Shown here: positions 1 to 64,000 of the stretch, piece by piece | Position numbering within the stretch: the first letter of the stretch is position 1 | Layout of the letters: every line of letters begins with the position of its first letter | IMG/VR virus record: IMGVR_UViG_3300047472_000309 | Coordinates: 62,001-126,000 of that record | Direction: 5' to 3' (one strand) | DNA length: 64,000 nucleotides | The notes under the pieces: generated by a model | What the model saw: only the letters and a program-made list of their open reading frames with translations | Told to the model about the DNA's origin: nothing | The model's database searches: none | Position numbers and translations under genes: made by a program

Positions 1-439
1 GGACATGTCCACGGTGCTCGCGATGCCGATCAGTCAGGGCTTCTCCTCCAATGCCATGGCAGCAGGCAGTGAGATTGGCGCCGTCGCAGGTGGGGTGGTG
101 GGTGCAGGCGGGGGTCCGCTGACGGCGATCGGGGGTGCAGCACTCGGCGGGGCAGTCGGCGGCGCACTCGGTGCGGGTGCCGATGCCTTGAACAATGCCG
201 CGCAAACCATCGGCTCGATGTTCGACGATGACAATACCTTCACGGATTACATGGCGGTGTTGTCAGGCATGGGTCTTACGGACCAGATCTACTCGATGAA
301 CAAGTTCAAGCTTAACTTGACTCGCGCCATGACGAGCTGGAAGACCTGGTATAGCACGGCGCATTTTGCCAGCTTTGCCGGAGATACCTTGCCGGGCAGT
401 TTAGTTTCCGCGATCTTTGGTCGCACCGTCCGTAACTAA
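1..439 (+). CDS. C-terminal part of a probable virion structural protein (5' end outside window)
   Basis: Frame is open from the window edge; Gly/Ala-rich stretch followed by FDDDNTFTDYMAVL; ends just before a hairpin element. Confidence 0.6.
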   Translation, partial: DMSTVLAMPISQGFSSNAMAAGSEIGAVAGGVVGAGGGPLTAIGGAALGGAVGGALGAGADALNNAAQTIGSMFDDDNTFTDYMAVLSGMGLTDQIYSMNKFKLNLTRAMTSWKTWYSTAHFASFAGDTLPGSLVSAIFGRTVRN

Positions 440-443
440 TCGA

Positions 444-481
444 CGGCATAGAGGCCAGGGGAAACCCTGGCCCTTATGACG
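444..481. terminator. Bidirectional CGGCATA-hairpin-TATGACG element
   Basis: cggcata ga ggccaggg gaaa ccctggcc ct tatgacg, between convergent genes. Confidence 0.75.
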
Positions 482-500
482 TTGAAATAGACGATGAAGC

Positions 501-2027
501 TTAGTCGAACGTAATGCTCTTAGCCACGTAGCCTTGGCCGGTATCCTTGTTCGTGTAGACCCCACCAATCTGCCAGTGACCGTCGGGCCAGATGTAGTAG
601 CCGTTCTGGTTCTTGACACCCGGATCGCTCAGGTCATAAGCCTGACCGGTATCCGGATTGATCGTCTTCGGGTCCGGAGCCGGGTTGACCGTTTGTCCCG
701 TATTGGGCGAAACATTCGAGTAGCCGGTCGGCACTGTGATCGGTTGAGCCCCCGAAGCCAGTGCCAAGGGGTCTTGTGTGGAGGCCGACTGACTGTTGCC
801 CTCAAACACCGTCATCGGAAACTGCGAGGCCAGTTTGTCCGCCACGGTGGATTGCTGCACCACCCCTGCCAAAGCCATCACGTTGTTGGTGCGATCCGTG
901 GTGCTCGTCACGCCCTGCTGAATCACCTTCTTAAAATCATCCGAGCCATTGGTGATCGCATTCAGATTAAATGCCGGATCGTTTTGTGTCACGTCATTAC
1001 CGTCGGCATCGGTAATGGTGGTTTCCCGATTCAGCGTGGCCCAGTCTGGATCAACGCTACTGTACGCACTGGTCAGATTGCTAAAACAGTCCGCATAATC
1101 CACCTGGTTCGTATTGGACGAGGGTGGCGGCAAATAGTACGACGAACTGAAGTCCGCCAGGATGTTCGGGTTATAGGCGTAGGCGCCACGCGCCCCCAGG
1201 CTCGCACCAATTGACATTAGGCTGTGCACATCACCACTGGCAATCACTGAAGGCAATACCCTGGCCGTAATCTGCGCGAGCATGCCGCGATCCGTAATGG
1301 CTGCTGTGAGCGAGCCGAACGAATTCGGAATCCCGTAGCCGCACGAGGTTTGAATCAGGCCCGCATACAGACCGACCTTCACCCCAACGTCGTTGATATT
1401 GAAGTTCGCACTGATACCCAGCGAGTTAATACATTCCCCGAGCGCCTGCATGCCGCCCGCGTACGCCTGGTCCACTTGCTGCATCACCCCGCCTAGCTCA
1501 GCGTAGATCTGACTACCTACCTGACCCACGGCCTGGCCTACTGCGCCCTCGGCTGCACCAATTCCGGCATTGATGGAACTGGCGATATTGTCTAGTCCTG
1601 CTAGACCGAGCGCATTGAGCGCCCCTTTGGTGACGAGCGACGCCCCGAGGATGCGCGCCATGATGTCACCCTTTTGCAGCATGGTGACACCGCGCTGAAT
1701 CTGACCCGCTACGCGCAAGCCAGCGCGCAAGCCTGCCATCACCGCCCCGGCTTCCTGGGCGATAAACTTCCCCCCGCGCAAGACGTCGGAGATGGAGAAG
1801 TCAAACTTCTGAAACAGATTCTGGACGTCCGTGATGATGGCATTGCCACCAGGGGGATTGTAGACGTCCGCGGTAGCCAGCGCGTTATCCGCTGAGCCGA
1901 CCCAGGCATTTTGCGCCAGCGCGGCTTGCTGCGCAGACATTGCACCATTGACACCCGTCAGTGCCGTGCTGGTGCTCGCGGCCACAGCGTTAGTAGCGCT
2001 CTGAACCGCATCGGTAATAGACGGCAT
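501..2027 (-). CDS. Probable virion structural protein, 508 aa
   Basis: Long ORF with A/S/T/N/G-rich structural composition; GAGG RBS upstream. Confidence 0.65.
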   Translation of the reverse strand: MPSITDAVQSATNAVAASTSTALTGVNGAMSAQQAALAQNAWVGSADNALATADVYNPPGGNAIITDVQNLFQKFDFSISDVLRGGKFIAQEAGAVMAGLRAGLRVAGQIQRGVTMLQKGDIMARILGASLVTKGALNALGLAGLDNIASSINAGIGAAEGAVGQAVGQVGSQIYAELGGVMQQVDQAYAGGMQALGECINSLGISANFNINDVGVKVGLYAGLIQTSCGYGIPNSFGSLTAAITDRGMLAQITARVLPSVIASGDVHSLMSIGASLGARGAYAYNPNILADFSSSYYLPPPSSNTNQVDYADCFSNLTSAYSSVDPDWATLNRETTITDADGNDVTQNDPAFNLNAITNGSDDFKKVIQQGVTSTTDRTNNVMALAGVVQQSTVADKLASQFPMTVFEGNSQSASTQDPLALASGAQPITVPTGYSNVSPNTGQTVNPAPDPKTINPDTGQAYDLSDPGVKNQNGYYIWPDGHWQIGGVYTNKDTGQGYVAKSITFD

Positions 2028-2057
2028 GGTGGTCCTCGAAACAAAAAAAGAAGAAGG

Positions 2058-2083
2058 GGCATAGGGGAGGCCGAAGCCTCCCC
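2058..2083 (-). terminator. Hairpin (TTCG loop) + TATGCCC + U-rich tail
   Basis: Minus strand reads ggggaggc ttcg gcctcccc tatgcccc ttcttctttttt. Confidence 0.75.
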
Positions 2084-2105
2084 GAGCGATACAACGCGAA
2101 CTGCG

Positions 2106-2819
2106 TTAGTGCCCGTTCCGTTCCGGATTGGGATTGAACACGTCGCTGTAGTCGGGTTTATCCGGACGACGCCCTTCCTTCATCAACGTCCGAATGCTCT
2201 CCATCCCACGGGTGAACCAGGGAGCAATCTGCGGACGAATCGGAAAACCGGGGTCGTTGGCGCTGGCTTCCTTACCACGAAAAATGTAGTAGTGATCGAA
2301 CGGCAACTCAGAAGCCACAAAGAGCGCTTTGAGGTGGTCATTCTGTTCGATCTTGAAGTAGTTCGCCTCCATAATGATCTGGTGAAAATTGGCGATCCAG
2401 CGCACACCCAAGTTGCGCGTCTCGCGCTTGGCCGTCATGCCGGAGACATAACGCCAGCGGTCATCGCGCGTTGTATCTCGCACATAGCCCCAGAATCCCT
2501 CGACTGAACGAAAGCGCCCAAACTGCGGGTGCTCGAACTTTGACGCGAACTGATGCACCAGCATGCGGCCCAATTCAGTCTGCGCAAACGCATCGATGTT
2601 GATATGCGTGTTACCGTCTTCCAGAACGAGCGGATGCACCGGCACCTGCACTTCCTCCGTTACTGCTTGCATGACATTCTCCGCGGGTTTGGCTCCCGTC
2701 CTTGTATTGTCTTGTGCGTTTGCCCCAGCGCCCGACTTCTCCTGGGACGCTTCTCGGCGGCGTTCGTCACTAATGTTCGGGAAACGCACTCTTCCCTTGC
2801 GTTCACGATCATTGAACAT
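2106..2819 (-). CDS. NADAR-like / T4 gp30.3-like protein
   Basis: HINID...TELGRML..F...F.HP.FG.F.SVEGFW resembles the phage NADAR-type N-terminal motifs (recognised by eye). Confidence 0.45.
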   Translation of the reverse strand: MFNDRERKGRVRFPNISDERRREASQEKSGAGANAQDNTRTGAKPAENVMQAVTEEVQVPVHPLVLEDGNTHINIDAFAQTELGRMLVHQFASKFEHPQFGRFRSVEGFWGYVRDTTRDDRWRYVSGMTAKRETRNLGVRWIANFHQIIMEANYFKIEQNDHLKALFVASELPFDHYYIFRGKEASANDPGFPIRPQIAPWFTRGMESIRTLMKEGRRPDKPDYSDVFNPNPERNGH

Positions 2820-2882
2820 TCCTTCTATCCTCGCGCTCGATTAGTTCAACCCGAGCTGACAGCACTCGGGAACGAAGATGGC

Positions 2883-3308
2883 TCATTCGTCTCCCTTAGG
2901 TGTGTTGTCAGTCAACGTCTGAGTAGGCACCGTGCGGTCGCCCAGATTCACATCTGTGCTAAACGCAATTTCACGCCCGTGTTTATCGCGCGCGATGATG
3001 CACACCTCGAAGTGAACAAACTGCATGAACATCATGGCCTTGCAGAACACTTTCCACGTCATCTGCGGCCGGGCGAATTCCTTCGTCAAATTCCCCCGCA
3101 TGCTGGTCTGATCCTTACGCGTATTCGGTACGCCGTTACGCGGATCGTTCAGGAACGCATGCATTAGGATGTTCCACCGGTTCTCATTGACGTTCATGGT
3201 CAGCAAGAGCTTCCGGAAGAGGCGAGAGAGCACCCCGTTCGGACCGTATGTGCCGCCTACGTCCTTGTCGGTTTTGGCGAGGATGTTCGCCATCTGATTC
3301 TTTGCCAT
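2883..3308 (-). CDS. Hypothetical protein
   Basis: ORF; ATG at 3308 preceded by GAGGT. Confidence 0.7.
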   Translation of the reverse strand: MAKNQMANILAKTDKDVGGTYGPNGVLSRLFRKLLLTMNVNENRWNILMHAFLNDPRNGVPNTRKDQTSMRGNLTKEFARPQMTWKVFCKAMMFMQFVHFEVCIIARDKHGREIAFSTDVNLGDRTVPTQTLTDNTPKGDE

Positions 3309-3358
3309 TTGTACCTCGCGTTTCAATTGTAAATCGCTATTAAGTCCTGCGCCTTGTT

Positions 3359-3919
3359 TTACTTCTTGCCCTGCTCGAGCCCCACCTCCACCAATGCGGT
3401 GCTCAGTTCCCGCAACTGCACAAAGAGCCGTGACAGCATACGAAAGTTGTGCTCGTGGATACCGTGCGTCGCGGTGTCTGATTCACGCATCAGCTCACAC
3501 AGTCGCAGGCCCGCTACCTTAAACTTCTGCACGCTTTGTGCCACGTCCAAGTAGTAGCCGCCACTTGCGATAAAGAGCCGGTCAAACTGCACCAGCACTT
3601 CATCGGGTTTCATCCAGCCAGGCGGTATTGGCGTTTCTTTCAATACCATCGCCGAGGTATCCAGCAGACGTTTGGTGAACGCTTCCAGATTAGCGATGTC
3701 TTCACCGAGCTTCACCTGCTTGGCATAGTACGGTTGATAGCCAATGTACTTGTCCGGCTCCAGCAGGGTCAAAATTTCTTCGCAGCTCTGGCGATGCGGC
3801 TTCTTCTCCGGAATCTCCTTAAGCCGCCTCTTCAGTGCTTCGTACTGCGCGCGCGTGTTATGGTCACGCAGCCCCTGGCTGACCCGCATCACCCAGTTCT
3901 TCCAGCGATCAACGAACAT
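3359..3919 (-). CDS. Hypothetical protein, 186 aa
   Basis: ORF with AGAGGG RBS, downstream of a putative early promoter. Confidence 0.7.
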   Translation of the reverse strand: MFVDRWKNWVMRVSQGLRDHNTRAQYEALKRRLKEIPEKKPHRQSCEEILTLLEPDKYIGYQPYYAKQVKLGEDIANLEAFTKRLLDTSAMVLKETPIPPGWMKPDEVLVQFDRLFIASGGYYLDVAQSVQKFKVAGLRLCELMRESDTATHGIHEHNFRMLSRLFVQLRELSTALVEVGLEQGKK

Positions 3920-4031
3920 AACGCCCTCTTTGTAAATTCGCCTATTTACGGTGCCTTTTGACCGATACTATGACTCCAGCCCCCGTCAAGCATAGGGGCA
4001 TTGGATAAGGACACCTTGTTACTTATCTCCA

Positions 4032-4044
4032 ATTAGTAATATAT
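4032..4044 (-). promoter_or_regulatory. Putative early (virion RNAP) promoter, TATATTAC
   Basis: Minus strand ATATATTACTAAT contains the phiKZ early consensus TATATTAC, in an AT-rich intergenic region. Confidence 0.55.
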
Positions 4045-4069
4045 CGCTGAGTTTTTTAAGGATACGACC

Positions 4070-4516
4070 ATGTCTGCACATCAGGAAGTCGAAGTCGTGG
4101 GGCCCGCCGATGCGGATGAGGCCGTACTCGACTATACCCAAGGAATGCGGAAGCAGATTGTTGGCGTGCTCGCTAAGAATCTGGAAAACCTCGCCGACCC
4201 CAAAATCGTGGGCACCATCTCCCAAGTGCTCGACGGCATGGACCGACAGGCGCTCGGTAAGATGAAGCTGCGCGTCGAAGAAGCGCAGGTGATGAATCAA
4301 GAAGGCATGGCGGCCAACATCGCGGAGATCTTGCGCCAGATGGGCAGCGGCGGTCATAACTTCCAAGCCGCTGAACCTGTTCCAAGGGAGGTTCCGAAGC
4401 TCGGAAGCGATGTACCCGACCCCGTCCTGGTGGAAGGGGAAGTTGCCACTACGCCGATTCAGCAAGACTTCGATTCGTTCCACGCTCAGTTTGCACCGGT
4501 GGACGGTGCAGACTAA
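4070..4516 (+). CDS. Hypothetical protein, 148 aa
   Basis: ORF with AAGGA RBS, followed by a hairpin-TATGCCG element. Confidence 0.7.
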   Translation: MSAHQEVEVVGPADADEAVLDYTQGMRKQIVGVLAKNLENLADPKIVGTISQVLDGMDRQALGKMKLRVEEAQVMNQEGMAANIAEILRQMGSGGHNFQAAEPVPREVPKLGSDVPDPVLVEGEVATTPIQQDFDSFHAQFAPVDGAD

Positions 4517-4543
4517 CGGAAACCCGCTCCAAACCGTGACTGT

Positions 4544-4604
4544 GCTCCGCACCCACCTCGACCGCTCCAGAAGTGGGGTCGAGGGGTGCGGGGCGTTTAT
4601 GCCG
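4544..4604 (+). terminator. Long hairpin + TTTATGCCG element
   Basis: gctccgcacccacctcgacc...ggtcgaggggtgcggggc gtttatgccg. Confidence 0.65.
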
Positions 4605-5325
4605 GTTCGGAAGGTCGAATTATGCTGAAGTATTCGACATCGATCAAGTTCAGGCCGACGAGCGACCGTCCCAGGATCTCTACAGCTTGCAGTGGATGGG
4701 CTGCACGCTTGATGACTTGCTGCAATTCTTTGTCGCTTGGCTTATCCGCGAAGAATATCGCTGGCGCGAATATTGAGACATCTTGGATAGGCGTTGCTTG
4801 CTTCGATGTGGGTCCAAAATGCAGACTCATCCAAGGATCGTACTCGTACATCAACAAGCTCGAATACGACTGCTGTTTAACGTACAGAGGAGAAAGCTCT
4901 TGTGGGCGCATATGTACGAGCTCAACCGGTGCGAGCCCTGAAATCCAGGTCGCAATGACCTTGCCCAACTCAGCTTCTTCTTCGACGCTCAGCACGTAAG
5001 GGAACGTATTAATGACGACTTTTGCACTCTCGTGATACGGGCGTACAGTCGCCTGTTCCTTCAGATAACGCACTAGCGAATTCAGGAGGAACACCGCTTT
5101 AGTCGCGCGTGAGAACTTGAGCGTCTCTACGTCGCGCTTGGAGTACAGGTCACGGTAGACCTGCATATCCACGTCTGCGAACACGTCGCAGTCGCGTTTA
5201 TGATAACTCCCGGACAACAATACAGCTTCGGCTACATGGTCGCCCATGCGTGCCAGGGTCCCGAGCCGTGTATCGAGCAGAGCATCAAGCTCGGCGTATA
5301 CGACGGCAACCGCTGATTGATCCAT
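4597..5325 (-). CDS. Hypothetical protein, 242 aa (weak HAD-like N-terminus)
   Basis: ORF; N-terminal VYAELDALLDTR. Confidence 0.65.
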   Translation of the reverse strand: MDQSAVAVVYAELDALLDTRLGTLARMGDHVAEAVLLSGSYHKRDCDVFADVDMQVYRDLYSKRDVETLKFSRATKAVFLLNSLVRYLKEQATVRPYHESAKVVINTFPYVLSVEEEAELGKVIATWISGLAPVELVHMRPQELSPLYVKQQSYSSLLMYEYDPWMSLHFGPTSKQATPIQDVSIFAPAIFFADKPSDKELQQVIKRAAHPLQAVEILGRSLVGLNLIDVEYFSIIRPSEPA

Positions 5326-5392
5326 TCATTCCTGCCAGGCTTATTGTTATTGACCTGGCGCCCCGTTAAATATCTGACATCGCCATCGGCCC

Positions 5393-5935
5393 TCAGGCCT
5401 CCGGCATTTGGCCGTGGATCGGTTTGACGAATAGCTTAATCAGCATCGCCACGACAACCCACTTATTGGCTCTGAGGTATTTTTTTACAGTATCAGTCGG
5501 TGATAGACGCGCGCTAAGGTCTTTCGACATTAGCACGTAACCTTTGTCCTCACCGTCTTCATCTGCCGCACATCCCCAGCTCAATGTATCTACCAGACCA
5601 GTAAATTTTACTTTTCCCTCACCCCAGCGGGCAAAAAAGGTGAAAGTGAGCAGCATGATAAAATCACGGGTGAACTCGTCGACCATGAAGAGATCATCGA
5701 GATGGGCTGGCCCTTCCGGCGAGACCCAGACCCAGGGTTTCTCTTGCACCACGATGTTGTTGATAAACATCAGGAGCTTTTCCCTGAGTGCCTCATCCCG
5801 GTACTGCTCCAGCACAGTTTTAATCGCCGCCTCGAAAGCCCCGGCGACGACTTCCATGTCATCGTTGGTGAACACGTTCGGGTCGGCGACATCTTTCGGA
5901 TTGCGCCATGCACTATCTGCTTTAAAACCACTCAC
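5393..5935 (-). CDS. Hypothetical protein, 180 aa
   Basis: ORF translationally coupled to the upstream gene (4-nt overlap). Confidence 0.65.
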   Translation of the reverse strand: MSGFKADSAWRNPKDVADPNVFTNDDMEVVAGAFEAAIKTVLEQYRDEALREKLLMFINNIVVQEKPWVWVSPEGPAHLDDLFMVDEFTRDFIMLLTFTFFARWGEGKVKFTGLVDTLSWGCAADEDGEDKGYVLMSKDLSARLSPTDTVKKYLRANKWVVVAMLIKLFVKPIHGQMPEA

Positions 5936-6321
5936 TCCAACACCCCGTTATTTAGTAAAGTAGCGCAGTCTTTATAGGCTGCTAGAAATTGCTCGAGAAG
6001 GGCTCGCGCTTGCTCGCGACGTGACGTAACAATCGCGAAGAATAGGACCTTGCCTTCCGGATCGTCGTTGAAAGCTTGTTGTACAGCCGGGTTTTCATGA
6101 CGTTGACAGCGAAGTTGATACAGGTGATGGGCTTTAGCGTGTTCCAGATCGCCTGCTTCTCCGAAATACACGGCTTCATGCTCCGGAAAGTACAAGGCGT
6201 ACATGCCTACGGCTTTACGAAGCTCGGGAAATAAAGGCCCGACTGGCTGAGGCTCCCGTGAGAGGGCCTGAGCCAGTTCGAGCGTGATCCACTTGTCGAC
6301 GAAATAGGCGTCGATATTCAT
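5932..6321 (-). CDS. Stand-alone, probably degenerate GIY-YIG domain protein
   Basis: GMYALYF...VYFGE...HL..LR...HEN..VQ.AFN pattern of Seg-like GIY-YIG domains; start at 6321 or 6351. Confidence 0.6.
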   Translation of the reverse strand: MNIDAYFVDKWITLELAQALSREPQPVGPLFPELRKAVGMYALYFPEHEAVYFGEAGDLEHAKAHHLYQLRCQRHENPAVQQAFNDDPEGKVLFFAIVTSRREQARALLEQFLAAYKDCATLLNNGVLE

Positions 6322-6411
6322 TGTTGTTTCGGTGTGACGATGACGCGACACGGCTGGGAGTCGTACATCAACTTCCAGGCACGAATTTGCGCCATCACGC
6401 GTTTGTGTACT

Positions 6412-6660
6412 TCAGACATGGCCGCTCCAGACGAAGTGATCACTCCAGATAATAGCAACTATCCCGATCAGACCGATGAGGGCCAGAATCACGCAGATCC
6501 AGGCATCGATCGTCGTGAACCGAGACTCCTCGTCCCAGGGATAGTTGAGATCTGGCCGGTTGGTAAAGCCCAGACTTTCACCGGCTCGACCTTCGCGAAT
6601 AAAGCGCGCTTGGCGCTCCTTGGCAAGCCGCTCGTAGCCGATGTTAGTAAAGAGTCCCAT
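6412..6660 (-). CDS. Small membrane protein
   Basis: One C-terminal hydrophobic helix, WICVILALIGLIGIVAIIW. Confidence 0.65.
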   Translation of the reverse strand: MGLFTNIGYERLAKERQARFIREGRAGESLGFTNRPDLNYPWDEESRFTTIDAWICVILALIGLIGIVAIIWSDHFVWSGHV

Positions 6661-6668
6661 GACGATCC

Positions 6669-7370
6669 TTAATTAAGACCAGTATTGGCGAGGTGCATGC
6701 AGGTCAGAATGATGCTGAGGGTCTGCGTGGACTTCACCTGGGTGCCCAGCTTCTCGATCGACTTGAGCGACACCCCGCCAGTTTTGCTGATAGCGGAATT
6801 GAGCGCATCAAAGCCTTTCTCATCCCCGCCTCGATACTTGAGCATCTCGGTGAGGTTGGCGTCCAGATTAAGTGCGGCCATAATCTGCGTCTCTGGGTAG
6901 GAGATCTTCGATCCCTTGGACTTCCCGGTCGGCTGGCCTGTGAAATCGTCCACGGACTTAGAGTCTTCAGGAATCGAGATCTTCTTGACCAGCAGCTGCG
7001 CTTGACGGCGCAGGGGGAGATCAACCACCAGGTACGGAATCGGTGACAGATACGGTGGAATATCGTTGCCATTGTCGATCCAGATCCTTTCAAAGAAGTT
7101 ATGGCCCAGTTCATCAGCCAGCTTCAGGTTCCGTTCGATGTCTAGGCGCACCAGCTTCTTATCGCCGCCTTGCGGGTGTTCTGCGAGGTTAGGCGCAATC
7201 ACCGCGAGTCGAATCTCCTGCCGCTCAAGCTTTTCCATCCATACGGCAAACGCCGCGTCGTCCATGCTGGCGAAGAGATTGCGGTAAATGTCAGTGTTAC
7301 CTGACTCCGGGATCAACTTCTCGATCCATTCGTAGATAACCGCTTCAGCAGCTGCTCGGTTTCCTGCCAT
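6669..7370 (-). CDS. Virion RNA polymerase beta-like subunit, C-terminal piece (phiKZ gp149-like)
   Basis: DDFTGQPTGKSKGSKISYPETQIMAAL..LTEMLKYRGGD aligns with the RpoB C-terminal TQQP.GGK...GEMEVWAL..LQEML..KSDD region. Confidence 0.85.
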   Translation of the reverse strand: MAGNRAAAEAVIYEWIEKLIPESGNTDIYRNLFASMDDAAFAVWMEKLERQEIRLAVIAPNLAEHPQGGDKKLVRLDIERNLKLADELGHNFFERIWIDNGNDIPPYLSPIPYLVVDLPLRRQAQLLVKKISIPEDSKSVDDFTGQPTGKSKGSKISYPETQIMAALNLDANLTEMLKYRGGDEKGFDALNSAISKTGGVSLKSIEKLGTQVKSTQTLSIILTCMHLANTGLN

Positions 7371-7903
7371 GATGTTTTCCTAATCCGTTCAAGCCAGTCC
7401 TCGTCCGGTTCCACAAGGTTGATCGTCATCGCGAGCTGGTACTTCTTGCCCTGATCGATCATGTGTTTCGTGCCTCGTGATTCACCGTCCCAGAACGTGA
7501 TGAGATGGGTTGCCACGCGTGCCATTTGAGTGTTGCGCACATAACCTGCGCTACGCCCGAGCCCGTCCCAGTCGGCAGGAAACTCTGCCCATGGGAAGCC
7601 GTTCTCTTTGCACCAGTGGATAATCATATCATCAGCGCCCTTGCTGGCCTTGCCGGATACAAAAACGATCCTGGGTAAGTCAACCAAATCCTCTTTCATG
7701 AGCCGCAACTCCAACCAGTGGACAAAGTCCTCGTAACGGTTATAGTTGCGACCCCCGGCGACCACAATGATCGCGTCCCAGATCTCACGCGTTAACAGCT
7801 CATGCGGCACCACAAACTCTCGGCCCTTTACGATGGGCCACTCGTCGAGCAGATTTAAGCGCTCGCGTAGTGCGATTGCGGAATGCTGAATTTCATCATG
7901 CAT
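7313..7903 (-). CDS. SLOG-family (YspA/DUF2493-like) protein
   Basis: VAGGR..VSGKASKGAD..FPADW..GRSAGYVRN.QM..FWDGESRGTKHMI. Confidence 0.85.
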   Translation of the reverse strand: MHDEIQHSAIALRERLNLLDEWPIVKGREFVVPHELLTREIWDAIIVVAGGRNYNRYEDFVHWLELRLMKEDLVDLPRIVFVSGKASKGADDMIIHWCKENGFPWAEFPADWDGLGRSAGYVRNTQMARVATHLITFWDGESRGTKHMIDQGKKYQLAMTINLVEPDEDWLERIRKTSWQETEQLLKRLSTNGSRS

Positions 7904-8223
7904 GGCAGGACCATCTGTTCGAAGAGACGCATCCAGTCGTCAGCCGTGCCCTGATCGACCAGGCAGAAACGAATCTGCGTGGTATTCGCGGGCACCGCAC
8001 CGACGAGCTGACGCAGTTGGCGATTGACCAGGAAGCGATGACGGGGAAACTCGATCGTGGTGTAGGCGTCGCTATGGATGCCTTCGCCATAGGTCTGCCA
8101 GGCGCTCGGATTCGGGTGACCGGATTCGGCCAGCCGATTCGTCACGTACTCGATCAGGTTGGCTTCGAGTTGCGCGGGGGCTTCGCCGCCCACGATGTCA
8201 GTGGATTGAACTGCGGTATTCAT
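7855..8223 (-). CDS. Hypothetical protein, 122 aa
   Basis: ORF with AGGAG RBS. Confidence 0.7.
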   Translation of the reverse strand: MNTAVQSTDIVGGEAPAQLEANLIEYVTNRLAESGHPNPSAWQTYGEGIHSDAYTTIEFPRHRFLVNRQLRQLVGAVPANTTQIRFCLVDQGTADDWMRLFEQMVLPCMMKFSIPQSHYASA

Positions 8224-8233
8224 GTTGGTACTC

Positions 8234-8524
8234 CTAGCCGCGCGTCATAAGCGGGCGTGTGGGTTCTTCGGGGTAGCCGAGTGCTTTGGCTCGGCCACGA
8301 TAGACGAAACGACCGTCCTCGAACTCCGACTGACAGCGCATGCACATCCGACCGTCCTTCATCCGGTAAGCGTACGCGGGTTCACGCGTGTTCTCGAGAA
8401 CGTACTCCGTGGGCAGTCCAGCGACCACGTACAGGCCGCCCGACTTAACATGTTCCACCACGTCGTTGATCACAAACTTCACCGGCGAGACGACGGGGAT
8501 TTCTTGTTGTTCAGTGGTGCTCAT
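8234..8524 (-). CDS. DUF1653-like small protein
   Basis: HVKSGGLY.V...AY.....MCMR...EFEDGRF pattern. Confidence 0.6.
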   Translation of the reverse strand: MSTTEQQEIPVVSPVKFVINDVVEHVKSGGLYVVAGLPTEYVLENTREPAYAYRMKDGRMCMRCQSEFEDGRFVYRGRAKALGYPEEPTRPLMTRG

Positions 8525-8674
8525 GATAGCTCAGGACCTTAAAACCGTTGTAGGGTTCGACGAAATCTTTGCCACACCCCTTACAAACACGGTGGACCAA
8601 TACGAGATCGGTCCGGACCATCTTCTTCTCGGGGTGCTTGCAAAGCGTCGCTCTAATCAAACGACGCAGGTACT

Positions 8675-10105
8675 TCATGCTGCGGCCTTCAGGGCATCCA
8701 CGCTGACCGGATACCAGTACGGATGGTACAACCCCTTACGCATCCGCAGCAAATCCATGGTCGAAAGGAAAGGCAACGGATGGTCTTCGTCCGTCGTCCA
8801 CCAGCCGCGCGTATTGAGCAGCAGCTCCCAGTCGTAACCCTTGGCCTTCAGGTCGTTGTACAGCTCTTCCGGCGTGCACATCAGGTCGTCCAGGTGATGC
8901 CACATGTACGACATCTGGCACATTTCCGACGTGATGTTCAGCGCCCGACGCAGCTTCGCATCTTCGTCGATCTTGCTACGCACGGTAGTGCGACCCAGCT
9001 TGCACTCCGGATAGAGCGCCAGTGCGTAGTTGATCTTGCTGCCCACCAGCCCGTAGTAATCCTGTTCACGGATGTGATGGAACTCGGTCAGTGAGGGCAA
9101 CACGCCTTCGGTTTGTGAGACGATCAAGGTGATCGCCATGCCCGAGGGCCCGGACTTGGAGCGCAGATTGCGCAGCTGCACGGTGTTCAAGTCCGTATCG
9201 AGCTTGACCTTGTCATCGGAATCGCGCGGATACTCCGGCCCGTTCTTGTCCGCCGCCATCAAAGGCGAGGCGTTATAAGCGTGCCAGCAGTTGTGCGTGA
9301 TGAAGGTGAACTTGTCGGTCGTGCCCTTGATCTTGTCGCCGTTTTTCAGGTGCTTGAGCTTGACGATCGGCACCGAACCGGCAGGCCCTGCGTTTTGCAT
9401 CGTCGACTCTTTGCCGATGTGTGCGGTCATCAGCGAGTAGTTATTCGCCTGACCGTTCAGACGCGGCGCTTCCATCAGCAAGCGCAGCTTAGCCAGACCC
9501 TGACGCATGTGAATCGTGTTACCGCCCGATTCGCCCAGATCGTTCTTGTCCTGCATGTCCATCACGTCCGAGGTTTCGAATTCCGTGAAGGAGTCGATCT
9601 CATTGAACGTGGGGATGATCATGCGCAGCGGCCCGGAGCGATCCCGATTCCAGAACGGCGTATCCACCGACCACTTGCCGACGTTCTTGGCTTTCTCTTC
9701 CAAGAACTCGCGCTGCTTGGCGTACCAGTCGTCGCCCGTGTGCATGGTCTTGTCGGTGATAATCCAGCGTCCCGTTTGCAGGACGTCTTCTTCGTGCAGA
9801 CCTTCGACTCGACGGATCATCTCCATCAAGTGCCATTCCTGAATGTTGACTTCGGTATCGTAGGTGGAGGCCGAAGCCTGACGAAAACGCGACATCGCGG
9901 TGAGCATCTGGTAGTGCATCACCGTGGACTTGAAGTTGTTACCAATCCCCACGACCCCGGTGAGCGTAGCCAGGCCGCCGTTAAGGATGTGCTCACCCTT
10001 GCGCCCCTCGATATAGGTGCCGGTGGGGATGTCCATCAGTGCACCGATGTTAATCATCAGTTTCACGTTGGGCGCAGCGTTGATTTTAGGTTGAAGAAAT
10101 TCCAT
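8675..10105 (-). CDS. uvsX: UvsX/RecA-like recombinase (phiKZ gp152-like)
   Basis: Walker A variant GIGNNFKST, YDTE, IDSFT; true start MEFLQP at 10105 (the longer track ORF runs antisense into the next gene). Confidence 0.85.
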   Translation of the reverse strand: MEFLQPKINAAPNVKLMINIGALMDIPTGTYIEGRKGEHILNGGLATLTGVVGIGNNFKSTVMHYQMLTAMSRFRQASASTYDTEVNIQEWHLMEMIRRVEGLHEEDVLQTGRWIITDKTMHTGDDWYAKQREFLEEKAKNVGKWSVDTPFWNRDRSGPLRMIIPTFNEIDSFTEFETSDVMDMQDKNDLGESGGNTIHMRQGLAKLRLLMEAPRLNGQANNYSLMTAHIGKESTMQNAGPAGSVPIVKLKHLKNGDKIKGTTDKFTFITHNCWHAYNASPLMAADKNGPEYPRDSDDKVKLDTDLNTVQLRNLRSKSGPSGMAITLIVSQTEGVLPSLTEFHHIREQDYYGLVGSKINYALALYPECKLGRTTVRSKIDEDAKLRRALNITSEMCQMSYMWHHLDDLMCTPEELYNDLKAKGYDWELLLNTRGWWTTDEDHPLPFLSTMDLLRMRKGLYHPYWYPVSVDALKAAA

Positions 10106-10246
10106 GTGCTTTGCTTTGGTCTTAAATGGAGAATGACGAAACACAGCCGTACAAATAATGGCGATAGTCGGTGAAAAATACCATCCCGCTATAGCTGCCA
10201 CGCGCATGTTATGGCTTACAAACTTACCCCAGTCAGAAGGACACCT

Positions 10247-11074
10247 ATGGACTCGCTTCAAACTCTGCGTCACCATCGTGACGTTGTGGCGCTGGAGACT
10301 TTCAGCGTCCAGGCACTCGATGTCACCGGCATGCTCAAACAGATCTTCCCGGACATCAAGAAACACTTCCTCGATTTCACACAGCGCTTCTCGGGCACCG
10401 ACAAGCCGGTGCCGCTCTCGCGCCATCAGGCGAGCTTCATGAAGCTGCTGGAGCGTCACAACTACGTCGACATCAGCCCGCTTACCGTTTACTGCCCCGA
10501 AGGCATGAAGGGTACTTACCTGGAACTCGCCGCGGTGCTTAAGCGCGGTGCCGAGCATTCGGCCAAGGTGATGGATCTGCTTAACCAGTACACCACGTAC
10601 TTGGCGCTGCTGATCACCAACGAGTATCAACGCTTCTCGACGGAAAATTCGGCCAAGGTCTACCAGGGTCTGCAAGAAGCCCGCACGAGCCTCTTGAAGG
10701 ACATCGGCGCCTGCTTCAATCCGGGTCGTCACGACACGACCATGAAGTACGGCGAGGCCGTCGCGCGCAACAAGGACTGGGAGCTCGTGTTCGGTGAAGT
10801 CGACACGCTCTCCAAGCTGAGCAACAGCGTCTCGCGCGAGAAGCTCAATGCGAAGGTGAAGGAAGCCACCCAGTACATGGAAAAGATCGTCCAGATGCTC
10901 AAGGACGGCAAGATGGAAAGCACTGCGTACGAAGTCGCGCAAGAGCTCTCCGAGGGCGCCTACCAGATCGCCTGCGAGCTCGAGTTCTTCTCGACGATGT
11001 ACTTTCGCGTGATGGCGTTTAACACGAGCATCAACGAATCGGTCGACAAGATTACCGATAACCTGAAGTCGTAA
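10247..11074 (+). CDS. Probable head/virion protein with N-terminal ALE cleavage motif
   Basis: AGAAGG RBS before ATG 10247; VALETF motif; codon bias typical of highly expressed genes. Confidence 0.65.
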   Translation: MDSLQTLRHHRDVVALETFSVQALDVTGMLKQIFPDIKKHFLDFTQRFSGTDKPVPLSRHQASFMKLLERHNYVDISPLTVYCPEGMKGTYLELAAVLKRGAEHSAKVMDLLNQYTTYLALLITNEYQRFSTENSAKVYQGLQEARTSLLKDIGACFNPGRHDTTMKYGEAVARNKDWELVFGEVDTLSKLSNSVSREKLNAKVKEATQYMEKIVQMLKDGKMESTAYEVAQELSEGAYQIACELEFFSTMYFRVMAFNTSINESVDKITDNLKS

Positions 11075-11089
11075 GCCCTTTCGCCAGAC

Positions 11090-11146
11090 CGGCATAAACC
11101 CACTAACCCGCCCGTACCACTGGGGAGGTTAGTGGGAATATGACCG
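11090..11146. terminator. Bidirectional CGGCATA-hairpin-TATGACC element
   Basis: cggcataaa cccactaacc...ggttagtggg aa tatgaccg, between convergent genes. Confidence 0.7.
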
Positions 11147-11154
11147 CGATGGCA

Positions 11155-11574
11155 CTAGCCCAAAACTTCGGACTTATGACGGAACAACTTCTGCAGATCC
11201 GCATCGACCTCACCTTCACGACCGTAACGCAACCACGCTGGGATGCAGGCCTTGATCTGTTGTACGAGGTCACCGATGGTGGATTCAGGAAGAGGACCTC
11301 CCTTGGATAGCAGCGCTATGGCATCGACCGAAGTCTTGCCGTCCCAGATGGCTTTGGAAAGCGACGCGGGCAAACCCATCGCTTTTTCCTCGCCAGCCAG
11401 GTCCATGAGATTGTTGAGCTTACGAATCGTCTGAACATCCAAGCTGCGCGTTTCCTTCGCCTGGGCGACGATCGACGTCAACAAGATCAGTCGCTTCATC
11501 CGTCCAGGCAGTGACGATTCGAGGACCCCCGCCGCTGCAGATTTCAGACTTGCCGTTAACCGTAACATGGACAA
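11155..11574 (-). CDS. Hypothetical protein, about 139 aa
   Basis: ORF with GGAG RBS. Confidence 0.65.
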   Translation of the reverse strand: MSMLRLTASLKSAAAGVLESSLPGRMKRLILLTSIVAQAKETRSLDVQTIRKLNNLMDLAGEEKAMGLPASLSKAIWDGKTSVDAIALLSKGGPLPESTIGDLVQQIKACIPAWLRYGREGEVDADLQKLFRHKSEVLG

Positions 11575-11712
11575 AACTCCAATAATGGGCCGCCACTGAC
11601 GGTAATAAGCAGCAACCCATCGAGGTTAGTGAGATTGCGGTGTCACAATCCGCACGTTACTGTACATCCGACACATCTTCCCCGGAGCTCCAGACCTCGA
11701 ACCCTGCCACCC

Positions 11713-13350
11713 TTACGCCTTGGCAGGCGTGACGATGCGCACGTTCGAATATACTCCGGCCCAGATCCCCAGATCCTCCTCGGTTTCAATCACCGTGGCG
11801 TAACGGAAAATGTGCGGGGCCTCCAGCCAGGTAATCAAACTGACTTTCGGGTGAGAATTCTCCAGGCGTTTCAGAGCGTTCCGATCGAGGAGGTCAATGC
11901 CAAGTGTCAGGGTCACTGACGCAGAGCCGATACCTTCATCGGTCTTATACTTAGCCTCAACATCCATGGCCGCAAACCCGACGTTGTACTTCGGATTTAG
12001 CGTGCAGACGTCGACCGTCTCTTTCTTGACGACCTTTTGACTCTTCTCATACAGAATATCGGTCAGATCCGTGACAACAATCTCCGGGTCCTTCGCCAGA
12101 TACTGATTGAGCTTGTGCATCAGGAGCTCAATGGACTCCACGGCACGCATCGCCAGATGGGGCGGTTGGTGCTCGCGCGTGATGGGTTCCTTCTGCTTGT
12201 CCTTATCGAGACTGTGCAAATCGAAGGTGTCCAGCCGCCGCGGATTGTCCTGTACCATCACAAGCGGTCCATGCTGCGAGAGCTTCTTGTGAATGTCGGG
12301 ACGGTAGATGAAGTCGAGGCGCGCCGAGGCGAGCGCCATGACGTTATCAGCCAGCGTGCTCTGGTGACCGCGCACCAGTTCCAACACCGGGTCGGGTGTC
12401 TTCAGCTTGACAATCGCGTACGCACCGTCACTGATGCGCTTGCCCGGATGCTCTTCCTCGCGACCGTTACTGAGGTAGTACTCACCCGCACGGAAGTAAT
12501 CCGTACAGGTGTTAAAGTACATGCGGGGCATCGAGATAAACGGATGCTTTTCCGTGTCGTACTTCCAGTAGCCGTCGGCTGGGGACGTGTCGATTGACGC
12601 GTAGGTGGTCGCCACCGGCCCGTCCGGATCGAAGCTCCACGACTTGCCGAACATCGCCCGTTGTGAGAGCATCACGCCGATGGTCGCGGCCTGATCAGCC
12701 GTCTCGTTGCCCAGATGGTCGTTATGACCCTTGACCCAGTCAAAGCGCACTGTCACGCCGCGATTGGTCAAGATGTCGCGAGCGCTTACGAGCCTCTTCC
12801 AGTACTCAGCATTCTTCACGACCATGCCGTCGGACTTGATCCAGTTATTGCGAATCCAGGTCGGCACGTAATCCATCAGGCCATTGCAGACGTACTTCGA
12901 ATCGCAATGCACCTGCACAATCTTCACGTCGTACTGTGCGGCATGCTCCAGCGCTTGCGTCGCTGCCACCAGCTCGGCGATGTTGTTGGTGATTGCCGCG
13001 CTGAACGAGCCATACCCGTCGATGTAAGCAATCGGGGTGACTTCCATGTGCTTACGACGGGCAAGTGGGTTGCTCAACCATTCCTGGAAATCCGCGAGCG
13101 TCCAGTCATTGGTCTGCTTGTTGTACTCGACCTTGGTTACATAACCCGCAGCCGTTACGATGTGGTCCGGGTTGCCCGAACCTTTCTTCGGCTTCGCAGC
13201 CGCGTACAGATAGCCGTGAATGCCCCAGCCACCAGGGCCAGGATTCGGGCGGCAGCCCCCGTCAGTGTGATACACCACACCTTGCGGGGCATCGAGTAGT
13301 GCCGGTTGGCCTTTTGCAGGCTCAGCACCGACTTCTTCTACGCTTGACAT
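11713..13350 (-). CDS. rnhA: RNase HI (phiKZ gp155-like) with C-terminal extension
   Basis: YHTDGGCRPNPGPGGWG, TNNIAEL, HCDSKYV, VKN..YW, WVKGH...GNETAD; own RBS AGAAAGGA before ATG 13350. Confidence 0.9.
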   Translation of the reverse strand: MSSVEEVGAEPAKGQPALLDAPQGVVYHTDGGCRPNPGPGGWGIHGYLYAAAKPKKGSGNPDHIVTAAGYVTKVEYNKQTNDWTLADFQEWLSNPLARRKHMEVTPIAYIDGYGSFSAAITNNIAELVAATQALEHAAQYDVKIVQVHCDSKYVCNGLMDYVPTWIRNNWIKSDGMVVKNAEYWKRLVSARDILTNRGVTVRFDWVKGHNDHLGNETADQAATIGVMLSQRAMFGKSWSFDPDGPVATTYASIDTSPADGYWKYDTEKHPFISMPRMYFNTCTDYFRAGEYYLSNGREEEHPGKRISDGAYAIVKLKTPDPVLELVRGHQSTLADNVMALASARLDFIYRPDIHKKLSQHGPLVMVQDNPRRLDTFDLHSLDKDKQKEPITREHQPPHLAMRAVESIELLMHKLNQYLAKDPEIVVTDLTDILYEKSQKVVKKETVDVCTLNPKYNVGFAAMDVEAKYKTDEGIGSASVTLTLGIDLLDRNALKRLENSHPKVSLITWLEAPHIFRYATVIETEEDLGIWAGVYSNVRIVTPAKA

Positions 13351-13800
13351 ACGCTGTAATCCTTTCTTTTCTATTCGTACCGAATCAGAGTGTTTCGGGC
13401 TCGTCAGAGTATCCCTCAGGGGAATATATTGTTTCTTGCGTGTCCGAGACGCCCTCGCCTGATTCAGTAGGTAAGGTTGTCCATGGTGCAGGTCTAAGTA
13501 GTCCTGCTCGACCTCTTTCGTCACCTCGACTGGGAGGTTGATGTAGTAGAAATCAAAGGTTCGCTTACCTTCTTTAAACGCACGTTGCAAACCCTTGTTT
13601 TCGGCTACACCCCGTTTAAGTGCACGTAAGTGTTTAATCCGACCTCGGTACAAGTGCTTGGTTTGTCCGAAGAAGACTTCATCGGTCTGGGGGAAATGAA
13701 TCGCGTAGACGCCAGGCAAAGGAATGCGTTTGCGCAAATCCCCGTGGACATAAAGCGACAGATTGGTCTGAAGCCAATCTCGGATCGTAGATGGTGTCAT
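13351..13800 (-). CDS. GIY-YIG domain in frame with, and not separated by a stop from, the RNase H gene
   Basis: PGVYAIHF...VFFGQT..L.R...KHL..LKRG...N..LQ.AF...EVEQ.YLD....LLN. Confidence 0.65.
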
Positions 13801-13858
13801 GGAACTGCAGGGCAGGCATGTCGCAAAACATGAACCTACCCTGTCAAAATAACTTTTT

Positions 13859-14341
13859 TTACTGCTGATGGAGCATGACCCAGCGTTTGCATTCAGCCGC
13901 GTATTGACGCCGCTGACGCTCGCTCTGATCGCGCACCCGCGTGGCATACTGGTGCATCTGATCGATGTGATCATTGAGTAGCTGGATGAGCGCATCCTTA
14001 TCCTTGGGACTCAGTTGCCTGAGTTGATCCACTGGTACGGGCGGAGGCTGCGGCACCGGCACCAGTTTGACGTAAGGACACAGCACATTACCAGCTTCGT
14101 CGCGTGTTGCAATGACGATCTCAGGCGCAGAAGCCGGTGAATCAACCGGTACTTCACTCGCGGCTTGATCGCCCTGATCGTCACTGCCAAACAGGAAGGA
14201 GAAAAAGCCTTTATCCTGCTTCTTAGGGGGGTCGCGCTGCTCTTGTCGACCGCGCGGCCCGTGGGGAGGCTCGTAGGTATTAAAGCTATTGCACCCCGTG
14301 AGGCCAATGGCCAGCACTACTGCGTATTTTAGCGATCTCAT
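13859..14341 (-). CDS. Lipoprotein, o-spanin-like
   Basis: MRSLKYAVVLAIGLTG-C lipobox; Pro-rich segment, then a C-terminal helix. Confidence 0.6.
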   Translation of the reverse strand: MRSLKYAVVLAIGLTGCNSFNTYEPPHGPRGRQEQRDPPKKQDKGFFSFLFGSDDQGDQAASEVPVDSPASAPEIVIATRDEAGNVLCPYVKLVPVPQPPPVPVDQLRQLSPKDKDALIQLLNDHIDQMHQYATRVRDQSERQRRQYAAECKRWVMLHQQ

Positions 14342-14345
14342 GAGT

Positions 14346-14810
14346 CTACCTGCTCTTATAACCGCCAGTCCGCTCACGCGCCTGGATTTGATTAAAACGC
14401 GCTACGGTGGCGTCGTAACTGGACCACTGCTGCACCGTAGCTTCCGGCACCACAGGTGCACTAGCGGGCGACCGGGCGGACGCAGGCAGTGCATCTGTAA
14501 TCTTGTCCGGCTGCACCATCGACGTGTATTTCTTCACGGGCGGCGGTGCAGGCGGCGGTGTGTCGACCTTAGGATGATCCTCGGCACTCGTCTTTAAATC
14601 ATCATACTTGTGCTTGAGCTCCACATAGTCCGTGGAGATACGCACAATGTTGGGCACCAGCCATAAGTTCATCACGACCGAACCGATGATGGCGGCGATC
14701 AGAAAGACGCGTCCTTTGTTGGTCTTCAGTGCCTCGCTCAGTGTTTTCTTTCCAAGGAAGAGCTCCTTCAGAAACGGCCACAAGAGAGTGATAGTTTTCC
14801 ATGCCAGCAT
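14346..14810 (-). CDS. Inner-membrane protein, i-spanin-like
   Basis: TM helix VFLIAAIIGSVVMNLWLV followed by a short coiled coil; immediately upstream of a lipoprotein gene. Confidence 0.5.
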   Translation of the reverse strand: MLAWKTITLLWPFLKELFLGKKTLSEALKTNKGRVFLIAAIIGSVVMNLWLVPNIVRISTDYVELKHKYDDLKTSAEDHPKVDTPPPAPPPVKKYTSMVQPDKITDALPASARSPASAPVVPEATVQQWSSYDATVARFNQIQARERTGGYKSR

Positions 14811-14921
14811 GATAGCCCCTATTGCTTCATTTTATGCTTAGTCTTATTCTAATGGATTTCACGACACTTGGTCCATCCCACGGTGTCCACGACCTGTTGA
14901 AGAACAGCTGGAGATTACTCG

Positions 14922-16229
14922 ATGTACACACTTAAAGGTTTTGCGAGCCACGCCTTGTTCGCAAACAACACGCCGGGTCAAGTCAATGCCGTCGGGGAAC
15001 TCTCCACGGTGTCGCGGACTTACTCGCGCGAAATCGGCCTCTACACCGATGCGGCGGGTTCGCCCAACGTCACGCTCTGGTCTTTCTTGAGCGCCACGGA
15101 CGGCACAGCTCAAGTCGTCGATGCAGACCTCGCCAAGCGCGTGCTCACGATCTGTGCCTGGTTCTACAACCAGACCATTAACAATGCCGGTCAGCAATAC
15201 GCAGACGTCCTCCTGGAAGGCGCCCTCACGCAGTTTGCTGCTACCGCTAACACTTTCGCCTCCGGCGCGATGGTCACCGACGGCACGCGCTGGTTGCCCG
15301 AATGGGTCAGCTGGACCGACGTGGCCAACCCTGGTTCGTTTATCCGGATTTGGTTTGCAGATGCCAACTTCCAGAACGAATACGACGAATCGGCTTTTGT
15401 GATCGTGCCGCCGATCACTCCGCTTGACGACTTTTTCAAAGCCGCCACGCAAGTGCAAGCGGAAGTCAGTGCCGTCACCAAGCCGCAGTTGTTCCTGAAC
15501 ATCCAGGCAGCCAAGGCGAACAATCCGGAAACCGACATCATCGTCATGTCCTACGACTGGCATGATCCGGCCGGAACCGGCACGCTGATCTCGACGGACT
15601 GGACGCTGATTCTCTACGGCATGGCGGGCGACAATGTCGACTCGATCAGCGATGCGCTGGAAGCCTACATCCTCGCCAACAGCTCGCATTCGCGCGATGA
15701 GTGGGTCACGGTGTTTCCGGACATCTTCAAGCGCACCGAGTTTGTGCTCATCCCCCAGTGGAACAAAATGGCGATCGCTGATCGCGCTACGGGTCAAGCG
15801 GGCATATACTCTCCGATTACGAATCTGACGGATGCGCTCGCGCTGCTCCCCCAGTTCGCTAGTTATCCAAGTGCTCATATCAATGCGCACGGCACCGTCA
15901 TGGGCCATCCGTACAAGTCGCTGGCCATTGCCATGATTGGTTCGGACCAGAACCGCAACAACCTGTACGAGCTCTCGGACGTGTTCCCCGATCTCATCTC
16001 GGTGAGCTCGACTTCGACGGACTTCGCCCGCATGAGCCAGGCCACGCAGGCGTTCCTGTCGGCATTGGCCACGATGTTGCTGGTGGCGGAATCGATGACG
16101 CAGTATTCCAGCATTCCGCTGGGTTACACCAAGTTGATCCGGAACAACATTCTGTACCTGGTGTATAACTACCAGACGATCGACTACCTTGTCGCTGCCA
16201 AGTCGAACCCGCAGTTCGCCGCGCCGTAA
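14922..16229 (+). CDS. Virion structural protein, 435 aa
   Basis: GGAG RBS; structural-type composition; in an operon with the next gene. Confidence 0.7.
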   Translation: MYTLKGFASHALFANNTPGQVNAVGELSTVSRTYSREIGLYTDAAGSPNVTLWSFLSATDGTAQVVDADLAKRVLTICAWFYNQTINNAGQQYADVLLEGALTQFAATANTFASGAMVTDGTRWLPEWVSWTDVANPGSFIRIWFADANFQNEYDESAFVIVPPITPLDDFFKAATQVQAEVSAVTKPQLFLNIQAAKANNPETDIIVMSYDWHDPAGTGTLISTDWTLILYGMAGDNVDSISDALEAYILANSSHSRDEWVTVFPDIFKRTEFVLIPQWNKMAIADRATGQAGIYSPITNLTDALALLPQFASYPSAHINAHGTVMGHPYKSLAIAMIGSDQNRNNLYELSDVFPDLISVSSTSTDFARMSQATQAFLSALATMLLVAESMTQYSSIPLGYTKLIRNNILYLVYNYQTIDYLVAAKSNPQFAAP

Positions 16230-16241
16230 TAGGAGCACCGC

Positions 16242-17519
16242 ATGACCGTTATCACCACCAATCTGATTCCGGAGCTGGGGGCAGCCGGAGTCTTTACGCT
16301 CACCGCGCCGTTTAACAACGCGCTGATGGCGAACGCGTCGTACACCTGTATTGCGATCCGGCAGCTTGAGGACATCATCGCTGCAGGTGGCGACCCCTAC
16401 ACCCAGTACTACCAACCGCGCGAACAAACCTCGGGTGACCTGCAAGCCCAGTACCAAGCAGACCTCGGCAACGGCGTGTGCATCATCACGCTGCAGCAGT
16501 CATCGGGGGCGGTTGCTTATGTGCCGTCGAGCTTTGTGGCCAGCTACCCGTCTAAGGGCGGTGTCCCCTACACCAACCTGATGATGGCAGTCGACCTGGG
16601 TGCGATGCCCACCTACGTGGACCTCACGTTTTTGAAGCAACAGATCGCCAATCTGGTGAAGACGACCGTGGGGTTGACGAGCGTGTTGATTCAGACGGTG
16701 GTGGTGTCGCCGACGACCAATCTCTCGGCGTCCGACCATGCCCGTGCTGAGGCGGCCCGGCAGGCTAACATCACCATCACCAACACGCCCGAGTCGCAGG
16801 TGATTGCGCTGACCAAACAACTCCAGACCCTGCAAGGTCAGTACGCTAATCTGGAGGCGTTTGTGAATGCGAACATCGATAAACTCACGGGCACGACACC
16901 TCCGACCGATCCGGTGGATCAACTGGATGCAGCCTTGAGTCCAGCAGGCATCACGCTGAGCAACAACAACCTCACCGCCACCAGTACAGTAGTGGGTTGG
17001 CAATCGGCTCGCGGCACTGTCGGTCATCAGGCAGGCAAGTTCTACGCGGAAGCTACGCTCAACACGTTGGCCGGGGCAGTGGGCTTTGGCGTCTGTAACG
17101 CCAGTCAGCTCAACAACCAGCGAATCGGTACCGACACCAACGGCATGATGATCTTTACCGAAGCCGATGGGGCAACGGCCGGGATCTTCTACAACGGTGG
17201 CAATGCCCAGACGATCGGCACGGCTCCGCAGCAAGGGGACGTGGTGGGGATTGCCATCGACCTGAACGCCAAGCTCGGTTGGTTCTACAATCCGCAGACG
17301 CAGCAGTGGAATGGCGATGTGTTGGCTAACCAGAACCCGGCCACAGGTCTTGGTGGTCTGCCGCTCGCGGCGATTGCGGTTCCAGGCGGTACTGCAGGAC
17401 TGGTCTACCTCGGCGTGTCACTGGATGCCAAGACGGATGCCGTGACGATCAACGCAGGTGCGACCAACTTCGTGCACACGGCGCCCACTGGCTTTAACAA
17501 GTGGAACACCGCAGTTTAA
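16242..17519 (+). CDS. Virion protein with C-terminal SPRY/B30.2-like beta-sandwich domain
   Basis: ITLSNNNLTAT..WQSARGT..GKFYAE..GDVVGIAIDL..K.GWFY is a SPRY signature. Confidence 0.7.
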   Translation: MTVITTNLIPELGAAGVFTLTAPFNNALMANASYTCIAIRQLEDIIAAGGDPYTQYYQPREQTSGDLQAQYQADLGNGVCIITLQQSSGAVAYVPSSFVASYPSKGGVPYTNLMMAVDLGAMPTYVDLTFLKQQIANLVKTTVGLTSVLIQTVVVSPTTNLSASDHARAEAARQANITITNTPESQVIALTKQLQTLQGQYANLEAFVNANIDKLTGTTPPTDPVDQLDAALSPAGITLSNNNLTATSTVVGWQSARGTVGHQAGKFYAEATLNTLAGAVGFGVCNASQLNNQRIGTDTNGMMIFTEADGATAGIFYNGGNAQTIGTAPQQGDVVGIAIDLNAKLGWFYNPQTQQWNGDVLANQNPATGLGGLPLAAIAVPGGTAGLVYLGVSLDAKTDAVTINAGATNFVHTAPTGFNKWNTAV

Positions 17520-17536
17520 CAAGTGGAACACCGCAG
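17493..17536 (+). repeat. Perfect 22-bp tandem duplication spanning the stop codon
   Basis: tttaacaagtggaacaccgcag twice. Confidence 0.95.
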
Positions 17537-17549
17537 GCTGAAGCAACAA

Positions 17550-17585
17550 CGGCATAGAGGGAGGCTTCGGCCTCCCCTTATGTCC
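17550..17585. terminator. Bidirectional CGGCATA-hairpin-TATGTCC element
   Basis: cggcataga gggaggc ttcg gcctccc ct tatgtcc. Confidence 0.75.
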
Positions 17586-17593
17586 CTACTTTT

Positions 17594-18610
17594 TTAATTG
17601 TACTTGAGGTTCGGTGCCATGATCGATTCGGTCGCCTCGATCGTCACTGCCGTCATGTTGCCCCGCACGTCGAGGTCGCCCAAGAGCTCAGCCTCGCCCT
17701 TGATGCTGATCTTACCCGTACCTGCGTTACCCGGTGCCGTAGTCAGGTCACCATTCAGGCCGATGTTACCGTTGTGCGTGGTGTCACCGGTGTGGGTAGT
17801 TTCTGCCGTCACGGATTCGGTAGTAGCTTTGACCGTGCGTGTCTCGGTGGTTTCACTGGTGCTGTTCGAGGCCTCGACCGACCAGTCCTTGGTGGTCCAC
17901 TTAATCGAGTCATCCGCATGGCCCGAGATCGCTTTCTTGGTCATGTCGAAAAACGACCCATCGGCGTTCTCGATATGCCACTGGTGCTGCTGCGAGTCGA
18001 GGAACATCGCGTTACCGATGTCGTCTTCTAGTTGCACCTTGCCGTTACCGGTATCGAACTGGAACGAATAGGCGTAGGGCTCCCCATTGGCCTTGGTGGT
18101 GATAAGCGTGATCGACTTCTTGTGCGAACTGAATTCCACGTAGTACGTGTTGGTCTGGTCCGGGCTCGCGCCTTCCACCGCGGTGGCGCTGATGCCAAAC
18201 ACTACCGTCTCAAGCTTACGGAAGTTCAGGTCATTGCGCATCGTATTCCAGTAATACTTGTCGGTGTCGCCGTAGCGGTAAATGATCACCTGTTCACCGC
18301 GCCGCACATCAGGCGCAGTCAACCGGTTAGCCTGACCCACCGGTAACCAGGTCGCCTTGATGGTGCCCGAAGAGGTCATGTTCGTCTGGTACTGCTGGCC
18401 CGAGAGGTCGGTGCCTGACGCTTGCTCGGTGTTGGCATTGGTGGAGAGCTCCCCATCGACCATCGGCGTATCCTCGATTGGCGTAATCTCCAGATCGAAG
18501 GAATTCAGGGCTTTGTTCTGAGCAGCATGGCCCAGCGAGTACACATGAAACTTACTGACGGTACCCTGCGGGCTTTCGTGACCCGCGAATTGCGCGGCAA
18601 GGTGATCCAT
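17594..18610 (-). CDS. Baseplate central spike (gpV/gp5-like; phiKZ gp164-like)
   Basis: OB-like N-terminus (ATWLP..APDVRRGEQV.IY) followed by Thr/Ser-rich beta-helix-type repeats. Confidence 0.7.
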   Translation of the reverse strand: MDHLAAQFAGHESPQGTVSKFHVYSLGHAAQNKALNSFDLEITPIEDTPMVDGELSTNANTEQASGTDLSGQQYQTNMTSSGTIKATWLPVGQANRLTAPDVRRGEQVIIYRYGDTDKYYWNTMRNDLNFRKLETVVFGISATAVEGASPDQTNTYYVEFSSHKKSITLITTKANGEPYAYSFQFDTGNGKVQLEDDIGNAMFLDSQQHQWHIENADGSFFDMTKKAISGHADDSIKWTTKDWSVEASNSTSETTETRTVKATTESVTAETTHTGDTTHNGNIGLNGDLTTAPGNAGTGKISIKGEAELLGDLDVRGNMTAVTIEATESIMAPNLKYN

Positions 18611-18687
18611 TTTATCGGGTCCTGTTAAAAAACACAGAGCTCAACCATCGTCTGACGACAGAATCAAGCTGTGATTAGAAGGCTTAC

Positions 18688-21174
18688 ATGCTCATTAACT
18701 CATTAGAGCTGGTCGGATATAAGCGGATCGCGCTCAATGGGCACACCCGCTTTATGATCCGTCCGGCTGAACGCATTCAACTCATTCTCGGCACCAACGG
18801 CTCTGGCAAATCCTCCTTGGTAAAGGAATTGACCCCGTTGCCTGCTGAGCCTAAGGAATACAGTAAAGATGGCTCTAAAACCATAACGATTACTCACCGT
18901 GGCAACACCTTTGTGCTCAAGAGCTGGTTCTCAGAAGGCAATAAGCACAGCTTCCTGAAGAACGGCCAGGAGCTTAACGATGGCCACACCATCACCGTGC
19001 AACGCAAGCTGGTGATGACCGAGTTCGGTGTCAACGATGACATCCATGAGCTGCTGCGCAATGCGATCCGTTTCCACACCATGGGACCGACCGATCGCCG
19101 CAAGTGGTTTACGATGCTCTCGGACGTGGACTACACCTACGCCATCGGTTTGTTCATGCGTCTGAAAGAAGCCGCCACGGTGACTTCGGGTGCGTTGAAG
19201 ATGGCCAAGAACAAGCTGGTGGCAGAAACCAGTAAGATCGTCACCGAGGAAGAGGAACGCAAGCTTAGTCAGGAAGTCGAAACCCTGATTGGGGAGATTG
19301 AACGGCTGCAGCGTCAGCGTGCCCCGTTGCCACGGCCCGTGTCGTCGTTTATGACGGAGCAGGAAGAGATTTTATCTGAGCTCTACACCATCTCGGATAA
19401 TCTGCTGCGCCATCGTACCTCCTTCTTTGGTTGGAAGGGATATGACTCAGTCGAACAGATCACTGAGGACATCGATACGACCAAGCAAGAGATTGCGGCC
19501 ACTGAAGCGCTCCTCAATAAAGCGGTGGAAGAGCACGGCAAGCTGAAGGAAAAGCAGGACTTACTGAAGAAGACCGGCGCCCAAGGTGTCGATGCACTCC
19601 TGCGACGGCTGCACCTTGCTCAGGAAACCCGCAACAAGCTTCTCTCAGCCCGTGTGTTGGGCTTGGAAGGCTTCAGTGCATCCCAGGCAGCGGCGGCACT
19701 CGAATCGGTCTACGGGGTGCTCTTTGCGTGCTTCTCGGAGATCCCCTCCAATGAGGATCGCCGCTTCAGTCAGACGAAGAATAACGAGAACCGTCAGAAG
19801 GTGCTCGAGCGGCGTGACCTGATCCTGCAAAAGGAAAAGGAGATTGCCCACTTCGCCGGGAAGAAGCAGCACATGGAGTCCCATAAGCAAGCCGGGAACA
19901 TCGAGTGCCCGAAGTGTCATCACCTGTGGGTGGTGGGCTACGATCCGGAGGTGATCCAGAAGTACGACGCAGCGATTGAATCGCGCGGCGAAGAGATCAC
20001 CAAGCTCAAGGCCGAGATCAAGGCACTCGAAGAAGAGATGGAGGCGTTTCAGACCTACCTCAATCTCTACATGGACTTTAACCGCTGTGTGAAGAACTGG
20101 CCTGCGCTGCAACCGTTCTGGGATCACCTCTTGCATCACGAGATGGTCATCAAGACGCCGCGCGTCGCGCTCATGCAACTCGACCTGCTTAAACAGGATC
20201 TGGTGCAAGAGCTCGCCGCTGAGCGACAGGAGCGGGAAATCGCTGACATCAAGGAACTCATCAAACAAGCTGAACAGCTCGGTGATGCGAACCTGAACGA
20301 AGTGACGGAGTCGTTGGTCAAGGTAACGGGCACGGTCGAAGAGCTCACGGGCAAGCTGAACCGACTCAATAAGCATCTGCAACAAACGATGGCCTACCGG
20401 CGTCAGATGTCAGACGTGCAGTCGACCGGGCAGCGCCTGGAGCAGATGATCGGTCAAGCGGAAGACGCCACCAAAGAACTGGTGGAGATGCTGCGTCGCG
20501 AAGCGATCCAAAATGCAATCAATGCGCTGCAACTGTCGCTCGCCCACAAGAACTCGGCCTTGCAGGAGATGAAGCTCCAAAAGGGCATCATCGCCGAGTT
20601 AGAAAAGACGATTGCGCAGTATGCCTTGCGTGACGAAACCTTAAAGCTGATGGTCAAGGAGATGTCGCCGACCGATGGCTTGATTGCCGAAGGGCTGCTT
20701 GGTTTCATTCGGCGCTTTGTGCGGGAGATGAACCATCTCATCAAGAAGATCTGGGCCTATCCGCTGGAGATTCAACCCTGCGGCGTAGCGACGGATCGTG
20801 GCGCGGAGCTCGACTACAAGTTCCCGCTGATGGTGCAGGACCGTGCCAATATTCGCGACGATGTCAAGAATGGCAGTAGTGGCATGCAGGAAGTCGTCGA
20901 CCTGGCCTTTAAGGTGGTCGCCATGAAGTATCTGGGCTTAGGCGAAGCACCGTTGTTGCTGGACGAATTCGGCGCGAGCTTTGACCTGGAGCACCGCACC
21001 GCTGCATCGAGCTGTATTAAGAACCTGATGGATACACAGCACTTCTCGCAGTTGTACATGATCTCGCACTACGAAAGTGGTTACGGGTCGTTTACCAATG
21101 CGCAGACCTGTGTCTTGGATGCCCGCAACATCACGGTACCGAGCGTGTACAATCAGCACGTCACTATGCAGTAA
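18688..21174 (+). CDS. sbcC: SbcC/Rad50-like SMC ATPase
   Basis: Walker A GTNGSGKS, long coiled coils, CPKC zinc hook, signature SSGMQ, Walker B LLLDE, ISH. Confidence 0.92.
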   Translation: MLINSLELVGYKRIALNGHTRFMIRPAERIQLILGTNGSGKSSLVKELTPLPAEPKEYSKDGSKTITITHRGNTFVLKSWFSEGNKHSFLKNGQELNDGHTITVQRKLVMTEFGVNDDIHELLRNAIRFHTMGPTDRRKWFTMLSDVDYTYAIGLFMRLKEAATVTSGALKMAKNKLVAETSKIVTEEEERKLSQEVETLIGEIERLQRQRAPLPRPVSSFMTEQEEILSELYTISDNLLRHRTSFFGWKGYDSVEQITEDIDTTKQEIAATEALLNKAVEEHGKLKEKQDLLKKTGAQGVDALLRRLHLAQETRNKLLSARVLGLEGFSASQAAAALESVYGVLFACFSEIPSNEDRRFSQTKNNENRQKVLERRDLILQKEKEIAHFAGKKQHMESHKQAGNIECPKCHHLWVVGYDPEVIQKYDAAIESRGEEITKLKAEIKALEEEMEAFQTYLNLYMDFNRCVKNWPALQPFWDHLLHHEMVIKTPRVALMQLDLLKQDLVQELAAERQEREIADIKELIKQAEQLGDANLNEVTESLVKVTGTVEELTGKLNRLNKHLQQTMAYRRQMSDVQSTGQRLEQMIGQAEDATKELVEMLRREAIQNAINALQLSLAHKNSALQEMKLQKGIIAELEKTIAQYALRDETLKLMVKEMSPTDGLIAEGLLGFIRRFVREMNHLIKKIWAYPLEIQPCGVATDRGAELDYKFPLMVQDRANIRDDVKNGSSGMQEVVDLAFKVVAMKYLGLGEAPLLLDEFGASFDLEHRTAASSCIKNLMDTQHFSQLYMISHYESGYGSFTNAQTCVLDARNITVPSVYNQHVTMQ

Positions 21175-21197
21175 CTTAATGAGGAAAGAAAAGAAAC

Positions 21198-22184
21198 ATG
21201 AACCAGCAAGAGATCATCATCCATCCCGAACAAGACGAGCTGTCGATGTCGCCGACCGAGCTCCTGGAAAAGCGCCTGAACCGCGTGAACCTGGCGCTCT
21301 CGCAATTGCAGCAACTGCACATGAACACCATCACCGAGATGCAGAAGGACGTGGTGTTCTCGCTGCACGTGATCGAGGCCCTGAAGGGCTTCCTGCCTGG
21401 TGCCGTGGTGGACGACGCTGTCGCAGCGGCCACGGCCGCCACCGCTTCGGTGGGTGCTTACCGGCAGCAGCCTGCGGCAACCAATGCAGGTGCTTCAGCA
21501 CAGCGCCCGGCACCGGGCAAGCTGCCGATCACGCCCGCCGGTACGCAGGCTAATCCGGCGTTGCCGCCGGTGCGCCATCCGGGTCACAGCAGCATCAATG
21601 CCGCAGCGGAAGCCGCCAAGAATGCCGTCGAAACACTCGGCGAGAACATTCGCACGCACTTGCAACACCCGGCACCGGAAACCCCGGCGCGTCAACCGCG
21701 CTCGCTGCAAACCCTGCATCGTCCGACGCCCAAGCAAAAGCACGTGGGTGAGCCGGTCAGCGAAGCGGCGAGCGCGGCCGATTACCTCGGTCACTTCGTC
21801 GGCTCGGGTTCGGTGTTTGCCAAGTACTTCTCGCCGGAAGTCTACATCCTCGGGCGCGGCTTCGTGAAACCGGGCTACGGTGGCTTCGGGGAATACGAAG
21901 AAGACGTGCTGCGTATCGCGCCCCAGCAGTTGCGCGAGTACGACTACCCGAGCGGCTTTTACACCGATGAAGCGACCAAGCTCTTGCAGTTCTATCTCGG
22001 CAACGCCAAGATGCAAGTGACGGTGAGCAACTTGCCGAATACGGAGATCGACGTGTGGGTGTCGTTCGCCCCGTTCAACGATCGTCAGCACATCCGTTCG
22101 CTGAACCCGCAAGCAATGCAGCTGGTGTTCGGCACGGTGAGCGCGATCTTCAACGCCGGTGAGCGACTGGCGAGCCAGCAGTAA
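21198..22184 (+). CDS. Hypothetical protein (coiled coil + Pro/Ala linker + globular C-terminus)
   Basis: ORF with purine-rich RBS and strong codon bias. Confidence 0.75.
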   Translation: MNQQEIIIHPEQDELSMSPTELLEKRLNRVNLALSQLQQLHMNTITEMQKDVVFSLHVIEALKGFLPGAVVDDAVAAATAATASVGAYRQQPAATNAGASAQRPAPGKLPITPAGTQANPALPPVRHPGHSSINAAAEAAKNAVETLGENIRTHLQHPAPETPARQPRSLQTLHRPTPKQKHVGEPVSEAASAADYLGHFVGSGSVFAKYFSPEVYILGRGFVKPGYGGFGEYEEDVLRIAPQQLREYDYPSGFYTDEATKLLQFYLGNAKMQVTVSNLPNTEIDVWVSFAPFNDRQHIRSLNPQAMQLVFGTVSAIFNAGERLASQQ

Positions 22185-22200
22185 GCCCGTGTTGTACCCT

Positions 22201-22258
22201 CGGTCATAAACCCCCGTGCCTATCCTCTTCACAGGGGACGGGCCGGGGGTTTATGCCG
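22201..22258. terminator. Bidirectional CGGTCATA-hairpin-TATGCCG element
   Basis: cggtcataaacccccg...cgggggtttatgccg. Confidence 0.75.
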
Positions 22259-23536
22259 TTATGACGTCGAGCCGCTCGTGCCGCTATCGAAGTCAGTACC
22301 GATCTTTAGGAAGAAGGCCCGTGACGGAATCGAGACTTCCTGGCTTGTACGGGCGCTATTCACGCAGTCCGCATTGCGCCAGTCGACCGTATTGTAAGTG
22401 CGCTGGTTCCAACGGTTATCGTACACCGTCAGGGCCCAGCGACCATCTTCTTGCACCGACCAGTAATCCGCCAGCTTGCCATGGCCGTTCACTAGCGGGT
22501 ACTTCGGCTCCTGGTTCGACACCAAGATATTGGTGAGCTTACCCGTGTAGACCTTCTCGGTTTCGATGAAGACTTCCGGGTTATCCAGAATCACAAAGAA
22601 CGACTGGCTCATCGTCGCATACGCCACCAGGTTCTCGTCGGACAAGAAGTCCGCCACATTAATCTTGGACGGATCATGCGCATCGCGATCAAAAGGTAGA
22701 CCCGAGAAGTCGAGGTATTGCATCGACTCGTGGTAGCGCTCGAGAATCGGCAGATTGTTAAAGTTAATCCCCACCGACGTCGCACTGACCCGGAAGAAAG
22801 TCTGCGGATCGAGAATGTGCAAGTAGCCACCCAGCACCAACATCACGGTTTTATTCGTGATGTCCACTCCCAGATTCACGTACATCTGGTTGCGATAGGC
22901 TTGGTTGCTATTTTGCTTGTAGATCATTGACGGCTGAATCGCCACGTACTGCAAGCTACCGAGCTTCTGGAAGTTCAGCAGACCAAACTGATTCTGCTTG
23001 GAGAGGTTGCGGCTCACCATCCCGTCCATCACCCAGGCAGCGGTGGGGACCGCGTCGATATTGTGGAAGTAACCATTGATCGTCACCATGCAGCTCTTAT
23101 AAAAGAGCTCAAAGTCGATCGAGTTCCCCTCGGCGTCGGTCTTGGTGAGATACAGCCAGGTCTTCTCCGACATCGGCAACTGCGCATCGGGCGCAGCCAA
23201 CTTATTGACGGGCTGCACTTTGTAGCCTGCGCGAAAGCCATCCTTGTACTCGGCGTACTGCGGCTTAAGCGTGGGGATGGTGGTAGACGTCGGTAACGCC
23301 GCGTCACCGTTTTGGGTGAGAAACTCATTGAACGTCATCGACAAGCCACCATCGGCAGCTTGGATTTGCGAGAGGTCCAAACTGACCTGACCGCTCACAT
23401 ACGGATTGGTCAGGACTGCGTACACCTTCAGGTAGCTGGAATAGATCTGGCTCAAGGGCATCGCGCCAATGTCCACACTTTCCCATCGACCTGCGCTCGC
23501 AAACGATTTACCGATAGCTGAGACTAACGTATACAT
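22259..23536 (-). CDS. Virion structural protein, 425 aa
   Basis: GGAG RBS; located in the tail/baseplate gene region. Confidence 0.65.
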   Translation of the reverse strand: MYTLVSAIGKSFASAGRWESVDIGAMPLSQIYSSYLKVYAVLTNPYVSGQVSLDLSQIQAADGGLSMTFNEFLTQNGDAALPTSTTIPTLKPQYAEYKDGFRAGYKVQPVNKLAAPDAQLPMSEKTWLYLTKTDAEGNSIDFELFYKSCMVTINGYFHNIDAVPTAAWVMDGMVSRNLSKQNQFGLLNFQKLGSLQYVAIQPSMIYKQNSNQAYRNQMYVNLGVDITNKTVMLVLGGYLHILDPQTFFRVSATSVGINFNNLPILERYHESMQYLDFSGLPFDRDAHDPSKINVADFLSDENLVAYATMSQSFFVILDNPEVFIETEKVYTGKLTNILVSNQEPKYPLVNGHGKLADYWSVQEDGRWALTVYDNRWNQRTYNTVDWRNADCVNSARTSQEVSIPSRAFFLKIGTDFDSGTSGSTS

Positions 23537-23647
23537 GCCGTGGCTCCGGGGAAAAATCTTTTGAATACTATGATTGTAGCTTTGTTGTAGTCTTGGAAGA
23601 TAGACTAAAACCTATAGAATATCGCCTTCACCCGCTGGGAGAAAAGA

Positions 23648-25477
23648 ATGGCATTGAATTTGAATGACCTCGCTTACCCGTTTGATCCCACGGGCTCGCT
23701 TGCGTCGAACAAGATCACCAACGAGCAGCAAATCCTGACGGCGGTGAATTGGACCGATTACCAGATCATCGTGCCGCGCTGGGCGCCGTTCTTTGACGCA
23801 AGTGTGAGCCTGACCATCACGGACGCCCAAGGCAACGTCACGCCGCTACAACGCGGTAAGGACTGGTATCCGTGTTTTGAATTTATCTCCGCCTCGCGCG
23901 CCTGCGCCGCCCCCATCTGGGGTGGCATCCAGTTTGTCAATCCGCTCCTGGCTGGGGTGGTCAAGGTCAGCTATCAGACGCTCGGCGGCATGTGGACGCT
24001 GGATGAGGCAGGCGTCTCGGCCCTGCTTGCGGATCGTACAGCTAATCCGCGAATCACAGCTTGGGAGCAAGTCGTCGACCAACCGGTGATGTTCCCGGTG
24101 ATCGATCACGAGTGGGATCTCGTGGACATGGTCGGGGCGACAGACCTGGTCAACGCACTCGGCGACATCGAAACCGCATTGCGTCAAACGGGTTCCACGG
24201 GCCTGGCGGCCCACTTGGCGGACTTCACCAACCCGCACCGGGTAACGGCCACGCAAGTCGGCCTGGGTAATGTACAGAACTACGGCATCGCGCAAGCGGC
24301 TGACCTGGCAGCTGGGACGAGCAACAGCGTCTACATTACGCCGGGTGGCGTGACGACGATGATGAACGCGGGTCCGAATGCAGCGATTGCTGCGCACGCG
24401 GCACGTACTGACAACCCGCATGCGACCACCGCGCATGAAGTAGGAGCGTACACGCAAGCGGAAGTCGATCAGCTGCTATCGGGCTATACGCCTTCCGGCG
24501 GATCGGCAGCAGATTCGCTGCTCTTTGACGGCATGGATGCAACGACCTATCGGGACTGGGCACTCTCCACCGGCGTGGCTTCGAACTCGTCGAAGTTTGG
24601 CGGTCAAACCCCGGCTGACTTCACGGCCGCTGTGCTCGGCGGGACTGCTGCGAACGCCAATCAGCTCGCAGGCCATACCTACGCCCAAGTGCTCTCGGAT
24701 GCGTTGGCGGGTAAAGCGGCCGACACGTTTGAATTTAACGGCATGGACCCTGCCACGTTTGCGGCGTGGGTGCTCAACAATGGTGCCGCTTCGAACGCGT
24801 TGAAAGTTAACGGCATGACCCCGGCGGACTTTGCGACCTGGGTGCTGAATAACAACGGTCCGGCGGCAGACTCCAGCATGCTCGGCGGTTACACGCTTGC
24901 GCAGGTGTTGGCCCAAGCCGGTTCGGGCGCAGGCACGGCCTTTGCTCCGCAGGTGCTCTTTAATCCGACCAGCAGCGAAACCGGTACGGATTACTGGAGT
25001 GAGCTCGGTCAGATCCCGCTGCCGTCGGCGACCGACCCGGAACTCTCGGGCTACAACGATATTCGTTGGTTGCTCTCGGGCGGGGATTCGAATGGTCAGC
25101 TGGTGTCGGGTGCTTACCTGATCTGCTTTAACATCCGGGGACCCTCGGGCAGTCAAGTGACAATGAGCGTCACCAACATGGTGGCGAGCGATCCGGGTGC
25201 CCAGTTTGGCTACACGATCGAGAACGTCACGGTGGGCGGCACGGCTGTCCCGACCATTCGCGTCTGGATGAAGACGGGTCCGAACCTGAACGCCTACACG
25301 GTCACGCAGCTCTCCGATGATTCGTCCAAGCTCGTGACGAATAGCCGGGTGGCGGTGGCGCCTGCCAGCATCGTCTACGCGACGACGGATCGGTTTGCCC
25401 TGGAGTCAGAAGTCGTCAACATGGTGGACACACTGACCACATTGTTCAACCAGCTGGCCGCTTCGATTAGCAGCTGA
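23648..25477 (+). CDS. Tail fibre/baseplate-attached protein with NPH motifs and about 25-aa repeats
   Basis: N-terminal YPFDPTG domain paralogous to the next gene; NPH.VTA.QVGLGNV motifs; six FxG.xxA.F/Y...L repeats. Confidence 0.75.
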   Translation: MALNLNDLAYPFDPTGSLASNKITNEQQILTAVNWTDYQIIVPRWAPFFDASVSLTITDAQGNVTPLQRGKDWYPCFEFISASRACAAPIWGGIQFVNPLLAGVVKVSYQTLGGMWTLDEAGVSALLADRTANPRITAWEQVVDQPVMFPVIDHEWDLVDMVGATDLVNALGDIETALRQTGSTGLAAHLADFTNPHRVTATQVGLGNVQNYGIAQAADLAAGTSNSVYITPGGVTTMMNAGPNAAIAAHAARTDNPHATTAHEVGAYTQAEVDQLLSGYTPSGGSAADSLLFDGMDATTYRDWALSTGVASNSSKFGGQTPADFTAAVLGGTAANANQLAGHTYAQVLSDALAGKAADTFEFNGMDPATFAAWVLNNGAASNALKVNGMTPADFATWVLNNNGPAADSSMLGGYTLAQVLAQAGSGAGTAFAPQVLFNPTSSETGTDYWSELGQIPLPSATDPELSGYNDIRWLLSGGDSNGQLVSGAYLICFNIRGPSGSQVTMSVTNMVASDPGAQFGYTIENVTVGGTAVPTIRVWMKTGPNLNAYTVTQLSDDSSKLVTNSRVAVAPASIVYATTDRFALESEVVNMVDTLTTLFNQLAASISS

Positions 25478-25495
25478 TAAATAGCGCGATGCAAC

Positions 25496-25540
25496 ACACC
25501 TCTGGCTGGGGTCATCCTGGCCAGAGGTGATTGTGTCGTT
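25496..25540 (+). terminator. Intergenic hairpin without the TATG motif
   Basis: cacctctggctgg...ctggccagaggtg. Confidence 0.4.
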
Positions 25541-25567
25541 CGGACAAGATTAGGAGTTAGTAAACAA

Positions 25568-27061
25568 ATGACGCCGCTTCTCATTCGGTATCCGCTGGAC
25601 CCGACGGGCGTAAGCCCTAACAATCTGGTCACGGGCGAAATTCAAAACCTGACCGCTAACCGTAATGTGCGCGCAATCGCGCCGTTCTACGGAGCCTTCT
25701 TTACCGAGTCGCTGGTCATCACGGACATGGCGACCAACCAGCCGCTCACCACCAGCCAGTACTATGCAGCAGAAATGTACGAGCTGCCGACCGCGCGTTA
25801 CGGTAAGGAGATCTGTGCGGTCATCCTGATCACCGACCCCACGGTCAGCAATCAGGTGTCGCTGCAGTATCAAACGCTCGGTGGTCCGTACGGTACCTCC
25901 GCGCAAGCGATTATCCAGCAGATCGAAAACCTGCAACTGGATACCCGGCCGGTGGCCTGGGGTGATATCCTGGGTCGTCCGAGCGCGTTCCCGCCTGCGT
26001 TCCACTTGCACGACATTGGTGACGTGTACGGCTTCGAGTACTTGGTGCATGCGATTGACCGTCTGCGCGACGCGATTGAAGTGGGCGATAGTGCTCAGTA
26101 CGATCAGATTTACGCGTACATCGATCACGTGCAGCAAGTGCTGCAAGCGGAAATCGATTCGGGTAATACTGCTTTCAACGCCCACTTGACGGACTTCAAC
26201 AATCCGCACAAGGTCAGTGCTGCACAGCTGAACGTCTACACCAAGCCGCAGGCCGATGCGATCACCACGCCGATCAATACGGCCGTGACCAATCACATCG
26301 CCAACCGGAACAACCCGCACGGCGTGACAGTCGCGCAGCTCAATACGTACGATGGCCCGACCATCGACACGAAGATCGCCAACGCGACCAATGCCGTGAA
26401 GATCGGTTTCACGCCGGTGCAGCAAGGCGGTGGGGCCAATCAGGGCAGCAACAAGATCTATCTGGGCTGGGATGGTTCGCGCTTGCGCCTGCAGGTGGAC
26501 TCGACCGACATCGGTGGCATCGTGTCGTACAGCGAGCTGCAATCGAACGTCAGCAATCTGCAGAACCAGATCAATGCGCGGGTGGTGATCGGTAACACGA
26601 TCGCTTACACGGGGATTAACCAGTCGGTGAGCTTCTGGGACGTCACAGCCAACGGCACGCTGTACTCGGCCCATGACATCTGGGCCTTCTGGTCCGATGA
26701 ACGCCTGAAAGAGAACATTCGTCAGATCGAGCTGCCGTTGGAGAAGATCCGTCAGCTGATGGGTATTCTCTACACCCACAACCAGCTTGCGCATGACCTC
26801 ACGGGTTGCGATACCGAAACCGAGCATATGGGTCTGCTCGCGCAGCAAGTCTTCGCCGTGTGTCCGCAGTTGGTCGGCCCAGCACCGTTTGACCTGGTCT
26901 ACGACGACGAGGGTAACGTGATTCCGGGCGTGTCGAAGTCGGGTGAGTTCTACATCACGATCAAGTACGATAAGCTCGTGGCCTTGCTGGTCGAAGGGGT
27001 CAAGGCTCTGGACGGTCAGGTGCGGGATCACGAAGCGCGCTTGCAAGCACTGGGGGTGTAA
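25568..27061 (+). CDS. Tail fibre with C-terminal intramolecular chaperone (peptidase S74)
   Basis: YPLDPTG N-terminus, NPH motifs, GFTPVQQGGG, WSDERLKENI...GLLAQQV...YDKLVALLVEGVKAL. Confidence 0.85.
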   Translation: MTPLLIRYPLDPTGVSPNNLVTGEIQNLTANRNVRAIAPFYGAFFTESLVITDMATNQPLTTSQYYAAEMYELPTARYGKEICAVILITDPTVSNQVSLQYQTLGGPYGTSAQAIIQQIENLQLDTRPVAWGDILGRPSAFPPAFHLHDIGDVYGFEYLVHAIDRLRDAIEVGDSAQYDQIYAYIDHVQQVLQAEIDSGNTAFNAHLTDFNNPHKVSAAQLNVYTKPQADAITTPINTAVTNHIANRNNPHGVTVAQLNTYDGPTIDTKIANATNAVKIGFTPVQQGGGANQGSNKIYLGWDGSRLRLQVDSTDIGGIVSYSELQSNVSNLQNQINARVVIGNTIAYTGINQSVSFWDVTANGTLYSAHDIWAFWSDERLKENIRQIELPLEKIRQLMGILYTHNQLAHDLTGCDTETEHMGLLAQQVFAVCPQLVGPAPFDLVYDDEGNVIPGVSKSGEFYITIKYDKLVALLVEGVKALDGQVRDHEARLQALGV

Positions 27062-27064
27062 ACC

Positions 27065-27574
27065 ATGACGATGCAATCCTCTGGCGCGATCAGTATCGGA
27101 CAGGCGATGGCAGAGTGTGGGATTGGCCAGCAGCAGTACGACGCAGCTGGCGTACCGATCTCGATGCTCGCAGGCGTGGGTTCGGGGGCGCAATACGCCT
27201 GGTCGTATTGGTACGGAAAGTCGAACCTGACCACCTACAACAATGCGCTCTTTGCCCAGTACGCGATGTACATTGACCGCAACGGTTATCTGTCGCTTAA
27301 CTTCCGTACCGGAGCGTATAACGGGTATGGCTTTAACGGGGATCACGGCCCGCATTTGTCGTTCTGTAATTTGCAGATGGCGCCGATTGATAAGATCGCG
27401 CAGTACCGCACCGTGCAGTGTACGCCGCAAAAGTACGCCGGTCGTTCGAACGTGTCGTTGCAACAAGCACCGAACGCAGGCAACGACTGGACGGCCATCT
27501 TCTACAACGACGATAACCCTTGGGGTGGTGCGACCGATGTCGGGGTGAATGTACTGATCACCGCGATTCCTTAA
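27065..27574 (+). CDS. Putative tail-fibre tip/adhesin protein
   Basis: MTMQSSGAISIG N-terminus typical of small proteins following S74 fibres; rich in aromatic residues and Gly. Confidence 0.5.
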   Translation: MTMQSSGAISIGQAMAECGIGQQQYDAAGVPISMLAGVGSGAQYAWSYWYGKSNLTTYNNALFAQYAMYIDRNGYLSLNFRTGAYNGYGFNGDHGPHLSFCNLQMAPIDKIAQYRTVQCTPQKYAGRSNVSLQQAPNAGNDWTAIFYNDDNPWGGATDVGVNVLITAIP

Positions 27575-27583
27575 GGACTCACG

Positions 27584-28033
27584 ATGAAGCTTAATCTGAA
27601 CCAACCCGCTGCGCAGATTCTGTTGGATCTGATCTGGCGCAGTAACGGCCTCTGGTTGCAACAGGACTACATGGAGTTCGGCACGCCGGTGGCGATCGGC
27701 AATGCAGCTTCCTGTGGTCCGGATACCTTGATTACGGTCACTGCTGACCAGATCGAGGATAACCGCTTCGAAGGCAGTCAGCAGATTCTGTATCGACGCT
27801 TGCCGCTGGATGAAGTGTTGCTGCCTGCAGTGTCGTTGACGGTCGCAGCTTTGCCGTTTAACCTCGTCGATCTGCTCCCGGCGATCAATCAAGCCTATCA
27901 GCTGCAACTCACCGCAGCCGATATCGTGAATACCCAGTATGCGGACCTCACCCAGCCTGTCGTACTGGCTGCTGCGCCTGAATCGCTCTGTTATAGCGGC
28001 CAAGTGCAACTGACCGTCGTAACGGTACCTTAG
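27584..28033 (+). CDS. Small virion/tail-associated protein
   Basis: AAGGA RBS; YRRL motif; last gene of the fibre operon. Confidence 0.6.
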   Translation: MKLNLNQPAAQILLDLIWRSNGLWLQQDYMEFGTPVAIGNAASCGPDTLITVTADQIEDNRFEGSQQILYRRLPLDEVLLPAVSLTVAALPFNLVDLLPAINQAYQLQLTAADIVNTQYADLTQPVVLAAAPESLCYSGQVQLTVVTVP

Positions 28034-28047
28034 AAGCCTTCAGTTAA

Positions 28048-28106
28048 CGTCATAGAGGCCTTTCCCGCCCCTCGCAACCATGAGGGTAGGGAAAGGCCTT
28101 ATGCCG
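28048..28106. terminator. Bidirectional CGTCATA-hairpin-TATGCCG element
   Basis: cgtcatag aggcctttccc...gggaaaggcct tatgccg. Confidence 0.75.
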
Positions 28107-28149
28107 CTATGACAACGCCTCTGAGAGGCTCTCAGTGCGTTTACTGCAT

Positions 28150-30033
28150 TTACTGCGCTTGGGCTTCGAGCTTACGCTTGTCCTGATCGTTCTCCGGCGG
28201 AATCTCATCGGTCTCGGCCTTGGACGGCACGTTCGCTACCCCTGCTTGTTCACCATTGGCTTGGTCGATGTCTTCGCCCGAACCATTGTTGCCTTCAGCG
28301 GTCCCCGAGGTGGAAGTCGGTACGGTACCTTCTTCACTGGCCGGGTCAGTCGCATCCGCGCTGGTCAAATCCAGTGCGTCGTCGTCCGTGCCCGTGGTGC
28401 CTGCACCGTCTGCCAGTTCACCACCCAGTCCATCACCGGTGCCTGCACCGTTCTCGTCCGGGTTGGTGCCATCAGTCGCACCTGTGACGTTGCCGCCATT
28501 GGCGGTTTCTTCGCCTGCCCCTTCCGGATTGTCTTGGTCATCGGGCTTCATCATCGACGGGTCCCCAGCGGGGTTATCGATGAGGTCCACCGGCACCTTG
28601 CCATCTTCGGTCGGATCGAGCTTGCCTTGGGATTCGGCTTCGGCCTTCTTCTGTTGCTGAATGGCTTCGACTTTATCTTCGGTTTGCTCTTGGGTCTGTT
28701 CTTCCTGTTGTTCTTGTTGCTCTTCAGGCGTAGATGCCGTGGAGCTATTGTCCTCAACAGGCGCTTCGTTCCCGGCTTGCGGCTTGGTTGCCAACTCATC
28801 CGGCGTGTCGCTAGGCGCGCTCACATCCGGCTGCTCAGGTTGCTCCAGTGGCGTACCCTCGGCTTGAGCGGCTTCGGCTTCGGGCTGTTCAGCTTGCGCC
28901 GGAGCTTCGTTCGGCGCAGGCGTCTGCGCAACGGTGGAATCGACCTGGGCCGGTTCTTCAGCTTGAGCCTGTTGCGGCAGTTCAGCCGTTACGGGTTCTT
29001 GCACTTCCGGTTCCGGTTGCACCTGCAGGTTATCCGGAATACCTTGATTGAGCGCCTGATCCAGTTGCTGCTGGGGATTCTGCGCCGTCGACGCAGCGGG
29101 CCGGGGTGCGATGTCTTGCACTGCCGGGGCCGGTGCTTCATCGCTCGCACTGGTGTGGGTGTCGAGCTGTTGCGGTTCGGCCGTATCGTTGGGCAAAGCC
29201 GGAACCGCGGTCGCGAGACCCTGATCACCTGCGCTCGTCGAACCGACGGCTGGCGCTGCGTCCCCGCGCGGCAAGAACTGGTTCTTGAGCAGGAAGAACT
29301 GATCGTAGAGCTGGGTGATCTGGTTCTGTACTTCCCCGCCCCCAGTGCGACCGTAGCCTTCGGGCAGAATCACGTCTTCCAGTGGAATCGGAAACTCAGG
29401 AATCGGCTGTTCGCGGTTCTGCACTTCCAGATCGATCTTGCACCACTCGAAGAACCCGTCGCCATCGGGCTTGGGGAACATGTCGATTTCCCACTTCAGG
29501 TTCGTGCCGATGATCGGGAAGGTGTAGCGCACCTTGCGCATGCCTTGGGCGGCGAGGAACTTGAAGATGGTGAACTCGTCCTTATTGGACGGCATGGGCA
29601 ACTCAATCTTGTCGCCCTTTTCGTTCATCACGACTTTCGAGGTACGGACGAACGAGGCTTCTTCTTCCTTGCCATCGAGCCAGGTCTTGCGCACGCGCAT
29701 CGAGCCCTTCCCGGCGATCTTCTCGGTCTTCTCGATCCGGATTTCCCACTGTTCCTGGTTTTCCTTCGACGCAGCCTGCTCGAGGTCAGAGAAGTTCACC
29801 ACGCGCGCGTAGATCGTGTGCTCGATTTCGTTGACCGGCTGACCATTGGCGATTTCTTCCATGGCCAGATAGGGTCGACCAATCGGGTTGTGCTCGATCA
29901 CGACAGGCGGGCTCGGATACAGGTGACCGAACTCCTTGCGAAATGACATGATCAACGCGTCTTCATGCGAAGGCGGTTGGTTCACGTTGATAAACGCATT
30001 CTCGAGGGCCAGTCGCATCAGTTGACGGCGCAT
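28150..30033 (-). CDS. CYTH-like domain protein with long acidic disordered tail; probable head protein
   Basis: EIEH..., RVRK, RKVRY, WEIDMF, IDLEV resemble CYTH motifs; ALE/AME sites near the N-terminus; GGAG RBS before ATG 30033. Confidence 0.6.
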   Translation of the reverse strand: MRRQLMRLALENAFINVNQPPSHEDALIMSFRKEFGHLYPSPPVVIEHNPIGRPYLAMEEIANGQPVNEIEHTIYARVVNFSDLEQAASKENQEQWEIRIEKTEKIAGKGSMRVRKTWLDGKEEEASFVRTSKVVMNEKGDKIELPMPSNKDEFTIFKFLAAQGMRKVRYTFPIIGTNLKWEIDMFPKPDGDGFFEWCKIDLEVQNREQPIPEFPIPLEDVILPEGYGRTGGGEVQNQITQLYDQFFLLKNQFLPRGDAAPAVGSTSAGDQGLATAVPALPNDTAEPQQLDTHTSASDEAPAPAVQDIAPRPAASTAQNPQQQLDQALNQGIPDNLQVQPEPEVQEPVTAELPQQAQAEEPAQVDSTVAQTPAPNEAPAQAEQPEAEAAQAEGTPLEQPEQPDVSAPSDTPDELATKPQAGNEAPVEDNSSTASTPEEQQEQQEEQTQEQTEDKVEAIQQQKKAEAESQGKLDPTEDGKVPVDLIDNPAGDPSMMKPDDQDNPEGAGEETANGGNVTGATDGTNPDENGAGTGDGLGGELADGAGTTGTDDDALDLTSADATDPASEEGTVPTSTSGTAEGNNGSGEDIDQANGEQAGVANVPSKAETDEIPPENDQDKRKLEAQAQ

Positions 30034-30061
30034 TGTATTACTCCAATTGTTACACGCTGGT

Positions 30062-30553
30062 TTACTCTTCTCCGCCAGTGATGACGGTAAGCACTTCTTT
30101 GGCAGTGTGCCAGAGTGCGACCAGAGCGGGGTTGTTGGCAGCATGACCTTCACGGATGGCGACCATCGCCGTAGCCCCGGTCACGATCAGGATGACAGCC
30201 GCGGCGAGCAGAAAGGCTCCCTTCATGAAGAAGATCTTCAGCTTGTGCTCTTCCTGATCCTCCGTCTCGGCCTCCGGCTTCGGTACTGGGGCACCCGGCA
30301 GGGGACCAGGAAGCTCACCGCTTGCTTGCAGGTACACATACAGCAGTTCGACTTGGTCTTCGGAGTCCATCGCGAGAATGGCCTCCTTCAACTCTCGTCC
30401 GGTTGACAGAGGTGTCATGTTCGGTAGTTCATCGACATGCGCAACCTTCTTGTTGTAGGCTTCTACCAAGACATCCACCGGCAGACGTCCTGGCTTGTGA
30501 TCCGAAACCGCTCGCGTGTCGCTGATCCCCTTAAGGACGCGTTCCACTAACAT
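30062..30553 (-). CDS. Membrane protein adjacent to the spanin pair (possible lysis accessory/holin)
   Basis: C-terminal hydrophobic helix; AAGGGG RBS before ATG 30553. Confidence 0.5.
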   Translation of the reverse strand: MLVERVLKGISDTRAVSDHKPGRLPVDVLVEAYNKKVAHVDELPNMTPLSTGRELKEAILAMDSEDQVELLYVYLQASGELPGPLPGAPVPKPEAETEDQEEHKLKIFFMKGAFLLAAAVILIVTGATAMVAIREGHAANNPALVALWHTAKEVLTVITGGEE

Positions 30554-30863
30554 TGCTTGCCCCTTGCGGAGATGCCGCAAAGACGGCGTTGTTCTGTGTT
30601 TTCCAGTCCTGCAAGGAACTGATGTGACGATTGGCCGTGGCAACGTTTGCCGTTTGCGCATCGTACTTCGATTCCCACAGGTCGCTGCGCTGCTTCCAGG
30701 AGAGCGTGCCATAGCTCGTTTGATCAGGCGGGGCTTCCACCGTGGCCTTCACAAGCAGTGCGTCGGGTGGCGCGACGTACAGGTTCTTCAGTTCCGGTAC
30801 ACCGGTTTGTGCACACCCCGCCAGGCTTGCTGTCACCAGCACAGCCAGGATTGTCTTTTTCAT
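30531..30863 (-). CDS. o-spanin (Rz1-like) lipoprotein
   Basis: MKKTILAVLVTASLAG-C lipobox; PP..LL..PP segment, then a helix. Confidence 0.75.
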   Translation of the reverse strand: MKKTILAVLVTASLAGCAQTGVPELKNLYVAPPDALLVKATVEAPPDQTSYGTLSWKQRSDLWESKYDAQTANVATANRHISSLQDWKTQNNAVFAASPQGASNVSGTRP

Positions 30864-30879
30864 GATGGTCTCTCGCTTC

Positions 30880-31425
30880 TTACTGAGCTTGCGGCAGTGC
30901 TGTGCACTTGGCATCAGCGTTGTCAATGGCCGCACAATACTTCATCCAACTCCCCGTGAGCTGAACGGCACTTACTTCGGCGTCACGCCCCACGGGCACA
31001 ACGTCACCGGCTTGATCACTGGTAATGGTCTTGACCGGCACAACTGGTTTAGGCTTAACTGTGTTCGAGGGCGTGCTTGTCGCCGACGTCGCCGGAGCGA
31101 CAACACTTGTCGTCGGATTGGCGTACTTCGAATCGATCTGCTTGGTCTGGTCTGCGACCCAGGCGTCGATCTTGCTACCCGTGGCAGCCGCTGCTTGATC
31201 GGCCTTCACCGACGAAGCCACCACCGCATCGGTCACTGCAGCGGTACTCGCCTGCTGAACGATCGTGGTTGCCTGGCCTTTGATGACCACAGCGTCTGAA
31301 CCGATCTTCTGGTTATCACTGAGCACGGTGTGATACTCGTGCACCGCGAACCAGCCGAGCAGTCCGATAACCGCGATAATTGCTGCCCCGATCGCGAGTT
31401 TGATTTGCCATGTGAGGGTGCTCAT
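30880..31425 (-). CDS. i-spanin (Rz-like)
   Basis: Single N-terminal TM helix; Ala-rich helical periplasmic part; C-terminal Cys pair; directly upstream of the lipoprotein. Confidence 0.7.
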   Translation of the reverse strand: MSTLTWQIKLAIGAAIIAVIGLLGWFAVHEYHTVLSDNQKIGSDAVVIKGQATTIVQQASTAAVTDAVVASSVKADQAAAATGSKIDAWVADQTKQIDSKYANPTTSVVAPATSATSTPSNTVKPKPVVPVKTITSDQAGDVVPVGRDAEVSAVQLTGSWMKYCAAIDNADAKCTALPQAQ

Positions 31426-32000
31426 CTGTGTTGCTCCCGTAGGATTTTAAGTCGACAGTACGCCACGGCGAGCGCGTCGATCGAGTGCTCATCCAGCATC
31501 TCAAGCGCAACCGGTCCGTTATAGTTTAAATCCGGTAGACGCATCAGTGCTGCCTTGACTTCATCCTTCTTGGCGTGTGAGGTTGCCCCCACGGCCTTCT
31601 TGACGCTGGGCGGGTCGATCATAAAGAGCGACAGCCAGCAGTCGTATCGCCATAAGGCACTCCGGATCGCATCGACAGTCTCTGTCAATGCGCCGTATGC
31701 CTGAGGTCGAAATTGACTGTAAAACGGAGACTCTGATGCAACCAGGTTAGGACGGTAATACTCGAAGATTTCCACCAGGTTATCTTCGTGGGCTGCAATA
31801 CGCTCAGCCCGTGCACCATGGGTGTCGCCAAACCAGGTGTCTTTCGCCAGTTTCGACCCGACGAAAGTAAACGCAGTGCTCTCGATGATTTCGAGCTTCA
31901 CTACGTCTACTCTCAAGGCACCCATTCCAAGTGTCTCGCTCCCAGGGTCGATACCGACGATGCATCCGATGGGGGATGCACCTTCCGGTATTACTAACAT
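31422..32000 (-). CDS. ruvC: RuvC-like Holliday junction resolvase
   Basis: IVGIDPG, ASESPF, P.SVKKAVG..AKKDEV, HSIDALAVA. Confidence 0.85.
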   Translation of the reverse strand: MLVIPEGASPIGCIVGIDPGSETLGMGALRVDVVKLEIIESTAFTFVGSKLAKDTWFGDTHGARAERIAAHEDNLVEIFEYYRPNLVASESPFYSQFRPQAYGALTETVDAIRSALWRYDCWLSLFMIDPPSVKKAVGATSHAKKDEVKAALMRLPDLNYNGPVALEMLDEHSIDALAVAYCRLKILREQHR

Positions 32001-32009
32001 GCCTTAGCC

Positions 32010-32894
32010 TCAGCTGGTGGTAGTCTGCGAACCCGATGTCGTGCCCGTCCCGGAGGTGAGCTTGTACAGGGGTTCCACCGCGCCACAGTCGACCACGTTC
32101 TCGACGCCGTCCTGGCTAAAGTTCAGCGCATAGAAGGTGTTGATAAACGTGTCCACTTGCGCGGCGATGACTTCCTTGAAGTTGAACGTGGGTTGCCCCG
32201 ACCCACCCACTGCAATGACCTTGTCCACGCCGGAGACCAGCGCAATTTCGGAAACGATCGCAGCGTTCGGATCACCATAAATGATGTTAGCGACGTTCAA
32301 AATTTCCGTGACGTCATCGGCGGTGAGCGTAATCGGTACCGGCGCCGAGGCCATTACGTAGTCGCCAGTGGCCACATTCACGCCGGTGGGCGAGAGGGCT
32401 TGCGGGTTCGGATTCAGATTCGACGTATCGGGCTGGAACGGCGTGGTGGTGACCGAGCCATCCGCATTAACCGTCTTGTACTGCATCGAAACCGCTACAC
32501 CCGTAAAGTCGATGCGCTTCAGGTAGTAGGCGATGTAGTTGACGCCGTTGTGCGTTTCCGCCACGCGCAGACCGTACGCGGCTTGTTGGGCCGACGTCAA
32601 ATCGTTGGTGGGTTCACGCAGCACGAACGGCAGGTGGTTGTAGAGCGCTGCGTCGGTCGTCAAGTGCTGGATCGGCTCAGGGATGTACAACCCATTGGTG
32701 ATGTTCAGCTTGTGACCACCATTACCGATCGCAAAGTAACGGCAGGTCGGCAGCACCCCGGAGTTGGGCAGAACGCCCGGCTGCACTTGAAACTTTTCAT
32801 TCAGCGTGCTGTTGGTAGCCAGTGCAAACGGCAGCCCCAAGAGCTGGCACGACTGCAGATAGCTGCCGTACACGGTGCGTACGATATTGTCCAT
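32010..32894 (-). CDS. Virion structural (baseplate-region) protein, 294 aa
   Basis: YFAIGNGGH...LY.HLPFVLR...YYLK pattern of phiKZ-like structural proteins. Confidence 0.65.
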   Translation of the reverse strand: MDNIVRTVYGSYLQSCQLLGLPFALATNSTLNEKFQVQPGVLPNSGVLPTCRYFAIGNGGHKLNITNGLYIPEPIQHLTTDAALYNHLPFVLREPTNDLTSAQQAAYGLRVAETHNGVNYIAYYLKRIDFTGVAVSMQYKTVNADGSVTTTPFQPDTSNLNPNPQALSPTGVNVATGDYVMASAPVPITLTADDVTEILNVANIIYGDPNAAIVSEIALVSGVDKVIAVGGSGQPTFNFKEVIAAQVDTFINTFYALNFSQDGVENVVDCGAVEPLYKLTSGTGTTSGSQTTTS

Positions 32895-32960
32895 TCTCTT
32901 ACCTGAAAAAGGGTGTCACAGATTACTTAATCACACTATTTGCGATCAATTGGCCCGTGC

Positions 32961-35321
32961 TTAAAAGCCATCGAGGTCGAGCTGTGGAATGACGTTAATC
33001 GTTCCATCGGGCTGGTGGTAAATCAGACCGGTGAGATAGCCGGTACGAATTACGCTCGACAGCATCGTCGTTTGGTTATCCGGCACCGTGGGTTGGAAGT
33101 CATTGCCCCAGATGTCCGTGATCTTTTGCTGCTCGCCTGCAGGCAGATTCAGCCAGTTACACAAGCCCGGTACCACAATCGCCTGGCTGGGGTTAGGCGC
33201 CGCGCACTCGCAGTCGTGCATCCTAAAGCGCACCTTACCTGCATTGAGGAAGGTGTGCTGCACGTTGCTGCTGACTTCGTGCCACGGATTCTTGATCGCC
33301 AGTTTCACGTGGTTGGCCATGGACACATGTCGATCATGGATCGGCGTGTACTTGGTCACCTGGTTCTCCAGCGAATTCTTGAAGTGCGGGTGTTGATCGA
33401 GCGCCCGCACACCAAGATCCGTTGCATCCATCTCATTGGCCTGATGACCGCGCGCATCCCCGACCCGAATCGCGGCCCACTCACCCGGCACGATGGTCGA
33501 ATCGTTAATGGTCGACATGAATTGAATCGAGTAGCTCGAGAGCTGCTCCATCATGCCAATCATCGCCTTCTGGATGTTCGCTACGCTCGGCGTCGTGATG
33601 AGATCCTGACCCGTGGCGTGAGCGACGATCTCCGCGTAGAGTGAACCCCACTCGGTTTGCGTGAATGCCGCCACGTCCAGGTTGCGCGCTGCAAACCAAG
33701 CCGAGTAGTTATCCCCCGGATCAGCGACGTAGCACAAATTGTCGCTCCACAAGAGTGAGGTGGCGTTCTTCACATAGCCACGCACTTCCATGTGTTCCTG
33801 GTACGACACCAGGCCGTCTTGCTGATTGGCTGCGGTATAGATCTGCTGACACAGGCTATAGAACGCTTCGGTCGAGAGGAAGGTCGATGACGGCTTGATC
33901 AACGGCATCAAGTCATGGATCTCCTGCAACGTCGCTCGATCCACCTTGCTCATGTCACACACTGCTGCCATCGCGTCGACACTGGGCGTCGGCAAGCGTG
34001 GCACGCGCTGCGCGAACATCGGTGGGATCACATCCAGCGTAATCCCAATCGAAGCGTTAAGCGCATACCAGGCCAGACAGAACGCATCCTTCGCAAACAA
34101 GGGTACCGTTTCACCGGTGGCTGGATTGGTGAACTGCACGGCCGAGTTGTAATACCCGAGACTTGAGAGCCACAACCAGTTATTGACCAGGATCTCAGAG
34201 AGCGGATACTTGACGCTACCCGTGTAGTCGATCATCGACGACTCAAGCGCCTTGGTCGGCAACTCATTGGAGAGCGAATTTTGCATCGCCTCCAGAATCT
34301 TCGGCTCGTAGTCGCCCTCGTACTTCTCATTGTCGCGCGCAACGGGCCGTTCCTTGATCAGCATCTCGTCCAAGGTGATCTCGTTGATGCTATCCAGGTT
34401 GTAGCCCAGATTGACCGGATCGCGCGTAAACGTAATGGTCGGATAGAGATCCGTGGGCATCTGAGACACGTCATGGCGCATGGTGTACTTTGCCAGGGGC
34501 AAATTACGCTCGGTCATGATATGGTCCACGAGCCACTCGAAGATCTCCGACTGCCCGGCGTTACGCTCCAGGTAGTTGATGTTCCGATATAGCTCGAGCG
34601 ACTGCTTGGTCGTCAGCTGATCGAGGTACAGATCCAGCAGGCCATGACTCAGGAGGTACTGACGCACGTGAAAGCTATGCGCCTCATTAGTCTTGCAAGC
34701 TTCCAGGCGCAGCGACAAAATCACCTGCGGCAGCAACGCGTACATGATCCCCAGGGTGAAGGGGGTATACATGTCGTCTGAGACCGTGTAGGCGAGATTC
34801 ACCCAGCGCGTTTTGAATCCATCGATCCAGCGCTGCAGCTTGTCGATGAGGCTGTACTCATTGAATTCGACCAGGCTGCTCGGGTAGGCCAAGATCTTCC
34901 CATCGGCGGCGCTGATGGCATCGTCGATGTCAACCGGATTCAAGATCCCGTTGATGAGAGTGACCTGGGTCGGATACTGGGCCACCAGCGCCAGATAGTC
35001 ACGTTGGCCAAACTGGTAGGCCTTGGCAGTGGCGCGGTGTAGCGCCAGATTCTCGACCGTGAATTCGATCGTTTCTAGCGTATCCATCGAGACGACATAC
35101 ATCATCGTGTCGGCGAAGTGATACTGGCCAGACAAATTCATATAGTAGCGCCACGTCGTGGGGTCCAGGTCATTGACCTGATCTGCCCCATACACGCCGC
35201 TGATATACGTGTTGATTGCATCAGCCGTGGCTGACGACTTGACGACAATGTATCGGGCCAACGCGAGTACACTGTCGAGATAGACCTGATACTGATTCGA
35301 GGTACTAGTTGTCGCGGCCAT
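32961..35321 (-). CDS. Large virion structural protein (phiKZ gp128-like position)
   Basis: 786-aa ORF divergent from the portal gene; WRYYMNLSGQYH motif. Confidence 0.65.
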   Translation of the reverse strand: MAATTSTSNQYQVYLDSVLALARYIVVKSSATADAINTYISGVYGADQVNDLDPTTWRYYMNLSGQYHFADTMMYVVSMDTLETIEFTVENLALHRATAKAYQFGQRDYLALVAQYPTQVTLINGILNPVDIDDAISAADGKILAYPSSLVEFNEYSLIDKLQRWIDGFKTRWVNLAYTVSDDMYTPFTLGIMYALLPQVILSLRLEACKTNEAHSFHVRQYLLSHGLLDLYLDQLTTKQSLELYRNINYLERNAGQSEIFEWLVDHIMTERNLPLAKYTMRHDVSQMPTDLYPTITFTRDPVNLGYNLDSINEITLDEMLIKERPVARDNEKYEGDYEPKILEAMQNSLSNELPTKALESSMIDYTGSVKYPLSEILVNNWLWLSSLGYYNSAVQFTNPATGETVPLFAKDAFCLAWYALNASIGITLDVIPPMFAQRVPRLPTPSVDAMAAVCDMSKVDRATLQEIHDLMPLIKPSSTFLSTEAFYSLCQQIYTAANQQDGLVSYQEHMEVRGYVKNATSLLWSDNLCYVADPGDNYSAWFAARNLDVAAFTQTEWGSLYAEIVAHATGQDLITTPSVANIQKAMIGMMEQLSSYSIQFMSTINDSTIVPGEWAAIRVGDARGHQANEMDATDLGVRALDQHPHFKNSLENQVTKYTPIHDRHVSMANHVKLAIKNPWHEVSSNVQHTFLNAGKVRFRMHDCECAAPNPSQAIVVPGLCNWLNLPAGEQQKITDIWGNDFQPTVPDNQTTMLSSVIRTGYLTGLIYHQPDGTINVIPQLDLDGF

Positions 35322-35389
35322 AACGGCGCCCCTTATTTCAATAACATGCAGTCCTTGTTTTTCAAGGGCTATCTTTCGTTGAGGTTCAA

Positions 35390-38254
35390 ATGTCCAAAGC
35401 GTTGAAGGAAGCCATTGCGCTTGCTGGCAGTGGCAAACGCTACTCGGCGATGTCCCTGGTTCGTCAAGACCCAGGCATGGCCGCCACCATCAGCAAGATG
35501 GTCCATGGCAAAACGCCTCCCCGGTACGACAGCTCTGGAAACATGACGACGGACAATCCGTCGATCCAGGCATTGAAGAACGTCTCGGATAATACGGTTC
35601 AAAACATCTCGGACGCACAGACTGTGCTCCAGACGTTGCCTGAACTCGAACTGGCGATCCAGATCCTCGTGTCCTCGGTACTTTCACCGAAAGACATGAT
35701 GACCGTGGAGCTGACATATAAAGCTCCGGAGAACCTGGTCCCGCCGGAAGTGAACACGGCAATGACCAATCGTGTTCGCGTCCATTTTGAACAGAACTAT
35801 AAAATAAAGCAGGTCCTTCCTCGGATGCTGCGTGACGTTCTGGCTGAGACGGGCTCGTATCCGGTCGCGGTGATTCCCGAGAACTCGATTGACGATGTGA
35901 TCAACTCCAATCGTAAAGTGTCGATGGAGTCGCTCGTCGAGCACTTTCACAACGATGGTCGGATTAAGCCGCTGGGTCTGCTCGGTCCGGTCACCAAGAC
36001 CAAGCCCACGCAAGTGCGTCAGGGTGCCGCACTCTCGATGGAGTCGCTCGAGACGTTCAAGTTCGACACGACCTATCGCACCGATGTGACGCTTGAGAAA
36101 GCGTTCGATAACGTCGCGCAGGAAACCTATACGACGGTGACCGATAACCCGTCGTTGCTCAAGGTGCCAATGCTGCACCAGAAGATCCGCGAAAGCCGGG
36201 TGATGGATCTGTTGGGTGCCCGTAACGGTCTGTCGCGCGGGATGAAGCTGGCGAGCGAAGCGTACGGCGCGCAGAACCCGACGCATCAGGTGCAACAGCA
36301 TAAGCCCAATGACCGGGAACTGGCGGGGATGATCTATCGGGATCGCAACTACCAGTACAAACCGATCACTACGCTGAAAACCCAAGAGCAGCTTAATCGC
36401 CGCACGGTGGGTGCGCCGCTCATCATGCACTTGCCCTCGGAAGCGGTGATTCCGGTGTTTGTGCCGGGTAACGTTGAGCAGCACGTGGGCTTCTTCATTC
36501 TGATCGATGAAGACGGTCACCCGATCCAGCGTATTGCCGACATCGATTACTACCAGCAACTGAACGCGCGGATGAATTCCGGTGGTTCGTTCCCTTCGGC
36601 CATGCTGCAAAAGGTCAAGGCGAACATGCAGGGGTTCGATAACACCAATAACGCCCACCTCGATTACTCGGCACGCGTGTACGGTGAAATGATCGAGCAG
36701 GATCTGCTCGCTCGCCTGCGTAATGGCGTGTACGGCAACGGCGTGGCACTGGCTAAGCGCGAAGAAGTGTACCGCATCATGTTTGCACGAGCGCTCGCTA
36801 AGCAACACACGCAGCTGCTCTTCATGCCGATCGAGTTCATGACGTACTTCGCGCTGCGCTATAACGGCGACGGCATGGGTAAGTCGATGCTCGATGACTT
36901 GAAGATCATCAATTCGCTGCGCTCGATGCTCTTGTTTGCCAACGTGATGGCGGCCGTCAAGAACTCGATGGGTCGCACCGAGGTCAAGATCAAGATGGAT
37001 GAGCACGATCCTGATCCGCAGAAGACCTTTGAGCGCGTGGTGCATGAAATCTTGCGCAGCCGTCAGCAAGCATTCCCGGTGGGCACCAACTCGCCGATGG
37101 ACATCGTTGACTGGGTGCAGCGTGCGGGCTTTGAGTTTGTACCGGAAGGTCATCCTGGACTCCCGGACATGACGGTGGAGTTTGGGGAAAAGAACACCAG
37201 CTACGTGAAGCCTGATACGGAGCTCGATGATGATCTGCGTAAGCGCTCGATCATGGGCCTGGGTCTTACGCCGCAGTCCGTTGATGCGGCCTTCGAAGCG
37301 GAGTTCGCCACCTCGGTCCTGACTAACAACATCCTCTTGTCCAAGCGGGTGATGAACATTCAAGAAGTGATTGAGCCGCAACTGGCCGATCACGTGCGTA
37401 AGGTCATGATGAACGATGAAGAGCTCGTTCGTGATCTGCGGGCGATTCTGGAGGCGAGCGCCGATAAGCTGCTTGAGCGCTTGAAGAAGCAAGACGAGGC
37501 CCATAAGGACGATCCGACGTACCGCTCGCATCTGGGCGGTCAGCCGAAGGAATTGGTGATTCAGCAGCTCCTGTACGACTTTGTGATGGGCCTGGAAGTC
37601 AGCCTGCCGAAGCCGAACAGCGTGACGCTGGAGAACCAGCTGGCGGCAATGGATACGTACTCGAAGTCGCTCGATCAGGGGCTCGACTACTACATCTCGA
37701 CGAACTTCCTCACGTCCGACACCGCGGGCGATCTCGGTAACTACGCGGGTTCGCTCAAGGAGATGGCCAAGGCCTACTTCATGCGTAAGTGGATGGGTGA
37801 GAATGGCGTGCTGCCGGAGCTCTCCGATCTGAACACGCTCGACGATGACGGCAAGCCGAAGCTCAACCTGTGGGACGCGTTCCAGGATCACACCAGCAAC
37901 ATGATCCTGAGCATGGACCACTTCATGAACGGCATGAAGCCGATCAAGGATGCAGCGGGGCTAAACAACGCCAAGCGTCAAGCAACCGACCAGAACAGCG
38001 GTGGGATGGGAGGCGGGATGGGTGACATGGGTGGCGGCAGCATGGGTGGCGGCATGTCCATGGGTGGTGACACCGGTTTGGGTGGGTTGGGTGGCGGTGA
38101 TGACTTTGGGGGCGGTGGTTTCAACATGGGTGGTGCAGGGGGCGGTGACGATCCCTTTAACCTCGGTGGCGGAGCCAGCACGACCGATGAGTCGCCTTTG
38201 AATCCGGAAGATGACAAGCCGGAAGATCAGGGTGCTGCAGAACCGCAAGTCTAA
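35390..38254 (+). CDS. Portal protein (phiKZ gp129-like)
   Basis: 954 aa; LPELELAIQILVSSVLSP..., LPSEAVIPV, SMES processing sites; synteny with phiKZ-like genomes. Confidence 0.75.
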   Translation: MSKALKEAIALAGSGKRYSAMSLVRQDPGMAATISKMVHGKTPPRYDSSGNMTTDNPSIQALKNVSDNTVQNISDAQTVLQTLPELELAIQILVSSVLSPKDMMTVELTYKAPENLVPPEVNTAMTNRVRVHFEQNYKIKQVLPRMLRDVLAETGSYPVAVIPENSIDDVINSNRKVSMESLVEHFHNDGRIKPLGLLGPVTKTKPTQVRQGAALSMESLETFKFDTTYRTDVTLEKAFDNVAQETYTTVTDNPSLLKVPMLHQKIRESRVMDLLGARNGLSRGMKLASEAYGAQNPTHQVQQHKPNDRELAGMIYRDRNYQYKPITTLKTQEQLNRRTVGAPLIMHLPSEAVIPVFVPGNVEQHVGFFILIDEDGHPIQRIADIDYYQQLNARMNSGGSFPSAMLQKVKANMQGFDNTNNAHLDYSARVYGEMIEQDLLARLRNGVYGNGVALAKREEVYRIMFARALAKQHTQLLFMPIEFMTYFALRYNGDGMGKSMLDDLKIINSLRSMLLFANVMAAVKNSMGRTEVKIKMDEHDPDPQKTFERVVHEILRSRQQAFPVGTNSPMDIVDWVQRAGFEFVPEGHPGLPDMTVEFGEKNTSYVKPDTELDDDLRKRSIMGLGLTPQSVDAAFEAEFATSVLTNNILLSKRVMNIQEVIEPQLADHVRKVMMNDEELVRDLRAILEASADKLLERLKKQDEAHKDDPTYRSHLGGQPKELVIQQLLYDFVMGLEVSLPKPNSVTLENQLAAMDTYSKSLDQGLDYYISTNFLTSDTAGDLGNYAGSLKEMAKAYFMRKWMGENGVLPELSDLNTLDDDGKPKLNLWDAFQDHTSNMILSMDHFMNGMKPIKDAAGLNNAKRQATDQNSGGMGGGMGDMGGGSMGGGMSMGGDTGLGGLGGGDDFGGGGFNMGGAGGGDDPFNLGGGASTTDESPLNPEDDKPEDQGAAEPQV

Positions 38255-38270
38255 GACCAAAAAAAAAGAG

Positions 38271-38310
38271 CGTCATAAGCCCCCAGGCTTTCGCCTGGGG
38301 GTCTATGCCG
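38271..38310. terminator. Bidirectional CGTCATA-hairpin-TATGCCG element
   Basis: cgtcataag cccccaggc tttc gcctggggg tc tatgccg. Confidence 0.8.
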
Positions 38311-38373
38311 TCTTTAAGACGTGTCGAGCACGCCGTTTGGATTTGTTATTATTGGCCCCATCGCACGGCCCCG

Positions 38374-39843
38374 TTAATCACCCGTCTTAGGCAAATCCAC
38401 CTGTCCGTTGTTGTTTACATCGGCGACCCTGGTCAGGTTCTGTGACAGCATCATCTCTTCGGCTTGAAGCAACGCCTCCGCTGGTTTGCAGATGGTCATC
38501 CCACGGCGGGAATCCGGGTAGCTCTTCCACACGTCGAGATCAGCGATGCGTTCCATCTGATCTTTCAACACCGGATCAGCAGGCGAAGCTATGGGTGCAA
38601 CACCGCCCGGCCACAGTCCTGCGTCGTCGATGTGCATGACGGAGCGGCTCATCCCACGTGGTTGCTTGACAACCGTATCGCCTTGAGCCTGTTCGAAGAT
38701 GGTGTCGACTTCTTGTTGGGTCTGGAGCATTTCGGCTTCTATCTTCCAGCGCACCCCGCACTGCTCATCGAACACCAGATCGACTGGGAGGTTCGAATAG
38801 TCCAACGCCAAGTGGCCGCCGAGGTGAGCCGTACGAATGAACGGACGTGCGCGTACCAGCATCTGATTACGCGTTTCACCGGTGAGCGGATGGATCTGCA
38901 TCTGGTACTTGAAACCCGACTCCAGTTCGCCATTGTGATCCCCGTTATCTTGCCCCAGCGGATGACCCAGGACAGTACCACCGAACTCTGCAGGCCACCC
39001 TCCTTCAGGCCTGAAAACACGCGCATCGGTGGCCCGCACCGCGAAGTGGTTCTTGGTGATGTCTTCCAAGGTTTCCAGGATCGGTGAAGACTCCCGGACT
39101 TGTTGGCTCGTCATGGTCAGCAACGCATCCCCACCGGCTGAAGCCAGCGCACCATGGGTTTTCCGATCGAAGAGTGGTGTGCCAATGCGCAGTTCATCGT
39201 CTTTAGCAGCTTCTGCCAACCCCAGGAAGCTCTGCACGCTTCGATCCGCGTAATCATCCCCCTTCAGGCGAGCTTCAGCTTCCGCGATCATTTCGTCACG
39301 CGTCTTGTGCGGCAACAATGCAGCGCTCGCGTTCAGGGCGTTGGGATTAGCTTGCCGAGCTTGCTCCAGAATTTCCCTGGTGCTGGGGCGCAAACGCAAC
39401 TTTGCTGGCAGCTTGGCTGAACCGAGCCCGTAATGGCGCTCCATGACCTCGGCAGTTGAGAAGCCATGCGGTTCATCAGTCATCGGTTGCCCCCGACCCA
39501 TTTCGTAGTCAATGTGCTCCTGGTTGGAGAATATCGGCGTGTACTGGTCCGGCTTGGCTTTCCAGCGACGTGGGTTTTCGGACACGCCTTCTGCGATGAA
39601 GGGCCGTGGCGTGTTGCGCTCGACGAACACAAACTCAGTGTCCTTCCAGAAGTTGTGAGCGACGGCCTCTTCGATGATGCGCCGCCCTTCAGCTTCTTCG
39701 AACTGAATACCACTGTCGTTGAGGAAGGTGATCTGGGCGTCTTCGATGCCGTTCTGCTTGAGGAAGTCAGCGAAGGCAAATGCCAGCAGCGTCTTGCCTG
39801 TGCCGCAGAAACCATCGATGGTGATACGGATTTCCTTTTTCAT
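38374..39843 (-). CDS. Hypothetical protein with a short N-terminal P-loop domain
   Basis: ITIDGFCGTGKT Walker A at the extreme N-terminus; AGGAG RBS. Confidence 0.6.
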   Translation of the reverse strand: MKKEIRITIDGFCGTGKTLLAFAFADFLKQNGIEDAQITFLNDSGIQFEEAEGRRIIEEAVAHNFWKDTEFVFVERNTPRPFIAEGVSENPRRWKAKPDQYTPIFSNQEHIDYEMGRGQPMTDEPHGFSTAEVMERHYGLGSAKLPAKLRLRPSTREILEQARQANPNALNASAALLPHKTRDEMIAEAEARLKGDDYADRSVQSFLGLAEAAKDDELRIGTPLFDRKTHGALASAGGDALLTMTSQQVRESSPILETLEDITKNHFAVRATDARVFRPEGGWPAEFGGTVLGHPLGQDNGDHNGELESGFKYQMQIHPLTGETRNQMLVRARPFIRTAHLGGHLALDYSNLPVDLVFDEQCGVRWKIEAEMLQTQQEVDTIFEQAQGDTVVKQPRGMSRSVMHIDDAGLWPGGVAPIASPADPVLKDQMERIADLDVWKSYPDSRRGMTICKPAEALLQAEEMMLSQNLTRVADVNNNGQVDLPKTGD

Positions 39844-39866
39844 CCTGTTCTCCTGAAAGCGTTACG

Positions 39867-40382
39867 TTAAGCGGTGGCGTGCTCGATCTCTTGCAACAAG
39901 GCGCGGTCCCCGAGGCGAAAGCCCGCGTTGATGATAAGACCTAGCACGCTGTTGGGCGTCGGTTCCCCCACGCCGTCGAGCCAGCGCTGATACTCGGCGG
40001 CCCCTTCGGTGTATTCTTGCGTGAGCTCGCCGTAGCCGAGCCAGCTAATCATGTCCGCCAGGGCACGCTCCTGTTCCCGCGCACGATTGTAAAAACGCGG
40101 GGCGTACTCTTGCGAGGCCGAGCGCATAAAGCGCACTTCAAAGAAGCCCGTGAACTGCCGCGCCCGGATACGCACCTCGCGTTCAGCGGCTTCGCTGCCC
40201 GAGGTTGCGCCGAAGCGAATTTCCATATCACCCCATCCCGTCGAGGCATACAGCTTTTCCTTTACCGTGCCCAAGGGGAAGACCTTCTTCGAGATGATCT
40301 GGGAGTTCAAAGCCTCGATCAGCTTGACACCGAATTCGTTACCGGCATTGGTGAAATCAAAGAGTTCCATGTTTTTATTCAA
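39867..40382 (-). CDS. Hypothetical protein, 171 aa
   Basis: ORF in a co-directional cluster. Confidence 0.65.
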   Translation of the reverse strand: MNKNMELFDFTNAGNEFGVKLIEALNSQIISKKVFPLGTVKEKLYASTGWGDMEIRFGATSGSEAAEREVRIRARQFTGFFEVRFMRSASQEYAPRFYNRAREQERALADMISWLGYGELTQEYTEGAAEYQRWLDGVGEPTPNSVLGLIINAGFRLGDRALLQEIEHATA

Positions 40383-40446
40383 CTAAGACATAAGCGTTAT
40401 AAGTAGCGAGGAAGCCGTAGCCTCCTCGCCGGTAAGAAAAGCAGGG

Positions 40447-40860
40447 TTACAGCGCGCGGGCTGGTTCGACAATACAGCCGTCGAGGACCAGCGCTTCTTC
40501 AGCCGTGATGCCTTCCTGACCGATCGCACCCAGTGAAAGCGGGCGTGGTTCGGACAAAAAGCCCATGCCGTCGGTGTTGATCTCAGCCACGTTGGCATTT
40601 TCCCGACTGACCACCGTGACCGGTGCATCAAACAACTGCGGATTCGCATCCCGCATGGCGTCAAGCAGCGTGTCAGGCTGCTCGTCTATCCCTTGGGTGC
40701 TGGTCCAGGCTCTAAAGCCAGGCGTATCGGCCTGAATGTTGGCCACGGTGACATTATTAAAGCCATACGTGTCCTTCAGTGCTTGACCAATTGCCCGACC
40801 CACAAGCTCCGCAGCCTTGCCATCGGGGCTTTCCACCACGATGTTCACAGGTGCGTCCAT
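40447..40860 (-). CDS. Paralogue 1 of the GF.NV / LLD.M..NP.LF family
   Basis: GGAGG RBS; motifs shared with neighbouring genes. Confidence 0.8.
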   Translation of the reverse strand: MDAPVNIVVESPDGKAAELVGRAIGQALKDTYGFNNVTVANIQADTPGFRAWTSTQGIDEQPDTLLDAMRDANPQLFDAPVTVVSRENANVAEINTDGMGFLSEPRPLSLGAIGQEGITAEEALVLDGCIVEPARAL

Positions 40861-40872
40861 TTTCCCTCCCTT

Positions 40873-41241
40873 TTAATCGCGTTCGTTCACCTCGTCACGA
40901 TCCAGTTCGAGCGCGACTTCCAGATCCGCCGCTTCGTTGGGTGGCAGATCCATCTCCACTTCGAGCTCCGGCTCCAGACACGCACTCACCACTTCGATAC
41001 GACGATGGAAGAGCGCCGGATTGGCGTCTGCCATCGCATCGAGCAACGACTTACCTTGCTCGAAGTCCGTTTGCGGGTCACCCACGGCTTCGCTACTCAC
41101 ATCCGCATGATGAGTAACGGTGACGTTGGTGAAGCCGACGTTCTGGATCGCGTGTCCCACCACCTTACCGAGCGCCAGCGCGAGTTCGTTGTTATCCGAC
41201 TCGATGACTACGCTGGCAACCGCGTCTTCTTGCTGTTCCAT
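40873..41241 (-). CDS. Paralogue 2 of the GF.NV / LLD.M..NP.LF family
   Basis: AGGAGG RBS; shared motifs. Confidence 0.8.
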   Translation of the reverse strand: MEQQEDAVASVVIESDNNELALALGKVVGHAIQNVGFTNVTVTHHADVSSEAVGDPQTDFEQGKSLLDAMADANPALFHRRIEVVSACLEPELEVEMDLPPNEAADLEVALELDRDEVNERD

Positions 41242-41271
41242 GTCCTTCCTCCTTGTTTTTACTGCGTCATT

Positions 41272-41685
41272 TTACTGCACGATGACCGTAGCTGCTTCGG
41301 GCTTGCTCACCCGGATCGCATCGTTCAGACCTGCGCCGTCGCCGAGTTCTTCCTTGGCGTCTTCAATCATGTCCGTGACGAGATCCAGTGCTGCACTGCC
41401 GCCCGCGGTGGCAATGACGGCGATGGGTGCATCGAAGAGCTGCGGGTTTAGGGCCTTCATCGAGCCGAGGAGCGTGTCCGCGTTCGAGAGGTCCACATCC
41501 ACACGCGTCGGATCGTCGCTCTTGTCGACATGGATCGCCACGTTGGTGAAACCTGCGTCCGAGAGGCCTTTATTGACCGCGACGGCAATCGCCTGTCGCT
41601 GGCTGATGTTGTCTGACGCGATGATGACACCCGCACCGCTGTCATTCTTGGTTACGTCGTTCATAATGCGAGCAAATTCCTTCAT
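41272..41685 (-). CDS. Paralogue 3 of the GF.NV / LLD.M..NP.LF family
   Basis: Shared motifs. Confidence 0.8.
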   Translation of the reverse strand: MKEFARIMNDVTKNDSGAGVIIASDNISQRQAIAVAVNKGLSDAGFTNVAIHVDKSDDPTRVDVDLSNADTLLGSMKALNPQLFDAPIAVIATAGGSAALDLVTDMIEDAKEELGDGAGLNDAIRVSKPEAATVIVQ

Positions 41686-41716
41686 GATACCGTTCCTGTT
41701 CGTGATGGGTTTTTTG

Positions 41717-42154
41717 TTAGACGAGAACTTCGTCGAGTAGCACTGCTTTTGGTGCTACAAACGTGGCGAGGTCAATGATCGTGCCATCTTTCAGACGACC
41801 TTGACCGGGCTGGAGTTCGGGCGCATCGCCCGAGAGTTCTGTCATGTCGATGTGGTCAGCCATCGTGCTCAGATGGGGCTCGGTAGCTTCCACAGGGTTC
41901 TCGCTATAGGGCATAGCGAGGATGCTCACTGGCCGCGCGAACAGTCGCGGGTTCAGCGCACGCATCTCATCAAGCAGGCTCGGAAGCGCGGAGCGTTCGA
42001 TCACCTTGCTTGTTTCGTCGTCGCGGCTGGCGATGCCAGTGTCGACATGGGTGAACCCCGATTCCTGCAGTTTGTCTTGGATCAGACTTGCCACCAGCTG
42101 CCGGGTCTGTGCGCCCTGTGCTTCGATGATGACATTGATTGCGTCAGGAGTCAT
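41717..42154 (-). CDS. Paralogue 4 of the GF.NV / LLD.M..NP.LF family
   Basis: AAGGA RBS before ATG 42154; shared motifs. Confidence 0.8.
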   Translation of the reverse strand: MTPDAINVIIEAQGAQTRQLVASLIQDKLQESGFTHVDTGIASRDDETSKVIERSALPSLLDEMRALNPRLFARPVSILAMPYSENPVEATEPHLSTMADHIDMTELSGDAPELQPGQGRLKDGTIIDLATFVAPKAVLLDEVLV

Positions 42155-42173
42155 GCCTAATCGTTCCTTGAAG

Positions 42174-42217
42174 GGCTCATAAGACGGAGGGGCCGAAGGC
42201 ACCCTCCATCTCATGCT
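42174..42217 (-). terminator. Variant hairpin + TATGAGC element
   Basis: ggagggtgccttcggcccctcc gtct tatgagc on the minus strand. Confidence 0.5.
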
Positions 42218-42232
42218 CAGTCGTCGTAAGTT

Positions 42233-42637
42233 TTACTTCTGCTGCGAGGGACCCACATGCGCCCAGATCGTGTTAGCGGCAATGAGAAGCTCTTCTTCGA
42301 TTGCCTCGACAAAGAGTTCTTCGGTTTTACCATCGTGCAGCCACAGATCAAAGAATCGCCCTGTACCCGGTTCATCATCCCGATAGTACTCCCTCATCGA
42401 CACGTACGGGACCTGTTGGCCCATCCGGGTTAAGTCAATGAAGTAGAACTGGGTGTGTGCGTGACTGTCTTCTGACTCGCACACGTACATGGTTTTCAGC
42501 TGAATGCTCGGATATGCCGAGCGCACTGCTAACAGCTTAGCCTGCAGAATTCCCATGATGGCGTAGCCGAACGGATTCGGTACGTTATCAGCCATCGGAA
42601 CGGTTTCAGGAAGGGCAGGTTTCTTACGGGCGCTCAT
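42233..42637 (-). CDS. Hypothetical protein, 134 aa
   Basis: ORF with GGAG RBS. Confidence 0.65.
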   Translation of the reverse strand: MSARKKPALPETVPMADNVPNPFGYAIMGILQAKLLAVRSAYPSIQLKTMYVCESEDSHAHTQFYFIDLTRMGQQVPYVSMREYYRDDEPGTGRFFDLWLHDGKTEELFVEAIEEELLIAANTIWAHVGPSQQK

Positions 42638-42643
42638 TAATGC

Positions 42644-43804
42644 TTACTCCGTGGTCTGGAACTTACGAGCCCGATGCAGTTCGATGGAGAATGCCTCGGG
42701 GTTCTTTTCGATCTCAGCCCACGTGGTGTGGTCGGGCACAATCGCGGGCAAGGTGAGATTCACACGATGTGAGTCCCCATCGACTAAGAACATACCGATG
42801 GCGCCTGCCCACTGTCCCACGTACACCTGTGGGATCTTTTCAAAGCGCGCAATGCTACTGAGCTTAAGGAGCTCGCCCGCTTGCCCGAAGAATTCCACGT
42901 TCACCCAGCCCGGTTGTAGGTCGAACCCTTCCTCGATCACGACCTTCCACTTAGGCTTACCGTCCGGTGGGTCCAGATACACCGTAGTGGTGCCGTAGGC
43001 GCTCTCAGTGGGCTCGCAGACGTCAGCGGCATAGCCGGTACAGTCGTAGGCGCCGACGACGCCCTTGACCAGCAGCGCCAGCCCACGACCGGCTGAGCAG
43101 GCGTCCTCCATTTCGAACTGGTAAGACACTTGCGGCTGCAACTCGAGCCAGTCTGCATCCATCCAGAAACCGATCGGCTCGGCTTGCGTGAAATACGCCA
43201 CCAGCGAGGTGACAAATTCGTCTGCTTCCAGATCGAGCTGATGGCCCTTGCGATCGAGCACGGCCGACACATGCACAGGCGTAAGCTGGACAACACGCAG
43301 ATTACCGCTCTTGATATTGAGCGTACCTGAGAGCTCCATCTCCAATCGCACATACATCTCTTCAGCCATCATGCGCTGCAGAATCGGCGGTCGCGACTCG
43401 ACCGTAGTCCAGGTCGCCAGCTCCGTGAGACCGATCACAAACGGAATGCGCTTGTTTTCGATCGCCAGTTGACAGAAGTCCGTTTGCGAAGCGGGCACGA
43501 ACCGGGCATCCGCCACATTCAACCCGATGGCCGAAGTCACCACCTTTTCACAATCGGGCAGCTTGAACACCACGCCGTACAGGCGCGGGTTCGTCGGATC
43601 AATCCCCCAGCTCGGGCGAATCACTTCTTGCGCGACAAGCTCTTCACTACGTGCCAATCCCGTGAAGGGGATGTTCACGTTAAAGCGCAACGCCGACGTG
43701 TAGACCGTGATGTGCGAGGTGAGGGCTTCTGCTTCGCCGAGATTGTACTGATCATCGACAAAGTGGTAACGGTTAAAGGGGGTATGCAGCGGTAGGATTT
43801 TCAT
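42644..43804 (-). CDS. Hypothetical protein, 386 aa
   Basis: ORF with purine-rich RBS. Confidence 0.7.
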   Translation of the reverse strand: MKILPLHTPFNRYHFVDDQYNLGEAEALTSHITVYTSALRFNVNIPFTGLARSEELVAQEVIRPSWGIDPTNPRLYGVVFKLPDCEKVVTSAIGLNVADARFVPASQTDFCQLAIENKRIPFVIGLTELATWTTVESRPPILQRMMAEEMYVRLEMELSGTLNIKSGNLRVVQLTPVHVSAVLDRKGHQLDLEADEFVTSLVAYFTQAEPIGFWMDADWLELQPQVSYQFEMEDACSAGRGLALLVKGVVGAYDCTGYAADVCEPTESAYGTTTVYLDPPDGKPKWKVVIEEGFDLQPGWVNVEFFGQAGELLKLSSIARFEKIPQVYVGQWAGAIGMFLVDGDSHRVNLTLPAIVPDHTTWAEIEKNPEAFSIELHRARKFQTTE

Positions 43805-43841
43805 TTTCTTTTCCCTGTCTTTTTAACCTGTACTGACTGCG

Positions 43842-44234
43842 CTAAAAACGGATGGTGGTCATGCCACCCTGAATCTCGATGGCCTTGATGGGACCATCGG
43901 GCGGGCTTGGATTGGTGATCCGGTTCCAGGCCGCCTCATTGGGGATGTCTGGTTCAAACGCTTGCCGGGCAGTTTCCACCGTAATTGCGGTGGTAAAGAT
44001 TTCGGGGTTAAGCAGCTGACACTCTTCCAAGAGCGTGGTCACGTTCTCGGACGGCATCTGCTCCTTGTGATCCGGAATGTAATCGACGTGCTGAAAGCCT
44101 GCGCCTTCCAGGGCACCAAAGACCACCTCTTTGGCGACCCAACGGGCGCGCTCTGTGCCACCGGTGATGACGATACTCATCGCATCCTCACCCACATCCA
44201 GCGGGCCCACCAGGTCCATGTTCAGCTGTGCCAT
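43842..44234 (-). CDS. Paralogue 5 of the GF.NV / LLD.M..NP.LF family (divergent)
   Basis: GAGFQHV...TLLEECQLLNPEIF. Confidence 0.7.
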   Translation of the reverse strand: MAQLNMDLVGPLDVGEDAMSIVITGGTERARWVAKEVVFGALEGAGFQHVDYIPDHKEQMPSENVTTLLEECQLLNPEIFTTAITVETARQAFEPDIPNEAAWNRITNPSPPDGPIKAIEIQGGMTTIRF

Positions 44235-44235
44235 G

Positions 44236-44616
44236 TTAACTCTCCCAGGAGTCGGTTGCTAGATAGAGATAAAAGCGGATCAGGTAGTCGGGAATGGTCT
44301 CTGCATTCACCCACAGCTCCGCCACTTCGATGTCGTCATTGCGGGCACCGACGACGTGACGCATCACCTTCACCCGTGCCATGCGCAAACCTTCGCGCTC
44401 CATCACACTTAAGTAACCTTTCAGCTCCAGCGGTTCTTGCCCGACGAGCTCGCCGATGAGGAGCTCAGTATGGTGCTCGCGGGTCTCATCGTCATCCTTA
44501 CGGGTCACAAGGACTTTCGTGAGCGAGTTCTTTATTTTGTAGCCGGTCAGCGCCTGACGAAATACCACGTACTGCGCGATCAGCTCCGCAAAGGGACGAT
44601 TGCTTTCTACGGTCAC
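44236..44616 (-). CDS. Hypothetical protein, 126 aa
   Basis: GTG start with AGGAG RBS. Confidence 0.65.
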   Translation of the reverse strand: MTVESNRPFAELIAQYVVFRQALTGYKIKNSLTKVLVTRKDDDETREHHTELLIGELVGQEPLELKGYLSVMEREGLRMARVKVMRHVVGARNDDIEVAELWVNAETIPDYLIRFYLYLATDSWES

Positions 44617-44638
44617 AACACTCTCCTGGTTATCGTAA

Positions 44639-44683
44639 GGGCATAAACCGAGACAAGGAAAAAAATCCTTGTCTCGTTATGAG
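44639..44683. terminator. GGGCATA-hairpin-TATGAG element
   Basis: gggcataaac cgagacaagga aaaaaa tccttgtctcg t tatgag. Confidence 0.65.
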
Positions 44684-44773
44684 TGAGCCTTAGGCCCTGT
44701 CACCGCTCGTGTTAGGAAACACGTCACGCTGCGCAATCATGGTCAGGGGTCCGTTTGGCCTGCTATCGATGAA

Positions 44774-44816
44774 CAAAAAAGAAAGGCCTGGGGATCACTC
44801 CCCAGGCGCTATGCCG
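44774..44816. terminator. Hairpin with a U-tract on the minus strand and TATGCCG on the plus strand
   Basis: aaaaaagaaag gcctgggga tcac tccccaggc gc tatgccg. Confidence 0.7.
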
Positions 44817-44824
44817 CCGAATCC

Positions 44825-46897
44825 TTAACGGATCTTGCGGATCAGGTACGCATCACTGCCGAGGTAGCCCGTGGTGACTTCGAGGATGTGGTCATCTGCC
44901 GTACGGATGAAATGCCGGTAGAAGTTATCGTCGACGCCGCTCGTGGCTTGGAAGATGCTTTCCGCCAAGTTGTACAGCTCCGGCATGTCGCTGGTGATCA
45001 ACGACGCGATCCGGTCCTTCGGATCGAGTTCGAGTTCCAGCTCCACGGCCGCCGCGCTCAGATACGTGAACGTGTAGTTCGAGGTGAGGTACGTGAGTTT
45101 GGGCGGATGTTCCGGCGAATAATCGCGATCCATCAGGAGATTGTCCGTGAGGGCCGCTTCATCGTCCGGGTGCGAAAACTCCGCAAACGCTGCACGAATG
45201 TTCTTCGTCTGGTTGCCCAGGAAGACCACCGAGAACGTTTCGCCGTACCACTTCTCGATCACGCCCGGCAGATCCGCCACATCGGCCGCGAAATCATGGA
45301 TGCGGATGTCGCCGATGGAGAGCGACTGCGCGAGCACGCGGTTGATCATCTCGGTGAGCTTGCGATTGATGGCTGCATAGAGCGGGCCATTCATCACGCC
45401 TTCGACCGATTTCATCATTTCCGCGAGTTCTGCGTAGCTCTTCGCTTGCGCGAACGATTGCAATGCCCCGCTTTCGTCCTTCAGCGACACAAAGGGCTCA
45501 GCCACTTGCGCACGGATGCGATACACATCCGGCACTTGCTCGCTGTCCTTCGTCACGGCCATGCACTTGAGCGTACCTTGCAGCCACGCCAGATCCAGCG
45601 TCGGCTCCAACACCCACGTGTCTTCCACCACCTGCACGAGCGGCTTCTTCGGCGGTGCTTCGCCCGCCTCCCCATCGCCGACCTTCTCGGTCAGTTCCTT
45701 CACCCCGGCCGCAATACGCGTGAGCGTCTGGGCCGATTTGTTGGTATCGATGTACTTCGGCACGCTGCCGAATGTAGTTGGGAGGCGATGCTTTTCACGG
45801 TCCATCGAAGAGTCCGTCCTTTCTTTCACGAGTTGGATGACAGTGCCGTCGGCCTGCTTTTGCAGATACAACAGACTGGTACGAGGGTTATACGCCAATG
45901 CATACGGCTGACGCACCGACGGCTTCCACACCAGTTTGGTGGAGTCGATATGCTCCGGCTCGTTACCAGCCGGTTTCGTTTCCACCTGCGTTGCAGGCTT
46001 GGCTGCGGGTGCGGACTCACTCCGTTCGCTTGGCGGTACCCAGGACGTCTTCACGTTCGGCACGGAAGGTCCTTGGTTGTCACCCGGCTTCTTGTCGAAA
46101 CGGCTTGTGTTAAAGCTGCCGCTTTCCTGGGCGGGTTCGCCATACTGCACACCCCCGGAGAACAGGCCCGACGTTCCACCTTGGTTCAGAGAACCGGCAA
46201 ACTGCCGCGCAGGAGGACGTTGTTGATTCCAGCCACCGCCCCCCTGGTTGCCCCAGCGCGACTGTTGCTGCTGGTTCCCCCACTGTTGGCCACCACCGGA
46301 GTTGCCCCACTGACGTGCGCCACCCCACTGATTGCCACCGCCTTGATTGCCCCAACCCGCACCTTGACCACCCTGCGGCGCGCCGCCTTGCATCATCTGC
46401 GCGTAAACGGGACTGTTCTTGAACGCATTGATTTCGTTCTGGATGTCGTTTGCCATCTGAACGAGACCGGTGATATGCGCCTGCATCTGTGGCGGCACCC
46501 CTTGTTGCAGCTCCGCGTACTGCACCACTTGGTTTGCCACATACATCTCGACCATCTTCGGGATCAGCGCCTGCGCACCTTGCTCCGGATTCTGGAACTT
46601 GTTGCTCGCCAACCCGAGCAGGACCCAGTCGACGACACCCATCACGAGACCTGCGAACACCTCGTTTTGGTAGCCGTTACGGGACACCACGTTGTACGCC
46701 ATCGTCCGCGGCGGACTATTGGGCGCATTGGTTTGAAAATCGAGCGCGACCGCCGCCGAAATCACCGGTATCAAGTCTGCCATGAACCCCGGATACGGAA
46801 ACTGCGGGACACAGGGCGGATTGTTGATGGCGATAGGCAGTGGAGCGCGTTCTGGATTGTAAGGGTCCGCAGGCAGACCCGCATTTGACATAACCAT
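44825..46897 (-). CDS. Large hypothetical protein with a central Q/G/N/W low-complexity region
   Basis: 690 aa; AGGAAAGG RBS; directly downstream of the nvRNAP subunit gene. Confidence 0.75.
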   Translation of the reverse strand: MVMSNAGLPADPYNPERAPLPIAINNPPCVPQFPYPGFMADLIPVISAAVALDFQTNAPNSPPRTMAYNVVSRNGYQNEVFAGLVMGVVDWVLLGLASNKFQNPEQGAQALIPKMVEMYVANQVVQYAELQQGVPPQMQAHITGLVQMANDIQNEINAFKNSPVYAQMMQGGAPQGGQGAGWGNQGGGNQWGGARQWGNSGGGQQWGNQQQQSRWGNQGGGGWNQQRPPARQFAGSLNQGGTSGLFSGGVQYGEPAQESGSFNTSRFDKKPGDNQGPSVPNVKTSWVPPSERSESAPAAKPATQVETKPAGNEPEHIDSTKLVWKPSVRQPYALAYNPRTSLLYLQKQADGTVIQLVKERTDSSMDREKHRLPTTFGSVPKYIDTNKSAQTLTRIAAGVKELTEKVGDGEAGEAPPKKPLVQVVEDTWVLEPTLDLAWLQGTLKCMAVTKDSEQVPDVYRIRAQVAEPFVSLKDESGALQSFAQAKSYAELAEMMKSVEGVMNGPLYAAINRKLTEMINRVLAQSLSIGDIRIHDFAADVADLPGVIEKWYGETFSVVFLGNQTKNIRAAFAEFSHPDDEAALTDNLLMDRDYSPEHPPKLTYLTSNYTFTYLSAAAVELELELDPKDRIASLITSDMPELYNLAESIFQATSGVDDNFYRHFIRTADDHILEVTTGYLGSDAYLIRKIR

Positions 46898-46952
46898 GGC
46901 TTGTTTCCTTTCCTTGTTTTTTGCTTACACTCGATACGTCTACCGAGCGCTT

Positions 46953-48653
46953 TTAGTGAGACGCACTGAATTGACGGACCCGACTACCGTAGGGTTTCAG
47001 CTTGACCTGGGTGGAGTCCAGCAACTCAATGAGAGCCGGGTCGCGCAGCACGACACCCTTGGAGTCCGTATGCAGATGCGGATTCAAGCGTGCATGCCCG
47101 GAAGGATCACTCTTGGGCAGATTCGCATACCCGCCGACTTCACACACCGAAATGTGGATCTTCTTCGTCGGGTCACTGATTGCCGCGTTGTCCTTCCGCC
47201 CCGTTTGGCGACTGGAGCTCGTTTGCGGCACCAACTGGGCGGTCGTTTTGAACGCCTTGTTGTCGCCAGGACACGAAATCGTCGAGACCTCACCGTGCTT
47301 CTTGGTGATCGAGTACACCAGACCGGTCCGCAGCGTCTGGTTCATCATGGTCGTGATTTCTTTCGTGTTCAGTTCTTTCTTCGAAGCCGCCTTCAGCTTG
47401 AAGTAGAACTTGTTGATTTGCTTGGTGATTTCGTCGAGCACGTAATACAGCACCGACAATTCCTTGTCGTACATGCTACTGACGTGATCCCGCGCCGCGA
47501 GAATCCAGTCCTGGAAGTTCTCGAGCACAATACCGAAGAGCTGGTAAATGTCCTCGATCGGCATCCCGATGTCGCGGAACTTGATCTTCATCACCTCATC
47601 GATGTACTCATCCAGGCTACGGATGTGCTCAGCGATGTCGTCCTCCAGCTTACCTTCGGTGATGTTGCTGGAGAACAGCAGATGACCCATCAGAATCATC
47701 CACAAGGCACGCTCCCGAGGCTTGGGTGCATCGATCGTGCCCAGATACTTCGGCTGGACGCGGCTCGGGAAGTGATCGACGATGTAGAAGAACCCACACA
47801 CCAGGTTTTTGACCATCGGCGTGTAATCCTCCCGGCGGATAGCCAGGCGTATCGTCGTCGGCGTATACTGCTTAAGCGTATACGTGCGCGCAGGCCGCGT
47901 GTGGGTGTTGGTCTTCACGATCACCCAGTCGCTTGGCGGATACTCCGCTTCGCTAATGGTGCTCGCATCCCCCACGATCGGCACGGTGCCGCCGAAGCGC
48001 TGGAACATTTCCGCAAATCCATACTTACACAGCAAGTAGTGAACGAGCGTGGTGTTCGCTTTGATGACCGGCTTAAGCTTTTGCATCTTCTGGTTCTTGT
48101 TGTACACCAAGGACCAGGCCACGTGAACTGTCTCACGGAAATCCCGCCCCGTGACATCGTTCGCGAGATAATGCTGCTGCTCGCGCTGGAACGTCAGCTT
48201 CGCGCGGATGAGCTTCACGAAGATGGAATCCTCCCCCTTCGAGATTACTCGGTCGGCCAAAATCGGCGAGATCACAAAGCGTGAGCCGCCGAGATAAATC
48301 ACCCCAGCATCGGACACAAACGGGAGATACATGTACCGCTTGATTTCCTCCGTCTTACCGTTCTTGTCGGTATGGCGAAAGATGTACTTCATCATGTAAA
48401 TGTCCGACCTGGCCACATCGAACATCCGTTTGTTGTTCTTCTTCCGAGTTGCCTCGTCGAATTCCTCTTGTGGGGTACAGCGCTCTCCTCTCACATAGGT
48501 GAAGCCATCCGGAAAGCCTTTAGCCACGGCTCGGAATACCGAGTCAACCCAGCCTTCAGCTTCCTGCATGTGCTTCTGTGCCAAGCCGCCCGCCAAATCC
48601 GGATTCAATTTGGGGGTGTGTTGATCAATTAGCCGAGAAAGTTCGCGGTCCAT
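46953..48653 (-). CDS. Non-virion RNA polymerase beta-like subunit, N-terminal piece (phiKZ gp123-like)
   Basis: YLPFV..AG.IYLGGSRFVISPIL.D matches the RpoB N-terminal region; C-terminal IHIS..EVG....PKSDPSG..RLNP. Confidence 0.85.
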   Translation of the reverse strand: MDRELSRLIDQHTPKLNPDLAGGLAQKHMQEAEGWVDSVFRAVAKGFPDGFTYVRGERCTPQEEFDEATRKKNNKRMFDVARSDIYMMKYIFRHTDKNGKTEEIKRYMYLPFVSDAGVIYLGGSRFVISPILADRVISKGEDSIFVKLIRAKLTFQREQQHYLANDVTGRDFRETVHVAWSLVYNKNQKMQKLKPVIKANTTLVHYLLCKYGFAEMFQRFGGTVPIVGDASTISEAEYPPSDWVIVKTNTHTRPARTYTLKQYTPTTIRLAIRREDYTPMVKNLVCGFFYIVDHFPSRVQPKYLGTIDAPKPRERALWMILMGHLLFSSNITEGKLEDDIAEHIRSLDEYIDEVMKIKFRDIGMPIEDIYQLFGIVLENFQDWILAARDHVSSMYDKELSVLYYVLDEITKQINKFYFKLKAASKKELNTKEITTMMNQTLRTGLVYSITKKHGEVSTISCPGDNKAFKTTAQLVPQTSSSRQTGRKDNAAISDPTKKIHISVCEVGGYANLPKSDPSGHARLNPHLHTDSKGVVLRDPALIELLDSTQVKLKPYGSRVRQFSASH

Positions 48654-48708
48654 TCGCTTTGGTCAATCCTATCAAACTTGCGCATTTAACTGCATCCTCT
48701 TAGCATCA

Positions 48709-49947
48709 CTAGCTGCTCTTGCCGAACAGTTTCATGACGATTGGGATGGCTGCCCCGATTCCGACTATGATTGTCGGTAACATCTTTACTACTTCACTGC
48801 GGTCTTTCCTGTCCAAGCTGCGCTCCTCGTAGCGGTCCTTCATCCTCAGCTTCTCAAGCGCTAAGAAGTGCTCGATACGCTTTCGCTCCTCTTCCAACTC
48901 AGACTCTCGGCGCTCGCGCTTAAAGTCTGCCTCCTTCTGAAGAGCTTCGGCGTGCTTCAGTTTGAACTCCCACTCACTAATTTCTAGCGCATGCTGCTGC
49001 TTCAGCTGATCGTTCTCTCGCCGAAGGTGAGCGGTGGCATGCTCGATCTCTGCTAACTCCCGTTTCCGGGCGCCAGACAGATCACCCAAATGCTCAGCCT
49101 CCTCGTAACTCTTAAAGAGGCCGTACTGGTCTTGATCCGGGCTATCGAGCGGAAGGAACTTGACTGTGTACTCACCGGGCTGAAAGACGCCTGTGTCCGG
49201 TGTGCTTGAGCCAATGTAGATTCCATTGCGTCGGGTCGGGTCACGAATCGGTCGAACACGATACACTGTGTTCACGATGTTCAGAAAGCGGTCACCAAAC
49301 CTGCCGGTGTTATCCACAATCTCTACACAGTAACCGAAGCTCGAGCCTCCTACCCGTACTGGCGTGTCCACCATCATCTTTGCATTGCGGCCTGCCTCGC
49401 TGTAGGGGTGTAACGGCGCGGCCTGCACACTTAGCAAACTGATCACCAAGTCCGATTCGTGATGATACACGCTTCGACCGTGGCTCTTGATTTGCTCTAC
49501 ACTGATTGGGTGGTCCAGTATTAATTTTGCAGGGGCATAAAACCCCTGTTTTTCGTCAGATTCCTGGAGCGCTCTCTTGAGCAACTGCAGCTCTTGAGAC
49601 GAGCGATCATCAACTCCATTTAATACTGCGCGCACGTTTTCTTTTACTTCTGCAGAAATCGCCCACTCAGCCCGTATGACAAAGCCGCTGCTGCGAAAGC
49701 TGGGTTTAGGGGGAATGGAGACCCTAAGACCAGACCTTTGCACCACCGTGATCGGCACACTGGTGTTGTTGATGAAGGAAACCCGACGACACGCATGAAT
49801 CAAATTCCCACCCCATGCCTCGCCCACGGCGTCGCCAGGCGCGACGTCACCGAAGAACGTCGGACTGCTCATCGGGGGATAAGACATAAGTCCCTCTACT
49901 GCGTGAAAGTTAAGCCGAGTACATCGCATCTCAGCTGGCCTATTCAT
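48709..49947 (-). CDS. Hypothetical protein with C-terminal coiled coil and hydrophobic tail
   Basis: ORF between the capsid and nvRNAP genes; start uncertain (49947 or about 49887). Confidence 0.7.
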   Translation of the reverse strand: MNRPAEMRCTRLNFHAVEGLMSYPPMSSPTFFGDVAPGDAVGEAWGGNLIHACRRVSFINNTSVPITVVQRSGLRVSIPPKPSFRSSGFVIRAEWAISAEVKENVRAVLNGVDDRSSQELQLLKRALQESDEKQGFYAPAKLILDHPISVEQIKSHGRSVYHHESDLVISLLSVQAAPLHPYSEAGRNAKMMVDTPVRVGGSSFGYCVEIVDNTGRFGDRFLNIVNTVYRVRPIRDPTRRNGIYIGSSTPDTGVFQPGEYTVKFLPLDSPDQDQYGLFKSYEEAEHLGDLSGARKRELAEIEHATAHLRRENDQLKQQHALEISEWEFKLKHAEALQKEADFKRERRESELEEERKRIEHFLALEKLRMKDRYEERSLDRKDRSEVVKMLPTIIVGIGAAIPIVMKLFGKSS

Positions 49948-49958
49948 TCTGATGCCAG

Positions 49959-49971
49959 TTTAGTAATATGT
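49959..49971 (-). promoter_or_regulatory. Putative early promoter, CATATTAC
   Basis: Minus strand ACATATTACTAAA matches the 4032-4044 motif; lies upstream of the nvRNAP-subunit operon. Confidence 0.5.
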
Positions 49972-49992
49972 AATTGAAAGAATCTTGAGCAG

Positions 49993-50331
49993 CGGCATAA
50001 TAGCCGAGGCTTGCGCCTCGGCGTCTATGACGGCATAAAACACCCAGCGAGGGTAGCTGGTTAGGCTACCCCCACCTTCGGAGACATCAAGGAGTTCCGT
50101 TGCCAGTTCCCCTCAATAGATATCCTAACGCAGTAAGGAATTACGGCCAGCAGTTTTGACGCCATCGACTCACCTTCTGAAGGGCAGGCAAGAACGGCAT
50201 AAAGCCCAAGGTTTCCCTCGGGCCTCATGTTTGCAAACGGTGCTGCCCATGTTCCCATGGGTGTTGTGCCTGGCCATGTAACCATAGACAGCATAAATAG
50301 ACCTCGCCCAGGACTCCCTGGGCGAGACCTA
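49993..50331 (-). terminator. Four tandem hairpin-TATGC(C/T)G elements downstream of the major capsid gene
   Basis: cggcata at 49993, 50031 and 50195 and cagcata at 50289, each adjacent to a GC-rich hairpin. Confidence 0.7.
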
Positions 50332-50425
50332 CACAGCCCCAACAGCTGCACCGACGCATGGCTCAAGGCTAACCTGAGTAGATCTGAAATCCACCCAGGT
50401 CAGTTACATCAACCAAGCGTGTTCT

Positions 50426-52630
50426 TCACGACACCGTGTGCATGTTGACCGCAACCTTCGCCGTCACCACGTCTTCGATGCCGCTCACGTCGATCGAACC
50501 CATGATCGGCAGGTTCACGACGTGCAGGAACGACGGCTGGACCGTGATTTCCTTGCTGTTCGCGCCGTTGCGGTGCAGCGGGAGAATCAGCGTCAGTTCC
50601 GGCTTCCATGCCATGTTGCCGAAGTGCATCGGGTTCGGCACGCCTTCCTTGCCTTCACCGAATTCGCCGAACGACATGCGGATCTTGCCGCGCATGTTGA
50701 TGTTCAGCGTCGACACGATCTTCACGTTGAAGTCGTTGCCGAGCGTACGGAAGTCGCCCGTGACTTGCAGGTAACGCGCGATGACCGGGTCCGTACCGAT
50801 GATGACGGTCGGCGTAGCAGCGATGCCGCCAGCCAGTGCGTCTGCAGCAGCCTTGTAGCCCGAGTCGCGGTACATGCGGTAAGCCATGTCGCGCAGGATG
50901 TTGATCAGCGAGGCCTGGATGTCGGCCGCACGCTCGTGCGACTTGATCGAGTCCACCACCGCCGGTGCGTTGTAGTCTTGGTGCTCGTAGAACGGAGTCA
51001 CCAGGAAACGCGCCACGCCGAGGATTTCCGGATCGCCTTGATACAGACCACCGTTGGCCGTGACCAGTTCCTTCAGCGCCGTTTCGACGTCCAGCAGCTT
51101 CGCCACTGCAGCGTTCGACGTACGGATGTGCGTTGCCGTGATCAGTGCAGCCAGATCGCTTGCGTCGTTCTGGTCACCCAGCGTCAGCGGACGCGGAATC
51201 GTGATCGGCGACAGCAGCGGCACGCCGTAAACCATGTTGTAGAACGTGAGGTCGAGCAGCTGACCGCGTTCACGACGGTTCGTGTTGGTGCGACGTGCGT
51301 CGAGGTCGTAACCGACGATCGATGCGCCAGCCAGCGCCGTAGCGATGGTTGCGCCTGCGCCCGTGGTCGGGTCGACGATGTTGCCGTCTTCGTCACGGAT
51401 TTCGTAGATCGACACTTGACCAGCCGACAGTTGCGTGTCAGCGAGTTCGAGGTTCACGTTGCCGAACACTTGCACCGACAGCTTGACTTCGTAGTTGCCT
51501 TGCACGATCGGCGCGAGCACCGTCGAAGCCGAGCCGTCGGCCTTCTTCGTGTTCACGTTCAGCACGAGCGCGTTGCTGATGAAGTTCAGCGTCATCAGAC
51601 GGTAGTTGTTCTGCACCGAGTACGTGAACGTGCCCGATTGCATGTTGGCAACCGACTTGAACTTGATGACTTCGGCCGAGCCGCCCGAGCCGACTTGCAG
51701 GTACAGCGAGCTCAGCTTGATCGCCGGGTCGATTGCGTCGGTCGAATCCAGCATGCCGGTTTCGAGCAGCGCGTCGGTTTGCGAGATGCCGAGCAGCGAG
51801 AACGACTTGCCGATCGCGAGCGGCGCCGTCTTGATCGACACGCCTTCGTGTTCGATGTCCGCAGCCGGAACCAGGCCGGTCGCGACGAAATTCGCTGCGC
51901 TTTCCGGACGGTAGACCGGGACGATCTTCGAGAGGTCGTTGCGCAGGATGGTCGGGTCGATCAGGGCCTGGATGATGTTCTTCTTGCCGAAGTTCTTGCT
52001 CAACGCGCCGTCGATGGTGCGACGAACTTCGTCGTACACTTGCACGAGGCGAATCGACACGGTGTAGCCGTACTGGTCCGGCGTGACGACGACGGTCGGG
52101 AAGAATGCTTCGCCGAATTCGTCTTGACGTGCTGCTTGCAGGTTGTACGCCACCGAGTACACGGTAGCCGACTTCGTTTCACGCTCGTCGTAGGCTTCGA
52201 GCGCCTTCGACTGACGGTGATCCATCGCGCCGTTGCCCATCGCGGGGATGAACGTGTGGCCTTCGAGCGAAACCTTGCGTGCGACCGGTGCCTTCAGGAA
52301 GCCAGCCATGTCGCCCGCGACGATTGCCGCGACCAGACCTGCTTGCTTTTGCGCGACGGTGTGCTTGCCCTTGATCAGGCCGTCGTTCGCGTTCAGTTCA
52401 GCCGCGAATTGCGAGCTGATCGATTCGAGCGACGTCTTCAGACCCTTCACCGAGCCTTCGAGTTCGAGCTGCGTGGTTGCGTCGAGCGATTCCATCGCGA
52501 CGACGGACGATGCCAGGCGCTTTTCGATGTGCGGGCCGCTGCGGTTGACAGCATGTTGGACCTTCGCAACCAGCGAGTTGATCGTGCCGTCCTGGCCAGC
52601 GTTGCCGATTTGATACAGTTTGGAAGACAT
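50426..52630 (-). CDS. Major capsid protein (phiKZ gp120-like)
   Basis: 734 aa; propeptide with AME/SLE/SLE/ALE sites; YN..AARQDEFGEAFFPTVV; extreme codon bias. Confidence 0.9.
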   Translation of the reverse strand: MSSKLYQIGNAGQDGTINSLVAKVQHAVNRSGPHIEKRLASSVVAMESLDATTQLELEGSVKGLKTSLESISSQFAAELNANDGLIKGKHTVAQKQAGLVAAIVAGDMAGFLKAPVARKVSLEGHTFIPAMGNGAMDHRQSKALEAYDERETKSATVYSVAYNLQAARQDEFGEAFFPTVVVTPDQYGYTVSIRLVQVYDEVRRTIDGALSKNFGKKNIIQALIDPTILRNDLSKIVPVYRPESAANFVATGLVPAADIEHEGVSIKTAPLAIGKSFSLLGISQTDALLETGMLDSTDAIDPAIKLSSLYLQVGSGGSAEVIKFKSVANMQSGTFTYSVQNNYRLMTLNFISNALVLNVNTKKADGSASTVLAPIVQGNYEVKLSVQVFGNVNLELADTQLSAGQVSIYEIRDEDGNIVDPTTGAGATIATALAGASIVGYDLDARRTNTNRRERGQLLDLTFYNMVYGVPLLSPITIPRPLTLGDQNDASDLAALITATHIRTSNAAVAKLLDVETALKELVTANGGLYQGDPEILGVARFLVTPFYEHQDYNAPAVVDSIKSHERAADIQASLINILRDMAYRMYRDSGYKAAADALAGGIAATPTVIIGTDPVIARYLQVTGDFRTLGNDFNVKIVSTLNINMRGKIRMSFGEFGEGKEGVPNPMHFGNMAWKPELTLILPLHRNGANSKEITVQPSFLHVVNLPIMGSIDVSGIEDVVTAKVAVNMHTVS

Positions 52631-52679
52631 CTTTTGTTTCCCTTGAGTTAAACGAAGTTGCTATTGGGGCTGAAACCGT

Positions 52680-53249
52680 TTAGGCCGCCACTGCTACTTT
52701 TTTCTTGGACAGCAGTTGCAGCCAACGCTTGAACCAAGGTGTTCGAGCCACCTCGTTAGGCGGTGTGTACACATACAATGCTTTTAGAATTGCTTCCACC
52801 GTAGCGAGGTAGAGCTCATCGGGAGCACTGGCAGTATAGAAGCCCGGACTAATGACCATCGCGCCAACGGCAGGAGCTATGTCATAGTAATTAAAAGGTT
52901 CACTGTGACGCTCGGTGCGACTGTCTTCGCCAAACAAGCGATCTTTCGCGTCCTTGACGAACGACTCATCGCAGGTTAGCGGGATGACCGTGTTCTGGTA
53001 AAAGGTTCGGCTCTCCTCCGTACGAAGTGATTCATACCACGCCTGGTGGATTCCCCAGGTCCCAATGTGAAGATCACCACCCACAAGATGGGTAGCAAAT
53101 TCTTGCACAATCAGGAGGCCAGCCATATCAGCAGGCGCACAAACACGACGGATCTTCTCGAAATCGAGCATGTCCGCCAAATTCATCTTGTTACGATGAA
53201 TGGAATCGGCGATCCAGTAAGGGACCACCACAATCTTTTTTTCGGCCAC
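52680..53249 (-). CDS. Hypothetical protein upstream of the capsid gene
   Basis: GTG at 53249 with GGGAG RBS. Confidence 0.65.
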   Translation of the reverse strand: MAEKKIVVVPYWIADSIHRNKMNLADMLDFEKIRRVCAPADMAGLLIVQEFATHLVGGDLHIGTWGIHQAWYESLRTEESRTFYQNTVIPLTCDESFVKDAKDRLFGEDSRTERHSEPFNYYDIAPAVGAMVISPGFYTASAPDELYLATVEAILKALYVYTPPNEVARTPWFKRWLQLLSKKKVAVAA

Positions 53250-53463
53250 GGTTGATGCTCCCAATGATGGGTCAGATGTTAATTTTGAAGCCGTGTGCCT
53301 AGAGTATGTACAGGGGACGAAGCAGATCCCTCGACAGCAGGCATACGCAAGAATTCCTTTACCCGAGATTAGTCGTTCTGCCACAACATAATCATTTTCA
53401 TAGAGATGATAGTGGTTGACGGGGACCAAGCCTCTTGGGGATAACTACCATTAACGCGCAGAA

Positions 53464-55017
53464 ATGAATAACCGACTCCTTTTGGTGAATGCAATCACCC
53501 TGCTTTACCGCGAAAGTCAATTGCCACCGACGATGGAGCGTAGCCAGAATCTGGTCCGCAACATTGTGTCCACCATCAAGATGCCTGAGGTGAACCTCAC
53601 GCTTGATCCTGAAACCGAGACGCTTGCGGGTCTGAAGAGCTGCGCACTGGCAATGTGCGACACGCCGCAGGACCATCAGTACGAGCCGCTCGAAATCATG
53701 CAGCGCATGAAGGTGGTCTGTGGGGAAGACCAAGCGATGTATGAAGCGTTTGAACAAGGTATTAGCTCGGAGCTGCAAGAAGGCTCGCTGAAGCGTACCT
53801 GCCTGAACATCCGCCGTACGTTGCAGAATTACTTCCGCGAAGAGAAGGTCAAAGAGATCTTGCACCGCGCAGGCGTCGCGGTGAAGTTCAACCGTGAGAA
53901 CATCACGGACATGAAGCAGTTCGTCGCCGAAGTGTGTGCCGAGCTGGAGCCCTATCAGCAAGATGCCGTCACCAAAGATCCGGCGATTGTCTCACACGTC
54001 TCGTTTAGCAACCTGGACTCGATGGCCGAAGTGTTTAAGGACATTCAGCAAGAGTCCAACGGTAACTCGATTTTGCGCACCGGCTGGCAGGGCATTAACC
54101 GCATGCTGCGCGGAGGCTTCCGCCGTGGCGAGCAGGTGGTGATCGGCGCGCTGCAGCACAAGTACAAAACGGGCTTTACGCTGTCGATCTTCAAACACCT
54201 GGCACTCTACAATGTGCCGGAGATGATTGATCCGACCAAGAAGCCCTTGCTGTTGCGGATTTCGTTTGAGGACGACATCAACAACAACATGCGTTTCCTG
54301 TATACGTCGCTCAAGGAAAACGAGACCGGCGTCGCGGTGACTGATAAGGAACTCGAAGGGGCAGATCCGCAAGAGATTGCGGCGTACGTGAAGGAGAAGA
54401 TGGGGGTCAATGGTTATCACATTGACATGCTGCGGGTGGACCCGACCAAGTGGTCGTACATGGACATCTGCAACAAGCTCATCGAGTACGAAGCGGACGG
54501 CTACGAAATCCATGCGCTCATCGTCGACTACCTGTACATGGTGCCGACCACCGGTTGCTCGCAAGGCCCGGCCGGTCACGACGTGCGCGACATGTTCCGT
54601 CGGATGCGTAACTTCACCAACCCGCGCAAGATCACCTTTATCACGCCGCACCAGCTCTCCACCGAAGCCAAGCAATTGGTGCGCGACGGCAAGACCGACT
54701 TCGTGAAGGAAATCGCGAACAAGGGCTACTACGCCGGTAGCCGTCAGATTGACCAGGAAGTGGATCTGGAACTCTACATTCACATTGAAATCGTGAATGG
54801 CCAGTCCTGGCTCACGGTGCAACGCGGTAAGCACCGGATTGTGGGACAGACCCCGTTGATTGATCAGTACTGCGTGCTACCCTTCCAACCGGTTGGGGGT
54901 ATTCTGGACGATCTGAACGGGCCGGACACGACGCGCCGTAAGGTGGGCGGGGGTCCGATTGGTAGTACCGATGAAACGCCGTGGTTTGCAGCGCTGGATG
55001 ACCCTTTGCAACTCTAA
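53464..55017 (+). CDS. dnaB: DnaB-like replicative helicase (phiKZ gp118-like)
   Basis: TGWQGINRML.GGFRRGE, variant Walker A GALQHKYKT, ISFE, IVDYL, HQLS, IDQEVD, RGKHR. Confidence 0.88.
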   Translation: MNNRLLLVNAITLLYRESQLPPTMERSQNLVRNIVSTIKMPEVNLTLDPETETLAGLKSCALAMCDTPQDHQYEPLEIMQRMKVVCGEDQAMYEAFEQGISSELQEGSLKRTCLNIRRTLQNYFREEKVKEILHRAGVAVKFNRENITDMKQFVAEVCAELEPYQQDAVTKDPAIVSHVSFSNLDSMAEVFKDIQQESNGNSILRTGWQGINRMLRGGFRRGEQVVIGALQHKYKTGFTLSIFKHLALYNVPEMIDPTKKPLLLRISFEDDINNNMRFLYTSLKENETGVAVTDKELEGADPQEIAAYVKEKMGVNGYHIDMLRVDPTKWSYMDICNKLIEYEADGYEIHALIVDYLYMVPTTGCSQGPAGHDVRDMFRRMRNFTNPRKITFITPHQLSTEAKQLVRDGKTDFVKEIANKGYYAGSRQIDQEVDLELYIHIEIVNGQSWLTVQRGKHRIVGQTPLIDQYCVLPFQPVGGILDDLNGPDTTRRKVGGGPIGSTDETPWFAALDDPLQL

Positions 55018-55023
55018 CTGTTT

Positions 55024-55049
55024 CCCTGTAGTACCTCCCCTGTAGTACC
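55024..55049 (+). repeat. 12-bp direct repeat
   Basis: ccctgtagtacc at 55024 and 55038. Confidence 0.8.
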
Positions 55050-55106
55050 GCTAGGTGTGACACTTGGGCCTGACCAGCCCAGGTGTTGCCCTAGCCTTTT
55101 ATGCCG
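55050..55106 (+). terminator. Hairpin + TTTTATGCCG element
   Basis: gctagg..acacttgggc..gcccaggtgt..cctagc ctt ttatgccg. Confidence 0.7.
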
Positions 55107-55192
55107 CTCCAATGCCAGTAAAAGAATCGAGCCGAAATAGTTATGAATCCATTTTTGGTCCGCTAACTATACACCGACTCTCAGGGGTGCGA

Positions 55193-57286
55193 ATGTTCTC
55201 CGGTTTTAAACGCCTAATCGGCTCCATCGACGTCTTCGAGGATGAAAAACTCATCCATATCGAAGGCTTGCCTGCCGATGTGATTGCCCGCGACATCACG
55301 AAAATCTGGTCTACCAGCAAGATCGCGATGTTCATGTTCACCAAGATGGGACGCTCAAGCGTTGCGTTCAACAAGTTCTTTGCCCCTGACATCGTCTACA
55401 CCTTTGAGACGATCATCAAGCTGCGTAGCCGCAACTATAATAACCGCGCGCTGCAAAAGATCGTCGACCTGATGTACGAGAACACCTGGCTCAAGAGCGT
55501 GCGGGAAGCCTCGCACCCAGCCATTCTGGATTTCAGCCAGCTCGATGAACTGAATGTGAACCTGCTGCCCCATCAGGCAGAGTTCCTCCAGCTCTATAAC
55601 GAGATGGTGCCGCGCATGAAGTTGAAAGGCTATGTGCTGGCCGCCGCCCCTGGCTCGGGTAAGACCATTAACTCGATTGCGCTCGGCTGTGTACTGAATG
55701 CCGATGTGTTTATCGAGCTGGTACCGAAGCCCGCGGTGGATGAGGTGTGGGATAAGACGCTGCGCACCCTCTTTAAGAAGCCGGAGAATCACAAGTACTG
55801 GACCACGCTCTCCGGTAAGCCGCTTGAGTGGGGTTATCGCCACTACGTGTTCCACTACGAGCAGCTCCCAAAGGCGATCGAGTTCTTCAAGCAACACCAG
55901 CACAAGCTCCGTAAGCCGTTCATGATCGTGGACGAGTCCCACAACCTGAATGAGCTCGATAGCCTGCGCACGAACCTGTGGATCGATCTGTGCAAGGTAA
56001 CTGACTGCCAGCACGTGCTGCCGATGTCCGGTACGCCGATGAAAGCCATCGGGGCGGAAGCGATTCCGATTCTCACGGTGCTGTGCACGGACTTTAATCA
56101 GGACGCCCAGTTGCGCTTTAAGGAGATCTTCGGTAAGAACTCCGTGCGCGCGAACGACATTCTGCGTAACCGCCTTGGACAGATGATGTACAAGGTCGAC
56201 AATGTGGTGGATAACAACCGCAAGGAGATCCAGAAGAACATTGAGATGCCCAATGGTGGTGTCTATACGCTTGACGCGGTGAAGGACGTCATGAAGGCGT
56301 TCATTACCGAGCGCATGGCCTACTACCAGGCGAACTTCAAGGGCTTCCAGAACATCTACTACACGGCCTGTGGGATCTACGAACGCACCCTGCGTGATGG
56401 TCCTGCCAAGAACGAGTACAAGAAGTACCAGGGCTACATCAGCCAGATCATCCAAGGGTACGACCCGAAGACGATGAAGGACATGGTGATGTTCTGTAAC
56501 AAGTTCGAGAAGCAGAAGATCGCCCCGTGCTTGCCACGCGACCTGAAGATCTCGTTCCTGGATGCCCGCTCGGTGGTGAAGTACATGGACTTGAAAGTCC
56601 AGGGTGAAGCCTTGGGTCGGATTTTGGGTAAGCTACGTGCGCAGTGTCACGTCGACATGCTGTCCTACGTGGGGATGCCGGAGCTCATTGATGGCTCGAT
56701 GTCCAAGACGCTGATTTTCACGTCCTACGTGAATGTGGTCAAAGCCGCGGATGAGTATCTGCAGAAGGAAGGCTATCAGCCCTTGCTCGTCTACGGCGAA
56801 ACCAACAAGGACCTGAAGGGCATCATCAAGCGCTTTGATGAGGACGAGGATCTGAACCCACTGATTGCAACCTTCGATTCCTTGTCGACTGCCGTGCCGG
56901 TGCTTTCCGCGTCGACCATGATCAACCTGAACGCGCCGTTTCGGGACTACGAGTACAAGCAGGCGATTGCACGGATCGATCGGATTGGTCAGAAGTTCCC
57001 CTGCACGATCTGGAATGTGTTTCTGGATACCAAGGGTGTGCCCAACATCTCGACACGCTCGAACGACATCCTGAACTGGTCACGGGAAATGGTCGATTCG
57101 ATCATGGGCACGAGTAGCGCTGGGTTGGATCTGGCGCTGGAAGCCTTCAGCTTGCAACAGAAGGCCGATCGGTACGAGCTGGCGATGGAAACGTTTAACG
57201 ACGGGGGTACCGAAGGCGACGACGAGAAGGTCGAGACTGGTAGTATCATCGTTCAACCCAACTGGATGTCCTGGTCATCTAACTAA
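55193..57286 (+). CDS. SF2 (SNF2-like) helicase, probably virion-packaged
   Basis: APGSGKT, IVDESHN, MSGTP, QAIARIDRIGQ; C-terminal ALE/AME sites; start MFSGF at 55193. Confidence 0.88.
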   Translation: MFSGFKRLIGSIDVFEDEKLIHIEGLPADVIARDITKIWSTSKIAMFMFTKMGRSSVAFNKFFAPDIVYTFETIIKLRSRNYNNRALQKIVDLMYENTWLKSVREASHPAILDFSQLDELNVNLLPHQAEFLQLYNEMVPRMKLKGYVLAAAPGSGKTINSIALGCVLNADVFIELVPKPAVDEVWDKTLRTLFKKPENHKYWTTLSGKPLEWGYRHYVFHYEQLPKAIEFFKQHQHKLRKPFMIVDESHNLNELDSLRTNLWIDLCKVTDCQHVLPMSGTPMKAIGAEAIPILTVLCTDFNQDAQLRFKEIFGKNSVRANDILRNRLGQMMYKVDNVVDNNRKEIQKNIEMPNGGVYTLDAVKDVMKAFITERMAYYQANFKGFQNIYYTACGIYERTLRDGPAKNEYKKYQGYISQIIQGYDPKTMKDMVMFCNKFEKQKIAPCLPRDLKISFLDARSVVKYMDLKVQGEALGRILGKLRAQCHVDMLSYVGMPELIDGSMSKTLIFTSYVNVVKAADEYLQKEGYQPLLVYGETNKDLKGIIKRFDEDEDLNPLIATFDSLSTAVPVLSASTMINLNAPFRDYEYKQAIARIDRIGQKFPCTIWNVFLDTKGVPNISTRSNDILNWSREMVDSIMGTSSAGLDLALEAFSLQQKADRYELAMETFNDGGTEGDDEKVETGSIIVQPNWMSWSSN

Positions 57287-57297
57287 GAGAGCAAAAC

Positions 57298-59427
57298 ATG
57301 AAACGACGCATGAGCCTGGAGAGCATTGCTGCTCTGGGTATGGAATCCTTCGACTCGTCCCCCACAGGCAATGTTCAGCCGACGATGCAGGGCGAAACCC
57401 CGGAGCAGCCCCTCATCACCGCAGGCTACAACGAATCACCCTTCAGTGGTTCGGAGAACTATGCAGCGGAGAAGCTGGCCCAGCGAGTCAAGGAAGCCAT
57501 CGAGAAGCCGCTCTTTCCGGTGCGCTACGCTTCGGAAGCTGACGCCATCGTGGTGGACGACGATGAATTCGACGCGCTGATTCGTTCCTCGACAGCTGCC
57601 ACGTCGGTCTGGGACGACGACAGCCAGGTCTCGCTTGAAGCCAAGGACAGCAACAAGCTGGCGGTCGCCAAGAACAAGCTGCACGGGCGCTTTAAGAAGA
57701 TGTTTGAGGGCTGGAAAGATGGCTGGCGCACCATGCCCGGTCTCATCAAGAAGTACGAGGCACGGCTCGCCGAGCTGCAGAAGGAACTCAACGGCACGAT
57801 CATCCGCGGCCCGCTCGATGTGAATCTCTCGGGCCTGTGGCAGCACTTCTCCAACGACGCCGGTCCGATCCACAACAACTTCATGCACAAGGTGCAGGAG
57901 GACTTGGCGTTCTCGAGCTATATCCTCGGCGACTTCTCCAAGGAAGCGATGGCTCAGCTGCGTAAGCTGGAGATGGCCCTGCACACGGGTCAAGGCAACT
58001 CCGACGAAGAAGCCAAGCGCACAGCACTGGATCTCGAGAAGCTCGAAGCCCCCTCGATGTACCTGGACCACAAGTGGATGTGTGTCTCGGGTGAGCAACC
58101 GTATCTGTCGGTCACGGGTATCTACGCCAACCAAGGGCGTGTGCCGCGTCCCGTGGCGATTGGTGGCATGTCGATGGAGAAGCTCGCCAAGATGGCGATG
58201 CCGTTCCATGTACGCGAGTACGGCTCATTCCTGCACGGCATGAAGAAGCTCTTCGTGAACGGTAGCAAGGCGAACGTGCGTTTGACTGAGAACGATCTGG
58301 AGAACCTGCTCAAGGCCGGTCAGACGTACCTGGAAGGTGCGCGCAGCTACATGGATAACTACCATAACAGCTGGCCGATCTTCCGGCGTATTGACGAGTC
58401 GCTTGAGCTGATCTGGAAGGACTTCGATCTGACGGACTACTCGATCACGCTGGGCGATGAAGAGGACGAAGACGCCGTGGAAATCAGCTGGCAGACGTCG
58501 GGTACCGGTGACGTGACACGCCGCGCTGCCCTCTACGACCAGATCCTGATGGTGGTGCAGAACTTCGCCGACTCAGTGGTCGCACCGGGTAGCCACGAAG
58601 CGCATCGCGCGGTGCGGGCAGCGAAGTTCCACTGCTACTTGCTCGAGGCTGCGCTGAAGGCCGCGAAGTCAGCGGCGATGGAAAGCGAGAGTCTTGCGAT
58701 GGAAGCACGCGGCTTTAAGGGTCTGCAATTGGCTCAGGAGTTCTTCTGGAACAATAAGCCTCACAAGCCTGAGGAATACGTGGCGCCTAAGTGGAAGGAC
58801 ATCCCGAAGCCGCAATGGGACCCGAAGCACCCGCCCTCAATCGCTGAATCGGTGAAGGCCCTGCGTGCTGCTATGCAAGAGCACGATCCCGAAGCTCTCA
58901 AGACGTTTAATCGTCCGGCGACTCCTCAGGAGCTGCAAAAGCTCGAAGCCCTGGTCAAGCAACACACCGGCAAAGGTTTGCCCCCGCAATTGGTCGAGCT
59001 GTACAAGATCTCCAATGGCGGTGTGGATAGCTACCGCCACCTGCGTCTGTTTGACTTCGATGATTTCATGCCGATTCAGCAGGTCATCCAAACCTACGAG
59101 TTGTTCTTGCACTTGACCGAGAATGACTGGGCGGGTGACGAGTCGGAGATTGAAACCGGTATGCAAGGCAAGCGGTATTGGGAACCATGGTGGATTCCCT
59201 TCACCGCCAGCGGTAGTGGCGACCATTTCTGCGCGGATGTGAATCCGGGTGGCGGTGGGCAAACTGGTCAGGTGATCGACTGGTGTCATGATTACCACGC
59301 TCGTCGGGTGGCTGCCCCGAGTATTGCAGCATTCTTGGCGATGTCGATTCATCGTCAGTTATACCTGATCCAACACAAGAAGGATTGGGACGCCAAGAAC
59401 GGTGGCGGGCAAGCAGCACAGAAGTAA
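57298..59427 (+). CDS. Internal head protein fused to a C-terminal SMI1/KNR4 (SUKH) domain
   Basis: SLE, GME, SLE, AME, AME sites; C-terminal PAT.QEL.KLE...LP..L.ELY..SNG...WIPF..SGSGD.FC.D..PG..GQ.GQVI.W.HD......APS...FL. Confidence 0.8.
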   Translation: MKRRMSLESIAALGMESFDSSPTGNVQPTMQGETPEQPLITAGYNESPFSGSENYAAEKLAQRVKEAIEKPLFPVRYASEADAIVVDDDEFDALIRSSTAATSVWDDDSQVSLEAKDSNKLAVAKNKLHGRFKKMFEGWKDGWRTMPGLIKKYEARLAELQKELNGTIIRGPLDVNLSGLWQHFSNDAGPIHNNFMHKVQEDLAFSSYILGDFSKEAMAQLRKLEMALHTGQGNSDEEAKRTALDLEKLEAPSMYLDHKWMCVSGEQPYLSVTGIYANQGRVPRPVAIGGMSMEKLAKMAMPFHVREYGSFLHGMKKLFVNGSKANVRLTENDLENLLKAGQTYLEGARSYMDNYHNSWPIFRRIDESLELIWKDFDLTDYSITLGDEEDEDAVEISWQTSGTGDVTRRAALYDQILMVVQNFADSVVAPGSHEAHRAVRAAKFHCYLLEAALKAAKSAAMESESLAMEARGFKGLQLAQEFFWNNKPHKPEEYVAPKWKDIPKPQWDPKHPPSIAESVKALRAAMQEHDPEALKTFNRPATPQELQKLEALVKQHTGKGLPPQLVELYKISNGGVDSYRHLRLFDFDDFMPIQQVIQTYELFLHLTENDWAGDESEIETGMQGKRYWEPWWIPFTASGSGDHFCADVNPGGGGQTGQVIDWCHDYHARRVAAPSIAAFLAMSIHRQLYLIQHKKDWDAKNGGGQAAQK

Positions 59428-59441
59428 GCAGTAAGCGTAGC

Positions 59442-59480
59442 GAGGGAGCGGCTCGAGAGGGCCTGCTCCCTCTTATGCCG
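59442..59480 (+). terminator. Hairpin + TTATGCCG element
   Basis: gagggagcggc..gcctgctccctc t tatgccg. Confidence 0.75.
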
Positions 59481-59542
59481 TAGTTTTATCGCCCCGTGCT
59501 GAATCTTATAGAACTTCTCTCAAACCCTTTATTGGTCCCACT

Positions 59543-60283
59543 ATGAGCCAAACCGACGAGCTGGCACAATGGCTCGAGACTGTGCCCGAAAAAGTTCGTA
59601 AGAACGTGTCGATTGTGACCCCGGTTGAAGTGAAGCAAGACTTCTTCCTGCACATTTCCACGGCCACGAACATCAAGAAGTTTATCCCGTTAATTGGGCG
59701 CCGTCAGGCTTATAGCGAGGATCGTACCGTCCCACGCGTAACGGTGGCTCCTACGCTGCTGGGGTGCTTGATCGGCTACGCGAAGGCCGACCATGACTTT
59801 CGCGAGTACCATTCCACGGGTAAACCCGAACACGGTAACTACAAAGGCGGCTGGAAGATTTACGCGCTCCCTTTCGAAGCAGCCTTAAAACCGAATGCGC
59901 GCATGGTGTACGATGCGCAAGCAAGCGACGAGCACTGGCTGGTGTCGTACTCACGGGAAACCAACGAGTACATCCCGCAAGCGGCGGGTAAGATGTTCTA
60001 CCGGTCACTGCGCCTGATCGGTCGCTCAGGAAAGAAGCCTGCCGGGGAGATGGAGTTGTATGTGGAAGTTACAAAAGAAGACGGGCTTCGTTTTAGTAAG
60101 TCCCACTTCCTCAATCCCGGCTACTACCGCGTGGTTGGACCCGTGCAAGAAAACGTCGCCAGCTGGAAAGACGATAGCGAGTATGTGGTCACCCCCATCG
60201 ACAAGGATGACTACCTCTCCGCCAAGAACGCAGCCGCCGACCTCTTGGGATTCAAAGATCCCCCACCCCATCAGCAGTGGTAA
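59543..60283 (+). CDS. Hypothetical phage protein (possible ART-like fold)
   Basis: LHIS...F.P...EDRTVPRVTVAPTL.GCL...EHW; the fold assignment is a guess. Confidence 0.55.
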   Translation: MSQTDELAQWLETVPEKVRKNVSIVTPVEVKQDFFLHISTATNIKKFIPLIGRRQAYSEDRTVPRVTVAPTLLGCLIGYAKADHDFREYHSTGKPEHGNYKGGWKIYALPFEAALKPNARMVYDAQASDEHWLVSYSRETNEYIPQAAGKMFYRSLRLIGRSGKKPAGEMELYVEVTKEDGLRFSKSHFLNPGYYRVVGPVQENVASWKDDSEYVVTPIDKDDYLSAKNAAADLLGFKDPPPHQQW

Positions 60284-60286
60284 GAA

Positions 60287-61009
60287 ATGAAAAAACCGAC
60301 CTACCTGGAATGGGCGAATTCGCAGATTCGCCCGGTGGCACTCGAAGCACTGGTGCTCGAAGAGCTCGCCCTGGAAAAGGAAGCCACTTTCGACGAAGTG
60401 TATAAGAAAAGTGGCTGGATGAAGAAGATCGGCATGAAGCTGGTCAGTCTGTTTGGCTATGTCCCTGACCTTGCCTTCCAAAAGGAAGACGTGGACATGC
60501 ATGTAGTCCAGCAGATACTCCAGCACAAGGAGCTGCTCCAAGCGGTCTCGGACTGGATCTCGGACACCAACTACGAGTTGCTGCCCAAGCTTCATGAAGC
60601 CAAGAAGGTGTTCGAAGCCATCCAGCGACCCAAGCCCCATCCGATTCTGTACCGGGGCTTCAAGATCAATCCGGGCCAACAGAATTCGGGGATCGCTGAG
60701 CGCTACAAGCAGATGAAGCCGGGTGACAAGTGGCAGCATACTCCGGATAAGCCCATGTCTTTCTCCTGGCATCAGGGGACCACGCGCGCATACGGCGACA
60801 TTATTGTCAGTGCGAACTATAACGCGCTGGCTAAGCGCTGTCTGCACATCACCAACGAGATGGTGGCGGCGCTCTTTCATCTGGACCTGGACGGCAACAT
60901 CGATCCTAACTACGAGATGAAAGCCGAGGCGTACATCTTCACGTACGCTGAGAGCGTGTTCCTGCCTGACGGCAAGCCGATCGAATTCACCCTCGTCTCC
61001 AAGGGTTAA
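60287..61009 (+). CDS. Putative R-S-E ADP-ribosyltransferase with a head-protease-type propeptide
   Basis: ALE...ALE N-terminus; LYRG, MSFS and a late Glu (YAESV) in canonical order. Confidence 0.55.
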   Translation: MKKPTYLEWANSQIRPVALEALVLEELALEKEATFDEVYKKSGWMKKIGMKLVSLFGYVPDLAFQKEDVDMHVVQQILQHKELLQAVSDWISDTNYELLPKLHEAKKVFEAIQRPKPHPILYRGFKINPGQQNSGIAERYKQMKPGDKWQHTPDKPMSFSWHQGTTRAYGDIIVSANYNALAKRCLHITNEMVAALFHLDLDGNIDPNYEMKAEAYIFTYAESVFLPDGKPIEFTLVSKG

Positions 61010-61030
61010 TCCTTTTCACATTGGACCAAC

Positions 61031-62266
61031 ATGAAATCCTTTAACATGCGCGCCGCGCTCGAAGCGCGCCCGATTGAAGACCAAGATCTGGAAGACACCG
61101 CCAAGCCTGCGCCGGACGCAGGTCAGATCGATGGCGACACCACGACGCTCTCCGGCATGGCCAAGCCCGGTCAGAATCCGGTGCCCGATACGGAAAACGT
61201 CGCTACTGAAGGCACTGAGAAGATCGATACGCGTCCGGTGGATCTGGACGATGTCGTCTTGCTCGAGCAAGATCGCCGCGCCTTTGAGCCGCAGTCGGAA
61301 GGCAGTGCTGAGCACGATGCGATCAACGCGCAGAACATCGCCCAGGAAGGCTGGATCAGCAAGAAGTTCGAGAATGTCAAGGACTTCTTCATGCATCGTG
61401 AGAAGGAACTCGAAGATGGCCACACAGCCACCAAAGAGAACCTGGAAGCGATTGCGCGCCTGCGCACCAAGTTGCAAGTACGCGCGGGTGAAGTCACCCG
61501 CGATGCGGACACCGTCACGATCAGCAAGTACGCCAAGTGGCTCTCGATCGACGGCAAACACATCACCGATCCCGCGCGACTGATTCGTGAACTGCAACGC
61601 GTCTACGAGCTCGTGCAATGGTCGGGCAATCTGGATAAAGCCTGGCTCGAGGGCTACAAGTTCGTGGCGGACCAGATCTGGAAGCTCGGCGAGACGGACC
61701 TGAAGAAGGCCAACGAGAATCTGAAGAAGATGTGGGAAGTCACGCGGCCGCAAGGCGCCGAGAAGTGGCTCACGGTTAACAAGCCGGTCCAGTTCAAGGG
61801 CAAGGAATACATCGACAAGCATTCGCCGTTCTTCCTCGGTCAGTGGTGCGTCTTTGAGATCTCCCAAGAAGAAGACAACCATGCACCGGGCGGGATTGTT
61901 GAAATCCAGCGCATGAAGTCGATGAAGGCTGTCGGCGGGGGTGAATTCCCGGCGTTGACCAAGGCCCAGATGAAGCAAGTGCTCGACATCTGTGAAAAGA
62001 TCGAAGCGCATCTGGTGTCCATGACCTTCGATGGCCGCATCATCGATCGTTATCTGGACGCGCTGGATGAATTCGCGTATCGCTATCGCAACTTCAAGTC
62101 GCTGTCGCGCGAAGACCAGACACTCGCTTCGCGTCTGTATGCCTGGGGCCAGCTCATCATGCAGCACGACACGACTTTCCTGCCGACGGCTTTTAGCAAC
62201 CACCTGGTGAAGGTGATGTTGAGCTACGTCGAGAAGTCGATGCGTCGCATTGAAGTCGATCAGTAA
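61031..62266 (+). CDS. Internal head protein
   Basis: Acidic propeptide with ALE, ATE and AQE-G sites, followed by the amphipathic helix GWISKKFENVKDFF. Confidence 0.7.
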   Translation: MKSFNMRAALEARPIEDQDLEDTAKPAPDAGQIDGDTTTLSGMAKPGQNPVPDTENVATEGTEKIDTRPVDLDDVVLLEQDRRAFEPQSEGSAEHDAINAQNIAQEGWISKKFENVKDFFMHREKELEDGHTATKENLEAIARLRTKLQVRAGEVTRDADTVTISKYAKWLSIDGKHITDPARLIRELQRVYELVQWSGNLDKAWLEGYKFVADQIWKLGETDLKKANENLKKMWEVTRPQGAEKWLTVNKPVQFKGKEYIDKHSPFFLGQWCVFEISQEEDNHAPGGIVEIQRMKSMKAVGGGEFPALTKAQMKQVLDICEKIEAHLVSMTFDGRIIDRYLDALDEFAYRYRNFKSLSREDQTLASRLYAWGQLIMQHDTTFLPTAFSNHLVKVMLSYVEKSMRRIEVDQ

Positions 62267-62278
62267 AAGGAGTCCCTC

Positions 62279-63601
62279 GTGGAAGAAGTCAATCAAGAAG
62301 CGACGATCGTCACCCTGAGTGATGACGTCGAATGCAATCGCCTGAACGATGCGCTCGATAAGCTGGGCGAGTTGGGTACGCGACTGCAAGCAGACGGTCA
62401 ACTGACAGTCGACGTGGCGCTCGAACATCAGGCCCTCACCGGTAGCAATACCCTGGTGAATACCTACTACAGCACGCTCGGCAAGCAACAGAAGCTCAAA
62501 GTGGCTCAGGAAGGCCTCTACGAGCAAGCCAAGAGCCTGCTGAAGAAGGCGATGGACCTGCTGTGGGAAATGATCGTCAAGGTCTGGAAGTGGCTGCAAA
62601 AGCTCTTTGTGAATGGCGTGCCCATGACCGAAGCAGCCCTCGCCCGCGAGAACGAGAAGTTTAAGTCCTTCGTGATGCCGGTGCAAAAAGCCGAACGGGT
62701 TCCGAGTTCACGCACTGCCATCATCCAGGCTGTCCGGGAAGAAGGCCTGAACGAAGCGTTCGTGAGCAAGCTCACTCCGGAAGAGATGGACATCTACAAC
62801 GAGGGTCCGTACCATCAGGCAGTGCAGCGCATGATTCCGGCGCTGGATGGCTTCAATGTGGCGAGTGTCGTCGAGACGCTGGTGAAGTGGCACGAGAAAT
62901 GGTTGCCTGCCGGTCGCCAGTTTGATCAGGACAACGCAGGGGCTGATCCCCATGCGCTTCAGGACAAGCTGGAACGCTTCCAGAAGGACGCTCAGACCGA
63001 TCTGGAGCACGCGACCTCCATGGCTACCAAGCTCATGCAGATCCGCCTGGAGAGCTACCAGACGGCTGTGGAAGCCCGTCGAAAACTGAAGGTCGATCCG
63101 AACTTCCATCTCGGTACCGATCTCTCGGGCATCATGGCGCGTGGTGTGCGCATCTACGACCAGTCGGGCTACAAGAAGATGGGTTCGGCCCTGACCGATG
63201 TCTTCAAGTCCCTCGACTCAACGGTCAAGAAGATGGAGTCGATTCGCACCAAGGCCTACCAGAATCCGATGCCCAACGACCATGGCGGGGCCAAAGCGGG
63301 CGAGGAGTGGATCGAGCAGATCTACATGAAGGAAGTCAATCGGATCATTTCGACGCTGCATCAGTGCGTCTCGATGATTCAGTTGATCAACAACTACTAC
63401 TCGTTCGTGGTTGGCTCGGGCAAAACCATCATGAAGTACGTGATGACGGTGGCGCAGAAGGCCATTCAGCACGGTGGTGATGCTGCCTCGCTGCAAGAAA
63501 TCGTGCGTAGCGGTAGTTCGGCACTGATGGGCATGGCTGCAGATGGTTCGCAAATGGCAGCGCAGCAACAAGCTGCCGGTATGCAAACCGACATGGGTTA
63601 A
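62279..63601 (+). CDS. Internal head protein
   Basis: GTG start with AGGAG RBS; ALE and AQE-G sites, followed by an amphipathic helix (KKAMDLLWEMIVKVWKWLQKLF). Confidence 0.7.
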   Translation: MEEVNQEATIVTLSDDVECNRLNDALDKLGELGTRLQADGQLTVDVALEHQALTGSNTLVNTYYSTLGKQQKLKVAQEGLYEQAKSLLKKAMDLLWEMIVKVWKWLQKLFVNGVPMTEAALARENEKFKSFVMPVQKAERVPSSRTAIIQAVREEGLNEAFVSKLTPEEMDIYNEGPYHQAVQRMIPALDGFNVASVVETLVKWHEKWLPAGRQFDQDNAGADPHALQDKLERFQKDAQTDLEHATSMATKLMQIRLESYQTAVEARRKLKVDPNFHLGTDLSGIMARGVRIYDQSGYKKMGSALTDVFKSLDSTVKKMESIRTKAYQNPMPNDHGGAKAGEEWIEQIYMKEVNRIISTLHQCVSMIQLINNYYSFVVGSGKTIMKYVMTVAQKAIQHGGDAASLQEIVRSGSSALMGMAADGSQMAAQQQAAGMQTDMG

Positions 63602-63619
63602 GCGTAAACGACGCTAGAA

Positions 63620-63658
63620 CGGCATACGAGGCCAGGGTTTCCCCTGGCCTCTATGACG
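63620..63658. terminator. Bidirectional CGGCATA-hairpin-TATGACG element
   Basis: cggcatacga ggccaggg tttc ccctggcc tc tatgacg. Confidence 0.78.
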
Positions 63659-63661
63659 CTG

Positions 63662-64000
63662 TTACTGCGGGGTCAGTGGACTGATCGTCACGATCCACTC
63701 ACGCGTATTGGTGAAGTCAAACGCGCAGTCCAGGACGATGTGTTGATACAAACAGTCTGGGTCGCTGCCGTCGGAAATCAGAATGTCAATTCGTCCCTGC
63801 TTGCCGGGGGCGAGTGAGGGGTCGTTTTGGTAAGGCAACGTCGTCAGACGCACCTGCACGATCTTGATGTACAGGTTAAAGGTGTACTTGATCAGGGCCA
63901 TGATCGAGTACGCGGTGGTTTGCGTTTGCGTGTTGGCGAGCAGCCAAGTACGCAGGCCGTCGAGATCCACGGCGGTGTCCGGGACTACGATGGGCGTCGG
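63662..64000 (-). CDS. 3' part of a hypothetical/virion protein (start outside window)
   Basis: Frame is open to the window edge. Confidence 0.55.
   Translation of the reverse strand, partial: PTPIVVPDTAVDLDGLRTWLLANTQTQTTAYSIMALIKYTFNLYIKIVQVRLTTLPYQNDPSLAPGKQGRIDILISDGSDPDCLYQHIVLDCAFDFTNTREWIVTISPLTPQ

What the first reader, a model, noticed from the sequence alone, without database searches (positions are those of the whole stretch)
444..63658. Window-wide hairpin + TATG(C/A)CG element: a probable phage-RNAP-specific terminator or processing signal
Seen: about 18 intergenic GC-rich hairpins of unrelated stem sequence are followed within a few nt by TATGCCG, TATGACG or a close variant, mostly without a U-tract. 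Positions: 444, 2058, 4544, 11090, 17550, 22201, 28048, 38271, 42174, 44639, 44786, 49993, 50031, 50195, 50289, 55050, 59442, 63620. At seven convergent gene junctions the motif is on both sides (CGGCATA...TATGCCG). At co-directional junctions (2058, 55050, 59442, behind the capsid gene) it is generally only on the side downstream of transcription. Exceptions are 4544 (convergent but one-sided) and 44786. Inference: this polarity argues for a sequence-specific signal read by the phage multisubunit RNAPs or by an RNA-binding/processing factor, rather than simple stem extension. TATG is also the phiKZ late-promoter core, so a dual stop/restart role is possible.
Basis: partly seen in the sequence, partly recalled or inferred. 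Interest (0 to 1): 0.72.

Follow-up and report, generated by a model that had tools for sequence, protein, structure and literature searches.

The report
phiKZ-type hairpin plus TATGCCG terminators
The window comes from a phiKZ-like giant phage whose gene ends carry a GC-rich hairpin followed by the fixed word TATGCCG(T) instead of a run of U, the same motif already mapped as a transcript 3' end signal in phages phiKZ and 201phi2-1.

Summary
All 18 listed sites exist. In the whole 310-kb genome, TATG is the commonest 4-mer right after strong intergenic hairpins: 105 boxes on 81 hairpins.

The polarity also holds.
- Co-directional junctions, one-sided: 41 sense, 10 antisense (p=1.5e-5).
- Convergent junctions: 15 of 17 two-sided.
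- The box is not a stem extension and not a U-tract.

It is not new in kind. ONT-cappable-seq mapped 61 phiKZ transcript ends to hairpin+YTTATKYYGT (PMC10914365), and 201phi2-1 has the same motif. TTATGCCGT fits that consensus.

What this window adds:
- The box is kept in relatives with 33-57% GC, while the stems change by compensatory substitutions.
- It occurs in at least six phages from several hosts and is absent from the Goslar and SPN3US pieces I examined.
- Two-sided sites never carry TATGCCG on both sides.
- TATG and CATA are among the most depleted 4-mers inside genes.

Best reading: phiKZ-type terminators in which a sequence-specific box replaces the U-tract. It may be read through the nvRNAP pocket that binds non-template TATG at promoters.

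No RNA ends could be mapped here. Phage-RNAP specificity and a stop/restart role remain untested.

The parts
444..481 (.). Two-sided terminator at a convergent junction. Hairpin 452-473. Box TATGCCG on - (444-450) and TATGACG on + (475-481).
   Evidence: The FLC9 orthologue has a different stem and keeps the boxes.
2057..2083 (-). One-sided terminator at a co-directional (- -) junction. Hairpin 2064-2083, box TATGCCC 2057-2063. The next start codon is 36 nt downstream.
4543..4604 (+). One-sided terminator at a convergent junction. Long hairpin about 4543-4594, box TATGCCG 4598-4604 after spacer GTT. No box on the - side.
11090..11145 (.). Two-sided terminator at a convergent junction. Hairpin 11099-11136. 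TATGCCG on - (11090-11096), TATGACC on + (11139-11145).
   Evidence: FLC9 orthologue.
17550..17585 (.). Two-sided terminator at a convergent junction. Hairpin 17558-17577. TATGCCG on - (17550-17556), TATGTCC on + (17579-17585).
22202..22258 (.). Two-sided terminator at a convergent junction. Hairpin 22210-22250. TATGACC on - (22202-22208), TATGCCG on + (22252-22258).
28048..28106 (.). Two-sided terminator at a convergent junction. Hairpin 28057-28098. TATGACG on - (28048-28054), TATGCCG on + (28100-28106).
38271..38310 (.). Two-sided terminator at a convergent junction. Hairpin 38279-38302. TATGACG on - (followed by a T run), TATGCCG on + (38304-38310).
42175..42215 (-). Weak variant at a co-directional junction. 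Hairpin 42182-42211, box TATGAGC 42175-42181. The next start codon is 27 nt downstream.
44639..44684 (-). Hairpin 44649-44676 with the sense box TATGCCC (44639-44645, - strand) and a weak antisense TATGAGT on +.
44770..44816 (.). Hairpin 44786-44807 has an ordinary T run on the sense (-) side and TATGCCG (44810-44816) on the antisense (+) side.
   Evidence: The FLC9 orthologue has T run + TATGCCC on the sense side.
49993..50032 (.). Fourth of four tandem terminators behind the major head gene. Hairpin 50003-50022. Sense box TATGCCG on - (49993-49999), antisense TATGACG on + (50026-50032).
50031..50085 (-). Third tandem terminator behind the head gene. Hairpin about 50041-50085, box TATGCCG 50031-50037.
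   Evidence: (9 of 14 pairs with compensatory changes in 6 relatives)
50195..50225 (-). Second tandem terminator behind the head gene. Hairpin 50202-50225, box TATGCCG 50195-50201.
50289..50335 (-). First terminator behind the head gene. Hairpin 50299-50330, box TATGCTG 50289-50295.
   Evidence: (10 of 11 pairs compensatory in 11 relatives; TATGC and the following T invariant)
55050..55106 (+). One-sided terminator at a co-directional (+ +) junction. Hairpin about 55050-55095, box TATGCCG 55100-55106.
   Evidence: FLC9 orthologue L004 6079.
59442..59480 (+). One-sided terminator at a co-directional (+ +) junction. Hairpin 59442-59472, box TATGCCG 59474-59480.
   Evidence: FLC9 orthologue L004 12420.
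63620..63658 (.). Two-sided terminator at a convergent junction. Hairpin 63628-63651. TATGCCG on - (63620-63626), TATGACG on + (63652-63658).
46953..48653 (-). Homologue of phiKZ GP123, the beta-like subunit of the non-virion RNA polymerase that binds non-template TATG in phiKZ. It is the candidate reader of the box.
   Evidence: tblastn gives 29% identity, E 2e-79. 8 of 14 pocket residues are identical and 2 conservative, from a weak alignment. The pocket is described in PMC12809450.
6669..7370 (-). Homologue of phiKZ gp149, a virion RNA polymerase subunit. It shows that the phage carries the second phage polymerase set.
   Evidence: tblastn gives 41% identity, E 2e-46.

Best explanation
**What they are.** These are the transcription terminators of a phiKZ-like (Chimalliviridae) giant phage. 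They belong to the type already mapped in phiKZ and 201phi2-1. Each consists of a GC-rich RNA hairpin of arbitrary sequence, then 0-3 mostly T/C bases, then the conserved box TATG-C-C-G-T.

**What they do.** A transcript coming from the upstream gene ends at or just after the box. At convergent junctions one hairpin serves both directions, with a box on each side. Four such units stand in tandem behind the highly expressed major head gene.

**Status of that part.** Their role as 3' end signals is inferred, from identity of the motif with experimentally mapped phiKZ sites and from position and polarity here.

**Proposed mechanism (inference, about 0.3).** The box replaces the U-tract as the element that stops the polymerase. 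The phage non-virion RNA polymerase binds single-stranded non-template TATG in a pocket of its beta-like subunit at promoters. The same contact, met during elongation just after a hairpin has formed, would pause the enzyme and let the hairpin release the transcript. The CCGT extension and the need to keep the box out of the RNA helix would tune this step.
For: **Same motif as mapped terminators.**
- The phiKZ consensus is BCCYCCCCHWWDGGGRRGGBYTTATKYYGT at 61 ONT-cappable-seq 3' ends (PMC10914365).
- Motif A of 201phi2-1 (n=59) resembles it (PMC11512511).
- I read it directly in phiKZ DNA: GGGAGGGC followed by ttatgtcgt or ttatgctgt.

**The phage is phiKZ-like.**
- It has a phrog_3231 major head protein.
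- Pfam RNA polymerase beta and beta' fragments are present.
- It has homologues of phiKZ gp149, gp178, gp180 and gp123.

**Enrichment.** TATG is the top 4-mer after strong hairpins.

**Position and polarity.**
- The distance from stop codon to TATG is mostly 26-60 nt.
- One-sided co-directional sites run 41 sense to 10 antisense, p=1.5e-5.
- 15 of 17 convergent hairpins are two-sided.

**Conservation.**
- 21 of the 27 window boxes have a listed FLC9 counterpart, with different stems.
- In 16 IMG/VR relatives (capsid identity 48-100%, GC 33-56%) a hairpin of unrelated sequence plus TATGC[CT][GC]T follows the head gene.
- Compensatory changes occur in 9 of 14 and 10 of 11 stem pairs, while TATGC and the following T are invariant.

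**Not a U-tract.**

**Not a stem extension.**

**TATG is under selection genome-wide.**
- In coding sequence, TATG stands at 0.49 and CATA at 0.45 of the codon-shuffle expectation. They rank 4th and 2nd most depleted of 256 words, comparable with GAGG at 0.47.
- Sense-strand TATGCCG occurs 3 times against 17 expected.

**Basis for the pocket idea.**
- GP123 binds non-template T-3 A-2 T-1 G+1 (PMC12809450).
- The window homologue keeps 8 of 14 contact residues plus 2 conservative ones.
Against: - No RNA 3' ends are available for this phage or a close relative. The two RNA runs found hold only about 92%-identical contigs from inside the capsid gene.
- In the phiKZ structure the TATG pocket is described as incomplete in the transcribing complex.
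- If the enzyme paused with G at +1, the RNA end would lie only about 5-6 nt after the stem, shorter than in classical intrinsic termination.
- Strong 201phi2-1 terminators with these motifs also reduced read-through in uninfected host cells, so the host polymerase can respond to at least the AT-rich versions.
- 10 one-sided boxes face the wrong way.
- About 25 ordinary hairpin+T-run terminators coexist in the genome, with no regional separation from the TATG class.
- Goslar and SPN3US also have these polymerases but showed no box in the 42-kb pieces I examined.
Confidence: 0.75

Rival explanations
1. Ordinary intrinsic terminators. The hairpin does the work with any RNA polymerase, and the box is only a short, degenerate U-tract (UUAU) inherited from an AT-rich ancestor, with no specific reader.
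For: - The phiKZ and 201phi2-1 sites were classed as intrinsic by ARNold.
- Variants such as TTTATTTCGT occur in phiKZ and in this genome.
- 201phi2-1 terminators work in uninfected host cells.
- LucasX annotates such sites as Rho-independent terminators.
Against: - G at position 4 and C, C/T, G/C, T after it are kept in genomes from 33% to 57% GC, while everything around them changes.
- The longest T run after the stem is 1-2 in 67 of 82 sites.
- Symmetric boxes are avoided at two-sided sites.
- TATGCCG is depleted on the sense strand of genes.
Confidence: 0.2
2. RNA processing or RNA-binding signal. Transcripts read through and are then cut at the single-stranded box, or are bound there by a phage protein. 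The hairpin protects the new 3' end.
For: - ONT-cappable-seq 3' ends do not separate termination from processing (method as described).
- The box seems to be kept out of the RNA helix, as expected for a single-stranded RNA recognition site.
- The window encodes a phiKZ gp155-like ribonuclease.
Against: - No candidate nuclease is linked to the motif.
- Strong depletion of both TATG and CATA inside genes fits a DNA/transcription signal that works on either strand better than an RNA cut site.
- The published sites show a read drop across the site and were interpreted as terminators.
Confidence: 0.15
3. Stop/restart module. At co-directional junctions the TATG of the box is also a late-type promoter core (start at the G), so that the polymerase terminates and transcription of the next gene restarts at the same word.
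For: - phiKZ late promoters are T-3 A-2 T-1 G+1, and TATG is necessary for initiation (PMC4666361).
- 15 co-directional boxes lie 24-45 nt before the next ATG, with only a ribosome-binding site between them.
- Hairpin-less intergenic TATG points toward gene starts 119 times against 44 toward stops.
- TATG and CATA are depleted in genes.
Against: - 32 boxes sit at convergent junctions, where restart would only make antisense RNA.
- The bona fide phiKZ promoter p119L has no upstream hairpin and no CCGT after TATG.
- Late promoters show no conservation downstream of TATG.
- In long intergenic regions the boxes are not nearer the next start than the previous stop: 8 against 11.
- Read-through could equally serve the downstream genes.
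Confidence: 0.25
4. DNA-level repeat. This would be a REP/MITE-like mobile palindrome or a protein-binding, replication or packaging site unrelated to transcription.
For: - It is a dispersed intergenic palindromic element.
- In phiKZ the stems themselves are alike.
Against: - Stems in this phage are unrelated in sequence.
- The sites are orthologous and positionally fixed behind genes in FLC9 and other relatives.
- Polarity follows the direction of transcription.
- No Rfam family matches.
Confidence: 0.03

Closest known systems
phiKZ terminator motif (Putzeys et al. 2024, Microlife, PMC10914365): 5'-BCCYCCCCHWWDGGGRRGGBYTTATKYYGT-3', at 61 mapped 3' ends
   Same: - A GC-rich stem-loop followed by (Y)T-TAT-K-YY-G-T. 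TTATGCCGT is one instance of TTATKYYGT.
- Both sit behind genes and are bidirectional between convergent genes.
- The phage has the same two polymerase sets.
   Different: - In phiKZ the stem itself is conserved (GCCCTCCC/GGGAGGGC), and the box is AT-shifted: TATG[T/C][C/T]GT or TTATTTCGT, so it passes for a U-tract.
- Here the stems are all different and the box is TATGCCG, with no U-tract.
- No 3' ends have been mapped for this phage.
201phi2-1 terminator motif A (PMC11512511), n=59
   Same: - The authors describe it as strongly resembling the phiKZ motif.
- Tandem terminators occur near the major capsid gene.
   Different: - The logo could not be read (figures and supplements are not held), so identity of the box rests on the authors' statement.
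- Some of these terminators were shown to work in uninfected host cells, which has not been tested for the GC-rich version.
Classical intrinsic (Rho-independent) terminators
   Same: - A GC-rich hairpin directly behind the gene.
- The two-sided arrangement at convergent genes parallels A-tract/hairpin/U-tract bidirectional terminators.
   Different: - There is no U-tract.
- A conserved G/C-containing word takes its place.
- The two flanks of two-sided sites avoid being complementary, whereas the A- and U-tracts of classical bidirectional terminators pair.
phiKZ late promoter core TATG (PMC4666361), read by the GP123 beta-lobe pocket (PMC12809450)
   Same: - The same four bases on the non-template strand.
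- This phage has a GP123 homologue in the window.
   Different: - Promoters have no upstream hairpin and no conserved bases after TATG.
- The boxes here have both, and half of them face no downstream gene.
Sequence-specific stop or pause signals of other polymerases: the T7 RNA polymerase class II signal (ATCTGTT) and sigma70-dependent pausing at -10-like elements (from my own knowledge, not tested here)
   Same: - A short DNA word, not a weak RNA:DNA hybrid, halts the enzyme.
- In the sigma70 case, a promoter-recognition contact is re-used during elongation.
   Different: - The enzymes are unrelated or only distantly related.
- The T7 class II signal needs no hairpin.
- This is only a functional analogy.

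Membership tests
phiKZ-type terminator (hairpin + YTTATKYYGT) | GC-rich stem-loop immediately upstream of the box | tested here: met
   Hairpins of -12 to -32 kcal/mol end 0-4 nt before TATG at 105 boxes genome-wide, 27 of them in the listed window elements.
phiKZ-type terminator (hairpin + YTTATKYYGT) | Downstream box matching (Y)TTATKYYGT | tested here: met
   The consensus is TATG[C/A]C[G/C][T/C], preceded mostly by T or C. 90 of 105 boxes match TATG[ACT][CT][GC]. I read the same box in phiKZ DNA.
phiKZ-type terminator (hairpin + YTTATKYYGT) | Located behind genes in sense orientation, and bidirectional between convergent genes | tested here: met
   One-sided co-directional sites run 41 sense to 10 antisense. 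15 of 17 convergent hairpins are two-sided. The stop-to-box distance is mostly 26-60 nt.
phiKZ-type terminator (hairpin + YTTATKYYGT) | Transcript 3' ends accumulate at the site, with a drop in coverage across it | not testable with these tools
   Only two RNA runs hold related sequence. Their contigs are about 92% identical, lie inside the capsid gene, and none reaches the 3' region.
phiKZ-type terminator (hairpin + YTTATKYYGT) | The genome encodes the phiKZ-type virion and non-virion multisubunit RNA polymerases | tested here: met
   Pfam beta and beta' fragments are present. Homologues of gp149, gp178, gp180 and gp123 were found.
Classical intrinsic terminator | U-tract directly after the hairpin | tested here: not met
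   The longest T run is 1-2 in 67 of 82 sites. A consensus scan finds no excess of hairpin+T-run sites: 16 against 17.2 +/- 4.0.
phiKZ-type late promoter | TATG with transcription starting at G, upstream of a gene on the same strand | tested here: inconclusive
   TATG is present. Co-directional boxes are 24-45 nt from the next ATG in 15 cases, but 32 boxes face a convergent gene. 5' ends could not be mapped.
REP/MITE-like repeated palindrome | Copies share the stem sequence and are scattered without regard to orthology | tested here: not met
   Stems are unrelated. Sites are orthologous in FLC9 and the IMG/VR relatives.

The most novel reading that the evidence does not exclude
One four-base word, TATG on the non-template strand, would be both the start and the stop signal of the phage non-virion RNA polymerase, read by the same beta-lobe pocket. 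Alone, it anchors initiation. Met during elongation just after an RNA hairpin, and extended by CCGT, it halts the enzyme and ends the transcript with no U-tract.

This would explain three findings:
- the word is purged from both strands of genes;
- the box is conserved across phages of 33-57% GC;
- two-sided sites avoid symmetric boxes.
Probability: 0.3. Interest if true: 0.75.

Novelty: new member of a known kind. Interest (0 to 1): 0.48.

Why it matters
**The open question.** phiKZ-like phages transcribe their genomes with two unusual multisubunit RNA polymerases. How these enzymes start is now known structurally. How they stop is not.

**Why this phage helps.**
- In AT-rich phiKZ the box after the terminator hairpin can pass for a U-tract.
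- In this 56% GC phage it cannot.
- This makes the case that the box is a specific signal.
- It also gives a clean set of natural templates (FLC9 is cultured) for testing termination by these polymerases.

**Practical uses.**
- The box is an annotation mark for operon ends in uncultured giant phages of this group.
- It is a source of compact terminators for engineering them.

Tried and rejected
**RNA evidence.**
- One search of sequencing runs of any kind found only DNA metagenomes.
- An RNA search found two runs whose contigs are about 92%-identical relatives and lie only inside the capsid gene.
- They gave no ends and nothing in the 3' region.

**Nearest sequenced genomes.**
- Megablast of the window against phage genomes found no match.

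**Literature gaps.**
- Supplementary tables of the phiKZ and 201phi2-1 papers, which hold the exact 3' end positions, are not held.
- The position of the RNA end relative to the box is therefore unknown.
- The 2014 phiKZ promoter paper is not held.
- A full-text search for TATGCCGT found no description of the box, only a PCR primer.

**Computations that gave little or failed.**
- A first genome-wide constrained folding timed out. I repeated it on intergenic DNA only.
- I asked whether boxes in long intergenic regions sit nearer the previous stop or the next start. The result was uninformative, 11 against 8, and my gene calls there are crude.
- I asked whether TATG-type and T-run terminators occupy different genome regions, as early and late classes might. 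They do not.
- GP123 pocket residues compared with presence of the box across phages were only suggestive. The alignments are at 22-30% identity.
- Rfam and tRNA scans of the window found nothing.

**Explanations considered and rejected.**
- Stem extension.
- A REP-like repeat.
- The ATG of the box as a start codon: there is no ribosome-binding site, and the box sits 24 nt or more before the real starts.

Full report
**What the window is**

The window is bases 62,001-126,000 of a 310,654-bp virus record with direct terminal repeats. It has 56% GC and is held almost word for word by rhizosphere metagenome runs.

It is a phiKZ-like giant phage:
- The major head protein matches phrog_3231 and lies at window 50426-52630(-).
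- Pfam finds RNA polymerase beta and beta' fragments in the genome.
- tblastn finds homologues of phiKZ virion-polymerase subunits gp149 (window 6669-7370), gp178 and gp180. It also finds the non-virion beta-like subunit gp123 (window 46953-48653).

The nearest cultured relative is Burkholderia phage FLC9. Its head protein is 88% identical and its gene order is collinear with the window.

Yes.
- TATGMCG occurs 25 times in the window against 11.5 +/- 2.9 in shuffles.
- Each listed coordinate holds a GC-rich hairpin followed by a TATG box.
- Some coordinates are hairpin starts, and several boxes are variants. Details are in the observation check.

To avoid looking only where the motif was expected, I folded all intergenic DNA of the whole genome. 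I then asked which 4-mers lie 0-3 nt after hairpins of -12 kcal/mol or better.
- TATG is first of 256, with 93. Next come its own shifts TTAT (63) and ATGC (62), then TTTT (54).
- There are 105 boxes on 81 hairpins.
- The consensus is TATG-[C/A]-C-[G/C]-[T/C]-[T/C].

T runs are absent.
- In the first 8 nt after the stem, the longest T run is 1-2 in 67 of 82 sense sites.
- A standard hairpin+T-run scan of 20 kb of the window finds no more sites than in shuffles.
- About 25 ordinary T-run terminators exist elsewhere in the genome, mixed among the TATG type.

**Polarity**

I made crude but orientation-safe gene calls.
- At co-directional junctions, one-sided boxes lie on the sense side 41 times and on the antisense side 10 times (binomial p=1.5e-5). 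Nine hairpins are two-sided.
- At convergent junctions, 15 hairpins are two-sided and 2 one-sided.
- The distance from stop codon to box is mostly 26-60 nt.

Its FLC9 orthologue has T-run+TATGCCC on the sense side.

**Not a stem extension**

- At one-sided sites the mirror upstream flank pairs with the box at only 1-2 of 7 positions, which is what chance gives.
- None of the 24 two-sided hairpins has TATGCCG on both sides.
- Position 5 is the same letter in only 4 of 24, against 45% expected (p=0.006). The usual pair is TATGCCG with TATGAC(G/C).
- A at position 5 is mostly a feature of two-sided sites: 17 of 45 against 6 of 45 (p=0.015).
- The same asymmetry holds in FLC9, phiKZ and the IMG/VR relatives, at 17 of 18 two-sided sites.

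So the RNA helix is interrupted at the box. I cannot explain why symmetry is avoided.

**Conservation**

- FLC9 shows hairpin+TATG boxes at the junctions orthologous to the window, with different stems. 21 of the 27 window boxes have a listed counterpart.
- Sixteen IMG/VR relatives have head-protein identity of 48-100% and GC of 33-56%. Each has, behind the head gene, a hairpin of unrelated sequence followed by (T)TTATGCCGT, TATGCTGT or TATGCCCT. This includes the 33-38% GC genomes.
- Consensus folding of two orthologous hairpins gives compensatory changes in 9 of 14 and 10 of 11 pairs. TATGC and the following T are invariant (alignment).

In pieces of 23-50 kb from other phages:
- The box is strongly enriched after hairpins in phiKZ, Phabio, Xanthomonas phage LucasX and Erwinia phage Ea35-70.
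- It is weak in SURPRISE13 and OBP.
- It is absent in Goslar and SPN3US.

**What is already known**

- Putzeys et al. (PMC10914365) mapped phiKZ transcript 3' ends by ONT-cappable-seq. They found 61 terminators sharing BCCYCCCCHWWDGGGRRGGBYTTATKYYGT, described as a stem-loop followed by a TTAT region.
- The 201phi2-1 study found a motif (n=59) that 'strongly resembles' it. It also showed that eight strong terminators work in uninfected host cells.
- TTATGCCGT is an instance of TTATKYYGT, and I read the same box in phiKZ DNA.

The element is therefore a member of a published kind.

In AT-rich phiKZ the box (TTATGTCGT, TTATTTCGT) can pass for a U-tract, and the sites were classed as intrinsic terminators. 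In this 56% GC phage it cannot.

**Link to the promoter word**

- phiKZ late promoters are T-3 A-2 T-1 G+1, and TATG is necessary for initiation by the non-virion polymerase (PMC4666361).
- The window encodes the GP123 homologue. 8 of 14 contact residues are identical and 2 conservative, but the alignment is weak.

In this genome:
- TATG and CATA are the 4th and 2nd most depleted 4-mers in coding sequence relative to codon-shuffled genes, at 0.49 and 0.45. The ribosome-binding word GAGG stands at 0.47.
- Other TA-containing words sit at about 0.6-0.66, so part of the depletion is general.
- Sense-strand TATGCCG occurs 3 times against 17 expected.
- Hairpin-less intergenic TATG points toward gene starts 119 times and toward stops 44 times. 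Some of these may be mis-called start codons.

These results suggest that TATG is read by the phage transcription machinery on either strand.

**Most likely mechanism**

- The elements are terminators of the phiKZ type (confidence about 0.75 that sense-strand transcripts end there).
- The step I infer but cannot show is that the box is a specific halt signal replacing the U-tract. It may be read through the TATG pocket during elongation (about 0.3).
- Points against this step:
  - The pocket is reported as incomplete in the transcribing complex.
  - The geometry would put the RNA end unusually close to the stem.
  - The host polymerase responds to the 201phi2-1 versions.
- Rivals are a plain intrinsic mechanism, RNA processing or protein binding at a single-stranded box, and a stop/restart module.
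- Restart is attractive for 15 co-directional boxes that lie 24-45 nt before the next ATG. It cannot apply at convergent junctions, and the real promoter p119L has neither the hairpin nor the CCGT.

**Verdict**

- The kind is already known, and this is a new, unusually clear member.
- The cross-clade invariance of TATGCCGT, the asymmetry rule and the depletion of TATG/CATA are additions I did not find in the searched literature.
- They turn termination by these polymerases into a directly testable question.

Noticed in passing
window 49956-49995 (- strand) and 4029-4070 (- strand); elsewhere in the genome at G000 5128, 19080, 44334, 134724, 174199, 282123 and 306310, among others: A second conserved intergenic motif occurs in about 17 copies, nearly all on the - strand. 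Its consensus is roughly GATTCAAAGATTTGTTAGACC-TATATTAC, which looks like an early-type (AT-rich) phage promoter. Several copies start 10-30 nt after a TATG-box terminator, for example behind the four terminators after the head gene.
   Followed up: partly
window about 50085-50190 (- strand), between the second and third hairpins behind the head gene: A non-coding block (ATCTATTGAGG.GAAC.GGCAACGGAACT...) is conserved in FLC9 and the IMG/VR relatives, although the surrounding intergenic DNA has diverged. It could be a small RNA bounded by terminators, as reported for phiKZ untranslated regions.
   Followed up: no
genome-wide; in the window at 444/475, 11090/11139, 17550/17579, 22202/22252, 28048/28100, 38271/38304 and 63620/63652: Two-sided terminators never carry the same box on both strands. 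One side is TATGC.., the other TATG(A/T).. The same rule holds in FLC9, phiKZ and the metagenomic relatives (17 of 18). The cause is unknown.
   Followed up: yes
window 57298-59427 (+): This 709-aa ORF has no PHROG family. In the phage collection it matches only FLC9 (46.6% identity), although its neighbours are well conserved. It is a fast-evolving protein in an otherwise conserved block.
   Followed up: no
window 50500-52921: Root and soil RNA libraries (runs X20, X21) hold contigs 88-99% identical to the head gene, so relatives of this phage may be transcribed in root and soil samples. DNA carry-over was not excluded.
   Followed up: partly
G000 23749-24798 (outside the window): A 1,050-bp stretch with no called gene contains three hairpin+TATG boxes, two T-run hairpins and an early-promoter-like motif. 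It probably holds unannotated small genes or non-coding RNAs.
   Followed up: no
window 18688-21174 (+) and 11713-13995 (-): These encode an SbcC-like palindrome-nuclease subunit (phrog_77) and a phiKZ gp155-like ribonuclease (phrog_3265/RNase H). They are of interest in a genome full of hairpin-forming palindromes.
   Followed up: no

What the first reader, a model, noticed from the sequence alone, without database searches (positions are those of the whole stretch)
40447..44234. Array of five small acidic paralogues of an unrecognised family
Seen: ORFs at 40447, 40873, 41272, 41717 (tandem) and 43842 share the pattern beta-strand (V/I-I/V-I/V-E/A/T), helix, GF(T/N/Q)(N/H)V, variable loop, (T/S)LL(D/G/E)xMxxxNPxLF, beta-strand. 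Examples: TLLDAMRDANPQLFDAPV, SLLDAMADANPALF, TLLGSMKALNPQLFDAPI, SLLDEMRALNPRLF, TLLEECQLLNPEIF. Each has a divergent, mostly acidic tail, and most have a strong RBS. Inference: an expanded and diversified family in an accessory region downstream of an early-type operon. Candidates are decoys or inhibitors of host defence proteins, or subunits of a hetero-oligomer.
Basis: partly seen in the sequence, partly recalled or inferred. Interest (0 to 1): 0.7.

Follow-up and report, generated by a model that had tools for sequence, protein, structure and literature searches.

The report
Five dimer-forming P-loop-remnant phage paralogues
A nucleus-forming jumbo phage carries five conserved copies of a small, uncharacterised acidic protein whose core looks like a dead remnant of a nucleotide-binding (P-loop) domain and is predicted to fold only as an intertwined dimer. 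Each copy has its own conserved tail motif, so the set looks like adaptor proteins rather than early anti-defence decoys.

Summary
All five ORFs lie on the minus strand and are significant paralogues: pairwise BLASTP E 1e-14 to 4e-3, and leave-one-out HMM E 1e-15 to 2e-8 among 1,827 genome ORFs. They are under purifying selection.

They belong to a wide family with no Pfam model: 183 clusters at 50% identity. In this work it was found only in a subset of phiKZ-like jumbo phages.

The window comes from a 310,654-bp chimallin-encoding phage of a rhizosphere metagenome. Its nearest isolate is Burkholderia phage FLC9. The same five genes, in the same order, occur in FLC9 and in two metagenomic relatives.

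The array fills the slot between the phiKZ gp124 and gp128/gp129 homologues. It lies in a 10-gene operon behind a hairpin+TTTATGCC (TATG-type) promoter-like element, not the early-type CCTATATTAC motif that precedes chimallin.

The ~90-residue β-α-β-α-β core carries a degenerate Walker A position. Nine of 121 relatives keep GxxxxGK[ST]; none of these five does.

AlphaFold monomers leave the strands unpaired. A two-chain model of p3+p4 cores gives an intertwined dimer: ipSAE 0.64, best control 0.01.

Each paralogue's tail has its own conserved motif. My best reading is non-enzymatic dimeric adaptors. The function itself is untested.

The parts
40447..40860 (-). p1, 137 aa. Core residues ~1-97; its strand 1 is followed by SPDGKAAE, a partial GK remnant where relatives carry Walker A. 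The tail carries the motif G-[IV]-T-[AF]-E-E, conserved in its orthologue group.
40873..41241 (-). p2, 122 aa, net charge -22. The tail motif L-P-P-x-E-A-A-x-[LM] is conserved in its orthologues.
41272..41685 (-). p3, 137 aa. The core has dN/dS 0.018. The tail is a conserved amphipathic stretch, A-x-D-[LF]-[VI]-x-D-x-I-x-D-A.
41717..42154 (-). p4, most likely 145 aa from the ATG at 42154; the open frame runs up to 42214. The tail motif Q-P-G-Q-G-R-L-x-D-G-T-I-I-D-L-A-T is shared with several orthologues.
43842..44234 (-). p5, 130 aa, separated from p1-p4 by two genes. Its conserved tail has A-W-x-R and a C-terminal hydrophobic-x-I-[RH]-F end.
38374..39843 (-). 489-aa last gene of the operon. 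Its N-terminus (IRITIDGFCGTGKT...GIEDAQITF) has a true Walker A and is weakly related to the family core.
   Evidence: ResIII, E 0.058; E 0.026; hhalign E 3e-4, probability 40%
44639..44675 (-). GC-rich hairpin followed by GGTTTATGCCC, about 30 nt upstream of the first gene of the operon (126 aa). This is a promoter-like TATG-type element, conserved at the same place in FLC9, L022 and L024.
42174..42207 (-). A second hairpin plus TCTTATGAGCC, about 30 nt upstream of p4's likely start.
40387..40430 (-). A third hairpin plus TATAACGCTTATG, between p1 and the 171-aa gene.
44775..44807 (-). Intrinsic-terminator-like hairpin with a T-run after the 690-aa gp124 homologue. It marks the upstream edge of the operon.
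38266..38284 (-). Terminator-like hairpin after the 489-aa gene. It marks the downstream edge of the operon.
44236..44616 (-). 126-aa first gene of the operon. It is not a family member (hhalign E 0.48).
42644..43804 (-). 386-aa gene inside the array with a partial major-capsid-protein (PhiKZ_MCP) match.
42233..42637 (-). 134-aa gene of unknown function between the 386-aa gene and p4. It is 69-86% identical in the three relatives.
39867..40382 (-). 171-aa gene of unknown function between p1 and the 489-aa gene.

Best explanation
The five genes encode paralogues of an uncharacterised family found here only in a subset of phiKZ-like jumbo phages. Each has a core of about 90 residues (strand-helix-strand-helix-strand). 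The core descends from the Walker-A (P-loop) unit of a nucleotide-kinase-like NTPase, and the phosphate-binding loop is destroyed in all five.

The core is predicted not to fold on its own. It forms an intertwined dimer in which strand 3 of one chain lies between strands 1 and 2 of the other, giving one six-stranded sheet. The paralogues therefore most likely exist as homo- and/or heterodimers.

Behind the common core, each paralogue carries a different acidic tail with its own conserved short motif. The genes are co-transcribed from TATG-type (non-early, non-virion-RNA-polymerase-type) promoters, in an operon between the gp124 and portal homologues of a chimallin-encoding phage.

Most likely mechanism (inferred, not shown): they are non-enzymatic dimeric adaptors or chaperones. 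The core supplies pairing, and each tail motif binds or masks a different phage or host partner during the middle or late phase of infection.
For: Shown:
- Paralogy and family.
- 1:1 orthologues in the same order in FLC9, L022 and L024, with orthologue clades supported at 92-100% bootstrap for p2-p5 (p1's clade is only partly resolved).
- Arrays of 4-5 members at the same locus in distant phages L002 and L004.
- Purifying selection, stronger on the core (dN/dS 0.02-0.21) than on the tail (0.11-0.41).
- The array is intact and without indels in three rhizosphere samples.

P-loop descent:
- 9 of 121 relatives have GxxxxGK[ST] exactly between strand 1 and helix 1. The family consensus there is G-x4-(G)-[RK].
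- Weak but consistent profile hits to P-loop kinases and a designed phosphate-loop protein (1q3t, 1y63, 3lv8, 4tmk, 5cb6, 6c2u; E 0.04-1).
- Weak Pfam AAA_18, AAA and NAT10-helicase hits in single members.
- ESM-Atlas shape neighbours include the N-terminal parts of MeaB, AddB and UvrD.

Dimer:
- Two AlphaFold monomer models (pLDDT 75 and 79) have confident helices but no paired strand.
- The p3+p4 core complex scores ipSAE 0.64 against a best control of 0.01. That mark was reached by 58 of 80 solved complexes and 2 of 110 mismatched pairs. The runs share at least 87% of contacts and the partner's pLDDT is at least 70. The contacts are strand3'-strand1, strand3'-strand2 and strand1-strand1'.

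Tails: motifs specific to each orthologue group.

Timing:
- Hairpin+TTTATGCC elements are enriched about 14-fold upstream of genes.
- They precede DNA polymerase, dCTP deaminase and virion genes, and also this operon.
- CCTATATTAC precedes chimallin.
- TATG is the phiKZ late-promoter consensus read by the non-virion RNA polymerase: PMC4666361.
Against: - No experiment, transcript or proteome exists for this phage. Only DNA runs hold it.
- The P-loop link rests on sub-threshold matches and on a minority of members. No curated P-loop model reaches its cut-off.
- The dimer is a model made with my own unpaired alignment. A paralogue may score as the true partner's close cousin, so hetero- and homodimers cannot be told apart.
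- No fold match was found for either monomer model.
- No partner of any tail is known. The 'adaptor' role is inferred from architecture alone.
- The promoter class is inferred from motifs, and the TATG-type class here drives both replication and virion genes.
Confidence: 0.45

Rival explanations
1. Subunits of one hetero-oligomeric machine. The five small paralogues, possibly with the 132-aa sixth member, assemble in fixed stoichiometry. They may do so around the 489-aa protein, which keeps an intact Walker A in a related N-terminal domain, and would act as its inactive regulatory or structural partners.
For: - All are in one operon, each with its own ribosome-binding site.
- The five-member set and its order are fixed across four phages.
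- The core-core complex model passes.
- The 489-aa N-terminus aligns to the family core, with GFCGTGKT at the loop position.
Against: - Many phages carry a single member and no 489-like gene: L047, L048, RP12. The core function therefore does not need five partners.
- The relation of the 489-aa N-terminus is weak (probability 40%).
- The model cannot separate homo- from hetero-pairing.
- Five distinct conserved tail motifs are not explained by a purely structural role.
Confidence: 0.2
2. Head-assembly or packaged internal proteins. The acidic paralogues would be scaffold-like or internal-body-like components that enter the prohead. They would be lost or processed at maturation, or ejected with the DNA.
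For: - They lie between the major-capsid and portal homologues, with a truncated capsid-protein paralogue inside the array.
- The TATG-type promoter class also drives virion genes.
- There is a weak profile hit to the N-terminal part of phiKZ inner-body protein gp93 (E 0.003).
Against: - The immediate conserved neighbours, the gp123 RNA-polymerase subunit and gp124, are not marked structural in the phiKZ record.
- In RP12, RP31 and FLC1-1B the family members sit beside dihydrofolate reductase, DNA ligase and ribonucleotide reductase genes.
- RP31 ORF181 appears in the paper's supplementary ORF annotation tables but in none of the other supplementary files searched, where the table of 32 virion proteins would be. 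This is weak evidence, because small proteins are easily missed.
- The gp93 hit is at chance level.
Confidence: 0.15
3. Anti-defence decoys or DNA mimics. The strongly acidic dimers would imitate nucleic acid, or bait host immune proteins, and each paralogue would aim at a different system.
For: - pI 4.0-4.7 and net charge -10 to -22.
- They are small and predicted to be dimeric.
- The family has expanded and is patchily distributed among related phages.
Against: - Not behind the early-type promoter motif.
- Stable 1:1 orthology and dN/dS well below 1.
- No copy-number variation among strains.
- No sequence match to known families (Pfam and PHROGs were searched; PADLOC and NCBIfam were not).
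- Inside a phage nucleus the replicating DNA is already shielded (knowledge from the literature, e.g. as cited).
Confidence: 0.12
4. Still-active small nucleotide-binding proteins. The five would bind or hydrolyse nucleotides as dimers and act in nucleotide metabolism or signalling.
For: - Relatives with an intact Walker A and a conserved Glu after strand 3 exist.
- RP12 and FLC1-1B members sit beside nucleotide-metabolism genes.
Against: - None of the five has GxxxxGK[ST].
- The Glu after strand 3 is not conserved in them.
- The core has only three strands.
Confidence: 0.05

Closest known systems
P-loop nucleoside/nucleotide-kinase-type NTPases (adenylate, cytidylate, thymidylate and APS kinases), and the designed 'phosphate-loop' prototype proteins (PDB 6c2u)
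   Same: - The core begins strand 1, glycine-rich loop, helix 1, G-[FIL]-x-x-[VI] strand 2.
- A minority of family members keep a full Walker A at that loop, and a Glu after strand 3.
- The predicted sheet order strand2-strand3-strand1 matches the 2-3-1 core of that class. The class's strand order is from my own knowledge; the contacts are.
- Like the designed prototypes, the domain is about 100 residues and is predicted to need self-association.
   Different: - Only three strands per chain.
- Strand 3 is predicted to come from the partner chain.
- The five proteins here lack Walker A.
- No lid or substrate domain is present.
- All sequence matches are below significance (best E 0.04).
PHROG 38013 / Ralstonia phage RP12 ORF184 (UniProt A0A1L7N106) and RP31 ORF181; FLC9 gp82-85 and gp88
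   Same: - True homologues: profile E 1e-15 to 1e-24.
- RP12 ORF184 is the only fold-search hit in the viral library.
   Different: - All are annotated only as hypothetical proteins.
- RP12 and RP31 have a single copy in a different genomic neighbourhood.
Cargo-specific nuclear-import factors of phiKZ (Imp2, Imp4, Imp5)
   Same: - Small, lineage-restricted proteins of nucleus-forming phages without predicted enzymatic function, proposed to act as specific adaptors (bioRxiv 10.1101/2024.03.27.586873).
- This is the kind of role that a set of dimeric cores with different tail motifs could fill.
   Different: - No homology: a profile scan of the whole phiKZ genome finds only a chance-level hit in gp93.
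- No localisation or genetic data exist for the family here.
- This is an analogy of role only.
Small acidic dimeric DNA-mimic and anti-restriction proteins (Ocr, ArdA and similar)
   Same: Small, very acidic, dimeric.
   Different: No sequence or fold match. Not early-expressed by promoter class. Conserved hydrophobic alpha/beta core with specific tail motifs rather than a charge-patterned surface.

Membership tests
P-loop NTPase (kinase-like class) | Walker A motif GxxxxGK[ST] between strand 1 and helix 1 | tested here: not met
   None of p1-p5 has it: p1 SPDGKAAE, p2 SDNNELAL, p3 SDNISQRQ, p4 AQGAQTRQ, p5 GGTERARW. Nine of 121 relatives and the 489-aa neighbour do.
P-loop NTPase (kinase-like class) | Walker B acidic residue at the end of strand 3 | tested here: inconclusive
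   A Glu two residues after strand 3 is conserved in the Walker-A-intact subgroup. It is present only in p1 (SRE) and p5 (VET) here.
P-loop NTPase (kinase-like class) | Significant match to a curated P-loop profile or solved P-loop structure | tested here: not met
   Pfam: AAA_18, AAA and NAT10-helicase at E 0.006-0.009 in single members only. PDB profile hits E 0.04-1. Fold searches: Z <= 4, TM <= 0.52.
P-loop NTPase (kinase-like class) | Central parallel sheet of order 2-3-1-4-5 | tested here: inconclusive
   There are only three strands per chain. The inter-chain contacts of the complex model imply 2-3'-1-1'-3-2'. No coordinates were available to check strand direction.
PHROG 38013 (unknown function) | hmmscan match to the PHROG profile | tested here: not met
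   p1-p5 give no PHROG hit at E <= 0.1. Twelve of 121 relatives match, best E 1.3e-19. The link therefore runs through the wider family only.
phiKZ inner-body protein family (gp89, 90, 93, 95, 97, 162) | Sequence homology to an inner-body protein | tested here: not met
   Only one hit: gp93 residues 37-85, E 0.003 per genome, 13.5-15 bits. This is not significant.
phiKZ inner-body protein family (gp89, 90, 93, 95, 97, 162) | Presence in the virion and processing by the prohead protease | not testable with these tools
   There is no proteome for this phage or FLC9. RP31 ORF181 occurs only in the supplementary ORF annotation tables, not in the other supplementary files searched. [SAG]-x-E motifs are too common in acidic tails to inform.
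Early anti-defence / DNA-mimic proteins | Expression from early (virion RNA polymerase) promoters | tested here: not met
   The operon has hairpin+TATG elements. The CCTATATTAC motif that precedes chimallin is absent from 38.3-44.8 kb. This is motif inference, not RNA data.
Early anti-defence / DNA-mimic proteins | Inhibition of a host defence system | not testable with these tools
   This needs expression in strains that carry defence systems.

The most novel reading that the evidence does not exclude
The family would be a natural 'minimal P-loop'. These are proteins of about 100 residues that complete a nucleotide-binding 2-3-1 sheet only by strand-swapped dimerisation. They would be a natural counterpart of the laboratory-designed phosphate-loop prototypes, still active in the single-copy, Walker-A-intact members (such as P0052 and P0117). 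In the FLC9-like phages the family has been duplicated into five pseudo-enzymes, whose distinct tail motifs act as cargo- or partner-specific adaptors, for example in sorting proteins between cytoplasm, phage nucleus and capsid.
Probability: 0.15. Interest if true: 0.8.

Novelty: new variant of a known kind. Interest (0 to 1): 0.55.

Why it matters
Nucleus-forming jumbo phages are studied as models of viral compartmentalisation and as therapy and biocontrol agents. Most of their small proteins have no known role.

This work defines a family of at least 183 sequence clusters. It has a clear signature, a conserved genomic slot next to the gp124 homologue, a likely evolutionary origin in a degraded P-loop, and a testable structural prediction of an obligate intertwined dimer.

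The five-fold, stably inherited expansion, in which each copy has its own tail motif, gives concrete handles for experiments. Motif mutants, pull-downs and localisation can all be done in a cultivable relative, FLC9 on Burkholderia glumae. If the Walker-A-intact members bind nucleotides as dimers, they would also matter for ideas about how the P-loop fold arose.

Tried and rejected
- Pfam, PHROGs and PDB sequence searches with single proteins and with the 121-row profile gave no significant named family.
- Fold searches of two AlphaFold monomer models gave nothing above background, apart from an RP12 family member and weak shape likeness to N-terminal pieces of P-loop proteins. The libraries were BFVD, AFDB clusters, PDB by Foldseek, PDB by VIA-align wide (twice) and ESM Atlas.
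- Protein-atlas feature searches on p3 and on the 489-aa protein were uninformative.
- Megablast of the region against the phage collection gave no match.
- phiKZ gp125 and gp126, and the window's own 126-aa protein, occupy the same slot. I tested them as hidden homologues by hhalign and rejected them (E 0.4-0.6).
- I considered prohead-protease [SAG]-x-E motifs in the tails and dropped them. About one per tail is expected by chance.
- No RNA run holds this phage, so expression could not be read.
- The mBio 2025 phage S13 paper was checked. It concerns a different, RSL2-like phage.
- Deep orthology between this array and the arrays of L002 and L004 could not be resolved. The deep nodes are weak and there are long branches.

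Full report
**1. What is there**

The window is bases 62001-126000 of a single 310,654-bp contig with 56% G+C. It encodes:
- a nuclear-shell (chimallin) protein: phrog_4795, E 1.5e-108;
- a phiKZ-type major capsid protein;
- homologues of phiKZ gp120, gp123, gp124, gp128 and gp129.

It is therefore a nucleus-forming phiKZ-like jumbo phage. It comes from rhizosphere metagenomes, and only DNA runs hold it. The nearest isolate is Burkholderia phage FLC9, whose capsid protein is 88% identical.

**2. Is the likeness real?**

Yes.
- Pairwise BLASTP E-values range from 1.7e-14 to 4e-3.
- A profile of any four finds the fifth at E 1.2e-15 to 2.4e-8 among 1,827 ORFs of the genome. The best unrelated ORF scores E >= 0.008.
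- All five score as coding by a codon-usage model trained on the genome's long genes.
- Against a close metagenomic relative (L022) their dN/dS is 0.06-0.28. The core is more constrained (0.02-0.21) than the tail (0.11-0.41).
- The stretch is contiguous and free of indels in contigs from three rhizosphere samples, one of them with 39 substitutions.
- p4 most likely starts at the internal ATG at 42154. Its orthologues all start there, and a promoter-like element lies within the longer frame.

**3. The family**

A profile search of 1.84 billion cluster representatives found 183 proteins at E <= 1e-3. Nearly all are 90-170 residues long. The shared core is:
- a hydrophobic strand ending in G, S or A, then a short loop;
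- a helix ending A-G-F-x-[ND]-V (strand 2);
- a variable loop;
- [ST]-[LM]-L-D...N-P-x-[LF]-F (helix 2);
- P-[IV]-x-[IV] (strand 3);
- an acidic tail.

No Pfam family matches. Only PHROG 38013, of unknown function, matches 12 of 121 members.

Every source name is 'hypothetical protein'.

**4. Distribution and context**

The same five members, in the same order, occur in FLC9 (gp88, gp85, gp84, gp83, gp82) and in two metagenomic phages (L022, L024). The orthologue clades of p2-p5 are supported at 92-100% bootstrap; p1's clade is only partly resolved. The duplications therefore predate that group, and none has been lost.

More distant phages, whose gp123 homologue is 50% identical, differ:
- some have arrays of four or five members at the same locus (L002, L004);
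- others have a single member directly after the gp124 homologue (L047, an ENA contig, L048).

FLC1-1B has two copies, near DNA ligase and ribonucleotide reductase genes. RP12 and RP31 have one copy, next to dihydrofolate reductase.

No member was found at E <= 0.01 in PhiPA3, Noxifer, RSF1, AgentSmith, Goslar, SPN3US, Viktualia or FLC8. In phiKZ the only hit is a chance-level one in gp93, E 0.003.

The own genome holds two further distant relatives:
- a sixth member of 132 aa, outside the window;
- a weakly related N-terminal domain in the 489-aa protein that ends the operon.

**5. Transcription unit and timing**

A strong terminator-like hairpin follows the gp124 homologue (44775-44807), and the next one follows the 489-aa gene (38266-38284). 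Between them lie ten genes with short gaps: 126 aa, p5, 386 aa, 134 aa, p4, p3, p2, p1, 171 aa and 489 aa.

Two motifs are enriched genome-wide upstream of genes.
- A GC-rich hairpin followed by (C)TTTATGCCG has 34 sites. It precedes DNA polymerase, dCTP deaminase and several virion genes. It also precedes this operon at 44639-44675, with two weaker copies before p4 and before the 171-aa gene. The element is kept at the same place in FLC9, L022 and L024.
- CCTATATTAC has 10 sites and precedes chimallin.

In phiKZ, TATG is the consensus of late promoters read by the non-virion polymerase (PMC4666361). That chimallin is an early gene is my own knowledge.

I therefore infer that the array is not an early operon. 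This rests on motifs, not on RNA.

**6. Origin of the core**

Nine of 121 aligned relatives carry GxxxxGK[ST] exactly between strand 1 and helix 1, and also a conserved Glu after strand 3. The family consensus at that loop is a decayed version, G-x4-(G)-[RK].

Several weak results point the same way:
- The 489-aa neighbour has GFCGTGKT at the same place.
- Profile searches of the PDB return cytidylate, thymidylate, adenylate-like and APS kinases and a designed phosphate-loop protein, all below significance (E 0.04-1).
- Single members touch the Pfam AAA_18, AAA and NAT10-helicase models at E ~0.007.
- ESM-Atlas shape neighbours include the N-terminal parts of MeaB, AddB and UvrD.

Each line is weak. 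Together they make descent from a P-loop kinase-like unit the best reading. None of p1-p5 keeps the motif, so I take them as non-catalytic. This is inference.

**7. Fold**

Two AlphaFold2 models have confident helices but no paired strand at all. One is p3 full length (pLDDT 75, pTM 0.52). The other is the p4 core (pLDDT 79, pTM 0.62). They match no known fold.

A two-chain prediction of the p3 and p4 cores supports binding:
- ipSAE 0.64, best of three controls 0.01;
- the mark was reached by 58 of 80 solved complexes and 2 of 110 mismatched pairs, and these counts hold only roughly because my own alignment was used;
- the runs agree in at least 87% of contacts;
- the partner's pLDDT is at least 70.

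The lowest-error contacts join strand 3 of each chain to strands 1 and 2 of the other, and strand 1 to strand 1'. This implies one six-stranded sheet of order 2-3'-1-1'-3-2'. That order would explain why the monomers do not fold. It also reproduces the 2-3-1 core of kinase-type P-loop proteins; the class's strand order is my own knowledge.

The model cannot say whether the natural pairs are homo- or heterodimers. Phages with a single copy imply that homodimers are the ancestral state.

**8. Tails**

The tails are acidic, with net charge -2 to -11, but they are not random. Each orthologue group keeps its own motif:
- p1: G-[IV]-T-[AF]-E-E;
- p2: L-P-P-x-E-A-A-x-[LM];
- p3: an amphipathic D-[LF]-[VI]-x-D-x-I-x-D-A;
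- p4: Q-P-G-Q-G-R-L-x-D-G-T-I-I-D-L-A-T;
- p5: A-W-x-R and a C-terminal I-[RH]-F.

A common pairing core with five different conserved peptides is the architecture of adaptor or chaperone sets.

**9. Explanation and rivals**

I commit to non-enzymatic, dimer-forming adaptors made in the middle or late phase (confidence 0.45 for the whole statement). I am more confident in the family, the operon and the dimer core. I am less confident in the role.

The rivals are:
- one fixed hetero-oligomer, perhaps with the 489-aa Walker-A protein (0.2);
- head-assembly or packaged proteins (0.15);
- anti-defence decoys (0.12);
- still-active nucleotide binders (0.05).

The evidence for and against each is in the fields above. 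No tool could test function.

**10. Comparison and novelty**

The family is not a member of any curated family. The defining P-loop features were tested and are not met in these five proteins, so I do not file them as P-loop NTPases, only as likely descendants.

Functionally, the nearest described idea is the lineage-specific, cargo-specific import factors of phiKZ. There is no homology to them.

I rate the finding as a new variant of a known kind, with interest 0.55.

Noticed in passing
window 42644-43804 (-): A 386-aa gene inside the array matches only the middle of the phiKZ major-capsid-protein profile (PF25620 positions 155-360 of 635, E 6e-16; phrog_3231). It looks like a truncated capsid-protein paralogue. 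It is conserved in FLC9, L022 and L024 at 34-79% identity. It could be a vertex or accessory shell protein.
   Followed up: partly
window 44825-46897 (-): The 690-aa homologue of phiKZ gp124 carries a long Gly/Gln/Asn/Trp low-complexity stretch (repeats such as GNQGGG..QW). In distant phages a family member sits directly downstream of this gene. A paper cites phiKZ gp124 as an early-expressed binder of host DnaX/FtsZ (PMC11849849).
   Followed up: partly
window 35390-38254 (+): The 954-aa homologue of phiKZ gp129 (the portal) ends in a Gly/Met/Asp-rich low-complexity tail of about 90 residues.
   Followed up: no
whole genome; in the window e.g. 44639-44675, 49993-50022, 42174-42207: Two upstream motifs occur genome-wide. 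A GC hairpin followed by (C)TTTATGCCG has 34 sites, before replication and virion genes. CCTATATTAC has 10 sites, including one before chimallin. They are probably the non-early and early promoter classes of this phage group.
   Followed up: partly
window 38374-39843 (-): A 489-aa protein has a genuine Walker A (GFCGTGKT) in an N-terminal unit weakly related to the family core. The rest of it is large and unmatched. Its homologues in FLC9 (gp81) and L024 are longer, at 568-716 aa.
   Followed up: partly
genome 214501-214899 (-), outside the window (locus L042): A distant sixth family member of 132 aa matches only the first strand-helix-strand (hhalign E 2.9e-5). It has an orthologue in FLC9 near 208.2 kb.
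   Followed up: partly
window 44888-46888 (+), 50438-52651 (+), 35684-37921 (-), 46896-48284 (+): Very long 'shadow' ORFs of 462-745 aa run antisense to real genes. Their codon-position G+C and their codon-usage scores mark them as non-coding.
   Followed up: yes
L024 3165-3878 and 18603-19220: GIY-YIG/NUMOD3 homing-endonuclease genes are inserted between the gp123 and gp124 homologues and after the gp128 homologue of a related 326-kb phage. They are absent from the window.
   Followed up: no
proteins P0005, P0010, P0037: P0005 is a p3-like core behind an N-terminal winged-helix HTH_39 domain; this is either a real fusion or a merged gene call. P0010 and P0037 are proteins of 2,200-2,400 aa with 7-15 partial matches to the first half of the profile. 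They are probably unrelated repeat proteins, since TALE-like BurrH repeats give similar weak matches.
   Followed up: no
L022 4170-5002: The closest relative has two extra small genes (127 and 142 aa) between the gp124 homologue and the first operon gene. The window has only a 208-bp spacer with the terminator and the promoter-like element there. The two genes are not family members.
   Followed up: partly

Follow-up and report, generated by a model that had tools for sequence, protein, structure and literature searches.

A SUKH-1 module exchanged as a cassette on a predicted phiKZ-type internal head protein: a probable capsid-delivered effector

Introduction

Internal protein IPI* of bacteriophage T4 blocks the GmrSD restriction nuclease. 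In this phage IPI*, IPIII and Alt carry an N-terminal targeting peptide that the prohead protease removes, and are packaged and injected with the DNA; T4 capsid-targeting sequences also serve to package and deliver cargo attached to the IPIII C-terminus, and the repertoires of internal proteins (IPs) differ from one T4-related phage to another as part of their arms race against restriction (PMC9026906). The Dar proteins of phage P1 (DarA, DarB, Hdf and others) act against restriction, are incorporated into the head during morphogenesis and reach the cell together with the DNA (PMC12810830). In phiKZ-type phages, members of Pfam family PF12699 are abundant, processed proteins of the head which the phage ejects into its host (PMC5694885, PMC13282480), and the head protease frees the C-termini of phiKZ gp184/Tad1 and gp93, which are then injected (10.1101/2025.11.23.690004).

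SUKH proteins are immunity proteins, typically for linked toxins, whose scaffold binds many kinds of partner, and DNA viruses use them against host responses (PMC3113570). A search of the literature for SUKH together with jumbo phage returned matches to author surnames only. Here we describe a gene in which a SUKH-1 domain is appended to a predicted PF12699-type protein, and argue that, on balance, a phiKZ-type internal head protein carries an exchangeable SUKH-1 module that is packaged, injected and blocks a host effector.

Results

Gene and overall layout

The gene lies in a window (the whole stretch of DNA analysed, 64,000 nucleotides from IMG/VR virus record IMGVR_UViG_3300047472_000309), in which its position is:

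57298..59427, + strand: whole gene, a predicted PF12699-type internal-head-protein carrier with a C-terminal SUKH-1 module; 709 aa, ATG start

It had zero megablast matches among deposited phages, and its ORF belongs to no PHROGs family. A first-pass annotation of the letters had read the gene as a head-cargo polyprotein, and its description holds in detail: the ORF has 709 aa, motifs SLE 6-8, GME 14-16 and SLE 112-114 are all found as claimed, the body is confidently helical over aa ~130-470 in the AF2 model, and the linker AAMESESLAMEA occupies exactly aa 459-470 (nt 58672-58707). The background it invoked, that the gp175-type prohead protease cuts after [S/A/G]-x-E and that the processed inner-body proteins are ejected, likewise agrees with published work (PMC10052503, PMC5694885, PMC13282480).

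The whole protein has 19 [S/A/G]-x-E motifs against 12.9 +/- 3.0 in shuffled sequences (P ~0.03), and its N-terminal 114 aa have 7 against 3.4 (P ~0.02), an excess so mild that the count by itself is unconvincing; what we find convincing in the alignments, unlike the bare count, is the conservation of these sites. When related sequences, which are not independent, were pooled, motif density per 100 aa was 5.4 in the propeptide, 4.8 in the junction, 1.9 in the body and 0.85 in the C-terminal SUKH. This amounts to a 2-3 fold enrichment of cleavage-type motifs in propeptide and junction and to a depletion in the C-terminal SUKH domain; the N-terminal SUKH inserts of relatives, at 3.3 per 100 aa, are undepleted.

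A divergent internal head protein with a conserved propeptide

The carrier part of the protein comprises:

57298..57639, + strand: targeting region or propeptide, aa 1-114, predicted to be disordered, with candidate sites SLE8, GME16, AAE58, ASE80 and SLE114
57337..57345, + strand: GME14-16, first conserved cleavage-type site; E16 invariant, also in 30 remote IP homologues
57631..57639, + strand: SLE112-114 (QVSLE followed by AKDS), predicted maturation cut closing the propeptide, from alignment to SPN3US sites
57640..58662, + strand: predicted body of an internal head protein, rich in helices, aa 115-455, from phmmer, PF12699 via P0016, and Foldseek

An exhaustive phmmer search with aa 1-478 as query gave 74 matches. 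The homologue P0016 matched the window body at E 6e-22 and itself scored 40.6 bits on PF12699 (cutoff 27; profile positions 8-355 of 387), and 11 of 30 remote homologues matched this family. Since the window protein had no direct PF12699 match in Pfam at E <= 0.01, its membership is transitive, through the homology that its body shows with genuine PF12699 proteins (SPN3US paralog family A). In the AF2 model, pLDDT is mostly 80-97 across aa 130-470, and Foldseek against BFVD gave 61 matches to the body at E <= 1e-3, with modest TM-scores (0.25-0.6), which include virion structural or internal head proteins of 201phi2-1, Psa21, Noxifer, PhiEaH1 and RP12; the modelled helix-rich fold is that common to virion-verified PF12699 members. 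Against the PDB, Foldseek matched the body only to generic long helices (E > 0.1). Judged by these alignments and models, the body is a divergent PF12699 internal head protein of the phiKZ type.

The AF2 model has pLDDT <50 across aa 1-126, and E16, E58, E80 and E114 are unchanged in 14 of 14 relatives. E16 occupies the column of E15 in SPN3US gp53 and gp54, its site having a counterpart in SLE-13 of phiKZ gp93 (PMC5694885). E114 shares a column with SPN3US gp53 E125 and gp54 E137, which are maturation sites mapped by mass spectrometry (PMC10052503), and its P4 residue, V, is compatible with the SPN3US protease logo. By alignment, E16 and E114 thus appear to be the propeptide sites of the PF12699 family at their mapped positions, and the head-targeting carrier that had been proposed finds support in both the body type and the propeptide end.

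The C-terminal domain is a SUKH-1 domain

58813..59397, + strand: SUKH-1 (SMI1/KNR4) fold domain, aa 506-700, with its Pfam core at aa 540-681 (nt 58915-59340)

The SUKH domain suggested from the letters is real by Pfam: SMI1_KNR4 (PF09346) matched aa 540-681 at E 2.4e-18 and 67.4 bits, above the cutoff of 25.4, over profile positions 1-124 of 125, and the SUKH domains of relatives scored 37-100 bits. AF2 predicted a confident globular domain at aa 490-706 with the SUKH alpha/beta fold, which Foldseek, the check that had been recommended, matched in the PDB to the yeast Knr4 core (6qbp/5j1b; E 3e-9, TM (target) 0.65-0.68, rmsd 2.4-3.1, ~175 columns), and further to the FBXO3 SUKH domain (E 1e-3) and Listeria 2icg. 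The module has a dN/dS of 0.11-0.25, that is, it is under purifying selection, which argues for a functional module; the same values rule out positive selection across the whole domain. When the C-terminal 220 aa were used by themselves as query in a word-indexed search, no standalone relative appeared at E <= 1e-3, so that the search points to neither a cellular donor nor a target.

The SUKH module is exchanged as a cassette

58684..59427, + strand: exchangeable C-terminal cassette, aa 463-709 plus stop codon; DNA dissimilar to sister contig L003, flanks 97-98% identical

Among 15 relatives, the carrier was found with 0, 1, 2 or ~3 SUKH modules. The DNA of L003 is 98% identical to that of the window as far as codon E462, unrelated from there to the stop codon and 97% identical again beyond it, and L003 has a different SUKH in the cassette position. 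Body and SUKH identities are incongruent in P0005 (98% and 31%, respectively), P0004 (67% and 84%) and P0006 (55% and 81%). Moreover, dS was 1.8 for the cassette compared to 0.47 for the body, and this difference, together with the sharp DNA breakpoints, led us to reject fast evolution alone as the source of SUKH divergence, and therefore to conclude that exchange has occurred.

P0014, a true orthologue located mid-contig and with conserved synteny, has no SUKH. In a survey of fusions based on the 74 phmmer representatives and a local HMM scan, the only SUKH bearer among ~70 remote representatives was P0021, in which the same junction and a SUKH cassette are found on a paralogous gp97-type carrier. 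A profile census of IP fusions among the 8000 candidates taken from a word-indexed database brought up nothing but the family itself. The N-terminal SUKH inserts of relatives lie, in 6 of 6 cases, between an invariant YAAE and [S/A]xE-S within the propeptide and, as this is predicted to be cut off at maturation, would have to be severed from the body. Altogether, lineages gain, lose, multiply and swap the cassette aa 463-709 at a conserved junction. The modular carrier-junction-effector plan of the first-pass annotation, and the comparison of orthologues that it had called for, are thereby borne out: the module varies in presence and number, the domain after the linker is swapped in some relatives and absent in others, and the swap is clean, with its 5' breakpoint at the AME462 codon, within the linker that this annotation had pointed out.

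The junction holds conserved candidate release sites

58663..58812, + strand: junction, aa 456-505, with the end of the last body helix, a disordered linker (aa 473-488) and the cassette leader, from the pLDDT profile
58675..58683, + strand: site 1, AME460-462 (AAME followed by S), 5' breakpoint of the cassette swap
58696..58704, + strand: second AME, aa 467-469, a 9-nt exact repeat of site 1, GCGATGGAA
58732..58740, + strand: site 2, AQE479-481 ([V/I/L/M]-A-Q-E followed by [F/I/L]-F), within the disordered linker

Every crossover point between relatives falls within aa 456-505. AME462 is kept in the six closest relatives, and the other clade has AAE a few residues upstream. AQE481 is present in 12 of 12 relatives with a C-terminal module as well as in P0021. 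The doubled linker reported at first pass is present at its expected place; the doubling itself is lineage-specific, the duplicated 9-nt repeat being exclusive to this phage and its relatives having one AME or AAE at this position, and the second AME is possibly a scar left by imprecise exchange. The conserved candidate sites are hence AME462/AAE and AQE481, of which AQE481 appears better placed, in the disordered linker; alignments and model thus put conserved and seemingly accessible [S/A/G]-x-E sites at the segment boundaries.

Because the junction has protease-type sites at AME462, AME469 and AQE481, we propose that the SUKH module is released in the head. The same delivery could be achieved with the junction uncut, the SUKH domain staying tethered to the inner-body protein, where it would act or simply be carried along as a fusion, and AME/AQE being recombination or structural motifs, which we regard as rather unlikely. 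In SPN3US every mapped substrate cleavage takes off an N-terminal propeptide and none frees a C-terminal domain (PMC10052503), but the C-terminus of phiKZ gp184/Tad1 is freed by the protease (10.1101/2025.11.23.690004), and the N-terminal SUKH modules of relatives, by their location in the propeptide, would have to be cut loose. Likewise, AME462 and AME469 lie at the end of the predicted last helix, outside the most disordered stretch of the AF2 model, and P0009 is without site 1, whereas AQE481 falls where pLDDT is <50 and, as in the SPN3US logo, its P4 is hydrophobic. The conserved AQE-F-F block might serve the cassette as a structural leader. Against an uncut junction stands the 2-3 fold rise of cleavage-type motifs in the junction and their depletion in the SUKH domain.

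Gene neighbourhood and other possible roles

The 64-kb window has no prohead protease gene. The closest cultured relative is FLC9, a phage grown on Burkholderia glumae whose hosts include Burkholderia and Ralstonia strains, and in which the corresponding protein is gp96 (BDD79615.1). FLC9 gp36 and phiKZ gp175 share 35% identity (E 1e-43), homologues of gp175 occur in 289 phiKZ-like phage records, and a metagenome scan with the FLC9 protease gave 14 loci, none tied to the window's own contig. The carrier gene has head-gene neighbours, coding for a capsid protein and an orthologue of the phiKZ gp203 virion helicase, and is flanked by ART-like genes with IP-type N-termini (window 60287..61009). 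Foldseek matches of the ART-like neighbour were nearly all to ARTs, none of them significant (best E 0.04), and the protein had no PDB sequence match and no Pfam match; its assignment as an ADP-ribosyltransferase (ART) is only suggestive. With hhalign, an IP profile revealed no body homology in the two downstream ~420-aa ORFs; one of these has an IP-like N-terminus. No polymorphic toxin gene was found next to the carrier and, as there is no linked cognate toxin gene and the ART-like genes vary independently of SUKH content, we do not file this SUKH as a member of a classical toxin/immunity pair.

The usual role of SUKH proteins as immunity for linked toxins (PMC3113570), together with the flanking ART-like genes, would fit a SUKH module that, as self-immunity or as a chaperone, keeps a co-packaged phage toxin-like enzyme, such as the adjacent ART-like proteins, harmless within the capsid or the producer cell. 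The genomes speak against this improbable role: L002 has two ART-like genes and zero SUKH, FLC9 and L027 have two SUKH modules each at a locus free of ART-like genes, and SUKH modules have been exchanged while their neighbours are still 100% identical, all in addition to the tentative ART call. Restraint of a co-packaged phage toxin, which the first-pass annotation had offered as its alternative, is weakened because the presence of SUKH modules does not follow that of ART-like genes.

The SUKH protein Syd has SecY as a binding partner. A role as structural or assembly adaptor, binding to a further head component within the capsid or, at ejection, to a host envelope component and so aiding genome entry or the early infection vesicle, would suit the many partner kinds of the scaffold (PMC3113570) and the implication of inner-body proteins in packaging and ejection (PMC11297242), but is in our view very improbable: the true orthologue P0014 is entirely without SUKH, carriers have from 0 to ~3 copies, and SUKH versions unrelated to one another interchange on near-identical carriers. 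Such a pattern is typical of accessory conflict modules rather than of parts of the assembly core. A cytoplasmic late protein that shares ancestry with internal head proteins and is not in the virion, for which the sub-threshold direct Pfam match to PF12699 might be adduced, is in our view the least probable reading given the family N-terminal motif and propeptide architecture that are retained, with sites that line up with mapped cleavages, the head-gene neighbours and the fold matches to virion proteins verified by mass spectrometry.

Discussion

Comparison with known systems

Like phiKZ gp184/Tad1, the protein described here would combine a phiKZ-type head, an N-terminal capsid-associated part, gp175-type cleavage and C-terminal delivery (10.1101/2025.11.23.690004; PMC11297242). 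The Tad1 cargo is an anti-defence Thoeris sponge placed directly after a short capsid anchor, whereas the proposed cargo here is a SUKH-1 domain placed after a complete PF12699 inner-body protein and, unlike Tad1, is a swappable cassette in 0 to ~3 copies. With the PF12699 proteins (phiKZ gp93/94/95/162/163; SPN3US gp53/gp54) it has in common a homologous body and the same N-terminal M-x(8-14)-[S/A/G]-x-E start, its 114-aa propeptide ending at the gp53 E125/gp54 E137 column; canonical members stop right after the body (420-480 aa), whereas here the junction and SUKH continue.

The T4 internal proteins would share the scheme of N-terminal targeting, removal by a protease and C-terminal cargo, but are unrelated, have a far shorter targeting peptide (10 aa) and, as natural effectors, are encoded by separate small genes, and not as a domain appended to a structural carrier. 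The P1 Dar proteins are different proteins from a phage that is not phiKZ-type, with no SUKH and no evidence of cassette exchange. Polymorphic toxin systems resemble the locus in using SUKH-1, in recombining C-terminal cassettes behind a conserved junction motif and in holding several divergent SUKH copies together (PMC3113570, PMC3482391); they swap the toxin, whereas here the swapped C-terminal cassette is the immunity-type domain, on a presumed virion protein with no linked toxin. In the herpesvirus US22 family and other animal DNA viruses SUKH domains are often in tandem and bind host proteins against antiviral responses (PMC3113570), but these proteins are SUKH-3-like and are made in the infected cell, being neither capsid cargo nor from a phage. 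The architecture and the accessory, swapped pattern under purifying selection are consistent with head-packaged, injected anti-defence proteins such as Tad1, IPI* and Dar. By analogy, the delivery mode is probably that already known from phiKZ Tad1 and the T4 internal proteins, and what is new here would be a modular, swappable SUKH cargo.

Proposed mechanism

In the reading we prefer, that of an injected SUKH module which blocks a host effector, the N-terminal ~114 aa would direct the protein into the prohead, where, from homology and alignment to mapped sites, a gp175-type prohead protease would remove them by a cut after E114, with probable further cuts after E16, E58 and E80. The helical body, as a family member, would become part of the inner-body or ejection-protein mass. 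The C-terminal cassette aa 463-709 is the accessory module exchanged at the junction, and the ~26-kDa SUKH module would probably be freed inside the head or else, with close to the same plausibility, stay tethered to the body. It would reach the next host with the DNA, ahead of any phage gene expression, and there may act like an immunity protein, as SUKH biology suggests, by binding and blocking a toxin- or nuclease-type effector of the host, for instance one of a defence system.

A more far-reaching version, which we offer tentatively and think possible though less than probable, is a polymorphic immunity-delivery system in FLC9-like jumbo phages. In it, the AME/AAE ... [V/I/L/M]AQE-F-F stretch would be both protease release site and recombination joint, a dual role whose analogue is found in the pre-toxin motifs of polymorphic toxins. 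Diverse SUKH cassettes would be shuffled onto either of two inner-body paralogues that act as carriers, as well as into the propeptide. Every virion would deliver up to three different immunity proteins, in tens to hundreds of copies, and these would pre-empt effectors of the toxin or nuclease type, whether from host defence or from neighbouring bacteria, ahead of phage gene expression.

Implications

How nucleus-forming and other phiKZ-like phages get through the first minutes of infection, ahead of genome shielding and protein synthesis, has an obvious answer in pre-packaged effectors, of which very few have been identified (Tad1 in phiKZ). The locus described here provides a sequence-defined, evolutionarily validated and exchangeable cargo slot on an inner-body protein of an abundant family and, going by the literature searched, would be the first case of the SUKH superfamily in phage virions. 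The carrier-junction-cargo plan naturally offers a template by which proteins could be loaded into the heads of jumbo phages. If our reading is right, the junction could flag other capsid-delivered effectors in jumbo-phage genomes, and defence effectors of the polymorphic-toxin kind would be an important early barrier for these phages.

Genome context of the SUKH-bearing gene

The window, taken from a metagenomic contig of 310,654 bp, belongs to a phiKZ-like jumbo phage. Among its genes are those for a major capsid protein of the phiKZ type (PF25620, E 3e-197), for RNA polymerase subunits and a divergent DnaB helicase, and for the tail and baseplate, along with several for virion structural proteins. 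Its sole deposited relative is Burkholderia phage FLC9, representative of a new genus; it has a broad host range (B. glumae, B. plantarii and Ralstonia), and its capsid protein is 88% identical and its SUKH-bearing protein 47% identical. The searched literature yielded no virion proteomics for FLC9. The gene studied and that directly upstream are:

57298..59427, +, SUKH-bearing gene, 709 aa, ATG start
55064..57286, +, phiKZ gp203 orthologue (helicase), 36% identity, E 2e-153

The gp203 alignment begins at M44 of the ORF as listed, which makes the ATG near 55193 the probable true start in place of the TTG at 55064. In phiKZ, the gp203 helicase is processed and then packaged into the head (10.1101/2025.11.23.690004).

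Other structural ORFs lie elsewhere in the window:

42644..43804, -, partial major-head-protein-like ORF, 386 aa (phrog_3231, E 1e-12)
23648..25477 and 25568..27061, +, adjacent paralogous tail-fibre/virion structural genes (phrog_2163, phrog_13857)

Residues 3-217 of the first match profile positions 227-443, and the ORF is possibly a truncated paralogue of the capsid protein; the other two have a common N-terminal domain and different C-termini, and look like host-range modules.

An internal-head-protein-type carrier with a C-terminal SUKH domain

The 709-aa ORF proposed in the first-pass annotation was borne out, as were its N-terminal motifs SLE (6-8), GME (14-16) and SLE (112-114) and the linker string AAMESESLAMEA (aa 459-470, nt 58672-58707). 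In an AlphaFold2 model from 37 homologues, the N-terminus (aa 1-126, pLDDT <50) and a linker (aa 473-488) are disordered; the helix-rich body between them (aa ~130-470) and the globular domain that follows the linker (aa 490-706) are both modelled with confidence. The SUKH domain claimed for the C-terminus was recovered by Pfam (SMI1_KNR4, SUKH-1, PF09346; aa 540-681, 67.4 bits versus a cutoff of 25.4) and by Foldseek, whose matches for aa 490-706 were the core of yeast Knr4 (E 3e-9, TM 0.67 normalised to target), the SUKH domain of FBXO3 and Listeria 2icg.

Exhaustive phmmer with aa 1-478 as query found 74 proteins; outside the immediate family, carrier homologues are phage proteins of 440-600 aa. 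Pfam PF12699 ('phiKZ-like internal head proteins'; members include phiKZ gp93/94/95/162/163 and SPN3US gp53/gp54) was reached by 11 of 30 remote carrier homologues. Homologue P0016 matches the window body (E 6e-22) and almost the whole PF12699 profile (40.6 bits, cutoff 27). Because the window protein itself scores below the Pfam threshold for PF12699, its membership is transitive, yet statistically solid. The modelled body also matches predicted structures of virion proteins verified by mass spectrometry and of 'internal head proteins' from 201phi2-1, Psa21, Noxifer, PhiEaH1, RP12 and many more. Some inner-body proteins enter the host with the genome (2026 review, PMC13282480).

The motif [S/A/G]-x-E, after which the phiKZ prohead protease gp175 cuts, occurs 19 times in the window protein versus 12.9 +/- 3.0 (P about 0.03). 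As a bare count this is only mild over-representation, and a motif list by itself would be weak evidence; its weight comes from comparison across relatives. E16, E58, E80 and E114 are invariant in 14/14 close relatives. E16 is invariant even among 30 remote homologues and aligns with E15 of SPN3US gp53/54, whose counterpart in phiKZ gp93 is SLE-13 (PMC5694885). E114 (QVSLE/AKDS) shares an alignment column with gp53 E125 and gp54 E137, maturation cleavage sites mapped by mass spectrometry; these proteins are cut at multiple A-x-E sites, with V preferred at P4, and have propeptides of 125 and 137 residues (PMC10052503). From the invariant sites and the alignment of E114 with mapped ones, we predict a 114-aa propeptide cut off by a gp175-type protease. 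No gene for such a protease was found within the 64-kb window; homologues occur in 289 phiKZ-like records, and that of FLC9 (gp36, 35% identical to phiKZ gp175, E 1e-43) adjoins virion RNA polymerase genes, the same placement as in phiKZ. We infer that the window phage's own genome encodes one.

SUKH modules vary and are exchanged among relatives

The family comprises 14 members at 90% clustering (alignment A1) and the more distant P0021; its core is conserved and its SUKH content varies. Four members have the core and a single C-terminal SUKH, like the window protein, and in five others, FLC9 gp96 among them, a second SUKH sits precisely between invariant NYAAE and [S/A]xE-S. P0013 has three modules (47, 17 and 24 bits): an insert at the NYAAE site and, at the C-terminus, two weaker ones that are SUKH-like. 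P0014 stops directly past the body, and its mid-contig position, proper stop codon and conserved synteny mark it as a true orthologue without SUKH; P0007 and P0012, which also stop past the body but are on 2.2-2.3 kb contigs, are candidate SUKH-less members. SUKH presence, number and identity thus differ across carriers, in keeping with the modular carrier, linker and effector design that had been proposed.

Body and SUKH identities to the window protein are incongruent.

Identity to the window protein by region (relative, body, SUKH)
P0005, 98%, 31%
P0002, 96%, 68%
P0004, 67%, 84%
P0006, 55%, 81%

Compared with the contig encoding P0005 (L003), window DNA is 98.3% identical over 53001-58682 and 97.2% over 59427-63900, with no detectable similarity over 58683-59426. 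Since identity breaks off at 58683 and resumes at 59427, the swapped unit comprises aa 463-709 and the stop codon; its 5' edge falls at the codon for E462 in AAME/S, within the linker of the first-pass annotation. The L003 replacement is a bona fide yet different SUKH (75 bits). Synonymous divergence between the window protein and P0002 (0.47 in the body, 1.8 in SUKH) points to separate histories of the two parts, beyond mere faster evolution, and SUKH dN/dS of 0.11-0.25 indicates purifying selection. In P0021 a junction of the same grammar and a related SUKH are found on a different, paralogous carrier (40% identical to the plain internal head protein FLC9 gp97, only 27% to the window body), at a locus whose downstream genes are the same; the junction and its SUKH therefore act together as a mobile cassette.

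Candidate cleavage sites at the junction

Members with a C-terminal module have two candidate sites, of which site 1 is missing in P0009. Site 1, past the last body helix, is AME-S in the window's clade and AAE in the other. A variable spacer separates it from site 2, [V/I/L/M]-A-Q-E followed by [F/I/L]-F, which is found in 12/12 such members (as ALE in P0005) and whose DNA is conserved even in the L003 cassette, which is otherwise unrelated. The AlphaFold2 model places site 1 at the fraying end of a helix and site 2 within a disordered segment. The doubling described for the linker is real, created by an exact 9-nt direct repeat GCGATGGAA (Ala-Met-Glu) at 58675-58683 and 58696-58704, 21 nt apart, but among relatives it is unique to the window phage; speculatively, the repeat is a possible scar of imprecise exchange. 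Pooled across the family, whose relatedness makes counts non-independent, motif density per 100 aa reaches 2-3 times expectation in the propeptide (5.4) and junction (4.8), matches expectation in the body (1.9) and falls to about half of it in C-terminal SUKH (0.85), with N-terminal SUKH inserts undepleted (3.3).

Neighbouring genes

Features around the SUKH-bearing gene
60287..61009, +, ART-like gene of the window
L003:8836-9558, L024:11269-12015, L025:12543-13268, L002:4264-4998, ART-like orthologues
L026:6441-6998, L024:6417-6992, L002:2-547, ART-like paralogues
L001:10718-12151 (FLC9 gp97), L002:2004-3422, L025:10250-11695, L027:2850-4283, plain internal head protein paralogue
61031..62266, +, first ~420-aa downstream ORF, starting MKSFNMRAALEARP
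62279..63601, +, second ~420-aa downstream ORF
L024:9821-10429, 2OG-Fe(II) oxygenase gene, 202 aa (PF13640, E 2e-13)

The ART-like family (180-250 aa) flanks the SUKH-bearing gene, and its presence differs between lineages. Invariant [Y/F]-R-G and S-F-S and a conserved E form an R-S-E ADP-ribosyltransferase-like signature, and the disordered N-termini fit the internal-head-protein-type targeting/cleavage pattern M-x8-[A/S]-x-E (e.g. MHFIAKRTPAME); these may be packaged Alt-like enzymes. The enzymatic assignment is suggestive only: atlas leads (0.86-0.87) point to DRAT, ADPrib_exo_Tox and Mod_ADP_RT, and of the ~40 best Foldseek matches in the PDB nearly all are ADP-ribosyltransferases (best E 0.04), with zero Pfam and zero PDB sequence matches.

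A plain PF12699-type paralogue (~477 aa, about 450 bits on the local internal head protein profile) lies directly past the SUKH-bearing gene in four lineages. It was not found in the window (between 59427 and 59543), L003, L024 or L026; the SUKH-fused copy is therefore the only gene of this type that the window's lineage has at the locus. Both ~420-aa downstream ORFs are probably further head-internal proteins with a common targeting signal: the start of the first fits the family consensus M-x8-ALE-x-x-P, and the second has a weak PF12699 match (20 bits) confined to the propeptide region; hhalign found no homology of either body to the internal head protein body. In the P0006 lineage the oxygenase gene is inserted directly past the SUKH-bearing gene, which again points to this locus as a hotspot of accessory genes.

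Proposed delivery and its alternatives

By homology, the carrier would be loaded into the prohead, lose aa 1-114, reside in the inner body and then be ejected. SUKH biology (PMC3113570) suggests that the delivered domain may bind and block a host toxin- or nuclease-type effector. Whether the C-terminal SUKH would first be freed, at site 1 or site 2, we regard as close to an even call. The N-terminal SUKH of relatives must part from the body at maturation because it lies inside the propeptide. Mapped SPN3US substrate cleavages are all N-terminal (PMC10052503), which counts against C-terminal release; delivery of an uncut fusion with SUKH still tethered has perhaps one chance in a few. That SUKH confers self-immunity against a co-packaged phage toxin would suit the flanking ART-like genes, but presence of these genes does not follow that of SUKH modules (L002 combines two ART-like genes with zero SUKH, FLC9 two SUKH modules with zero ART-like genes at the locus), making it improbable. 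An assembly or ejection adaptor, which poorly fits true SUKH-less orthologues and swaps, is more improbable still, and a non-virion protein is scarcely credible.

Release and injection of a C-terminal part, as proposed here, have a documented precedent in phiKZ gp93 and gp184/Tad1, whose N-termini lie lodged in the capsid and whose C-termini a protease of the head sets free, to be injected when the phage next infects (10.1101/2025.11.23.690004; for cleavage and anchoring see also PMC11297242). T4 operates on the same principle, using capsid-targeting sequences and cargo attached to IPIII (PMC9026906). Anti-defence cargo that is packaged in the capsid and released by a protease is known (phiKZ Tad1, T4 IPI*, P1 Dar), and so, separately and well, are both PF12699 carriers and SUKH immunity proteins. 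In the searched literature we found nothing about phage virions that contain SUKH domains, about inner-body proteins with a cargo slot, or about cassettes swapped at a protease-type junction so that two paralogous carriers bear 0 to ~3 modules. The exchangeable SUKH module is well supported as a comparative finding from sequence, and its role as delivered cargo we infer.
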